Shown here: one piece after another, positions 1 through 44,389 of the stretch | Position numbering within the stretch: position 1 is the stretch's first letter | Layout: the number at the start of each line of letters is the position of its first letter | From: Octopus sinensis | Taxonomy: Eukaryota | NCBI RefSeq assembly: GCF_006345805.1 | Contig: NW_021835220.1 | Coordinates: 1 to 44,389, forward strand | Length of the DNA: 44,389 nucleotides | Reading direction: 5' to 3' | Notes under the pieces: model-generated | Told to the model about the DNA's origin: nothing | The model's database searches: none | Seen by the model: the letters and a program-made list of their open reading frames with translations, nothing else | Position numbers and translations under genes: made by a program

Positions 1-36
1 TCTTTGATGGTTGAAATGTTGTTGTTCCAAAGATCT
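1..36 (-). CDS. LRR exon 11, truncated by window edge: DLWNNNISTIK...
   Basis: Same acceptor flank at 37-60; open frame to position 1. Confidence 0.85.
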
Positions 37-1708
37 CTATAGCAGTAAAGAAAGAGTAAAATAGATTATATGGAAAATATTTGTGATACAACATCAAACA
101 CTGTGACTTGAGAATGAAAGGAAGAAAAAGAAGAAAGATAACGAAGAAGAAAAGGAAGAAGAAGAAGGAAGAGGAGGAGGCGAAGAAGAATTAGAAGAAG
201 AAAGGAGAAGAGGTAGAAGAAAAAGAAGAGCAAGAAGGAATAGGAGGAAAAAGGAGGAGGAGGCTGATAAAAGGGAAGAAGATGTAGGAGAAAAAGTAAA
301 AGAAGGAGAAGGAGGGGGAGGAGGAGGAGGAAGAGAATAACAAGAAGAAGAAGATAAGAATAAGAAAGACGAGGAAGAGGAGGAGGAGAAGTAGATGAAG
401 AAGTAGAAAGAAGAAAGGAGAAGAAGAAGAAGAAGGAGAAGAAGAAGAAGAAGAAGAAGAAGAAGAAGACGAAAAAGAAGGAGGATGAGGAGGGGGAGGG
501 GAAGAAGAAGAATTGCAAGAAGAAGGAAGGGAAGAACAGAAGAAGAAGACGTAGAAGAAGTTGAAGCAGGAAAAAGAAGAAGAAGATGAAGAAGAAGAAG
601 GAGGAGGAGGAGGAGAAATAGACAACAAAACAGAAGTTAAGAAGGAAAAAAGGAGGAGAGAGAAGATGTGTAAAGAAGAAGAAGAAGAAGAAGAAGGAAG
701 AGGAGGAAAAAGGAGGAGGATTAGGAGTAGAAGGGAATAATAAGTAGGAGAAGATGAAAAAGAAAAGAAGAAGTGAAGAGTGAGGAAGGAGGAGGATGAG
801 AATTACAAAAAGGAATTATAAAAAGAAAAAGAGGGTAGGAGGAGAAGTAGATGTAGAAGTAGAAAGAAGAAGAAGAATATAAGAAGAAAAAAAAGAAATA
901 GAAGAATGAGAAGAAGAAAAGAAAAAGAAGGAGGAGGAGGAAAAGAAGAAGAAGAATTAGAAGAAGAAGCAGAAGAAGAAGAAAAGGAGCAGGAGTGGAA
1001 GGGAGGAGGAGAATTACAAGAAGAAAAAGGAGGAGGAGGGGCGGAGAGGATTGGGTAGAAAAAAGAAGATGAAAAAAAGAAGTAGAAGAAGGAAGAGGAA
1101 AAAGGAGGAGGAAGATGATGATAGGGAAAAAGTAGGTGTAGAAGAAAAAGAATAAGAATAAGAAGAAGGAGGAGGAGGAGGAAGGGTAGATGAAGAAGTT
1201 GAAAGTAGAAGAAGAAGAGGAAGAAGCAGAAGAGAAGAAGAAGAAGAAGAAGAAGAAGACGGAGAAGAAAATGAAGAAAAAAGAAAAAGGAGCAGGAGAG
1301 GAGGGGGAGGAAGAGAATTACAAGAAGAAATAGGAGGAGGAGGGGCGGAGTGGAGGCGGAAGAGAATTTAAAGAAGAAAATGAAGAATAATAATAAGAAA
1401 AAAATTAAAAGAGGAAGGAGGAGGAGGACCAGGAGGAGGAGGACCAGGAGGAGGACCAGGAGGAGGAGGAGCAGGAGGAGGAGGAGAGAAAAAAAAGAAA
1501 AAGAAGAGAGAGAAGAGAAGAAGAATAAAAAAAGAAAGAAGAAGAGAAGAAGAAGATAAGTAAGAAAGAAGAAATAAATAAGAAGAATAAGAAGAAGAGG
1601 AGAGGCATAATACTAATACAAAAAGATGAAAAAGGCAGAGAAGGAGAAGTAGAATAAGAAAAAGAACAAAAAGAAGAAGGAGAAGAAGAAGAAGAAGAAG
1701 GAGAAGAA

Positions 1709-1740
<32 letters not shown>

Positions 1741-4700
1741 CATTGAAAATCATGGTGTTTAAGATGAAACTGGAAATATTTTCGAAATATCAGGAAATAA
1801 TTCAAGGATAGAAAGAAAAATTTTGGGCGAGAAGACATGGCAGAAAAATCAGGGAATTTACGGAATCAGAAATCAACATATTCAAATGCACTCATACGCA
1901 TTCTTATATTCATAGTATCAACGACGGAATGCGGTATGCACACTCACATCACACATATTCCCATTCAACCTTGTGGAAATATGGTGAGAGAGATTATTTA
2001 TTTCATATCGCTTCATTGTCACAAGAATATTAGAAAACACACGCTCACAAGAAATATATCAGCACTTTAATTGTATCAGGCCAAATATTCCAGCTTACAA
2101 GTACAGTAAGTATTTCAGGTTTACAGAAAGAATGTATGTGACTATATTTTTTGAATATATATTTTCCGCTTCCACTTCAGTTGCTCTATATATAAAGGAA
2201 CATTATATTTTTCCTATTATTTTAATTTCTCTCTCAAATTCTCTCTCTTTCTTTCACATTGTCTCGCTCTCTCATATTCTCTTTGTATCTTCCTAAATCG
2301 TGTTCATTCTACAAATTCGAATTGATTTTGTTTGGCGCAGTCTGAAATTTTTTACATTTGTGAGCTGATATATCAGCATCAATTATTACTTTCGGAAAAT
2401 AGTATCAAGAAACTGAACGAACTTACAATGTCTTTAAATTCGAAAGCGCCGTGAATGCTCCTTCTTTGATGGTTGCTATGTTGTTGGAACCAAGATATCT
2501 ATAGCAGTAAAGAAAGAGTAACATAGATTTATGGAAAATATTTGTGATACGACATCAAACACTGTGACTTCAGAATGAAAGGAAGAAAAGGCAGAAAGAT
2601 AACGAAGAAGAAAAGGAAGAAGAAGGAGGAGGAGGTGAAGAAGAAAAAGAAAAAGAAGAAGAAGAATAAGTAGAAGAAGAAAGAGAAAAAGGAGAAGAAA
2701 AGAAGGGGAGAAGTAATTAGGGAAAAAGGAGGAGGAGGATGGTAAAAGGGAAGAAGTAGTAGCGAAAAAGTAAAAGAAAGAAGGAGAGGAGAGGAGGATG
2801 ACTATAGATGAAGAAGTAGAAAGAAGAAGAAGAAGAAGGAGAGGAGAAAAGGAGAGAGGAGAGATTGGAAGAATAATTAGGAGAGATGAAAAAGAAGAAG
2901 AAGATGAAGGAGGAGAGGGATGAGAATAACAAAAAGAAGAATATAAGAAGAAGAAAGAGGAGTAGGAGGAGAAGTAAATGTTGAAGTAGAAAGTAGTAGA
3001 AGAAGAAGAAGGAGAAGAAGTATAAGAAGAAAAAAGAGTAGAAAAATGAGAAGAAGAAAAGAAAAAGGAGGAGGAGGAAAAGAAGAAGAAGAAGAAGACG
3101 CAGAAGAAGAAGAAAAAGAAGCGGGAGAGGAGGGGGAGGAGGAGAATTACAAGAAAAAAAGGAGGAGGAGGGGCGGAGAGGATAGGGAAGAAAGAAAGAA
3201 GAGGAAAAAAGAAGTAGAAGGAAGAGGAAAAGGAGGAGGAAGCAATGAAGGGGAAAAGTAGTGTAGAAGAAAATAACAAGAATAAAAGATAAGGAGGAAG
3301 GAAAGAGGAGGAGGAGTAGTTGAAAAAATTGAAAGTAGAAGAGGATGTAGGAGAAGAAGAAGAAGAAGAAATATGTAGAAGCGAGAGAAGAAGAAACAAA
3401 ATAAGGAGAAGGAGGAGAAGAAGAAGAAGAATAAGAAGACGAAGAAGGAGAAGAAGAAGAAGAAGAAGAAGAAAAACGAGCAGGAGAGGAGGGGAGGTGG
3501 AGAATTACAAGAAGAAAAATGAGGAGGAGGGGCGGAGTGGAGCGGGAGAGAATTTAAAGAAGAAAATGAAGAATAAGAAGAAGAAAGAAATTAGAAGAGG
3601 AAGAAGGAGTAGGAGGAGTAGAAAGAAGAAAAAAGAAAAAGAAGAGAAGCGAGAAAGAAGAAGAAAAAAGAAAAGAAGAAAAAAGAGAAGAAAAAGAAGG
3701 AGGAGAAGGAGCAGCAGGAGGAGAGGAAGAAGAAGGAGAAGAAGAAGAAGTAGAAGAAGAAGAAGGAGAAGGAGAAGGAGAAGAAGAAGAAGTTGAAGAA
3801 GAAGAAGAAGAAGAGGGAGGAGAAGAAGAAGAAGGAGACGAAGAAGATACATTGAAAATTATGGCGTTCAAGATGAAACTGAAAATGTTCTTAAAATAAC
3901 AGGAAATAATTCAAGGATAGAAAGAAATATTTTGGGCGAGAAAACCTGGCAGAAAATTCAGGGAATATGCGGAATCAGAAATCAACATATTCAAATGCAC
4001 TCATACACATTCTTATATTCATAGTATCAACGACGGAATGCGGTATGCACACTCACATCACACATATTCCCACTCACCCTTGTGGACATATGGTGAGAGA
4101 GATTATTTATTTCATATCGTTTCATTGTCACAAGAATATTAGAAAACACACGCTCACATGAAATATATCAGCTGTTTAATTGTATCAGGCCAAATATCCC
4201 ATCTTACAAGTACAGTAGTATTTCAGGTTTACAGATAGAATGTATGTGACTATATTATTCGAATATATATTTTCCGCTTCCACTTCAGTTGCTCTATTAC
4301 ATAAATAACGTGAAGTGAATGACAAAATTCGAAGTTGAATGATAATATCGAAACACGAAGAGAATATTGAAATAAAAATGGAGGAGGATGCAAAATATAA
4401 AATAAAGGAATAATATAGTCACATTTCACACAGAACTACACTTATATATGAACATACACATATACTTCAGCTAAAAATATTTGATGCAAACATGTAAACT
4501 CACAAACGTTACCATTTCTAATACAAATTCATATCAAAATCATTGAAATTGGGGAACAAAAATGAGTTATTGAGATGCGAATTGAAACAAAGCAACTACA
4601 ATAAAGGAACATTATATTTTTCCTATTATTTCACTTTCACTCTCAAATTCTCTCTCTTTCTTTCACATTGTCTCGCTCTCTCATATTCTCTTTGTATCTT

Positions 4701-7700
4701 CCTATGTCGTGTTCATTCTACAAATTCGAATTGATTTTGTTTGGCGCAGTCTGAAATTTTTACATTGTGAGCTGATATATCAGCATCAATTATTACTTTC
4801 GGAAAAGTATCAAGAAACTGAACGAACTTACAATGTCTTTAAATTCGAAAGCGCCGTGAATGCTCCTTCTTTGATGGTTGCTATGTTGTTGGAACCAAGA
4901 TTTCTATAGCAGTAAAGAAAGAGTAAAATAGATTATATTGAAAATATTTCTGATACGACATCAAACGCTGTGACTTCAGAATGAAAGGAAGAAAAGGCAG
5001 AAAGATAACGAAGAAGAAAAGGAAGAAGAAGAAGGAGGAGGAGGTGAAGAAGAGGAACGAAAAGAAGAAGAAGAAGAATTAGTAGAAGAAGAAGAGGAGG
5101 AGGAGGAGGATGACAAGTAGATGAAAAGTAGAAGAGAATAAAAGAAGAAGGAAGAGGAGGAAAAAGGAGGAGGAGGAGAATGATTGGAAGAATAATTAGG
5201 AGAAGATGAAAAAGAAGAAGAAGATGAAGGAGAGGAGGATGAGAATAACAAAAAGAAGGATATAAGAAGAAGAAAGAGTAGGAGGAGAATAAATGTTAAG
5301 TAAAAGTAGTAGAAGAAGAAGAAGAAGAAGAGGAGAAGAAATATAAGAAGAAAAAAAATAGTAAAAAATGAAGAAGAAAAGAAAAAGGAGGAGGAGGAAA
5401 AGAAGAAAAGAAGAACGCAGAAGAAACGCAGAAGAAGAAGACAAATAAGCGGGAGGGAGGGGGAGGAGGAAATTACAAGAAAAAAAGGAGGAGGAGGAGG
5501 CGGAGAGGATTGGGAAGAAAGAAAGAAGAGGAAAAAAGAAGTAGAAGAAGGAAGAGGAAAAAGGAGAGAAGCAATGAAGGGGAAAAGTAGGAGTAGAAGA
5601 AAATAACAATAATAAGAAGAAGAAGAGGAAAGGAGGAGAGAGTAGTTGAAAAAATTGAAAGTAGAGGGATGTAGGAGAGAAGAAGAAGAAGAAATATGTA
5701 GAAGCGAGAGAAGAAACAAAATAAGGAGAAGGAGGAGAAGAAAAGAATAATAGAAGACTAAGAAGAGAAGAAGAAGAAGAAGAATAAGAAAAACGAGCAT
5801 GATAGGAGGGGAGGTGGAGAATTACAAGAAGAAAATGATGAGGAGGGGCGGAGTGGAGCGTGAGAGAATTTAAAGAAGAAAATGAAGAATAAGAATAAGA
5901 AATAAATTAGATAGGAAGAAGGAGTAGGAGGAGTAGGAAGAAAAAAAAAGGAAAAGAAGAGAAGAAGAAGAAGTAGAAGAAGAAGGAAAAGAAGAAAAAG
6001 AAGAGAAGAAAAAGAAGGAGGAGAAGGAGCAGCAGGAGGAGAGGAAGAAGAAGGAGAAGAAGAAGAAGTAGAAGAAGAAGAAGGAGAAGGAGAAGGAGAA
6101 GAAGAAGAAGTTGAAGAAGAAGAAGAAAAGAGGGGAGAAGAAGAAGAAGAGACGAAGAAGATACATTGAAAATTATGGCGTTCAAGATGAAACTGAAAAT
6201 GTTCTTAAAATAACAGGAAATAATTCAAGGATAGAAAGAAATATTTTGGGCGAGAAAACCTGGCAGAAAATTCAGGGAATATGCGGAATCAGAAATCAAC
6301 ATATTCAAATGCACTCATACACATTCTTATATTCATAGTATCAACGACGGAATGCGGTATGCACACTCACATCACACATATTCCCACTCACCCTTGTGGA
6401 CATATGGTGAGAGAGATTATTTATTTCATATCGTTTCATTGTCACAAGAATATTAGAAAACACACGCTCACATGAAATATATCAGCTGTTTAATTGTATC
6501 AGGCCAAATATCCCATCTTACAAGTACAGTAAGTATTTCAGGTTTACAGATAGAATGTATGTGACTATATTATTCGAATATATATTTTCCGCTTCCACTT
6601 CAGTTGCTCTATTACATAAATAACGTGAAGTGAATGACAAAATTCGAAGTTGAATGATAATATCGAAACACGAAGGAGAATATTGAAATAAGAAATGGAG
6701 GAGGATGCAAAATATAAAATAAAGGAATAATATAGTCACATTTCACACACAGAACTACACTTATATATGAACATACACATATACTTCAGCTAAAAATATT
6801 TGATGCAAACATGTAAACTCACACAACGTTACCATTTCTAATACAAATTCATATCAAAACAATCATTGAATTGGGGAACAAAAATGAGTTATTGAGATGC
6901 GAATTGAAACAAAGCAACTACAATAAAGGAACATTATATTTTTCCTATTATTTCACTTTCACTCTCTCAAATTCTCTCTCTTTCTTTCACATTGTCTCGC
7001 TCTCTCATATTCTCTTTGTATCTTCCTAGTCGTGTTCATTCTACAAATTCGAATTGATTTTTTTTGGCGCAGTCCTGTCAATGTTTTTACATTTGTGAGC
7101 TGATATATCAGCATCAATTATTACTTTCGGAAAATAGTATCAAGAAACTGAACGAACTTACAATGTCTTTAAATTCGAAAGCGCCGTGAATGCTCCTTCT
7201 TTGATGGTTGCTATGTTGTTGGAACCAAGATTTCTATAGCAGTAAAGAAAGAGTAAAATAGATTATATTGAAAATATTTCTGATACGACATCAAACGCTG
7301 TGACTTCAGAATGAAAGGAAGAAAAGGCAGAAAGATAACGAAGAAGAAAAGGAAGAAGAAGAAGGAGGAGGAGGTGAAGAAGAGGAACGAAAAGAAGAAG
7401 AAGAAGAATTAGTAGAAGAAGAAGGAGGAGGAGGAGGAGGATGACAAGTAGATGAAGAAGTAGAAAGAAGAAGAAGAAGAAGGAAGAGGAGGAAAAAGGA
7501 GGAGGAGGAGAATGATGGGGAAGAATAAGTAGGAGAAGATGAAAAAGAAGAAGAAGATGAAGGAGGAGGAGGATGAGAATAACAAAAAGAAGAATATAAG
7601 AAGAAGAAAGAGGAGTAGGAGGAGAAGTAAATGTTGAAGTAGAAAGTAGTAGAAGAAGAAGAAGAAGAAGGAGAAGAAGTATAAGAAGAAAAAAAGAGTA

Positions 7701-9782
7701 GAAAAATGAGAAGAAGAAAAGAAAAAGGAGGAGGAGGAAAAGAAGAAGAAGAAGACGCAGAAGAAGACGCAGAAGAAGAAGAAAAAGAAGCGGGAGAGGA
7801 GGGGGAGGAGGAGAATTACAAGAAAAAAAGGAGGAGGAGGGGCGGAGAGGATTGGGAAGAAAGAAAGAAGAGGAAAAAAGAAGTAGAAGAAGGAAGAGGA
7901 AAAAGGAGAGGAAGCAATGAAGGGGAAAAGTAGGAGTAGAAGAAAAAGAAGAAGAATAAGAAGAAGAAGGAGGAGGAGAAGGAGGAGGAGGAGTAGTTGA
8001 AAAAATTGAAAGTAGAAGAGGATGTAGGAGAAGAAGAAGAAGAAGAAATATGTAGAAGCGAGAGAAGAAGAAACAAAATAAGGAGAAGGGAGAAAAGAAG
8101 AAGAAGAATAAGAAGACGAAGAAGAAGAAGAAGAAGAAGAAGAAGAAGAAGAAGAACAAAAACGAGAAGGAGAGGAGGGGAGGAGGAGAATTACAAGAAG
8201 AAAAATGAGGAGGAGGGGCGGAGTGGAGGGGGAGAGAATTTAAAGAAGAAAATGAAGAATAAGAAGAAGAAAGAAATTAGAAGAGGAAGAAGGAGTAGGA
8301 GGAGTAGAAGAAGAAAAAAAAGAAAAGAAGAGAAGAAGAAGAAGAAGAAGAAGGAAAAGAAGAAAAAGAAGAGAAGAAAGAGAAGGAGGTGAAGGAGCAG
8401 CAGGAGGAGAGGAAGAGAAGAAGAAGAAGAAGTAGAAGAAGAATGAGAAGGAGAAGGAGAAGAAGAGAAGTAGAAGAAGAAGAAGAAGAAGAAGAAAAGG
8501 GAGGAGAAGAAGAAGAAGAAGACGAAGAAGATACATTGAAAATTATGGCGTTCAAGATGAAACTGAAAATGTTCTTAAAATATCAGGAAATAATTCAAGG
8601 AGAGAACGAAAAATTTTGGGCGAGGAGACATGGCTGAAAAATCAGGGAATATACGGAATCAGAAATCAACATATTCAAATGCACTCATACACATTCTTAT
8701 ATTCATAGTATCAACGACGGAATGCGGTATGAACACTCACATCACACATATTCCCACTCACCTTTGTGGACATATGGTGAGAGAGATTATTTATTTCATA
8801 TCGCTTCATTGTCACAAGAATATTAGAAAACACACGCTCACAAGAAATATATCAGCTGTTTAATTGTATCAGGCCAAATATCCCAGCTTACAAGTACAGT
8901 AAGTATTTCAGGTTTACAGATAGAATGTATGTGACTATATTATTCGAATATATATTTTCCGCTTCCACTTCAGTTGCTCTATTACATAAATAACGTGAAG
9001 TGAATGACAAAATTCGAAGTTGAATGATAATATCGAAACACGAAGGAGAATATTGAAAGAAGAAATGGAGGAGGATGCAAAATATAAAATAAAGGAATAA
9101 TATAGTCACATTTCACACAGAACTACACTTATATATGAACATACACATATACTTCAGCTAAAAATATTTGATGCAAACATGTAAACTCACAAACGTTACC
9201 ATTTCTAATACAAATTCATATCAAAATCATTGAAATTGGGGAACAAAAATGAGTTATTGAGATGCGAATTGAAACAAAGCAACTACAATAAAGGAACATT
9301 ATATTTTTCCTATTATTTCACTTTCACTCTCAAATTCTCTCTCTTTCTTTCACATTGTCTCGCTCTCTCATATTCTCTTTGTATCTTCCTAAATCGTGTT
9401 CATTCTACAAATTCGAATTGATTTTGTTTGGCGCAGTCTGAAATTTTTTACATTTGTGAGCTGATATATCAGCATCAATTATTACTTTCGGAAAATAGTA
9501 TCAAGAAACTGAACGAACTTACAATGTCTTTAAATTCGAAAGCGCCGTGAATGCTCCTTCTTTGATGGTTGCTATGTTGTTGGAACCAAGATTTCTATAG
9601 CAGTAAAGAAAGAGTAAAATAGATTATATTGAAAATATTTCTGATACGACATCAAACGCTGTGACTTCAGAATGAAAGGAAGAAAAGGCAGAAAGATAAC
9701 GAAGAAGAAAAGGAAGAAGAAGAAAGAGGAGGAGGTGAAGAAGAAAAAGAAAAAGAAGAAGAAGAATAAGTAGAAGAAGAAA

Positions 9783-9815
<33 letters not shown>

Positions 9816-12800
9816 GAATAGGAGGGAAAAGGAGGAGGAGGATGGTAAAAGGGAAGAAGTATTAACGGAAAAAGTAAAACAAGAAGAAGGAGGAGGAGGA
9901 GGAGGAGGATGACAAGTAAATGAAGAAGTAGAAAGAAGAAGAAGAAGAAGGAAGAGGAGGAAAAAGGAGGAGGAGGAGAATGATGGGGAAGAATAAGTAG
10001 GAGAAGATGAAAAAGAAGAAGAAGATGAAGGAGGAGGAGGATGAGAATAACAAAAAGAAGAATATAAGAAGAAGAATGAGGAGTAGGAGGAGAAGTAAAT
10101 GTTGAATTAGAAAGTAGTAGAAGAAGAAGAGGAAGATGAAGGAGAAGAAGTATGAGAAGAAAAAAAGAGTAGAAAAATGAGGAGAAGAAAAGAAAAAGGA
10201 GGAGGAGGAAAAGAAAAAAGAAGAAGAATTAGAAGAAGACGCAGAAGAAGAAGAAAAAGAAGCGGCGAGGAGGGGGAGGAGGAGAATTACAAGAAAAAAA
10301 GGAGGAGGAGGGGCGGAGAGGATTGGGACGAAAGAAAGAAGAGGAAAAATGAAGTAGAAGAAGGAAGAGGAAAAAGGAGGAGGAAGCAATGAAGGGGAAA
10401 AGTAGGAGTAGAAGAAAAAGAAGAAGAAGAAGAAGAAGAAGAAGGAGGAGGAGAAGGAGGGTGAGGAGTAGTTGAAAAAGTTGAAAGTAGAAGAGGATGT
10501 AGGAGAAGAATAAGAAGAATATGTAGAATCGAGAGAAGAAGAAAAAATAAGGAGAAGAAGAAAAGAAGAAAGAGAAGAAGAACGAAGGAAAGAAGAAGAA
10601 GAAGAAGAAGAAAAACGAGCAGGATAGGAGGGGAGGAGGAGAATTACAAGAAGAAAAATGAGGAGGAGGGGCGGGGTGGAGGGGGAGAGAATTTAAAGAA
10701 GAAAATGAAGAATAAGAAGAAGAAAGAAATTAGAAGAGGAAGAATGAGTAGAAGGAGTAGAAGTAGAAGAAAAAGAAAAGAAGAGAAAAAGAAGAAGAAG
10801 AAGGAAAAGAAGAAAAAGAAGAGAAGAAAAACAAGGAGAGGGAGCAGCAGGAGGAGAGGAAGAGGAAGAAGAAGAAGAAGTAGAAAGAAAAGAAGAAGAA
10901 GAAGAAGAAGAAGGAGAAGAAGAAGAAGCCGAAGAAGAAGACACATTGAAAATCATGGTGTTTAAGATGAAACTGAAAATGTTCTCAAAACATCAGGAAA
11001 TAATTCAAGGATAGAATGAAAAATTTTGGGCGAGAAGACATGGCTGAAAAATCAGGGAATATACGGAATCAGAAATCAACACATTCAAATGCACTCATAC
11101 ACATTCTTATATTCATAGTATCAACGACGGAATGCGGTATGCACACTCACATCACACATATTCCCACTCACCCTTGTGGAAATATGGTGAGAGAGATTAT
11201 TTATTTCATATCGCTTCATTGTCACAAGAATATTAGAAAAAACACGCTTACAAGAAATATATCAGCAGTTTAATTGTATCAGGCCAAATATTCCAGCTTA
11301 CAAGTACAGTAAGTATTTCAGGTTTACAGATAGAATGTATGTGACTATATTATTCGAATATATATTTTCCGCTTCCACTTCAGTTGCTCTATTACATAAA
11401 TAACGTGAAGTGAATGACAAAATTCGAAGTTGTGTGATAATATCGAAACACGAAGGAGAATATTGAAATAAGAAATGGAGGAGGATGCAAAATATAAAAT
11501 AAAGGAATAATATAGTCACATTTCACACAGAACTACACTTATATATGAACATACACATATACTTCAGCTAAAAATATTTGATGCAAACATGTAAACTCAC
11601 AAACGTTACCATTTCTAATACAAATTCATATCAAAATCATTGAAATTTGGGGAACAAAAATGAGTTATTGAGATGCGAATTGAAACAAAGCAACTACAAT
11701 AAAGGAACATTATATTCTTCCTATTATTTCACTTTCTCTCTCAAATTCTCTCTCTTTCTTTCACATTGTCTCGCTCTCTCATATTCTCTTTGTATATTCC
11801 TAAATCGTGTTCATTCTACAAATTTGAATTAATTTTGTTTAGTTCAGTCTGAAATATTATACATTTGTGAGCTTATATATCAGCATCAATTATTACTTTC
11901 GGAAAATAGTATCAAGAAACTGAACGAACTTACAAGTAGTTTAAATTTGAAAGCCCCGTGAATGTACCTTCTGTGATGGTTGCAATGTTGTTCTCGTACA
12001 GATATCTATAGCAGTAAAGAAAGAGTAAAATAGATTATATGGAAAATATTTGTGATACAACATCAAACACTGTGACTTGAGAATGAAAGGAAGAAAAAGA
12101 AGAAAGATAACGAAGAAGAAAAGGAAGAAGAAGAAGGAAGAGGAGGGGGCGAAGAAGAATTAGAAGAAGAAAGGAGAAGAGGTAGAAGAAAAAGAAGAGC
12201 AAGAAGGAATAGAAGGAAAAAGGAGGAGGAGGCTGATAAAAGGGAAGAAGATGAAGGAGAAAAAGTAAAAGAAGGAGAAGGAGGGGGTGTAGGAGGAAGA
12301 GAATAACAAGAAGAAGAAGATAAGAATAAGAAAGACGAGGAAGAGGAGGAGGAGAAGTAGATGAAGAAGTAGAAAGAAGAAAGGAGAAGAAGAAGAAGGA
12401 GAAGAAGAAGAAGAAGAAGAAGACGAAAAAGAAGGAGGATGAGGAGGGGGAGGGGAAGAAGAAGAATTGCAAGAAGAAGGAAGGGAAGAACAAGAAGAAG
12501 AAGACGTAGAAGAAGTTGAAGCAGGAAAAAGAAGAAGAAGATGAAGAAGAAGAAGGAGGAGAGAAGGAGAAAGAGAATAACAAAAACAGAAGTTAAGAAG
12601 GAGAAGGAGGAGGAGGAGAAGATGTAGAAGAAGAAGAAGAAGAAGGAAGAGGAGGAAAAAGGAGGAGGAGTAGGAGTAAGAAGGGGAGAATAAGTAGGAG
12701 AAGATGAAAAAGAAGAAGAAGATGAAGGAGGAGGAGGAGGAGGATGAGAATAACAAAAAGAAGAATATAAGAAGAAAGAGGGGTAGGAGGAGAAGTAGAC

Positions 12801-15800
12801 GTAGAAGTAGAAAGAAGAAGAAGAATATAAGAAGAAAAAAAGAAATAGAAGAATGAGAAGAAGAAAAGAAAAAGAAGGAGGAGGAGGAAAAGAAGAAGAA
12901 GAATTAGAAGAAGAAGCAGAAGAAGAAGAAAAGGAGCAGGAGTGGAAGGGAGGAAGAGAATTAGAAGAAGAAAGAGGAGGAGGAGGGGCGGAGAGGATTG
13001 GGTAGAAAAAAGAAGATGAAAAAAGAAGTAGAAGAAGGAAGAGGAAAAAGGAGGAGGAGGAGGATGATAGGGAAAAAGTAGGTGTAGAAGAAAAAGAATA
13101 AGAATAAGAATAAGAAGAAGGAGGACGAGGAGGAAGGGTAGATGAAGAAGTTGAAAGTAGAAGAAGAAGAAGAAGTGGAAGAAGAAGAAGACGAAGAAGA
13201 GAAGAAGAAGAAGAAGACGGAGAAGAAAAAGAAGAAAAAAGAAAAAGGAGCAGGAGAGGAGGGGAGGAAGAGAATTACAAGAAGAAATTGGAGTAGGAGG
13301 GGCAGAGTGGAGGGGGAAGAGAATTTAAAGAAGAAAATGAAGAATAATAATAAGAAAAATATTAGAAGAGGAAGGAGGAGGAGGACCAGGAGGAGGAGGA
13401 CGACCAGGAGGAGGAGGAGGACCAGGAGGAGGAGGGCCAGGAGGAGGAGGAGGACCAGGAGGAGGAGGAGAAGGAGGTGAAATAGAAGAAAAAGAAAAGA
13501 AGAGAAGAAGATGAAGTAGATGAAGTAGAAGTGGAAGAAAGAAAAGAAGAAGAAGAAGAAGGAGGAGGAGGAGGAGGCAGAAGACGAAATGACAAAAAGA
13601 TGATGAAAAAGGCAGAGAAGGAGAAGTAGAATAAGAAAAAGAACAAAAAGAAGAAGAAGGAGAAGAAGAAGAAGAAAAGGAAGAAGGAGAAGAAGAAGAA
13701 GAAGAAGAAGAAGAAGAAGAAGAAGAAGAAGAAGAAGAAGAAGAAGACGAAGAAGAAGACACATTGAAAATCATGGTGTTTAAGATGAAACTGAAAATAT
13801 TTTCGAAATATCAGGAAATAATTCAAGGATAGAATGAAAAATTTTGGGCGGAAAGACATGGCAGAAAAATCAGGGAATATACGGAATCAGAAATCAACAT
13901 ATTCAATTGCACTCATACGCATTCTTATATTCATAGTATCAACGACGGAATGCGCTATGCACACTCACATCACACATATTCCCACTCAACCTTGTGGAAA
14001 TATGGTGAGAGAGATTATTTATTTCATATCGCTTCATTGTCACAAGAATATTAGAAAAAACACGCTTACAAGAAATATATCAGCAGTTTAATTGTATCAG
14101 GCCAAATATTGCAGCTTACAAGTACAGTAAGTATTTCAGGTTTACAGATAGAATGTATGTGACTATATTTTTTGAATATATATTTTCCGCTTCCACTTCA
14201 GTTGCTCTATATATAAAGGAACATTATATTTTTCCTATTATTTCAATTTCTCTCTCAAATTCTCTCTCTTTCTTTCACATTGTCTCGCTCTCTCATATTC
14301 TCTTTGTATCTTCCTAAATCGTGTTCTTTCCACAAATTCGAATTGATTTTGTTTGGCGCAGTCTGAAATTTTTTACATTTGTGAGCTGATATATCAGCAT
14401 CAATTATTACTTTCGGAAAATAGTATCAAGAAACTGAACGAACTTACAATGTCTTTAAATTCGAAAGCGCCGTGAATGCTCCTTCTTTGATGGTTGCTAT
14501 GTTGTTGGAACCAAGATATCTATAGCAGTAAAGAAAGAGTAAAATAGATTATATGGAAAATATTTGTGATACGACATCAAACACTGTGACTTCAGAATGA
14601 AAGGAAGAAAAGGCAGAAAGATAACGAAGAAGAAAAGGAAGAAGAAGAAGGAGGAGAAGGTGAAGAAGAAAAGAAAAAGAAGAAGAAGAAGAATTAGTTG
14701 AAGAAGAAAGGAGAAGAAGAGAGAAAAAGAAGAAGAAGAAGTAATAGGAGGAAAAAGGAGGAGGAGGATGGTAAAAGGGAAGAAGTAGTAGCGGAAAAAG
14801 TAAAAGAAGAAGGAGGAGGAGGAGGAGGATGACAAGTAGATGAAGAAGTAGAAAGAAGAAGAAGAAGAAGAAGGAAGAGGAGGAAAAAGGAGGAGGAGGA
14901 GAATGATGGGGAAGAATAAGTAGGAGAAGATGAAAAAGAAGAAGAAGATGAAGGAGGAGGAGGATGAGAATAACAAAAAGAAGAATATAAGAAGAAGAAA
15001 GAGGAGTAGGAGGAGAAGTAAATGTTGAAGTAAAATAGTAGAAGAAGAAGAAGAAGAAGAAGGAGAAGAAGTATAAGAAGAAAAAAGAGTAGAAAAATGA
15101 GAAGAAGAAAAGAAAAAGGAGGAGGAGGAAAAGAAGAAGAAGAAGAATTAGAAGAAGACGCAGAAGAAGAAGAAAAAGAAGCGGGAGAGGAGGGGGAGGA
15201 GGAGAATTACAAGAAAAAAGGAGGAGGAGGGGCGGAGAGGATTGGGACGAAAGAAAGAAGAGGAAAAAAGAAGTAGAAGAATGAAGTGGAAAAAGGAGGA
15301 GGAAGCAATGAAGGGGAAAAGTAGGAGTAGAAGAAAAAAAGAAGAATAAGAAGAAGGAGGAGGAGACGGAGGAGGAGGAGGAGGAGGAGAAGGAGGAGGA
15401 GAAGGAGGAGGAGAAGGAGGAGGAGAAGGAGGAGGAGGAGTAGTTGAAAAAATTGAAAGTAGAAGAGGATGTAGGAGAAGAAGAAGAAGAAATATGTAGA
15501 AGCGAGAGAAGAAGAAAAAGAATAAGGAGAAGGAGAAGAAGAAGAAGAAGAAGACGAAGAAGAAGAAGAAGAGAAGAAGAAGAAGAAAAACGAGCAGGAG
15601 AGGAGGGGAGGAGGAGAATTACAAGAAGAAAAATGAGGAGGAGGGGCGGAGTGGAGGGGGAGAGAATTTAAAGAAGAAAATGAAGAATAAGAAGAAGAAA
15701 GAAATTAGAAGAGGAAGAAGGAGTAGGAGGAGTAGTAGTAGAATAAAAAGAAAAGAAGAGAAGAAGAAGAAGAAGGAAAAGAAGAAAAAGAAGAGAAGAA

Positions 15801-18800
15801 AAAGAAAAAGGAGAAGGAGCAGCAGGAGGAGAGGAAGAGGAAGAAGAAGAAGAAGTAGAGGAAGAAGAAGAAGGAGAAGGAGAAGAAGAAGAAGAAAGAA
15901 GAGGAGAAGAAGAAGAAGAAGAAGAGGGAGGAGAAGAAGAAGAAGACGAAGAAGATACATTGAAAATTATGGCGTTCAAGATGAAACTGAAAATGTTCTT
16001 AAAATATCAGGAAATAATTCAAGGATAGATCGATAAATATTGGGCGGGGAGACATGCCTGAAAAATCAGGGAATATACGGAATCAGAAATCAACATATTC
16101 AAATGCTCACATACGCATTCTTTTATTCATAGTATCAACGACGGAATGCGGTATGCACACTCACATCACACATATTCCCACTCACCCTTGTGGAAATATG
16201 GTGAGAGAGATTATTTATTTCATATCGCTTCATCGTCACAAGAATATTAGAAAACACACGCTTACAAGAAATATATCAGCAGTTTAATTGTATCAGGCCA
16301 AATATCCCAGCTTACAAGTACAGTAAGTATTTCAGGTTTACAGATAGAATGTATGTGACTATATTATTCGAATATATATTTTCATATTCTCTTTGTATAT
16401 TCCTAAATCGTGTTCATTCTACAAATTTGAATTAATTTTGTTTAGTTCAGTCTGAAATATTATACATTTGTTAGCTTATATATCAGCATCAATTATTACT
16501 TTCGGAAAATAGTATCAAGAAACTGAACGAACTTACAAGAAGTTTAAATTTGAAAGCCCCGTGAATGTACCTTCTGTGATGGTTGCAATGTTGTTCTCGT
16601 ACAGATATCTATAGCAGTAAAGAAAGAGTAAAATAGATTATATGGAAAATATTTGTGATACAACATCAAACACTGTGACTTGAGAATGAAAGGAAGAAAA
16701 AGAAGAAAGATAACGAAGAAGAAAAGGAAGAAGAAGGAAGAGGAGGAGGCGAAGAAGAATTAGAAGAAGAAAGGAGAAGAGGTAGAAGAAAAAGAAGAGC
16801 AAGAAGGAATAGGATGAAAAAGGAGGAGGAGGCTGATAAAAGGGAAGAAGATGTAGGAGAAAAAGTAAAAGAAGGAGAAGGAGGGGGAGTAGGAGGAGGA
16901 AGAGAATAACAAGAAGAAGAAGATAAGAATAAGAAAGACGAGGAAGAGGAGGAGGAGAAGTAGATGAAGAAGTAGAAAGAAGAAAGGAGAAGATGAAGAA
17001 GGAGAAGAAGAAGGAGAAGAAGATGAAGAAGAAGACGAAAAAGAAGGAGGATGAGAAAGGGGGAGGGGAAGAAGAAGGATTGCAAGAAGAAGGAAGGGAA
17101 GAACAAGAAGAAGAAGACGTAGAAGAAGTTGAAGCAGGAAAAAGAAGAAGATGAAGAAGAAGAAGGAGGAGGAGGAGGAGAAGGAGAAAGAGAATAACAA
17201 AAACAGAAGTTAAGAAGGAGAAGGAGGAGGAGGAGAAGATGTAGAAGAAGAAGAAGAAGAAGAAGGAAGAGGAGGAAAAAGGAGGAGGAGTAGGAGTAAG
17301 AAGGGGAGAATAAGTAGGAGAAGATGAAAAAGAAGAAGAAGATGAAGGAGGAGGAGGAGGAGGATGAGAATAACAAAAAGAAGAATATAAGAAGAAGAAA
17401 GAGGGGTAGGAGGAGAAGTAGATGTAGAAATAGAAAGAAGAAGAAGAATATAAGAAAAAAAAGAAATAGAAGAATGAGAAGAAAAGAAAAAGAAGGAGGA
17501 GGAGGAAAAGAAGAAGAAGAATTAGAAGAAGAAGCAGAAGAAGAAGAAAAGGAGCAGGAGTGGAAGGGAGGATGAGAATTACCAGAAGAAAAAGGAGGAG
17601 GAGGGGCGGAGAGGATTGGGTAGAAAAAAGAAGATGAAAAAAAGAAGTAGAAGATGGAAGACGAAAAAGGAGGAGGAAGCGGATGATAGGGAAAAAGTAG
17701 GTGTAGAAGAAAAAGAATAAGAATAAGAATAAGAAGAAGGAGGAGGAGGAGGAAGGGTAGATGAAGAAGTTGAAAGTAGAAGAAGAAGAAGAAGAGGAAG
17801 AAGAAGACGAAGAAGAAGAAGAAGAAGAAGAAGAAGAAGAAGAAGAAGAAGAAGACGGAGAAGAAAAAGAAGAAAAAAGAAAAAGGAGCAGGAGAGGAGG
17901 GGGAGGAAGAGAATTACAAGAAGAAATAGGAGGAGGAGGGGCGGAGTGGAGGGGGAAGAGAATTTAAAGAAGAAAATGAAGAATAATAAGAAGAAAATAT
18001 TAGAAGAGGAAGGAGGAGGAGGACCAGGAGGAGGAGCAGAAATAGAAGAAAAAGAAAAGAAGAGAAGAAGAAGAAGAAGAAGAAGAAGATGAAGTAGAAG
18101 TGGAAGAAACAAGAAGAAGAAGAAGAAGAAGAAGGAGGAGGAGGAGGCAGAAGCCGAAATGACAAAAAGATGATGAAAAAGGCAGAGGAGGAGAAGTAGA
18201 ATAAGAAAAAGAACAAAAGAGAAGAAGGAGAAGAAGAGAAGAAGAAGAAGAAGAAGAAGAAGAAGAAGAAGAAGAAGAGAAGAAGAAACGAAGAAGAAGA
18301 CACATTGAAAATCTGTGGTTTTAAGATGAACTGAAAATATTTTCGAAATATCAGGAAATAATTCAAGGATAGAATGAAAAATTTTGGGCGAGAAGACATG
18401 GCTGAAAAATCAGGGATTATACGGAATCAGAAATCAACATATTCAAATGCACTCATACGCATTCTTATATTCATAGTATCAACGACGGAATGCGGTATGC
18501 ACACTCACATCACACATATTCCCACTCACCCTTGGGGAATATGGTGAGAGAGATTATTTTTTTCATATCGCTTCATTGTCACAAGAATATTAGAAAACAC
18601 ACGCTTACAAGAAATATATCAGCAGTTTAATTGTATCAGGCCAAATATTCCACCTTACAAGTACATAAGTATTTCAGGTTTACGGAAAGAATGTATGTGA
18701 CTATATTTTTTGAATATATATTTTCCGCTTCCACTTCAGTTGCTCTCTTACATAAATAAAGTGAAGTGAATGACAAAATTCGAATTTGAATGATAATATC

Positions 18801-21800
18801 GAAACACGAAGGAGAATATTGAAATAAGAAATGGAGGAGGATGCAAAATATAAAATAAAGGAATAATATAGTCACATTTCACACAGAACTACACTTATAT
18901 ATGAACATACACATATACTTCAGCTAAAAATATTTGATGCAAACATGTAAACTCACAAACGTTACTATTTCTAATACAAATTCATATCAAAATCATTGAA
19001 ATTTGGGGAACAAAAATGAGTTATTAAGATGCGAATTGAAACAAAGCAACTATAATAAAGGAACATTATATTCTTCCTGTTATTTCACTTTCTCTCTCAA
19101 ATTCTCTCTCTTTCTTTCACATTGTCTCGCTCTCTCATATTCTCTTTGTATATTCCTAAATCGTGTTCATTCTACAAATTTGAATTAATTTTGTTTAGTT
19201 CAGTCTGAAATATTATACATTTGTGAGCTTATATATCAGCATCAATTATTACTTTCGGAAAATAGTATCAAGAAACTGAACGAACTTACAATGTCTTTAA
19301 ATTTGAAAGCCCCGTAAATGCACCTTCTGTGATGGTTGAAATGTTGTTCTCGTTCAGATTTCTATAGCAGTAAAGAAAGAGTAAAATAGATTATATGGAA
19401 AATATTTGTGATACAACATCAAACACTGTGACTTGAGAATGAAAGGAAGAAAAAGAAGAAAGATAACGAAGAAGAAAAGGAAGAAGAAGAAGGAAGAGGA
19501 GGAGGCGAAGAAGAATTAGAAGAAGAAAGGAGAAGAGGTAGAAGAAAAAGAAGAGCAAGAAGGAATAGGAGGAAAAAGGAGGAGGAGGCTGATAAAAGGG
19601 AAGAAGATGTAGGAGAAAAAGTAAAAGAAGAAGAAGGAGGGGGAGGAGGAGGAGGAAGAGAATAACAAGAAGAAGAAGATAAGAATAAGAAAGACGAGGA
19701 AGAGGAGGAGGAGAAGTAGAAAGAAGAAAGGAGAAGAAGAAGAAGGAGAAGAAGAGGAGAAGAAGAAGAAGAAGAAGAAAAAGAAGGAGGATAGGGAGGG
19801 GGAGGGGAAGAAGAAGAATTGCAAGAAGAAGGAAGGGAAGAACAAGAAGAAGAAGACGTAGAAGAAGTTGAAGCAGGAAAATGAAGAAGATAAGAAGAAG
19901 GAGGAGGAGGAGGAGGAGGAGAAAGAGAATAACAAAAACAGAAGTTAAGAAGGAGAAGGAGGAGGAGGCGGAGATGTAGAAGAAGAAGAAGAAGAAGAAG
20001 AAGAAGGAAGAGGAGGAAAAAGGAGGAGGAGTAGGAGTATGAAGGGGAGAATAAGTAGGAGAAGATGAAAAAGAAGAAGAAGATGAAGGAGGAGGAGGAG
20101 GAGGAGGATGAGAATAACAAAAAGAAGAATATAAGAAGAAGAAAGAGGGGTAGGAGGAGAAGTAGATAAAGAAGTAGAAAGAAGAAGAAGAATATAAGAA
20201 GAAAAAAAAGAAATAGAAGAATGAGAAGAAGAAAAGAAAAAGAAGGAGGAGGAGGAAAAGAAGAAGAAGAATTAGAAGAAGAAGCAGAAGAAGAAAAAAG
20301 GAGCAGGAATGGAAGGGAGGAGGAGAATTAGAAGAAGAAAGAGGAGGAGGAGGGGCGGAGAGGATTGGGTAGAAAAAAAGAAGATGAAAAAAAGAAGTAG
20401 AAGAAGGAAGAGGAAAAAGGAGGAGGAAGATGATGATAGGGAAAAAGTAGGTGTAGAAGAAAAAGAATAAGAATAAGAATAAGAAGAAGGAGGAGGAGGA
20501 GGAAGGGTAGATGAAGAAGTTGAAAGTAGAAGAAGAAGAAGAAGAAGAAGACGAAGAAGAAGAAGACGAAGAAGAAAAAGAAGAAAAAAGAAAAAGGAGC
20601 AGGAGAGGAGGGGGAGGAAGAGAATTACAAGAAGAAATAGGAGGAGGAGGGGCGGAGTGGAGGGGGAAGAGAATTTAAAGAAGAAAATGAAGAATAATAA
20701 TAAGAAAAATATTAGAAGAGGAAGGAGGAGGAGGACCAGGAGGAGGAGGAGGACCAGGAGGAGGAGGAGGACCAGGAGGAGGAGGAGAAATAGAAGAAAA
20801 AGAAAAGAAGAGAAGAAGAAGAAGAAGAAGAAGATGAAGTAGAAGTGGAAGAAAGAAAAGAAGAAGAAGAAGAAGAAGGAGGAGGAGGCAGAAGACGAAA
20901 TGACAAAAAGATGATGAAAAAGGCAGAGAAGGAGAAGTAGAATAAGAAAAAGAACAAAGAAGAAAAAGAAAAGAAGAAGAAGAAGAAGAAGAAGAAGAAG
21001 AAGAAGAAGAAGAAGAAGAAGACGAAGAAGAAGACACATTGAAAATCATGGTGTTTAAGATGAAACTGAAAATATTTTCGAAATATCAGGAAATAATTCA
21101 AGGATAGAAAGAAAAATTTTGGGCGGAAAGACATGGCTGAAAAATCAGGGAATATACGGAATCAGAAATCAACATATTCAATTGCACTCATACGCATTCT
21201 TATATTCATAGTATAAACGACGGAATGCGGTATGCACACTTACATCACACATATTCCCACTCACCCTTGTGGAAATATGGTGAGAGAGATTATTTATTTC
21301 ATATCGCTTCAATGTCACAAGAATATTAGAAAACACACGCTTACAAGAAATATATCAGCAGTTTAATTGTATCAGGCGAAATATCCCAGCTTACAAGTAC
21401 AGTAAGTATTTCAGGTTTACAGATAGAATGTATGTTACTATATTATTCGAATATATATTTTCCGCTTCCACTTCAGTTGCTCTATTACATAAATAACGTG
21501 AAGTGAATGACAAAATTCGAATTTGAATGATAATATCGAAACACGAAGGAGAATATTGAAATAAGAAATGGAGGAGGATGCAAAATATAAAATAAGGGAA
21601 TAATATAGTCACATTTCACACAGAACTACACTTATATATGAACATACACATATACTTCAGCTAAAAATATTTGATGCAAACATGTAAACTCACAAACGTT
21701 ACCATTTCTAATACAAATTCATATCAAAATCATTGAAATTTGGGGAATAAAAATGATTTATTTAGATGCGAAGTGAATCAAAGCAACTACAATAAAGGAA

Positions 21801-24800
21801 CATTATATTTTTCCCATTATTTCACTTTCTCCCCAAATTCTCTCTCTTTCTTTCACATTGTCTCAATCTCTCATATTCTCTTTGTATCTTCCTAAATCGT
21901 GTTCATTCTACAAATTTGAATTGATTTTGTTTGGTGCAGTCTGAAATTTTATACATTTGTGAGCTTATATATCAGCATCAATTATTACTTTCGGAAAATA
22001 GTATCAAGAAACTGAACGAACTTACAATACGTTTAAATTTGAAAGCCCCGTGATGGTTGCAATGTTGTTCCCTCCAAGATCTCTATAGCAGTAAAGAAAG
22101 AGTAAAATAGATTATATGGAAAATATTTGTGATACAACATCAAACACTGTGACTTGAGAATGAAAGGAAGAAAAAGAAGAAAGATAACGAAGAAGAAAAG
22201 GAAGAAGAAGAAGGAAGAGGAGGAGGCGAAGAAGAATTAGAAGAAGAAAGGAGAAGAGGTAGAAGAAAAAGAAGAGCAAGAAGGAATAGAAGGAAAAAGG
22301 AGGAGGAGGCTGATAAAAGGGAAGAAGATGAAGGAGAAAAAGTAAAAGAAGGAGAAGGAGGGGGTGGAGGAGGAAGAGAATAACAAGAAGAAGAAGATAA
22401 GAATAAGAAAGACGAGGAAGAGGAGGAGGAGAAGTAGATGAAGAAGTAGAAAGAAGAAAGGAGGAGAAAAAGAAGAAGGAGAAGAAGAAGAAGAAGATGA
22501 AGAAGAAGACGAAAAAGAAGGAGGATGAGGAGGGGGAGGGGAAGAAGAAGAATTGCAAGAAGAAGGAAGGGAAGAACAAGAAGAAGAAGACGTAGAAGAA
22601 GTTGAAGCAGGAAAAAGAAGAAGATGAAGAAGAAGAAGGAGGAGGAGGAGGAGGAGGAGAAGGAGAAAGAGAATAACAAAAACAGAAGTTAAGAAGGAGA
22701 AGGAGGAGGAGGAGAAGATGTAGAAGAAGAAGAAGAAGAAGAAGGAAGAGGAGGAGTAGGAGTAAGAAGGGGAGAATAAGTAGGAGAAGATGAAAAAGAA
22801 GAAGAAGATGAAGGAGGAGGAGGAGGAGGATGAGAATAACAAAAAGAAGAATATAAGAAGAAAGAGGGGTAGGAGGAGAAGTAGATGTAGAAGTAGAAAG
22901 AAGAAGAATATAAGAAGAAAAAAAAGAAATAGAAGAATGAGAAGAAGAAAAGAAAAAGAAGGAGGAGGAGGAAAAGAAGAAGAAGAATTAGAAGAAGAAG
23001 CAGAAGAAGAAGAAAAGGAGCAGGAGTGGAAGGGAGGAGGAGAATTACAAGAAGAAAAAGGAGGAGGAGGGGCGGAGAGGATTGGGTAGAAAAAAGAAGA
23101 TGAAAAAAAGAAGTAGAAGAAGGAAGAGGAAAAAGGAGGAGGAAGAGGATGATAGGGAAAAAGTAGGTGTAGAAGAAAAAGAATAAGAATAAGAATAAGA
23201 AGAAGGAGGAGGAGGAGGAAGGGTAGATGAAGAAGTTGAAAGTAGAAGAAGAAGAAGAAGAGGAAGAAGAAGAAGACGAAGAAGAAGAAGACGAGAAGAG
23301 AAGAAGAAGAAGAAGACGAAGAAGAAAAAGAAGAAAAAAGAAAATGGAGCAGGAGAGGAGGGGAGGAAGAGAATTACAAGAAGAAATAGTAGGAGGGGCG
23401 GAGTGGAGGGGGAAGAGAATTTAAAGAAGAAAATGAAGAATAATAAGAAGAAAAAAATTAGAAGAGGAAGGAGGAGGAGGACCAGGAGGAGGAGGAGCAG
23501 GATGAGGAGGAGGAGAAATAGAAGAAAAAGAAAAGAAGAGAAGAAGAAGAAGAAGAAGATGAAATAGAAGTGGAAGGAAGAAAGAAGAAAGAAGAAGAAG
23601 AAGAAGAAGAAGGAGGAGGAGGCAGAAGACGAAATGACAAAAAGATGATGAAAAAGGCAGAGAAGGAGAAGTAGAATAAGAAAAAGAACAAAAGAAGAAG
23701 GAGAAGAAGAAGAAGAAGAAGAAGAAGAAGAAGAAGAAGAAGAAGAAGAAGAAGAAGACGAAGAAGAAGACACATTGAAAATCATGGTGTTTAAGATGAA
23801 ACTGAAAATATTTTCGAAATATCAGGAAATAATTCAAGGATAGAATGAAAAATTTTGGGCGAGAAGACATGGCAGAAAAATCAGGGAATATACGGAATCA
23901 GAAATCAACATATTCAATTGCACTCATACGCATTCTTATATTCATAGTATCAACGACGGAATGCGGTATGCACACTCACATCACACATATTCCCACTCAC
24001 CCTTGGGGAAATATGGTGAGAGAGATTATTTATTTCATATCGCTTCATTGTCACAAGAATATTAGAAAACACACGCTTACAAGAAATATATCAGCAGTTT
24101 AATTGTATCAGGCCAAATATTCCAGCTTACAAGTACAGTAAGTATTTCAGGTTTACAGATAGAATGTATGTGACTATATTTTTTGAATATATATTTTCCG
24201 CTTCCACTTCAGTTGCTCTATTACATAAATAACGTGAAGTGAATGACAAAATTCGAAGTTGTGTGATAATATCGAAACACGAAGGAGAATATTGAAATAA
24301 GAAATGGAGGAGGATGTAAAATATAAAATAAAGGAATAATATAGTCACATTTCACACAGAACTACACTTATATATGAACACACACATATACTTCAGCTAA
24401 AAATATTTGATGCAAACATGTAAACTCACAAACGTTACCATTTCTAATACAAATTCATATCAAAATCATTGAAATTTGGGGAACAAAAATGAGTTATTGA
24501 GATGCGAATTGAAACAAAGCAACTACAATAAAGGAACATTATATTTTTCCTATTATTTCATTTTCTCTCTCAAATTCTCTCTCTTTCTTTCACATTGTCT
24601 CGCTCTCTCATATTCTCTTTGTATATTCCTAAATCGTGTTCATTCTACAAATTTGAATTAATTTTGTTTAGTTCAGTCTGAAATTTTATACATTTGTGAG
24701 CTTATATATCAGCATCAATTATTACTTTCGGAAAATAGTATCAAGAAACTGAACGAACTTACAATGTCTTTAAATTCGAAAGCCCCGTGAATGCTCCTTC

Positions 24801-27800
24801 TTTGATGGTTGAAATGTTGTTCCCTCGCAGATCTCTATAGCAGTAAAGAAAGAGTAAAATAGATTATTTGGAAAGTATTTGTGATACGATATCAAACACT
24901 GTGACTTCAGAATGAAAGGAAGAAAAAGAAGAAAGATAACGAAGAAGAAAAAGAAGAAGAAGAAGAAGAAGAAGAAGAAGAAGAAGAAGAAGAAGAAGAA
25001 GAAGAAGAAGAAGAAGAAGAAGAAGAAGAAGAAGAAGCAGAAGGAGAAGAAGAAGAAGCAGGAGGAGAAGAATATCTTAACGTGGCAGCCGTTTCATGTT
25101 TATTTCCTACTTGACTTGCACAACCTCGAGTATCCGCTTCGCCTCTCTATGTACCAACACACACATCCACACACATACACGCACATGTATGCACATATAA
25201 GCACATACACACATATACACTCAGAAATATACACACATATGTATATCTACCTCTGGGTGCGAGTATGTGTGTGAACCTCGTCCCCGTAGTGGTGTCCTTT
25301 TATCTGTCGATACAGTTTATTATCGAATCTAAAGGTGTTGTCTTCTAGTTCCCGGCGTGTGTCTTTGGAAATGCGTTTTGAAGCGTTCGTCCATCCGTCC
25401 GCTATGTTTTTCTACCCAGTGTTTGATTGCTCCCAGGCCCAAAGTGTGATGTATTTGTACAAAGATTAGTCAAATCTTTTAAGTATAGTACGTTCTGGGA
25501 CAGTGGGTGGAATGTGTTTGATGAAATCCATATCGTCTCGGGTATAGCTGGGCATTAATGGGCACAACGGTTTGAGGAGTATATCCAAAAGATGGCTCAG
25601 TTGTTGTGTTGGGGCTCAAGGTCCAGCAACTGTTGGTCTCAATTTGATGTCAGTAGGTCTTAGTATTTTTATATGCTGATCCTTGCATTTTGGAGCATTC
25701 GCAGATCTTGGGTGATCCATAGAAATTACTCTCTTTCATTACAGAGCTGCATAAATAATCTTTCTCTTTATCTGTGAACGAACGTTGGTATTCATTTATC
25801 TTAATTTTGGGTGTATTTATTATTACTTTCTCCGCGTGTCTTGGTTCTTTCTTGTAGCAGGATTAGTCTGTTTCCAATATTTTATCTTTATAGTAGTCTT
25901 GGTCCGTGACTGCTATCACCCTTCCCCAATCGGTTTCGTTTAGGATGATTAAATTGTCAATTTGCAGTTTGTAAGGCTTTCTTTTCGTCTTCACGAAGGC
26001 TCTGTTTGCATTTTCGTATATTTTATTATATAAGATATAAAACAGATTTAAATCACCACGTAAAGTATGAATGAAAAACACACATGCATGTAAAATATGA
26101 GAAAAGAATGGATGTTCAAAATATTTGTGATTTGAATTAGATTTACAAAGCCTTCGTTGCAACATCAGTTTTCAGTGGAAGATATTTTTATCATCTCAGA
26201 AGTCAGCTTTATTTAGAAATATCTTGTTTCTGTCCAATGAGCATTCTATTTGTTATTACACTTTGCTGTCAAAAGTAATTTATCTTTGCAAAAGTAAACT
26301 CCTCTCCTTTGCATAATTAATGCATAAAAGTTCTTCACAAAAATAAATAAACCCCCAAAACTTCAAGACTGAAATAATAGACTAGGAAGGAAAACATAAC
26401 AGAAATAGAAAGGGATTTATTAATAGAATTGGTGATGGTAGAGTGGGGAAACCCTGATATAATTTTGAGTTATGTGCTACAAAGGAGAACAACCTTACAT
26501 GGTGATTTAACTGGTTAAGGGTGTTATTTAAAAAAGGGATGTGGCAACATACATTGCCTTAGGTTTTTTCGTCTTTTTTTAGCCCTTTGCTCCTTACTCT
26601 TGCTGTATTAAACCTCAGTTTGTTCCCATTATTAGCCATCTATGCTAAATCCTTCATCCCCTAAATAGCATCCCTGTTAATCATTCCTGTAAAGGTTAAC
26701 CTGCAACAGCTCAAACGGAATATTAATGACTAACAGTATCGCCCGGCATTGCTCAGGTTTGTAAGGGAAATAACTATAAAGCATTTTTAGAGAGTTATAG
26801 CCAAAAAATAGCAAAAAAATGGAAAAAAAATGATGGTAAATTTTTTTGAGAGTTAAAAAAGGTGGAGTTGCGTCCCCTAGACGGTCTGTGGTTTGGGTTT
26901 CTGATTCTCGACCCCATGTCGAATTTATCGATTTTTTTCAGAACTGGGGGAACTTTTCAAAATTTTCGCTGCGTTAGTTTTGAATTATGACATTGGGCTA
27001 TGTGTGTGTCAAGTTTCATCAGAATCGGTTGAAAGCCGTGGTCAGAGTGAGGGTACGAGAAAACAGACACACAGAAAACGCACAGACAAACTGCCGTTTA
27101 TATAGAGAGAGATATCTGTCTCACAAATATTGGAGATCTTGCAGGGGTTAAAAAACTTGTCTGATCCTTTCTCCAAAATCGCTAAAATAAAAAGTGTGGA
27201 ATTTTAACTCAGGTCACAGACAACTGGACAATATACTGCAAGGTGTCTTATTCGAGGTCCTCATAGTTGCATTTGTTCATTGAACAGTTATGGTTCTTTA
27301 TTGATCTCTGAAATGAATGACCCAAGGTTGACCTTGGCGGGATTTGACGTCAGATTGCCGTGTGTCAGAACGCAATGTATTCTACTAGACGGTCAAATGA
27401 TTTGTGCCAAACCTCGCTCAAGTTATGAACGATGAAAATATCTAACTTATTAAACAGAACTTCAACTTTACTATTCAACATCTTGAGTTATACGAGATTT
27501 AGGAATTCCATTATTGACACTTTTCTCTTTATTTTACATTAGGATTTCTCATTTTGTCAAAACGTTCCAAATGTTTTGAGAAATAGATCTGATCGAATGA
27601 ATTGATCCACTTTAGTATTAGAATATTTGATTAAAACTGAAAGTTTAAGGTGATTAATGCAATGATGCAAGCCAATTAACTGGAAATAATCACCTGGAAG
27701 AGCAGTGTGTTGCAACAGAGTATTTGTTATGATTGCATGTATCAAATAATTTCTCTTTTTTATTCTATTCCATTTCTTGAGACGTTAAATTTTAATAATT

Positions 27801-28930
27801 TACTTAAAAATTGCGTAAGATTTCAGGTGAACGGGGATACATCAATCAGCCGAAACTTCAATTAAGCTTGCATAATTTTGTAATAAGGTTTATTGTGTTC
27901 ATGATAGGGTAAATTTTACTGATGACATTCTATCAAAAATAAATTCCTCATAATTTGTTAAAACAACACTATTTTGATTTCTTCACTTAGGTATTTTAAG
28001 AATTTGGCAATTTAAGCGGATCTCGTCATTATCTGCTGTTTAATTCATCTGTTTCATTTTTAATTATAAAAATAATCATTTCTTCTATAGGAACAAACCT
28101 GAAATTTTGGGAAAGGGACAAGTCCTTTACATTGATCTCAGAGATAAATTGCTATTTATTTTACCGACTCCAAAAGAATGAAAAACAAAGTCAACCTCGA
28201 CAGAATTTAAAATCGAAACGTAAAGACGAACGAAATACCGCTCAACATTTTGTCTGGCGTGCACAACGATTCTGATAGCTCGCTGCATATTCTATTATAA
28301 AATTAACACAAACAATAATTAACAATTATTCTGTGACACGATCAACTGATATTATATCATATTACTGTAATAATAAGCAACAATTCAACTAATTAATGAT
28401 ATAACTATGTGGAATACACGTTTTCTTAGCACTAAAGTTTTTACACTGTCCGTTCATTGAATATACCGTAAGATTTGATAAGTTCAGACAAATGACATCA
28501 AAGTCAGATACTAGTCATATCCAATCTCTGTGTATGCGATGTTATATATTATAAATTCAATATGGTAAGAAACAGTTTATTTGACTTCACAGCAGGTAAC
28601 TTATCGATTTGTTTTACTCTAACATAAGATTGTGCTTAAAGCTGTGAGATAAACAGCATAAGCGATTAGCTGAGAACATAATCAATGAGAATTTAAAATA
28701 TTGGATGTGGAAAATACGTAGAAAGTGTCAAATACTTACAAATATTCAACATTCGTCGGAATTGGTTGTGGAATTGATAGTAAATTGCGACGTGCACAAT
28801 ATATTCTCGTTGTAAGTGAATTGCAATTACATGTGTTGCATATATCTGAATCAGCTTGAGTCTCCAAAAACAATATCGTACACAGTATCAACACAAGAGA
28901 CCGTCTATATGATACTACGTGGTGAAACAT
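1..28930 (-). CDS. Multi-exon LRR ectodomain protein gene (signal peptide + LRRNT + at least 11 LRRs), 3' end beyond left edge; join of 28740-28930, 24763-24834, 22026-22082, 19290-19361, 16537-16608, 14448-14519, 11934-12005, 9523-9594, 7162-7233, 4832-4903, 2427-2498, 1-36
   Basis: All internal exons have canonical TAG acceptors and GTAAGT donors, all introns are phase 2 (TT|A = Leu), and there are no stops. Manual splice gives MFHHVVSYRRSLVLILCTILFLETQADSDICNTCNCNSLTTRIYCARRNLLSIPQPIPTNVEYL|DLRGNNISTIKEGAFTGLSNLKTL|DLGGNNIATITGLSNLNVL|NLNENNISTITEGAFTGLSNLKTL|YLYENNIATITEGTFTGLSNLNFL|YLGSNNIATIKEGAFTALSNLKTL|YLYENNIATITEGTFTGLSNLNYL|(NLGSNNIATIKEGAFTALSNLKTL)x3|YLGSNNIATIKEGAFTALSNLKTL|DLWNNNISTIK..., 310 aa in window. 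Matches the typical 24-aa extracellular LRR consensus LxxLxLxxNxIxxIxxxxFxxL. No orthologue recognised. Confidence 0.9.
2427..2498 (-). CDS. LRR exon 10, 72 nt: YLGSNNIATIKEGAFTALSNLKTL
   Basis: Canonical splice sites; identical to exon 5. Confidence 0.92.
4832..4903 (-). CDS. LRR exon 9, 72 nt: NLGSNNIATIKEGAFTALSNLKTL
   Basis: Canonical splice sites; identical to exons 7 and 8. Confidence 0.9.
7162..7233 (-). CDS. LRR exon 8, 72 nt: NLGSNNIATIKEGAFTALSNLKTL
   Basis: Canonical splice sites; identical to exons 7 and 9. Confidence 0.9.
9523..9594 (-). CDS. LRR exon 7, 72 nt: NLGSNNIATIKEGAFTALSNLKTL
   Basis: Canonical splice sites; identical to exons 8 and 9. Confidence 0.9.
11934..12005 (-). 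CDS. LRR exon 6, 72 nt: YLYENNIATITEGTFTGLSNLNYL
   Basis: Canonical splice sites; differs from exon 4 by one nucleotide (TAC vs TTC, non-synonymous). Confidence 0.92.
14448..14519 (-). CDS. LRR exon 5, 72 nt: YLGSNNIATIKEGAFTALSNLKTL
   Basis: Canonical splice sites; identical to 2427-2498. Confidence 0.92.
16537..16608 (-). CDS. LRR exon 4, 72 nt: YLYENNIATITEGTFTGLSNLNFL
   Basis: Canonical splice sites, open frame, LRR consensus. Confidence 0.92.
19290..19361 (-). CDS. LRR exon 3, 72 nt: NLNENNISTITEGAFTGLSNLKTL
   Basis: Canonical splice sites, open frame, LRR consensus. Confidence 0.92.
22026..22082 (-). CDS. LRR exon 2, 57 nt (15-nt in-frame deletion): DLGGNNIATITGLSNLNVL
   Basis: Same splice flanks as the other cassettes; codons 11-15 absent; frame kept. 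Confidence 0.85.
24763..24834 (-). CDS. LRR exon 1, 72 nt: DLRGNNISTIKEGAFTGLSNLKTL
   Basis: ctttactgctatag acceptor, gtaagttcg donor. Joins exon 1 to give IPTNVEYLDLRGNNI, the classic LRRNT-LRR1 junction. Confidence 0.93.
24912..25070 (+). repeat. Short, nearly perfect (GAA)n microsatellite marking the right edge of the array
   Basis: Direct reading; homology to the array units stops inside it. Confidence 0.9.
25262..25965 (-). mobile_element. Degenerate Penelope-like reverse transcriptase fragment
   Basis: Minus-strand pieces DWGRVIAVTDQDYYKDKIL, NFYGSPKI, KLRPTVAGP*APTQQLSHLLDILLKPLCP, DNTFRFDNKLYRQIKG resemble PLE RT motifs (DKGxxxVIMDxxDY, FYGLPKIHK, LRPIVAGPxAPT). Contains stops and frameshifts. 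Confidence 0.8.
26730..27113 (-). mobile_element. Helitron/Helentron-type non-autonomous element (HINE/DINE-1-like)
   Basis: Minus strand starts ATCTCTCTCTATATAAAC followed by a (TG)-rich stretch and ends in an imperfect hairpin cctgagcaatgccggg plus a CTAG-like terminus (gttagt). Confidence 0.55.
28121..28285 (-). mobile_element. SINE family 2 copy in the first coding intron of the LRR gene
   Basis: Reverse-complement similarity to 43143-43310. Confidence 0.7.
28740..28930 (-). CDS. First coding exon: signal peptide + LRR N-terminal cap (exon spans 28740-28950)
   Basis: Hydrophobic leader LVLILCTILFL with a plausible TQA/DS cleavage, CxxCxC-x8-C cap followed by LLSIPQPIP. Acceptor ttttcttcttttacag at 28951, donor GTAAGT at 28739, phase 2. 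Confidence 0.9.
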
Positions 28931-29485
28931 ATTGCCAGGCGTAGATTTATCTGTAAAAGAAGAAAATAGGAAATGTCAGAGATTTCAATGTTATTAACTT
29001 CAAATTGCAGATTCTCTGAAGGAACTAAAATTCACCCCTGTTCCACATGACAAATATATTTTTGTTTTCATGATTGGATATTTAAAGCTAAAAAATTAAA
29101 TTTCGATAAATTAGTGTGAAGAAATTTATAAAAATATTATAGCTTTAACGCGTAATAATATCAAAGAAAACACCAAACTCACACACACAAACACAAACGC
29201 ACTCCTACACACATCTGTAACCATACTCGGAGGGGGGTCTAATATATATATATATACAAAACTAGCGAACCATGAGTTTCGTAGACCCTAAATACGCAGT
29301 GGTTGTAAACCCGGTTGGGTCGTTAAATCCGATGGGACCCCACAAGCAACTGTATTGTATCAAAGGATTTTTCCTGTACCCCAGTTTTAGAAGCGTTCAT
29401 ACAAAGTTTTTCCTTAAATAAACTATCATGATTTCATTTTACTTACTTTTTTTTTACTGAAAACAAGAATAAAGCATGAACGTAA

Positions 29486-30426
29486 ATCTATATATATAAA
29501 ACTCAACTTGTGTGTCTATCTGTGTATCTGTGTGTGTGTCTGTGTCTTTTACTTCCCGGCACATCTCCTCCTAGCCAACAAATCGTAGAACCACCAAACA
29601 TGGGTCACTTAAAGTTTAGGCGAATGAAAATTGAACTGCGCTATTTCTGTTCCGAAATTCATCTCGCAAGTGCAGAAATCGATAATGTGTTTGTTTAGGC
29701 CTTCTCCCATGCATTGAATAGTGAACTTTACTCAGTCAGCTGTTTGACGTGAACTGTGTTCACCACGCGTGCAAGCATGCGTAAATTGCATGAAAAATAA
29801 AAAAGCAAGACGAATCGCCGTAAACATTGTAGAAATTCGGCAAAGAAATGAATTTTCGGGATGTAGCCTGGAGGGTTTTTCCCTATTAATCGTTTGGACT
29901 TTGTGAACTCATACCAATTGTTTTCATACCATTTTTAACGCTTTGAATTAAATGTGACCATTTTGCGTTGAGTCTGCAGTTTGAATCACTAACCAAATTT
30001 TAGCAGGCAGGATTTTTGATCATCACGATACATCGCCAGCGACTCCCTGAAACTCTCCTCTGATATCCTCGTTGAGAAATACTGATCTAAAAGAATAATT
30101 CAACAATGCAATTTTCTGTATGTTATATGTGTTTGTAAATCCTGGTGTTTTTGTTATGTATTTGTCTGAATAATTTTTTATCATGCCTAATGCACTTACT
30201 ATGATAGGAATTGTTTCTGTTTTTAGATTCCTCGTTCGAGTTACCTCTATTTCCAGGTCTTTGTATTTTGAAAGTTTCTCCATTTCTTTATTGTTATTAT
30301 TATTATTTGTGTCGGTTTTGGAGACTAGTTGTTCGGAGCTCTAAGTTTTCTTTAGAATTTGTTGTTACAATGTTGTTTTCAAAATTTTATTGACCACAGA
30401 ACCCACCTCGCTGTAAGCGGGGCTAG
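29486..30426 (+). mobile_element. Possible second Helitron-type non-autonomous element, interrupted by a LINE fragment
   Basis: Starts ATCTATATATATAAAA plus (TG)-rich stretch; candidate 3' hairpin ctcgctgtaagcggg followed by CTAG at 30423-30426. The linkage of the two ends is inferred. Confidence 0.4.
30105..30289 (-). mobile_element. Dong/R4-like non-LTR retrotransposon fragment (restriction-like endonuclease region)
   Basis: EKLSKYKDLEIEVTR..LKTETIPIIVSALG; close paralog of 43808-43990; short (TAA)n at its 5' junction (about 30290-30307). Confidence 0.8.
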
Positions 30427-30559
30427 CTGCGGTGGCCAGAATTCGCCCCTTAAAGGCGAATTTTGAGTTTTAAAAACTACAAATTTATATTTTATAAAGA
30501 AAAAGTTCAGTCTGGCTTCCCAAATCGAGGCAAGTAAAGGTTCTTACATCATCCGTTTT

Positions 30560-31410
30560 GACATTTTGTCACCTCCGCTTGTTAATATTTTTGAGAAACA
30601 AAGCAAAGACAGCAGCAGCAGAAGCAGTAGCAGCAACAACAACAACAGCATCACAACCATCAGCACCAACAAAAACATAACAGAAAAATGAAGAGAAGGC
30701 AAGGAATCAATCCACTTTGACCCTAAAAAAGAAGACACACCACCAGAAATAGACAGCTGATTCTTGGTGGTAGATGTCCTCTTGGACATATAGGTCAAAA
30801 CGAGCATCTTACAGATGCGGAAACTTTACTAACAAACTATTCGGGTCAAGGCCTAAAATTGTGGTGAAAATGGACAGCCAAAATCTGGACACAATTCCAG
30901 ATATCATAAATTCACACGGTGGCACCAACCTCCACGTGGCCTTTGAAAGCTGATGGTTTCGGTATCATCTGTGTGGGAACACAAATCATCTAAAATTCTT
31001 CTATTGCCCACAACAAATTAGAGAAAGGAGCCTCTCAATTTTGCCAACATCACAACACCACCACCACCACCGCCACCGCCACCACACAGCAACAATAACA
31101 ACAATAGCAACAGCACCAACAGAGGCAGGTGACCATCGCGGCTACAAAATCAATAGTAACAGTAGCAGCAACACTAATCGCAGCAGCAAAAACAACAGCA
31201 TCAACCCCGGTCCCCGCCACCAAAAAAGCAACAACGTTATGAATAGGACAACGCCAAAAAGCTCTACAAGATTTGCCCCTCCCCTGTTCGGAGCACTCAG
31301 ACATACCTTGCGCGGATAGGGACGACGAAAGACCAAAATGGCAAGAGGTCGCCTGAACACACAAAAGAAAAAGAAACAGAACCCAAAACACACAGACAAT
31401 TCAGACATAG
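30560..31410 (+). mobile_element. Possible decayed ORF1 region of a Tx1/L1-like LINE
   Basis: Degenerate zinc-knuckle-like YHLCGNTNHLKFFYCP near 30965-31010 followed by low-complexity trinucleotide runs. Lies upstream of and collinear with the endonuclease fragment at 32578. Confidence 0.35.
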
Positions 31411-31474
31411 ACTTTCCCAAATGCATCAATAAATTAACATTGATATTTTTTCACCGTTGTTGCAATCATCTGAA

Positions 31475-32567
31475 ATGCAACTGTCAAAGCGCGATATTCG
31501 AGCAATTTTGCTATTCAACATCAAAAAAGGATGTAAAGCAGCTGAAACTGCTCACGATGTCAACGAAACGTTTGGTGAGGAAATGACCAGTGAGTGGTCA
31601 GTTTGAAAATGGCTTAAACGATTTAGCAGTGGAAACCTGAAGATCTTGAGCGTAGTGGACGCCCGTCTGTCATCGTATGACGGTCAACTGAAGATTGTCA
31701 TTGAGAAAGACCCACGTAAAACCACTCGAGAACTGGCAAAAGAACTTCAAGTCAGCCAGAAAATGCCTGAAACCATTTGCATGCGATCGGAAAATCAGAA
31801 AAGCTCGACATTTGAGTACCACACGATTTGAATGAAAATCAGAAAATGTGAACTTATGAAATGTGCTCGTCGCTTCTTCGATGAAACCAGACCGATCCAA
31901 TTCTTGACCGTATTTGCGATGAAAAGTAGATTCTGTATAATAATAGAAAATGTTTTTCGCAGTGGATGGACCCAAATGAAGCACCGAAAAGCTTCCCTAA
32001 ACCCGATCTCTTCAAAAAAGAGATTATGGTGATTGTTTAGTGATGTGCTTGTTGGACTCATCCACTATAACTTATTAAAACCCAGAAAATCCATTACTGC
32101 AGAAACATATTACCAAGAAATTGCCAATATGAACGAAAAATTGCTACTCCTCTGTCTCAGACTGGTCAACAGAAGAGGGCCAATCATTCTTCATGACAAT
32201 ACTCGACCACACGTTTCACTAATGACGCCCCAGAGGTTTAGGGAATCTGGCTACGAAGATATTCCCTACTCAGCTTATTCCCAAGACCTTTCTCCCAACG
32301 ACTACCACTTTTTCAAGTATCTTTATAGTTTCCTCGAGAGAAGGAGTTGAAAAATCAAACCGATGCTGAAAGCGCGTTCAAAAAGTCCATCAACTCCAGA
32401 ACTCCAGATTTTTATGTTAACGGAATAAACAAACTTTGTAACTCATTGGCAAAAATGTGTTTATATTAATGGTACAGACTTTGATGAATAAAATTTCCGC
32501 ATTGGTGGAATACATTGTGATGAATTTCATGTTTCAAAACGTTGCTTACTTTTTACTCAGCCTGATA
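31475..32567 (+). mobile_element. Mariner transposase pseudogene with right TIR
   Basis: MQLSKRDIRAILLFNIKKGCKAAETAH, KDPRKTTRELAKEL, VPHDLNE (WVPHEL), DEK*ILYNN, HDNTRPH, YSQDLSPNDYHFF, GTDFDE*. TIR-like cgttgcttactttttactcagcctgaTA ends at 32567. Frameshifts and stops; left TIR not seen. Confidence 0.9.
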
Positions 32568-32577
32568 TTTATTTCCA

Positions 32578-32803
32578 TGTCAAACGGGAATGAGGGGTGC
32601 GGGGGTGGAATGGCAGTGTTGTCCCAGAGACGCCTGGATCTCAACACAAAGATTATCTTCCTGGACCCAGAAGGTAAGTTGGTGGTCCTGGACGTCGTGA
32701 ACAGTAGTAACGGAGGTGTCCTAAGTCTGGTGGCTGTTTATGCCTCGACACGTTCCGGATAGCTGAACATCTTCAGACGTCTGGAGGTTTTCCTTGTAGT
32801 GTC
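32578..32803 (+). mobile_element. APE endonuclease fragment of a Tx1/L1-like LINE
   Basis: GGGMAVLSQRRLDLNTKIIFLDPEGKLVVLDVV...LSLVAVYAST matches the GGVAIL...DxEGRxxxxD...LVxVYAP pattern. Confidence 0.7.
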
Positions 32804-32806
32804 TAG

Positions 32807-35800
32807 ACGAGGCGTCTGTAACCTGTGGCACGCGTGTCATGTGTAGCACGCGGAACAATTCACAATGGCATGCACACCACTTGGCAAAAAATAAAAGTAA
32901 AATTTTATTTATAACTAACTCTGAGGAAGCGACATCATAATAATTAATTTACATATCTTTTTTACGATCCATCTATTCTAGCCTAAACTATCTGAAGTTA
33001 GTTGTATTTGGTAATATTACATTTCCTTAAACATATAGTACTACTGAACACAATTTTGATACGAAATTATGAATGTTAGCACAATTAATTTGTTTGTAAG
33101 CTGGAGCTGAAAGCATTTATATGTACTTTATTACTGAAGCCGGGAGCTAGAGGTGCGAACGCTTGTTGTTTCGAACTCGGCTGTATATTTAGCAGTGCAG
33201 ATCATACTATGTTAAACTTGGTTGACCACTTTACAGCAGCCAGTCTAAATAAAGACACTCTTTAAAATCGGCTGCTACATTGCGGGTCGTCTATAAGTAG
33301 ACGCTTTTAAAATTATTCTTTCATTTTGGGAAGAAAATGCGGTAACGGGTAGGGTTTTCAAAAGGAATTAAACATGAAAAGTCAAAAACTATAGTTATTT
33401 TCTTAGGTTTCAATTTCTCCTTCGGGAGTCAAGTTGTCTGATCTTTTGGGTATATATTTTTTTGTTTATTCATATCATTTAGTTTAATCTAATTATTTTA
33501 TTATTACAAAAATTAATTCATTAAATTAATTTCATTCTTTTTTACTATTTATTTTATTCTAATTATTTTATTTAGTTATTTTTATTTGTAGAACCTAATT
33601 TAAGGGTTTATACACCTGTCATATCACTTATCAATATATAGTGCCCCAAATTGAATAACAAAGGACCAAAATTTGACGTTCGTTTCAAGATTTCTGGAGC
33701 ACTGAGTATGGATTTGTACAACAAAATCGAGTTGTGTGTGCGTTCTGCTGTGAATTTGTCGTATGTCGTACATCAAGTGTACAAAGACACTATCAAACTA
33801 GACACCAGACTATGTCTAAAAACGCTGATGATAAAAGGCAAATCATAAAAAGGGCTATTTCTAGTTACAATAAAAGCACTTCTGTTTTTGTTCAAATGCT
33901 TGGAACCAACAATGAAGCCAAATAATGTAGTTAGACAATTGCTCAATGTAGAGCTGAGAAAGGTAAACCTTTAACAGTCGGAGAATTTATCAAAAAAGAT
34001 TTTCTGAGAAGTGCAAAACTTTTGTTCAGTGATTAAGCAAACGCTGAATAAATACTGTCTCGAATTCAAGAAATACCAACTTCTGCATGATCAGTTGAGA
34101 GACGTGTAACTGATATAGCTGAAAACATAATTATAACACAGAAAGTTAGATTACAAAATGCTGCTGCATTCAGTGACCCCTATCGATGAAAGTACTCAAG
34201 TGAATGACATGGCGCACCTAGCAATTGTTGCAAGATACTGGGACAATGATCGTATTTACGAAGAATCATGTTGTTTGATTATTCCTCTTACCAATACATC
34301 TACAGGACAGGACATTCTGACTGCATTTCTAAATTATTTCGAAAATCAAGCCATTAATACAAATAAAATATTTTGTATTACTACTGGTGGTGCACGTGCA
34401 GTGGGTGGAAAGGAAAAAAAGATTTATTAAGCGTCTTGAAAATCACATTTCACGCAGTGTAATGTGTTTTAATTGCATTGTACATCAGGAAAATTTAGTT
34501 GCAAAACTTTCGTCACAAAGCTTGAGTTCTGTCGTGGAAACTGTTGTTAAAATAGTTAACTTCATGGTTTCTTGCTCTTCACTGACTCACAGACAATTTA
34601 AGTCTCTTCTGCAGGAACTGGACAGCGAATATGCAGACTTCCCACTTCACAGTAAAGTCCTGCAGCGTAGACTCGGTTAAAATTTCTCTCTCCCATTTAT
34701 TATATATACGTGCATTCGAGAGTAGCACGGAACAGCTAGCCTTTTGCCGCTATTTGGATCCCGTTCTGTCCACTACTCTGATTAGTTGGTATTGGCGCAA
34801 TTTGTCGCGCCAAACTGCCGCGTATAACCAGTCGGAGTCAGCCTGTTCTCTACCCCGTTTTGGCCTATTTCTCCTTATAAACGCTCCCCCTTTTCTCCTT
34901 TCGTCTTTTGGTTCCAGACCTTTTAAGGACTAGCCTCTGACCACAAAGACACAGCCAGTTCCAGAGACTTACCAACTTTGTCCAACAGCATTCCAACAAC
35001 CTCCATCTTCGTCGCTATCACCATGTCCTTAACGTCTTCAACATCATCTCTCTATGTACACAGCTCTGCAAGCGATGCACCCAGGTTCCAACACTTCACT
35101 GTTCATGAATTACTTCATCATGGGTCAACAACAAATATACAACCAGTATGAATTCCTGTACAAGTTCCCCAGGCAGCAGCATCACAGCCACGACATCACG
35201 TTCAACATATACCTCTAATTGTCTCCTACATCTATGAACCCATACGCATACATTCTGTTCTCATGACGGCATGTCTATCGTTCAGTATACATGATGCACA
35301 CACAGACACATCTGTTAACATATCAATAAATCTTCTTTTAATCATTCTACGCGGTTGTCTCCTTTATCCATCTGGCAAATAGATGGTACTATCAATTTTC
35401 TCTTTATTGTAAGGGCTGTGTGATGTGGTACTAAAGAGCCATTCTTGTCAACTCGCATCGCACGGTCCTTACAGTCCGTTGGCTTTGTCGGGGTAATGTT
35501 TTGAACAGATTTGTATCATGCTTAGAAGAATATTTCTTGAAAGGAAACAGTTGCCAGAATTGAACAACGAAGACGGTTTATTTAAACTGATGCTTCTAAC
35601 TGACAGTCACTTGAATGATTAAAATTTGCATTTACAAGAGAGAGGTCAAACAGTACTTGATGTTTTTGAATATTGGAAAGGATTTTGTTAAAATCAGATT
35701 TTTTTTGCGTGATAAACTTAGCAATACATAAAAATACTTTCCAAATGTAAAAGCTTATTCAAATCGATTTAATATTTAATAAAAACGAACTTCAAAAATA

Positions 35801-36135
35801 TATTGCAACGTTGAAAGAAGAATTTTCCAAGTGAGATAAATATTTCGAAACAGATGTTCCTATATTTTCATTTCTCATCAAACCCGACTTTGAGGGATTT
35901 GAAAACGAACTCACTTAATCTCTCACATTTTGGCTAAAAAACAAATATACAGGATAGTTTTGAAGTGGAAATGATTGAATTAACCACTTCAGAATTATGG
36001 GGAAAAAATTTATGGAATTACTAAAATCTCTTGAAAGAAGCAGCTTAGAGAAGTCAGTTGCCATCTTCAATTGCTGGGAGACGTTGCCTGAAAGATTCAA
36101 TTCTTTGAAGAAAATCGCCTCAGCTCTGCTTTCAG
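32807..36135 (+). mobile_element. Decayed hAT transposon (SPIN/Charlie, GTF2IRD2/EPM2AIP1-like transposase), split by a solo LTR, 3' truncated
   Basis: Subterminal ggcacgcgtg motifs; SSVQRHYQTRH, KGKPLTVGEFIK, DESTQVNDMAHLAIVARY, ITTGGARAVGG (TTDGAxAMxG), CIVHQENL, THRQFKSLL, HSKV|RWLCRGNVLNRF, LKKIASALLSV. Many stops. Confidence 0.88.
34661..35473 (+). mobile_element. Solo LTR (813 nt) with 4-bp TSD GTCC
   Basis: TG...CA termini, GTCC at 34657-34660 and 35474-35477, internal TATAAA (about 34875) and AATAAA (about 35325). Removing it restores the HSKVRWL codons of the hAT. Orientation inferred from these signals. Confidence 0.8.
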
Positions 36136-36139
36136 TCCA

Positions 36140-37604
36140 ACATATACAGGATTACCCAAAAACAACAGAACCCATAAAATTTCGGTTTCCGTCTACCAAA
36201 TCCACTCAAAAAGATTTGGTCATTCCGAGACTATAGTAGAAAACAATTTCCCAAAATGCCATGCAGTGGAAACTGAAAAAGGATCTACGTGCTTGCGAAG
36301 TAAGTTTCTTACCACACAGCCACGCCTATGCATGTGTGTTTATGTATAAGTCTATATATAGGATGAAAAGGACAAACAAATATTTAAATAATAGTTCTGA
36401 CGTGCGTGTAACAACGTTATGGTTGCTTGGAACCAAATGCTCACCGACAAATGACCGTCAGGAACAAAGTTATTCTTTTACGTTGCATAGTTATAGAAAG
36501 ATAGAGAGAGAGGGAAAAATAAATCATATATACATGTGTGTGTGTAGATACAAATGTTAAATCTTAAAAGAAAAGTAACAAAAATTTAAAGTCATTTGAG
36601 TGCGACGTTGCTGGAGTGCCACCTCAAAAGACTTAAAGCCGAAGAGCCGAAGAAATTTACCTCTGGGCTTATTTTTTGTAAGCCTGGTACATATTTTATT
36701 GATCGCTTTTGCCGAACAGCTATGTTACGGCGGGCGTAAAAGATCTGATGTCAAACTATGAACGGGTAACAAACAGAGTCACACAGACACACACACACAG
36801 GCAAACACACACACACACAACACTCACACATACACACACACAAACACACTCACACACACACACACACACACACAAATACGACACACACACTCACACAAAC
36901 ATATGTATATATTTATAAAACGGACTTCCTTTGTGTCCGTCTACAATACCCAGTCGCAAGTCTTTGCTCAGCCCGTGGCTATAGTAGAAGACACTTTCCC
37001 AGGTTCCCATGCAGCGAAATTAAACCTGGATCTATGTGCTTGCGGAGCAAGTTTCTTACCACACAGCCACCCCTATGCATGTGTGTTTATGTATAAGTCT
37101 ATATATAGTGAGAAAAGGACAAACAAATGTTTAAATAATAGTTCTTACGTGCGTGTAACAACGTTATGGTTGCTTGGAACCAAATGCTCACCGACAAACG
37201 ACCGCCAGGAACAACGTTATTCTATTACGTTGCATAGTTATAGAAAGATAGAGAGAGAGGGAAAAATAAATCATATATACATGTGTGTGTGTAGATACAA
37301 ATGTTAAATCTTAAAAGAAAAGTAACAAACATTGTTTGTCTCTTTGCGTTCTGAGTTCTGAATCCAATTAGTCGACTGTCCACCTCCCCCACAAAACACA
37401 ACCACTGGCATTCTACCTAAGCCAGAAACCACTTTATAGGAGGCAATCTAGGATTTCAGGACAAAGAATTGCTACGCGCGGGGTCATATGTAATCATGTA
37501 TGGTTATAAAGATGCATGAGGATATATATACATAAACAAACACGCACAACTATATGTGTGTGTATGAGTGTGTGTGCATGTGAGTGTGTGTATGTACGTA
37601 CGTT

Positions 37605-37656
<52 letters not shown>

Positions 37657-38091
37657 ATGAATGTATATGTGAGCGTGTATCTACATGTATGTGAATACAT
37701 GCACAAGGGTACGAGGCGAAACATTCAAACACACACATATATATATAAATATATATAGGTATATAAATACATATATATATATTCATACGCGTTTAGATAT
37801 ATACACACGCATATATAAATGTGTATTCTTTTTCTTTAATTCTGTTACTTGTTGAAGTCATTTGCTACGCCCATGATGGAGCACCATATCAAAAGCCTTT
37901 AAGCCTAATAAATTGACATCAGGGCTTATTCTTTGTAAGCCAAGTACTTATTTTATTGGCCTCTTTTGCCGAACCGCAATGTTAAGGAGGGGGCGTGAAA
38001 ACCTGCTGTCAAGATATGAAAGGGTAACAAACATAGTCGCGAAGACAGACACACACATACAAAACAAACAAACTCACACACACTTATGCAT

Positions 38092-38168
<77 letters not shown>

Positions 38169-38175
38169 ATAATAT

Positions 38176-38244
<69 letters not shown>

Positions 38245-38660
38245 CGAACTTCTTTCGGTTTTTTCGTGTACCAAATCCACTCGTACGGTTTTGGTCAGCC
38301 CGAAGCTATAATAGAAGACACTTTCCCAAATTGCCATGCAGTGAAACTGAACCTGAAACTATCTGCTTGTGAAGCATCTATCTTACCACATAGCCACGCC
38401 TATGCATGTGTGTTTATATATAAGTCTTTATACAGGATGAACAAGACGAACAAATGTTTAAATAATAATTCTGACGTGCATGTAACAATGTTATGGTTGC
38501 TTGGAACCAAATGCTCACCGACAAATGATTGTCAGGAACAACATTATTCTATTAAGTTGAATAGTTATAGAATGATAGAGAGAGAGGGAAAAATAAATCA
38601 TATATACATGTGTGTGTAGATACAAATGCTAAATCTTAAAAGAAAAGTAACAAAAATTTA
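36140..38660. repeat. Local triplication of a SINE + about 260-nt module (copies near 36140-36590, 36590-37330, 37855-38660)
   Basis: tatgcatgtgtgtttat...tggttgcttggaaccaaatgctcaccgacaaa...aaatcttaaaagaaaagtaacaaa present three times with moderate divergence. Confidence 0.9.
37590..38242. repeat. (TA)n microsatellites (about 37607-37653 and 38095-38242) with (TG)n flanks
   Basis: Direct reading. Confidence 0.95.
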
Positions 38661-40234
38661 TTTACCTTTATAAAGCCGACTCCAAATATTACTTCAGTTT
38701 CAAATTTTTTTACAGAAATTAAAAGTCTTATCCACTTATCTGAATATTCTATTGCCTCATATAAATTTTTTGTCTCACCTTCCAGCTTCTATCCGAAATG
38801 CATACTGAATGAAATATCCTGTTGTAATAATTCTCTATATTTTTTAAACGAGAGTGGCAGTATTTTCCCTTGATGTATGTGATTGGCTGAAATACTTTAA
38901 TATCCGGAAAATAAATCCATATTCCAGCTAGTCACCATTCCTACACGTCAAGTGTTGAAATGGTCGCTGTGTAACATAAGATGAAGTGTTCTGCGCACAA
39001 TACACCACTCGTCCCAGGATCTGAAATCATGACCTTAATCACGATTTCATGTGTCCTCGACTTCAATTATATTACCAAAATGGTATTTTTCATATGTCCT
39101 GGCAACACCCAGAGAATATTCTTATCTACTTGACGCTTTTCTAAAACAAACGCCATTGTTTTTATCGATTATTGGGATTGCGATATCTGCTCAAAGACAC
39201 GACCTCATCTCTCTAGTTACTAAAATGCAAACCCAACCAATTTTCCTCGTTTCCCAGAATATATTTCAGTTGGTTGTAAAGTATTCTAGTTGTTCACTGG
39301 CGGAAAGACTATGACCGCAGGCGTTTCGGTCATGATCATCCCGTTGATTTATTTACATCGTAATGTGTGTTCTATTCTTTCCGTGGTTAAGACGGTAGGG
39401 TGGTAGACAATGGAATATCATTGTCTCAAATGCTTACGATAGGGCTGATAGCGCAAATGTTCAAGTAATGGACATTCATTAGTCCTGAAACCTATATTTG
39501 CAATAATTATTGTAATGCATCACATGATGTGGATTTTAATTTCCATAGATCTCTCCGAAATATTAGTCCGACCTTACTATCAAGATGACGCATCAATTTA
39601 TTAAATGACATCTAGGCCTGAATTATTCTGCTACTAGCAGAAGAATGAAAGCGATATATTCTACGTGGTTTACTCTCCATGTGTGTAACTTTCATGTTCA
39701 TGGGTTATCTCAAGTGCAGCATTCTCTGTATGGTTTAGGGGCGTCCAGTTCACCCTGTGTAACTTGCCGGAGGTCTCACACAGCAGATGCAGGTATTAGA
39801 GGGTAAAGACGGTACTGAATCCCTAAGCTGTTCACGTGTGAATCCGCATATCAATTTATTATTATTCCATATACAAACAACAGTTTATATTGTGTGAGTA
39901 CGTTTGTGTATATATATATATATATATATACACAATTAAGATTTTGCTTACAAACTTTGTCTCCCCTTTCAGCTTCCTTTCAGCAACCATAACCATGTCT
40001 CAATATTACTATTTCCTGCAACTATCTTTGCCAATCTACCAGGGAAAAACATTCTCTTGTCAATTAGATAATCTCTCTTCTTTTTTCTGGTTTTAATTTC
40101 ATTTGGCTTTTTCCTTTCCTGTCTCCTACTGTAACTCTTGCAACTCATAAATTATATTCACTATTATATACATCAACTCTAGCTAACTCTATGGTACCTT
40201 CTGCTGATATTAAACCTCACCCACCTTCGTTATT

Positions 40235-40468
40235 CTAAGTAAATCTTGCTCTTCGTAATCGAGGCTGAAGTCCTCCATTCATATCGAATTCCTTCCTAGT
40301 TATTTTGTCAAGATTTGCAAATTGAGATCTTTTCCAATCAACAAAAACTGCTGAATACCGAAGTAACCATACTTCCCAAAGTTTTACAACCTTTACTAGA
40401 TTTAGAACACTAAGCTTTCCCTTTATTAGCTTCTTTTCCCTTCCGATGTACTCCTTATCTATTTCCAT
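40235..40468 (-). mobile_element. Old R4/Dong/CRE-type LINE fragment (post-RT region)
   Basis: WLLRYSAVFVDWKRSQFANLDKITRK resembles the AVxVLRYSAGIVDW...LDRKTRK segment of REL-type non-LTR elements. Confidence 0.55.
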
Positions 40469-41204
40469 CGTTAGGACACTCTCAGATTCTAATACTCAGA
40501 AGCACTTATGATTCTCTGCCTTCAGTGATTTTACTCTCTTGCTATCTGACATTCACTGCTGACTATCTGTCCCCTTTTTATGACTTATGTGGCGCACATA
40601 TCTATGCCAAATTCCTATATGTTTGCTGAAGAATCTTACAATTCTTGTTCCTATAGATATACACACTTATGTGTGAATATATATAGGAATATGCCACTGC
40701 ATATATGTGTGCATATGTTAGTGCGTGTATGTATATGTAGGTCTCTCTCTCTATGCATGTCTGTGTATACATTCGTCCCCTTAACCCCTAAGTCAAACAC
40801 ATCCTCACTATAAAAACTAATCTCTATATACTCTCATATGTTTCTCATTCGCCAAATAATAGACTCTTCCAAGGCCTTCCAAATCTGATTCACTTTCTAT
40901 TCAAAGATGCAACTGTTAACTTCCATTATCCTTTGCCAGGGACTTTCCTGGAAACTTTACTAACTCTTCGATCACGAAAATACCCAACACATTTATCTGA
41001 GAATTCCATGGTTTCCCAAAAGACTGGTAACGAATAATATCCTCGATAAAGGATATTATGCATTTCTGCATTTTCTTCTTCTTTCTCCAATAACGGAATG
41101 ATTTGCTCAGATGGAATTCTTTACTCAATAACATGCTTAGCTATTCTAGAAACAGCTATAAAAGACTTTGCCAATTTCTATAACCACTCTGCACAGTTCT
41201 TTTA

Positions 41205-41580
41205 TTTGTTTCAGCCATTTCACTGCGGCCATGCTGGAGCCCTGCCTTTTTAATCGAACTTATTATTTGTAAGACTTGTACTTATTCTATGCGTCTCCTT
41301 TACTGAACCACTAAATTACGGGGACGTAAATTCACCAACATCGGTTGTCAAGCGATGTTGGTGGACAAACACAGACACACAAACTCACACACACACACAC
41401 ACACCCACGCACATGATGGTCTTCTTTCAGTTTCAGTCTTCCAGATCCACTAACAAGGCTTAGGTCGGCCCGAGGCTATAGTAGAACGCATTTTCCCAGT
41501 GTGCCACGCAGTGGGACTGAACCCCGAACCATGTGATTGGTAAGCACGCTACTTACTAAACAGCCACTCCTGCACCTATA
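41205..41580 (-). mobile_element. tRNA-derived SINE (octopod-type family 1), near full length with internal (CA)n
   Basis: Reverse complement has A-box-like tggctgtttagt and B-box-like ggttcagtccc, then actgcgtggcac...ctactatagcctcgggccgacc. Related copies at 36185-36330, 36940-37075, 38255-38400, 41990-42130 and 42515-42655. Confidence 0.8.
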
Positions 41581-42151
41581 CTTATATTATAAATTATAAA
41601 ATGAATGTTCTTGATTAACGCTAAATATTTTTCTTGATCATTATCTGTTATAATTTATGTCCCTCCGCTCAATGATCAACCACTTCATATCACCTTTGAT
41701 ACACAATTTCTGCACCACATTTTTCTGTTCAAGCCGGTGTTTTAGTGGTAAACCAAACTGAGCAGTCACACTACATACGACCTTTTACATGATTTTCTTT
41801 TGTATGAACGCTAAGGTATAATATATACTTTTATGTGGCTTTGGGGAGTGGCATGAAACGGATTTCTTCTATTTGTATGTGCTTCAATTACTTGTGTAAC
41901 GAACAATTGCTTCAACGAACATGGCTCGGAAAGGATTATGTGTATATATAAAGATGCCACTGGTTTGAGAAGTTTTGAGTCGAATTAATTCTGTACTTAA
42001 TTTTTTAAGCCTGGTACTTATGTTATTGGCGTATTTTGGTGAACCGCTAAGTTACCAGAACGTAAATACACCAACACAGGTCGTCAAGCGGTGGGACAAA
42101 CACGGACACAAGGACACATACAGACTGATACATACAGATAGACATATATTG

Positions 42152-42485
42152 GCATAGGAGTGGCCGTAGAGTAAGAAGCACATGGTTCCGGGTTCAGTCC
42201 CACTGCGTGACACCTTGCATGAGTGTCTTCTACTATAGCCTAGGGCCGACCAAAACCATGTGAGTGGATTTCATAGATGGAAACTCAAATAGGCCCGTCA
42301 TATGTATGTGTCTATATTTGTCCCTACACCATCCCCTGACAACCGATGTTGGTGTGCTTACGTCCCTTTAACCTAGCGGTTCTGGAAAAGAGACCGATAG
42401 AATAAGTACAAAGCTTTAAATGATTAAGTCCTAGGGTCGATTTGTTCGACTAAAGGCGGAGCTCCAACATGGCCGCAGTCAAATG
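42152..42485 (+). mobile_element. tRNA-derived SINE family 1 copy
   Basis: ggagtggccgtagagtaagaagc...ggttccgggttcagtcccactgcgtg head; tail ...ctccaacatggccgcagtc. Confidence 0.8.
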
Positions 42486-43142
42486 ACTGAAAGAAGTAAA
42501 AGAATAGTCACGATGGGCTTCTTTCAGTTTCCATCTACAAAGTCCACTTATGAAGAGTCCAATGGCCACAGGAGAAGACATGTGCTTAGTGTGCCACGCA
42601 GTGGAACTGAACCCGAAACCAGATTTGGAAGCAAGCGTCTTACCAGACAGCCGCGCCTAAACATGCCCCCCTACACAGATTGAATCCAAGGAAACACGCA
42701 AAAAGATGAGACACTCTCCAAGCCGTTCACTTTATAATTTGCTAAAACTATTTACATGGTGTCCGTTAGTGAGTAATGCTGTGTTTTGTTTTATTTCTCC
42801 TACACATTGATTTCAAATTTTGGCACAACACCAGCAATTTCGGGAGAGGGAGTAAGTTGATTACATCGACCCCAGTACTTAACTGATATTGATTTCATCG
42901 ACCCCGAAAGGATAAAAGGCAAAGACAACCTCGGCGGAATATTTCTACTTAATATTTAATATCATTACGTTCATGCATTTTTGAAATTGGGTGTTAAAAC
43001 AGAAATTCTTCTATTTGGAGATGGTCGTATGTTGCCAATGAAACACGCGCAATATATATTTGATCTTCACTTCATTATTATTATTGTTGTTGTTGTTATT
43101 GGTACGCCGGGCTAAACGCTTAGAAGTATTTCGTTTCCCCGA

Positions 43143-43495
43143 AGGCGGCGAGCTGGCAGAAATGTTAGCACGTCGGGCGAAATGCTTTGCAGTATTTCGT
43201 CTGAGGTTACGTTCTGAGTTCAAATTCCGCCGAGGTCGACATTGCCTTTCATCCTTTCGGGGACGATTAAATAAGTACCAGTTACGCACTGGTGTCGATA
43301 TAATCGACTTATTCCGTTTGTCTGTCCATGTTTGTCCTCTCTGTGTTTAGCCCTTTGTGGGCAGTAAAGAAATAGGTATTTCGTCTCTCACTACGTTCTG
43401 AGTTCAAATTCCGTCGAGGTCGACTTCGCCTTTATTCTTTTCGGGGACGATAAATTAAGTACCAGTTACACACTGGGACCGATGTAATGGACTTG
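43143..43495 (+). mobile_element. Two tandem copies of tRNA-derived SINE family 2 (43143-43310 and partial 43370-43495)
   Basis: gagctggcagaa A-box-like and gagttcaaattcc B-box, followed by gccgaggtcgac..gcctttcatcctttcgggg..gataaataagtaccagt. Reverse copies at about 28121-28285 (LRR gene intron) and 42838-42945. Confidence 0.8.
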
Positions 43496-43520
43496 TCCTT
43501 AGGCTTCCAGTAGAAAGGAT

Positions 43521-44259
<739 letters not shown>

Positions 44260-44389
44260 TATGTTTGACTTTTGCTTTATATTTGTACAAGTTGGCTCCA
44301 AGTATCACCCAGAGACCTCAAGAGACAACAGGGTTGGAAGTTCATGTTGTTGTTATGCCTAGTGTGCCATATATTTGGGGGGTGGGGAT

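Follow-up and report, generated by a model that had tools for sequence, protein, structure and literature searches.

An array of one-repeat LRR exons forms the 5' part of a cell-surface receptor gene in Octopus

The DNA analysed here (the window) is a stretch of 44,389 nt from an Octopus sinensis contig. Its minus strand carries the 5' part of an octopus cell-surface receptor gene with a real array of LRR exons. Both strands were scanned for AG, 72 nt and GT enclosing an LRR-like translation, which gave nine matches on the minus strand and none on the plus strand; a tenth LRR exon of 57 nt and an eleventh at the window edge were recovered by aligning the segments between tracts. A preliminary description had counted eleven 72-nt exons: eleven exist, but one has 57 nt and the last has only 36 nt inside the window. 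Its remark that the open reading frame list is blind to them is correct, as a listing of frames of at least 60 aa cannot show 24-codon exons. The features are as follows.

39578-39611, minus strand: probable 5' coding exon, ATG at 39611, MSFNKLMRHLD plus 1 nt
39577-39572, minus strand: donor GTAAGG of the probable 5' exon
28951-39577, minus strand: putative first intron, 10.6 kb, with transposon debris throughout
28740-28950, minus strand: putative signal-peptide (SP)/LRRNT exon, acceptor ...ttttacag before 28950, ATG at 28930, donor gtaagt
24835-28739, minus strand: intron from the SP/LRRNT exon to LRR exon 1, 3.9 kb
24763-24834, minus strand: LRR cassette exon 1 (DLRGNNISTIKEGAFTGLSNLKT), from pattern scan and splicing
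22026-22082, minus strand: LRR cassette exon 2, 57 nt (DLGGNNIATITGLSNLNV), from segment alignment and splicing
19290-19361, minus strand: LRR cassette exon 3 (NLNENNISTITEGAFTGLSNLKT), from pattern scan and splicing
16537-16608, minus strand: LRR cassette exon 4 (YLYENNIATITEGTFTGLSNLNF), from pattern scan and splicing
14448-14519, minus strand: LRR cassette exon 5 (YLGSNNIATIKEGAFTALSNLKT), short-tract cassette type
11934-12005, minus strand: LRR cassette exon 6 (YLYENNIATITEGTFTGLSNLNY), from pattern scan and splicing
9523-9594, minus strand: LRR cassette exon 7 (NLGSNNIATIKEGAFTALSNLKT), same sequence as exons 8 and 9
7162-7233, minus strand: LRR cassette exon 8, same sequence as exon 7
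4832-4903, minus strand: LRR cassette exon 9, same sequence as exon 7
2427-2498, minus strand: LRR cassette exon 10 (YLGSNNIATIKEGAFTALSNLKT), from pattern scan and splicing
1-36, minus strand: LRR cassette exon 11 (DLWNNNISTIK...), 36 nt inside the window, cut by the window edge
90-23803, minus strand: ten cassette introns
90-1779, 2556-3874, 4963-6188, 7293-8563, 9653-10968, 12059-13792, 14578-15988, 16667-18331, 19415-21067 and 22136-23803, plus strand: GAA-rich tracts

All ten complete LRR exons have the identical acceptor (...ctttactgctatag) and donor (gtaagttcgt) and are in phase 1-1; exon-to-exon spacing is 2089-2753 nt, with a cassette of ~2.4 kb. The 20 cassette splice sites are all intact and none of the exons contains a stop. 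Exon 2 owes its length to an in-frame 15-nt deletion that removes five residues, a conserved Phe among them. The last 2 nt of the SP/LRRNT exon belong to a Leu codon, and its splicing to the LRR exons yields 932 nt without a stop, the same 310 aa as described before. The span of 1-28950 originally given to the gene covers the LRR array and the SP/LRRNT exon but leaves out the probable 5' exon upstream. The latter shares 9 of 12 residues with the annotated 5' exon of the O. vulgaris models P0011/P0142, is colinear with the gene start at the closest related locus (L004), and has a phase compatible with the acceptor at 28950 (A joined to AT, Asn). The first intron is colinear with the upstream regions of L004 and of a further locus, L001 (90-99.7% identity), except for a 2.3-kb insertion at 31499-33829 with a mariner transposase fragment. 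The 3.9-kb intron contains a 380-nt insertion relative to L001 (26729-27111) and a 207-nt GAA tract (24888-25094) that stops 53 nt short of the first LRR acceptor.

In transcript sense, each cassette intron leads from the donor through a unique segment of 0.68-1.1 kb into a pyrimidine tract of 1.2-1.7 kb (UUC-rich, ~90% Y), which ends 53-59 nt short of the next LRR acceptor. Read on the other strand, these are the GAA-rich purine tracts (1226-1734 nt each, plus the one of 207 nt) that occupy ~15.2 kb of the first 25.1 kb and had been taken for a purine satellite. The purine richness is there, but the tracts are imperfect (~67% GAA matches), homologous between cassettes, and form two subfamilies with 95-99% identity inside each. 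A GAA-rich tract is a stable, imperfect sequence copied along with each cassette and no slippage-driven satellite. High similarity of the introns, claimed at the outset, is confirmed by a divergence of 0.5-7% in their unique part. The tract-then-exon layout also occurs in the paralogues L001 and L002, where copies of a 959-nt cassette intron (94-99% identical) are found only after type-A exons.

The spliced product has eleven repeats of the 24-residue type LxxLxLxxNxIxxIxxxxFxxLxxL, and a position-by-position comparison of 22 cassettes agrees with this pattern. The N-terminus reads MFHHVVSYRRSLVLILCTILFLETQA, followed by CNTCNC...C. Pfam LRR_8, LRR_4 and LRR_1 are strong in relatives of the protein; LRRNT reaches only E = 0.0097 on the relative P0001, below the cut-off. 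The AlphaFold2 model of the 310-aa product (pLDDT 92.1, pTM 0.88) places a strand every 24 residues, keeping one at the 57-nt exon 2 despite the 19-residue spacing there; the product is thus predicted to fold as a regular curved LRR solenoid with a parallel beta-sheet on its concave face. The best Foldseek matches are the ectodomains of LRIG1, LGR4/5, NGL-3, chondroadherin and the Nogo receptor, with E = 1e-17 to 1e-13 and TM up to 0.84 for LRIG1 and LGR4/5.

It is unusual that the exons are far more variable than the DNA around them. Among 23 cassettes from three loci, nucleotide diversity is 0.47 at the five hypervariable codons of the concave face versus 0.060 in introns (~8x), 0.066 at scaffold positions 1+2 and 0.145 at scaffold position 3; synonymous exon sites are more diverse than introns. 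Exon differences are concentrated in two contiguous patches, positions 7-13 and 67-70, and the variability falls on the predicted binding face. At scaffold codons pN is lower than pS (0.054 versus 0.19, pN/pS ~0.28), which indicates purifying selection on the coding sequence. Relative to L004, which is 99.7% identical to the window in the upstream kilobase, the SP/LRRNT exon differs at 14 of 191 sites and the flanks at 18 of 1993 (P = 1e-7). Recent whole-cassette duplication, proposed earlier for the entire ectodomain, holds only for the five xLGS cassettes; introns are 1.2-2.8% apart even between cassettes whose exons are identical (7, 8 and 9). Between cassette types, exons differ by up to 25% and introns by 2-5%. 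Because exon divergence, synonymous sites included, exceeds that of introns, intron similarity is no clock for the exons. The pattern points to introns that have been homogenised while exon diversity was retained.

A search with the 310-aa product, suggested with the first description, returned only Octopus proteins as best matches (top E = 2.6e-108). Identity to Octopus family proteins is 87-95% for the SP/LRRNT exon peptide, whose first 26 residues are the same in nearly all paralogues seen, and the flanking DNA matches loci of O. vulgaris and O. sinensis at 96-99.7% identity. These comparisons place the gene in an Octopus-only family, with members in O. vulgaris, O. sinensis and O. bimaculoides, in line with the octopod LRR receptor-type gene that had been proposed. 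The modular, variable ectodomain is borne out as well: near-identical loci carry 2 (L004), 8 (L002), 11-12 (L001) and at least 11 (window) cassettes. The suspicion that the gene is mis- or unannotated needs correction. The family is known, and RefSeq and ENA contain annotated members from three Octopus species, under names such as 'adhesion G-protein coupled receptor G6-like' (ADGRG6-like), 'slit homolog-like', 'LRRC15-like' and 'chondroadherin-like'; its models are inconsistent, however, and the exon chain of this locus is without database counterpart. None of 5.8 billion sequences in a protein collection has this chain or the exact SP/LRRNT exon, the best reaching 63-71% identity over the array and 92% over the SP/LRRNT exon; there is therefore no transcript evidence for the locus.

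In fuller relatives the LRRs are followed by LRRCT, a Cys-rich module, HRM, GAIN/GPS and a class-B 7TM. Precomputed Pfam annotation gives GPS (PF01825), visible as CSCDHLTSFA motifs, and 7tm_2 (PF00002); Pfam matches to GAIN and HRM are weak. LRRs, GPS and TM1 are joined in one model (P0159), and a 7TM is present in P0161, P0162 and P0158. The O. vulgaris chromosome locus L002 has the exons for the LRR array, LRRCT, the Cys-rich module and GAIN in colinear order on a single strand, and its GAIN exons run past the annotated gene end. A tblastn search of the window found no LRRCT, Cys-rich, HRM, GAIN/GPS or 7TM module; since the 3' end, from LRRCT onward, falls outside it, the GPCR assignment is by homology alone. 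AlphaFold2 gives pLDDT <50 for the Cys-rich part of P0151 and 76-94 for its alpha/beta module, for which no PDB match is better than E = 6e-3. Ly6/uPAR (three-finger) or SEA domains have no Pfam match in the C-terminal modules at E <= 0.01, and these labels are impressions at motif level only.

An octopus-specific expansion of adhesion GPCRs with LRRs ('group 3'), expressed in axial nerve cord, suckers and skin and with positive selection reported, has been described (Ritschard et al. 2019, PMC6408891). The family of the window gene fits this expansion and is genus-restricted and clustered. The gene matches the family in LRR cassette types and splice sites but stands apart by its array, which is unusually long (at least 11 cassettes) and homogeneous, with a single cassette type. 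The literature searched gave no account of how these cassettes and introns are arranged.

We think it probable that positions 1-39611 (minus strand) contain the 5' part of a germline gene with conventional splicing, which belongs to an Octopus-specific LRR-ectodomain family whose fullest members are adhesion (class B2) GPCRs. Such members would consist of signal peptide, LRRNT, a variable number of 24-residue LRRs, LRRCT, Cys-rich and alpha/beta modules, HRM, GAIN/GPS and 7TM, each LRR being encoded by a symmetric phase 1-1 exon in a 2.1-2.75-kb cassette. The length and near-identity of the cassette introns may allow unequal crossing-over and gene conversion to add, delete and homogenise cassettes with the frame preserved. 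This would explain the range of 2 to at least 11 cassettes among loci with 96-99.7% identical flanks. The 57-nt exon without the conserved Phe and the three identical exons count against this account of the locus, as does copy number in a 2.4-kb tandem array, a feature that assemblers tend to misjudge. The sites at which diversity would be retained or arise are the five x positions of LxxLxLxxN that make up the concave beta-sheet. As every strand of this sheet spans an exon junction, gain, loss or skipping of an exon could also give new strand combinations. Thirteen RefSeq isoforms at the paralogue L001 differ in length by multiples of 24 aa and in their cassette subsets; together with exon symmetry and identical splice sites, they suggest that individual cassettes are alternatively included by combinatorial skipping, though these isoforms are models that ambiguous short-read mapping may underlie. 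Judging from the literature on the family, the receptor likely acts in nervous, sucker or skin tissue, where it would link cell-surface or ligand recognition to adhesion-GPCR signalling.

It is unlikely that the locus instead uses the family's 5' module on its own and gives an LRR-only protein, secreted or anchored in the membrane. The RefSeq models P0001 (525 aa) and P0135 (409 aa) end after Cys-rich or alpha/beta modules without a TM segment, so that a secreted product is possible, and at L004, with its near-identical upstream kilobase, the 74 kb examined contain neither a GAIN nor a 7TM exon. However, truncation or splitting is evident in many of the family's models, GAIN exons at L002 lie beyond the annotated gene end, and P0159 links LRRs to GPS and TM1.

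Less probable still is a decaying or non-expressed young pseudo-array, or a copy number created by assembly, with the frame open through the youth of the copies. Three identical and five nearly identical exons, the core residue lost with the 15-nt deletion, the lack of a transcript-derived match in the protein collection and the omission of six cassettes by the O. vulgaris model P0007 at L002 would fit it. Intact splice sites, stop-free exons and the scaffold pN/pS speak against decay, and the duplicates are imperfect, with introns that differ even beside identical exons. Moreover, the architecture recurs in independent assemblies of two species, and the O. vulgaris model P0140 joins seven such cassettes at precisely the splice boundaries of the window.

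About equally improbable is the fast-evolving immune or allorecognition receptor, akin to VLRs or brown-algal ROCO LRRs, that the preliminary description favoured. Hypervariability limited to concave-face positions and cassette copy-number flux are in its favour, as is a formal likeness to the LRR-ROCO genes of Ectocarpus, where each LRR is one 72-nt, 24-aa exon and exons shuffle and duplicate, with binding-face residues under positive selection (Zambounis et al. 2012, PMC3341825). Yet nothing links the family to immunity, its published expression is in nerve cord, suckers and skin, and relatives contain no TIR, death-domain or NACHT modules. The Ectocarpus proteins are unrelated cytoplasmic ROC-COR GTPases from a different kingdom-level lineage, whereas the octopus gene encodes a predicted extracellular SP/LRRNT ectodomain, and their genes have no kb-scale pyrimidine tracts. 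VLRs, of which hagfish VLR-A is among the distant protein matches, do share LRRNT, variable 24-residue modules and concave-face diversity. They arise by somatic insertion of splice-site-less flanking cassettes into an incomplete germline gene, whereas the octopus cassettes are all AG/GT-bounded, in one orientation and part of a complete germline frame; as far as sequence tells, a VLR-like mechanism is excluded.

A mutational process targeted to exons, in place of old diversity amid homogenised introns, is very improbable: exons do exceed flanks at synonymous and nonsynonymous sites alike, with patchy differences, but gene conversion of non-coding DNA with selection against converted exons predicts the same, and variants common to different loci (such as DLRGNNISTIKEGAFTGLSNLK in the window and L002) argue for old, exchanged variants.

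Among known receptors, the LRR-bearing adhesion GPCRs of vertebrates, ADGRA2/ADGRA3 (GPR124/GPR125), resemble the octopus family in layout (LRR, LRRCT, HRM, GAIN/GPS, class-B 7TM) but have few fixed LRRs and an Ig domain, where the octopus family has Cys-rich and alpha/beta modules and a variable LRR number. LGR4/5/6 and the glycoprotein-hormone receptors are, with LRIG1, the closest solved folds. Ectodomain LRRs of LGRs and glycoprotein-hormone receptors are encoded by ~72-nt phase-1 exons, with SP/LRRNT in exon 1. An LGR-type GPCR was nevertheless rejected, as TM-bearing relatives carry 7tm_2 and GPS, not 7tm_1; LGRs are rhodopsin-class, old, single-copy and conserved, whereas the octopus array is young and variable, and the resemblance is confined to fold and exon layout. 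Slit has four LRR domains capped by LRRNT/LRRCT, EGF repeats, laminin-G and a C-terminal cystine knot; this identity, the NCBI name of several relatives, was rejected because Pfam matches in relatives are confined to LRR families, EGF and laminin-G being absent, and relatives have one LRRNT and one LRRCT. Dscam1 and the clustered protocadherins offer an analogy only, in that tandem similar exons encode recognition modules and paralogue isoforms vary in the subset used. There is no evidence in the octopus gene of mutually exclusive splicing or promoter choice of their kind: Dscam1 and protocadherin exons are alternatives for one domain, whereas the octopus cassettes are additive repeats of one solenoid.

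Over its first 25 kb, the window consists of strongly purine-skewed GAA-rich tracts (ten of 1226–1734 nt and one of 207 nt, with ~67% matches to GAA in TRF) that alternate with segments of mixed composition of 0.7–1.1 kb. The mixed segments can be aligned with each other nearly base for base, and each harbours, in minus-strand orientation, a short open stretch between ...ctttactgctatag and gtaagttcgt. Both strands were scanned for AG, 72 nt and GT with an LRR-like translation; all nine matches fall on the minus strand, and the segment alignment yielded two further exons. Exon 1 encodes MFHHVVSYRRSLVLILCTILFLETQA followed by DSDICNTCNCNSLTTRIYCARRNLLSIPQPIPTNVEY, which reads as a signal-peptide-like segment and then an LRRNT-type cysteine cap. 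All junctions are phase 1, and the last two bases of an exon (TT) together with the first base of the next form the fourth leucine of LxxLxLxxN. The joined exons span 932 nt and encode 310 aa without a stop, which confirms the array of 72-nt LRR exons claimed in the preliminary description, except that one exon has 57 nt and the last is truncated.

Individual exons referred to in the text
39611, minus strand: ATG of the matching upstream exon, ATG TCA TTT AAT AAA TTG ATG CGT CAT CTT GAT A, followed by GTAAGG
28950–28740, minus strand: exon 1, from sequence; ttttacag acceptor before 28950, ATG at 28930, gtaagt donor after 28740
22082–22026, minus strand: 57-nt cassette exon; five residues, the conserved Phe among them, are lost through an in-frame 15-nt deletion
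36–1, minus strand: last LRR exon, cut at the window edge, from segment alignment

An AlphaFold2 model of the spliced product, built with a 27-sequence alignment (mean pLDDT 92.1, pTM 0.88), has a beta-strand per 24 residues and per 19 across the short repeat, the 19-residue turn of the 57-nt exon still being modelled. The closest solved structures are the ectodomains of LRIG1, LGR4/LGR5, netrin-G ligand-3, chondroadherin, Nogo-receptor and LINGO-1. The spliced product is thus predicted to fold like an LRR ectodomain. Several relatives begin in an upstream exon spliced to the counterpart of the 28950 acceptor (...NKSTPGNMFHH). The matching exon at 39611 is identical at 9 of 12 positions to the 5' exon of the Octopus family proteins P0011/P0142 and is in the correct phase. 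The upstream region is colinear to ~43.5 kb with the related O. vulgaris locus L004, whose annotated gene start coincides with this exon; the intervening 10.6 kb contain transposon debris. Judged from these matches, the gene probably reaches beyond the extent first assigned to it. In tblastn searches with family proteins, the window as a whole gave no LRRCT, Cys-rich, GAIN or 7TM exon, and its 29–44 kb part no further gene of the family.

The protein search proposed in the preliminary description was run with the 310-aa product, and strong matches were found only in Octopus (best E = 2.6e-108). The eleven highest-ranking relatives belong to O. sinensis or O. vulgaris, and all others show generic LRR similarity at 30–45% identity. 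The exon-1 peptide is 87–95% identical to Octopus family proteins, its first 26 residues (the signal-peptide segment) being identical in nearly all paralogues; the LRRNT that follows varies at a few positions (e.g. TRIYCARRN, TRINCINRN, AIISCINRN). Relatives continue with a terminal LRR (xNPIEKYEDGAFLFLPSI), an LRRCT (NNLMKCGCHLPAFVKY...), a Cys-rich module of ~90 residues and an alpha/beta module. Some of their models add an HRM-like segment, GAIN/GPS (CSCDHLTSFA) and a class-B 7TM domain. The LRRs are joined to GPS and TM1 in family protein P0159, and PF01825 and/or PF00002 were detected in P0161, P0162 and P0158; for GAIN and HRM the Pfam matches are weak. Neither Pfam nor fold search supports Ly6/uPAR and SEA as the identities of the Cys-rich and alpha/beta modules. 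The C-terminal part of the family, used as a query, retrieved Octopus proteins only. At L002, a related locus on an O. vulgaris chromosome, the LRR array, LRRCT, Cys-rich and GAIN exons follow in order on one strand, and the GAIN exons (69751–75868) lie beyond the annotated gene end.

An octopus-specific, co-localised expansion of adhesion GPCRs has been described (Ritschard et al. 2019, PMC6408891), and the window gene and its relatives fit it. The window gene is a further member of a lineage-specific receptor expansion already on record. As first interpreted, it is an Octopus LRR receptor gene that is modular and diversifies rapidly; the view of a hidden novelty is not borne out, the gene belonging to a known, annotated adhesion-GPCR-linked family, and nothing was found in support of an immune or allorecognition role. 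Family members are annotated as ADGRG6-like, slit homolog-like, LRRC15-like, chondroadherin-like and, in one chimera, MIB2-like, and many models are truncated. The MIB2-like model is an LRR+ankyrin chimera, an annotation problem (O. vulgaris relatives P0004 and P0183), and P0007 and P0140 are incompatible models for one locus, L002. Neither the window's exon chain nor its exact exon 1 occurs in any database protein searched, and a search with exon 1 alone returned short O. sinensis models only, none an exact match. Related loci were reached through the longest isoforms (P0135, P0140, P0142 and P0168); look-ups of the exact products P0001, P0003, P0004, P0007 and P0177 gave no locus. The searches turned up no identical counterpart of the window; L001, L002 and L004 are paralogues or orthologues, at 90–99.7% identity. 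The literature searched offered nothing usable on the cassette architecture or on 72-bp LRR exons in Slit. The gene models of the family are fragmented, chimeric and given misleading names, so that member counts and tests of selection that rest on them are likely to be inaccurate.

In transcript sense, each cassette intron consists of the donor, a unique segment, a pyrimidine tract, 53–59 nt of ordinary sequence and the acceptor. The tract before each exon is 1.2–1.7 kb long, ~90% pyrimidine and UUC-rich, with about 125–200 UCUU motifs that could bind PTB-type proteins. Tracts fall into a long (97–99% identical) and a short (95–98%) subfamily, with 90–92% identity between them, and the short type always lies 5' of the xLGSNNIATIKEGAFTALSNLKT exon. 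Independent expansion of the GAA tracts as microsatellites was rejected, since identity within the two subfamilies is 95–99% versus 81% in the shuffled control for the tract alignment. The unique segment, up to 959 nt long and with deletions in three cassettes, is confined to positions immediately after type-A LRR exons, the cassette type of the window (94–99% identity in the window, L001 and L002); this confinement also excludes a dispersed transposon as its origin. Among the introns at 1780–2555, 13793–14577 and 15989–16666, two have a common deletion of ~300 nt and the third a larger one of ~410 nt. In L001 and L002 each LRR cassette exon is preceded by a pyrimidine tract of 0.4–2.2 kb that ends 51–71 nt upstream, and the rule extends to a second cassette type, NKISRIEKEMFQGLHNLEK. 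In L003, the one O. bimaculoides relative examined (CM046630.1:796126–846331), 72-nt phase-1 LRR exons are present and long pyrimidine tracts absent; such tracts may thus be restricted to the lineage of O. vulgaris and O. sinensis, or to certain types of cassette.

Exons of the window diverge by 14.6% on average (maximum 25%), and the unique parts of its introns by 4.1%. Variable nucleotides are concentrated at exon positions 2, 7–13 and 67–70, the codons of the five x positions of LxxLxLxxN; each hypervariable strand is therefore encoded across a splice junction. Diversity was computed by site class, in preference to a sliding-window profile, which intron deletions and tract misalignment distorted.

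Nucleotide diversity by site class in 23 type-A cassettes from three loci
Five hypervariable codons: 0.47
Scaffold codon positions 1 and 2: 0.066
Scaffold third positions: 0.145
Flanking intron: 0.060

The diversity of third positions is reached by only 0.15% of random intron-site sets. By the Nei-Gojobori method, pN is 0.46 in the hypervariable codons, and in the scaffold it is 0.054 versus a pS of 0.19, which shows that the scaffold is real coding sequence under purifying selection. Exon 1 follows a similar course: identity between the window and L004 is 99.7% in the upstream kilobase, 98.5% downstream, 92.7% in exon 1 and 89.4% in its LRRNT part (14/191 differences in exon 1 versus 18/1993 in the flanks, Fisher P = 1e-7). 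Both the synonymous rate (0.070) and the nonsynonymous rate (0.075) of exon 1 are elevated. The LRRNT cap may itself contribute to the variable recognition surface. Because synonymous sites are more diverse than introns and exon variants are shared between loci, we infer that the non-coding parts undergo concerted evolution, by gene conversion and unequal crossing-over, and that exon diversity is retained by selection; targeted change of the exons is a less likely source of that diversity. Recent whole-cassette duplication, originally proposed for the entire array, holds for the five short-tract cassettes (exons 0–1.4% and introns 1.2–5.6% divergent) and not for the array as a whole, and the introns owe their similarity to homogenisation no less than to recent duplication. 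The intron deletions and the YLYE / xLGS / YLYE / xLGS alternation suggest a higher-order duplication of two cassettes.

Flanks are 96–99.7% identical among L004, L002, L001 and the window, and the number of cassettes differs.

Cassettes per locus
L004: 2
L002: 8
L001: 11–12
Window: at least 11

For L001 there are 13 RefSeq isoforms of 409, 385, 361 and 337 aa, which, mapped onto the genomic exons, include the first six cassettes in differing subsets. Isoforms of 525, 501 and 477 aa are listed for another O. sinensis gene, and L002 has 2 cassettes in one O. vulgaris model and 7 in another, all of these being annotation models, not reads. Their splice boundaries are exactly those predicted in the window, and the annotators' transcript evidence joins such cassette exons. 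Combinatorial inclusion of cassettes is no more than plausible. One tentative and rather doubtful reading is that the array serves as a generator of diversity at the RNA level, while at the DNA level gene conversion would keep the introns uniform and selection would keep the exons different. Since the LRR exons are symmetric and share the same splice sites, individual cells could include different subsets of cassettes, with the UUC-rich tract 53–59 nt upstream of each exon offering potential PTB-type sites. The choice of subset would then give adhesion-GPCR ectodomains that differ in length and in junction-encoded beta-strands. If true, the array would be an LRR counterpart of the Dscam and protocadherin isoform codes; octopus protocadherins are also expanded. 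The point of interest is not the existence of the gene but its architecture, in the window as in the paralogues: introns that are uniform and contain very long pyrimidine tracts, hypervariable strands that span exon junctions, flux in cassette number and possible choice of cassettes at the RNA level. Divergence of the coding patches, cassette flux, pyrimidine tracts and isoforms differing by cassettes together lead to a concrete hypothesis, that octopus adhesion GPCRs may vary their recognition surface by genomic cassette turnover and RNA cassette choice.

Repeats and putative mobile elements in the window
26729–27111: 380-nt insertion relative to L001, in the intron of the signal-peptide exon
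30023–30340 and 43762–44115, minus strand: two copies of an ORF ending ...MEKLSKYKDLEIEVTRxxNLKTETIPIIVxALGMIKxYSDKYITKTPG
31499–33829: 2.3-kb insertion relative to L004, with a mariner-type transposase remnant
32033–32350, plus strand: mariner fragment (Pfam Transposase_1, E = 5e-5, just below cut-off)
34158–34680, plus strand: overlapping ORFs resembling a hAT-type transposase by eye only (no Pfam match)
36261–36560, 36903–37307 and 38266–38619, plus strand: dispersed ~300-nt repeat (ORF motif ...LPHSHAYACVFMYKSIYRMKRTNK...SPTNDRQEQ...)
41198–41404 and 42347–42503: further copies of this repeat
36780–36901, 38095–38241, 43519–43664 and 44181–44258: ordinary microsatellites, (CA)61, (AT)74, (ATT)49 and (TTA)26

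The 380-nt insertion is probably a small mobile element, because L002 has a 94.6%-identical copy of it at another place (8022–8399). The two ORF copies look like the tail of a retroelement ORF; they have no Pfam match, and further copies were found in L001 and L002. The dispersed ~300-nt repeat is present in L002 too, and in the window it is bordered by (CA)n and (AT)n microsatellites.

Follow-up and report, generated by a model that had tools for sequence, protein, structure and literature searches.

Hypervariable ligand-facing residues amid like introns are a known signature of selection for binding diversity. At the MHC, selection maintains exon diversity and recombination homogenises the flanking introns; in plant leucine-rich repeat (LRR) resistance genes and receptor-like proteins (such as the Cf-4/Cf-9 clusters) the solvent-exposed residues of xxLxLxx are hypervariable and exchange takes place between tandem copies. 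Jawless-fish VLRs take their cassettes from donor segments that cannot be spliced and that are copied, somatically, into a gene which is itself incomplete. In Dscam1 the exons exclude one another, and among the variable exons of protocadherins the choice is made by promoters.

The closest analogue of the octopus array described here – by analogy, not homology – is the set of LRR exons in the ROCO (LRR-ROC-COR) genes of brown algae. There, each LRR is encoded by one 72-bp phase-2 exon, the exons form tandem arrays and undergo 'exon shuffling' (Zambounis et al. 2012, cited in PMC11378527; PMC11378527), four positively selected sites lie on the concave beta-sheet face, and splice variants are differing combinations of cassettes (PMC11378527). 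One LRR per 72-75-bp phase-2 exon is also the arrangement reported, at second hand, for LGR/glycoprotein-hormone receptor genes (Koo et al. 1991, as cited). For the adhesion GPCRs, Ritschard et al. (2019, PMC6408891) describe a 'group 3' expansion that is confined to Octopus and arranged in tandem clusters; some of its members have LRRs, and positive selection has left signs. That paper analyses 7TM genes as whole units, and its accessible passages make no mention of cassette exons, position-specific variability or splicing.

The window – the whole stretch of 44,389 nt of Octopus sinensis DNA that was analysed – carries on its minus strand the 5' part of an Octopus gene, the remainder of which lies beyond position 1. 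The ATG-bearing coding exon (28740-28930, minus strand, ATG at 28930) encodes a putative signal peptide, a putative LRRNT cysteine cap (DICNTCNCNSLTTRIYC) and the first part of LRR1; family members from Octopus vulgaris and O. sinensis have nearly the same N-terminal peptide. The N-terminus has a hydrophobic start and the four-cysteine motif C-x2-C-x-C-x9-C; the Pfam LRRNT match, obtained with paralogue P0001, is weak (E = 0.0097, below cut-off), and the cap is of low confidence in the AlphaFold2 model. An AG acceptor is present at about 28951, just upstream of this exon, and paralogues have an N-terminal extension (...KSTPGN) that is read through it. The exon ends in ...GAA TAT TT|gtaagt, which places the following intron in phase 2. 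Intron 1 (24835-28739, minus strand) separates the ATG exon from the first cassette; it includes a short pyrimidine-rich tract (GAA-like on the plus strand) at 24915-25074 and a conserved 22-nt acceptor flank at 24835-24856.

Beyond intron 1 lie 11 single-LRR cassette exons (72 nt, intron phase 2) in tandem units of 2.1-2.75 kb. Together with the ATG exon they form a single open frame, with a split TT|A leucine codon at each junction, and every cassette in the window keeps its AG/GT sites and open frame. Since each LRR is one 72-nt phase-2 exon, any subset of cassettes can be spliced in frame. In gene order, and all on the minus strand, they are exon 1 (24763-24834, 72 nt, DLRGNNISTIKEGAFTGLSNLKT); exon 2 (22026-22082), which is 57 nt long and has lost K-E-G-A-F through an in-frame 15-nt deletion (DLGGNNIATI-----TGLSNLNV); exon 3 (19290-19361, NLNENNISTITEGAFTGLSNLKT); exon 4 (16537-16608, YLYENNIATITEGTFTGLSNLNF); exon 5 (14448-14519, YLGSNNIATIKEGAFTALSNLKT), identical to exon 10; exon 6 (11934-12005, YLYENNIATITEGTFTGLSNLNY); exon 7 (9523-9594, NLGSNNIATIKEGAFTALSNLKT), identical to exons 8 (7162-7233) and 9 (4832-4903), both NLGS...KT; exon 10 (2427-2498, YLGS...KT); and exon 11 (1-36, DLWNNNISTIK...), which is cut by the window edge. 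The full-length cassettes thus comprise only six distinct sequences.

The ten cassette introns (2017-2681 nt, minus strand, within 37-24762) share one order. In gene orientation a 26-nt invariant donor flank is followed by a unique stretch of 0.57-0.99 kb (about 96% identity between units), a pyrimidine-rich (TTC-like) tract of 1.2-1.7 kb and a final 72-74 nt that close with the invariant acceptor flank. In plus-strand coordinates the tracts occupy 117-1746, 2579-3848, 4984-6163, 7314-8533, 9675-10944, 12086-13755, 14600-15959, 16689-18298, 19442-21031 and 22163-23772.

The preliminary description took the flanking intron to be invariant, and used it as the standard against which exon change was judged. 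The donor flank is indeed matched exactly ten times and the 22-nt acceptor flank 11 times, but invariance extends only 23 nt upstream and 25-26 nt downstream of the exon; deeper intron differs by ~4% between units. In the window, a run of 50 nt would lack any variable site with a probability of 0.004. Diversity (pi) rises from 0.040 in the 30 nt beside the exon to 0.098 at 31-150 nt (P = 0.001). In a paralogue from another assembly, the 22-nt acceptor flank recurs without a single difference in six units. Being significantly more conserved than deeper intron, the splice flanks are constrained, probably in the service of splicing, and are therefore unfit as a neutral yardstick.

The gene is, judged by its sequence, one of an Octopus-restricted multigene family whose members combine a signal peptide, LRRNT, a variable count of 24-residue LRRs, LRRCT, a Ly6/uPAR-like cysteine domain and a SEA-like region. 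In some the sequence runs on into a GAIN/GPS region, and these carry an adhesion-GPCR-like annotation. Paralogue P0140 gives a weak GAIN match (E = 0.0021, below cut-off), the GPS motif (PF01825) is present in a related neighbouring O. vulgaris model, and a 7TM domain was found in none of the models retrieved. The annotation of window-gene paralogues as 'adhesion GPCR G6-like', together with the GPS in that one neighbouring model, is a point of likeness to 'group 3' of PMC6408891. The 72-nt phase-2 cassette layout is found at O. sinensis, O. vulgaris and O. bimaculoides loci.

The tandem one-LRR exons, interchangeable in frame, resemble those of ROCO genes. ROCO, however, is a cytoplasmic GTPase from another kingdom, whereas the octopus product is predicted to be an ectodomain, secreted or membrane-bound, that is capped by LRRNT and LRRCT: paralogues continue into LRRCT, the Ly6/uPAR-like domain and the SEA-like region, and not into ROC-COR GTPase domains. 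The octopus arrays also differ in interleaving two classes of cassette, whose conserved flanks are class-specific, and in having a kilobase pyrimidine tract before each acceptor, at a distance of about 72 nt in class A cassettes and about 100 nt in class B. With VLRs the gene shares a predicted N-terminal layout of signal peptide, LRRNT, 24-residue LRRs and LRRCT and a focusing of diversity on x positions of the presumed concave face, and hagfish VLR-A is among the sequence matches; unlike VLR cassettes, those of octopus are all ordinary germline exons with AG/GT sites and in frame. The AG...GT sites and in-frame joining of all germline cassettes speak against VLR-type somatic assembly. Plant LRR genes hold their repeats mostly inside large exons and exchange takes place between whole genes, whereas the unit of exchange in octopus is the single-repeat exon. 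LGR-type exons are old, conserved and non-interchangeable, with neither the young tandem array nor the hypervariable face seen here; MHC diversity is allelic, whereas that of octopus lies between tandem exons of one gene. Dscam1 and the clustered protocadherins are alike in their tandem variable-exon arrays and many receptor isoforms, but several octopus cassettes are used in series. A mutually exclusive cluster of the Dscam1 type does not fit the 5-8 serial cassettes in isoform models of paralogues.

Variation among the cassettes is concentrated at a few codons. Hypervariability had been assigned to five x positions of the LxxLxLxxN repeat: codons 1, 3, 4, 22 and 23. Checking of the cassette exon sequences bears out the residues listed for each, the purely synonymous variation of codons 2, 7, 13, 15 and 19, and the dimorphism of codons 8, 11, 14 and 17. 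Codons 1, 3, 4 and 23 are hypervariable as proposed; codon 22 is merely dimorphic (K/N), and its variability in the window exons does not exceed that of codons 8, 11 and 14. Among the nine full exons, segregating nucleotides make up 11/15 positions of the five x codons, 9/57 of the rest of the exon and 111/1077 of the intron: the x-codon excess is significant against both (Fisher P = 4e-5 and 2e-8, respectively), and rest of exon and intron do not differ in the window (P = 0.19). Mean pairwise differences in the window are 0.389, 0.073 and 0.044, the last figure (4.4%) being for intron sites more than 30 nt from an exon.

The repeats belong to the typical 24-residue extracellular LRR type and follow the pattern LxxLxLxxNxIxxIxxxxFxxLxxL. 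Pfam LRR_8 matches in seven stretches (E = 5e-96); PDB sequence matches include LRRC15, ALS, TLR3, LGR4 and VLR; of the LRR domains with solved structures, LGR4 and LGR5 rank among the closest, and the folds closest to an AlphaFold2 model (Foldseek) are LRIG1, LINGO-1, NGL-3, the Nogo receptor and LGR4. In this model (mean pLDDT 75.7; about 75-93 over most of the LRR part) DSSP assigns the main beta-strand to codon 23, the split Leu24, codon 1 and Leu2, with codons 3 and 4 following directly. The claim that the variable residues form the concave face agrees with the model as far as strand position goes, codons 23 and 1 lying within the predicted strand and 3 and 4 adjoining it; given this strand assignment, their side chains would point towards that face by textbook LRR geometry.

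Rates across the family were taken from 26 flank-defined exons of the window, a second O. sinensis locus (L001) and two O. vulgaris loci (L002 and L003). When pi is summed over each codon it reaches 0.94 at codon 1, 2.01 at codon 3, 1.82 at codon 4 and 1.55 at codon 23, against 0.75 at codon 22 and at most 0.71 at all remaining codons. By counting methods, applied to 26 short recombining sequences, dN at x codons is 0.55-0.77 vs a framework dS of 0.20-0.22. Inside the x codons alone the Nei-Gojobori dN/dS comes to no more than about 1.0-1.2, the estimate being saturated by multi-nucleotide differences. By parsimony, replacement changes per site at codons 1, 3, 4 and 23 number 5.4-10.7 vs 2.07 for synonymous and 0.75 for intron sites, the last two rates being biased downward by a tree made from the same flank and framework sites that serve as yardstick; the nonsynonymous rate of codon 22 is about 0.7 times the synonymous rate. 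A tree-free minimum gives 2.62 changes per site for the four codons, 0.61 for framework third positions and 0.40 for intron. With more paralogues, then, the four codons exceed both intron and synonymous-type sites, and codon 22 drops out. In a second, independent cassette class (NKISRIEKEMFQGLHNLEK) entropy likewise peaks at positions 1, 3, 4 and 23.

We consider it probable that the beta-strand (concave) face of this cassette-exon LRR array is under diversifying selection in the germline, and that the introns evolve in concert. The selective part of this reading, anticipated in the preliminary description, is the best reading of the rates, in that codons 1, 3, 4 and 23 outpace synonymous-type and intron sites alike; we infer selection as the cause.

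The strongest competing account needs no positive selection: exon types would be ancient, introns would since have been homogenised, and the x-codon differences would simply be old ones preserved. Exon and flank histories are decoupled. Among 13 unit pairs whose flanks diverge by <=2%, exons differ by either 0 or 9-13 of 72 nt; those that differ do so by 12-18% overall and by 7-10% at non-x positions. When these pairs are pooled, flanks diverge by 1.3%, x codons by 39% and the remaining exon sites by 6.4%, so that non-x exon sites also exceed flanks. Near-identical flanks beside exons that are the same or 12-18% different make it look as though introns have been homogenised and older exon types reshuffled. 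Mosaicism is ubiquitous, with four-gamete incompatibilities throughout exon and flanks, and framework synonymous diversity in the window (pS 0.175) is well above intron divergence (0.044): part of the exon excess is therefore older exon ancestry, not quicker substitution. The exon-intron contrast, read in the preliminary description as faster codon divergence, hence owes much to decoupled histories, and faster divergence stands for codons 1, 3, 4 and 23. At these codons age does not suffice: their minimum number of changes is 4.3 times that of exon synonymous-type sites, which are of the same age; 7/8 of their first and second positions have at least three states (P = 4e-4 and 5.5e-8); and purifying selection holds the framework codons, where dN/dS is 0.23-0.37. 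One-step variants between otherwise identical cassettes (N/Y at codon 1, Y/F at codon 23) show, moreover, that change at x sites is still going on. We therefore think it unlikely that ancestry acted alone.

Relaxed constraint, under which x positions drift freely while framework and splice flanks are held, is less probable again. The x positions of LRR proteins tolerate any residue, and framework and flanks are clearly constrained here; drift, however, cannot outrun the neutral rate, and x codons differ by 39% against 4.4% in intron and ~18-22% at framework synonymous sites, the tree-free minimum for the four codons being 6.5 times that of intron as well as exceeding that of synonymous-type sites.

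The preliminary description named a targeted diversification process as the alternative to selection. We regard a mutational or templated process aimed at exon ends as very improbable, whether it were hypermutation in the germline, micro-conversion that draws on a donor pool, or somatic diversification of the VLR/Ig kind. Multi-nucleotide differences do fall in 12- and 6-nt patches at exon ends beside invariant intron, similar patches (RG, GS, YE) recur in other paralogues as templated exchange would predict, and the exons are mosaics. Exon mosaicism is, however, no stronger than that of flanks (incompatible site pairs 20/66 vs 97/518 and 29/105), all variants are intact, spliceable exons encoded in the germline, no donor library devoid of splice sites was seen, and the Leu2 codon within the patches has only synonymous changes, whereas a mutator acting without selection would not spare it. 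The germline sequence of a single assembly offers nothing in favour of a targeted or somatic process. An artefact of assembly or polishing is scarcely credible: long (GAA)n tracts in tandem 2.4-kb units do make assembly difficult, but architecture, flanks and position-specific variability repeat in independent O. sinensis and O. vulgaris assemblies, the 72-nt phase-2 layout is found again in O. bimaculoides, collapse or over-polishing should level exons along with introns, and each cassette has an open frame and AG/GT sites.

Under diversifying selection with concerted intron evolution, the array would be enlarged and reduced through duplication of whole units and unequal crossing-over, which would produce the runs of identical adjacent cassettes. 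Recombination and gene conversion may keep the long introns alike, with purifying selection additionally holding about 25-30 nt at each splice site, probably as splicing signals. Exons would survive as a pool of older discrete variants that differ mainly at codons 1, 3, 4 and 23, replacement changes being favoured both in the strand (codons 23 and 1) and immediately past it (codons 3 and 4). The outcome would be a germline-encoded set of LRR ectodomains with varied binding faces, which cassette skipping via alternative splicing may widen.

Skipping is suggested by isoform sets of paralogues in RefSeq and ENA – computational models, some with odd chimeric repeats – which run in 24-residue steps, differ in the cassettes included, and place 5-8 cassettes in series with differences arising by skipping. 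No published account of such cassette hypervariability in this octopus family was found in the literature searched. It is conceivable, though we hold the idea only tentatively, that octopuses possess a receptor-diversity system of their own, in which many paralogues, interchangeable hypervariable LRR cassettes and regulated or stochastic skipping yield cell- or tissue-specific ectodomains. These would sit on adhesion-GPCR-like or Ly6-linked receptors, and the kilobase pyrimidine tracts ahead of acceptors could take part in the skipping. In functional terms such a system would be the LRR equivalent of Dscam1 or the clustered protocadherins, or an equivalent of VLRs that works by splicing, with possible roles in chemotactile sensing by sucker and skin, neural self-recognition or immunity.

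Papers on cephalopod genomes have stressed that protocadherins, zinc-finger genes and GPCRs are expanded, and that neural and sensory novelty may have come from these expansions. Here one sees, nucleotide by nucleotide, how diversity is made in modular fashion in one octopus-restricted family: through interchangeable one-repeat exons, presumed selection on four putatively ligand-facing residues, probable cassette skipping, and quick turnover of whole arrays among loci otherwise alike (the 5' gene module is 96-97% identical among three loci whose cassette arrays have no identical exon in common). It provides a clean natural case of exon diversity kept within homogenised introns, and an independent animal parallel to the brown-algal ROCO cassettes. 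To our knowledge no adaptive immunity is known in octopus, a large-brained invertebrate; the array is a concrete candidate for a repertoire of recognition receptors in this animal.

The first 25 kb of the window form a tandem array of 2.1–2.75 kb units, and long GAA-like tracts make its plus strand strongly purine-rich. Exact copies of the donor flank (10) and acceptor flank (11) bracket minus-strand exons with AG...GT borders, each of which (a cassette) encodes a single leucine-rich repeat: nine are 72 nt long, one is 57 nt and another is truncated at the edge of the window. Each cassette opens with the third base of a split TT/A leucine codon, so all introns are phase 2, and the product is one 24-residue repeat, x-L-x-x-N-N-I-(A/S)-T-I-x-E-G-x-F-T-(G/A)-L-S-N-L-x-x-(L). 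An upstream exon on the same strand (28740-28930) encodes a signal peptide and an LRRNT-type cysteine cap and ends in the same phase; joined to the 11 cassettes it yields one ORF of 310 residues, whose spliced product matches Pfam LRR_8 (E = 5e-96). An AG acceptor lies at ~28951 (minus strand), 20 nt upstream of the ATG, and the N-terminal extensions of paralogues (...N/Y-KSTPGN-MFHH) are read across it; there is probably another 5' exon further upstream, together with an alternative start. The cassette at 22026-22082 (minus strand) has lost K-E-G-A-F through a 15-nt in-frame deletion and may be defective; the deletion is edged by short TCA microhomology, and the 19-residue repeat that is left is modeled by AlphaFold2 with lower confidence.

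The preliminary description of this DNA proposed eleven cassette exons that are hypervariable at five codons (1, 3, 4, 22 and 23, counted from the first full codon; hereafter x codons) beside an invariant intron. The counted flanks do bracket eleven exons, but one is the 57-nt cassette and only six distinct full exons are present. When ten window units were aligned without the simple-repeat tract, the mean pairwise difference was 0.145 over the whole exon, 0.039 on the acceptor side of the intron and 0.043 on the donor side. Among the nine full window exons, 11/15 sites of the x codons are variable (mean pairwise difference 0.389), compared to 9/57 in the rest of the exon (0.073) and 111/1077 in the intron (0.044): the x codons thus exceed both (Fisher's test on segregating sites, P = 4e-5 against the rest of the exon, P = 2e-8 against the intron). 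The proposed hypervariability is therefore confirmed, and the residue lists given for the variable codons are all correct on the exon alignment. Invariance of the intron holds for the 23–26 nt beside the exon, but not elsewhere (mean 0.039-0.043).

A wider comparison was based on cassettes located by the acceptor flank, blind to coding content. This gave 26 full exons with window-type acceptor flanks (class A) from the window, a paralogue contig of O. sinensis (L001) and two O. vulgaris loci (L002 and L003). Summed per-codon nucleotide diversity is 0.94, 2.01, 1.82 and 1.55 at codons 1, 3, 4 and 23, 0.75 at codon 22, and no more than 0.71 at all others; the 150-nt flanks of the same 26 units have a mean diversity of 0.07–0.10 per site. 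A second cassette class with its own conserved acceptor and donor flanks (class B; consensus NKISRIEKEMFQGLHNLEK, x-L-x-x-N-K-I-S-R-I-E-K-E-M-F-Q-G-L-H-N-L-E-x) is interleaved with class A in L001 (12934-31738) and has entropy peaks likewise at positions 1, 3, 4 and 23; none of the window's 11 cassettes belongs to it.

If the x positions varied through relaxed constraint alone, replacement there should not exceed neutral yardsticks. By the Nei-Gojobori method (the selection tests used here are all approximate) x-codon dN is 0.55–0.77, against a framework dS of 0.20–0.22 and a framework dN/dS of 0.23–0.37. The same method applied inside the x codons alone gave dN/dS of ~1.0–1.2, a value set aside as uninformative, since changes of several nucleotides are divided among pathways and saturate; the comparison was therefore made with framework synonymous sites, with the intron and through a tree-free count of states. 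On a neighbor-joining tree built from flanks and framework, parsimony counts of replacement changes per replacement site are 5.4 (codon 1), 7.9 (codon 3), 10.7 (codon 4) and 8.7 (codon 23), compared to 2.07 per site for synonymous changes exon-wide and 0.75 for the intron; codons 8, 11 and 14 are mildly raised, and codon 22, which merely alternates between K and N, reaches only 1.5. The tree-free minimum is 2.62 changes per site at first and second positions of codons 1, 3, 4 and 23, where 7/8 sites carry three or four bases, against 0.61 at framework third positions and 0.40 in the intron (Fisher's test, P = 4e-4 and P = 5.5e-8). Four of the five named positions thus evolve above the neutral yardsticks by tree-based and tree-free measures, which relaxed constraint alone cannot explain. 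A general exon-wide mutator is not claimed, since no difference in segregating-site density is seen between the intron and the rest of the exon within the window (P = 0.19), or between the intron and framework third positions across the family (P = 0.21). No evidence was found for the targeted diversification process put forward in the preliminary description, nor for a somatic one. The interpretation in the preliminary description is partly supported: by these approximate tests germline diversifying selection holds at codons 1, 3, 4 and 23, but the full contrast between exon and intron also calls for constrained flanks, homogenized introns and the reshuffling of old exon types.

The location of the variable codons was considered on a single-sequence AlphaFold2 model of the spliced product (mean pLDDT 75.7; ~75–93 across most of the LRR part), for which the fold matches are LRIG1, LINGO-1, NGL-3, chondroadherin, the Nogo receptor and LGR4. 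In every repeat DSSP assigns codon 23, Leu24, codon 1 and Leu2 to the main strand; codons 3 and 4 come immediately after it and codon 22 just before it. In LRR proteins the non-leucine residues of the main strand face the concave surface; by this textbook geometry the variable strand residues of the model would do so as well. The A/S dimorphism at codon 8 toggles an N-I-S glycosylation sequon (NNISTI vs NNIATI; codons 6–8, e.g., 24811-24819, minus strand), and some sites first described as merely dimorphic may therefore alter glycan cover beside the binding face.

Conservation of the flanks is a separate matter. Across the 26 units, nucleotide diversity is 0.040 up to 30 nt from the exon on either side and 0.098 at greater distance (permutation P = 0.001). 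For the window alone, 50 nt free of variable sites would have a probability of 0.004 at the intron's density, and in another assembly the acceptor flank is letter-identical across six units of one paralogue. Purifying selection on splice signals would account for this most simply. Being more conserved than deeper intron, the flanks are not a neutral yardstick. Selector-type hairpins are seen in mutually exclusive splicing; a conserved RNA structure of this kind, or pairing between exon and flank, was rejected as the cause of flank invariance after folding exon plus flanks of two units against shuffles (z = -1.0 and +2.2).

Exon and intron histories differ. In thirteen pairs of units, some of which span loci and species, the flanks are no more than 2% apart, and the exons are either identical or differ at 9–13 of 72 nt; pooled over these pairs, the flanks diverge by 1.3%, the four codons by 39% and the remaining 60 nt by 6.4%. 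The cassettes at 19290-19361 (NLNE...KT) and 11934-12005 (YLYE...NY), for example, show 1/300 flank differences and 9/72 exon differences. Exons and flanks both show frequent four-gamete incompatibilities. Individual exons resemble mosaics: the cassette at 24763-24834 has a 5' half of one type followed by a 3' half of a different one. We propose that unequal crossing-over and gene conversion would keep the long introns alike and, by duplicating whole units, could have produced the three consecutive identical NLGS cassettes, and that older exon variants would persist as a pool open to reshuffling, since arrays that differ in binding face are favored. One-step variants of otherwise identical cassettes (codon 1 N/Y, codon 23 Y/F) show that new change is still arising at these two codons.

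Every cassette intron of the window, L001, L002 and L003 contains a TTC-like tract that is pyrimidine-rich on the transcribed strand (110–2510 nt, ~91% pyrimidine). Ten lie within 117-23772 of the window and one more at 24915-25074. The tract ends at a fixed 68–74 nt before class A acceptors and 99–104 nt before those of class B, and most of the differences in length between units come from the tract. It could act as a giant polypyrimidine splicing silencer or as a (GAA.TTC)n hotspot of recombination. Microsatellites – (AT)n, (CA)n and (ATT)n – are numerous in the window. Upstream of the gene are decayed mobile-element remnants (31433-32347 and 33677-34677, plus strand; 43765-44211 and 30026-30340, minus strand). 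Among them are a fragment of a mariner-type transposase (Pfam Transposase_1, E = 5e-5) and a zinc-finger ORF of the Spin-doc type; an ORF containing ...EMEKLSKYKDLEIEVTR..., present in two copies among the remnants, has no Pfam match.

The 5' gene module (24909-36012) is colinear with L001 (1-10697) and with L002, a segment of an O. vulgaris chromosome (8819-14069), at 94.5–97% identity, and the transposon remnants of 30–35 kb fall inside the part colinear with L001. The cassette arrays of the three loci are entirely different, with no shared exon, a pattern pointing to gene duplication in the recent past and to very rapid turnover of the arrays. A relative from O. bimaculoides (L004, 29% N) has 72-nt phase-2 LRR exons at 218-289 and 10499-10570; its donor flank resembles that of class A (gtaagttNgttaaa...ttgata), but acceptor flank and framework residues differ. 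The best protein matches are all from O. sinensis and O. vulgaris (63–71% identity, with signal peptide and LRRNT almost identical). After their repeats come an LRRCT, a cysteine domain that closes with CC-x3-LCN, and a SEA-like segment, followed in some models by a weak GAIN match or a GPS motif. The cysteine motif we take to be a Ly6/uPAR-type signature, and one relative carries the source name 'ly6/PLAUR domain-containing'. Relatives of the non-LRR part were found only in three Octopus species. Several family members are annotated 'adhesion GPCR G6-like'; a 7TM link sought with the GAIN-like tail of one paralogue protein (P0140) returned short Octopus models only; a GPS motif is present in one of them, a 7TM domain in none. 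Ritschard et al. (PMC6408891) described an octopus-specific adhesion-GPCR expansion, with LRRs in 5/22 sequences, expression in axial nerve cord, suckers and skin, and signs of positive selection. We infer that the window gene, whose 3' end lies outside the window, is a member of this group.

Since all cassettes are phase 2 and 72 nt in length, any subset is in frame. The L001 gene has 13 RefSeq isoforms, of 409, 385, 361 and 337 residues, which vary in the first cassettes included; another O. sinensis paralogue has isoforms of 525, 501 and 477 residues, and O. vulgaris models mostly step by 24 residues too. L001 also contains a 73-nt, frameshifted cassette (11131-11203), and isoforms X2, X4, X7, X8 and X13 combine its 5' half with the 3' half of a later cassette; such chimeric repeats are either model artefacts or internal splice-site use. 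Because the isoforms are computational models, some of them chimeric, cassette skipping is likely but unproven.

No earlier description of octopus LRR cassette exons was found in the literature searched. The closest analogue is the ROCO family of brown algae, an unrelated protein in a different kingdom: its LRR exons are 72 bp long, in phase 2 and subject to exon shuffling, four concave sites are under positive selection, and splice variants differ in the cassettes that they contain (PMC11378527). VLRs resemble the octopus proteins in layout and in where diversity lies, but the mechanism differs, since the octopus cassettes are ordinary exons; LGR/gonadotropin-receptor genes have the same exon layout without the hypervariability. 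Homogenized introns around diversified exons are familiar from MHC genes, and the octopus array shares both features. Should cassette skipping prove to be regulated, the array could provide octopus with a genuine mechanism of receptor diversity.
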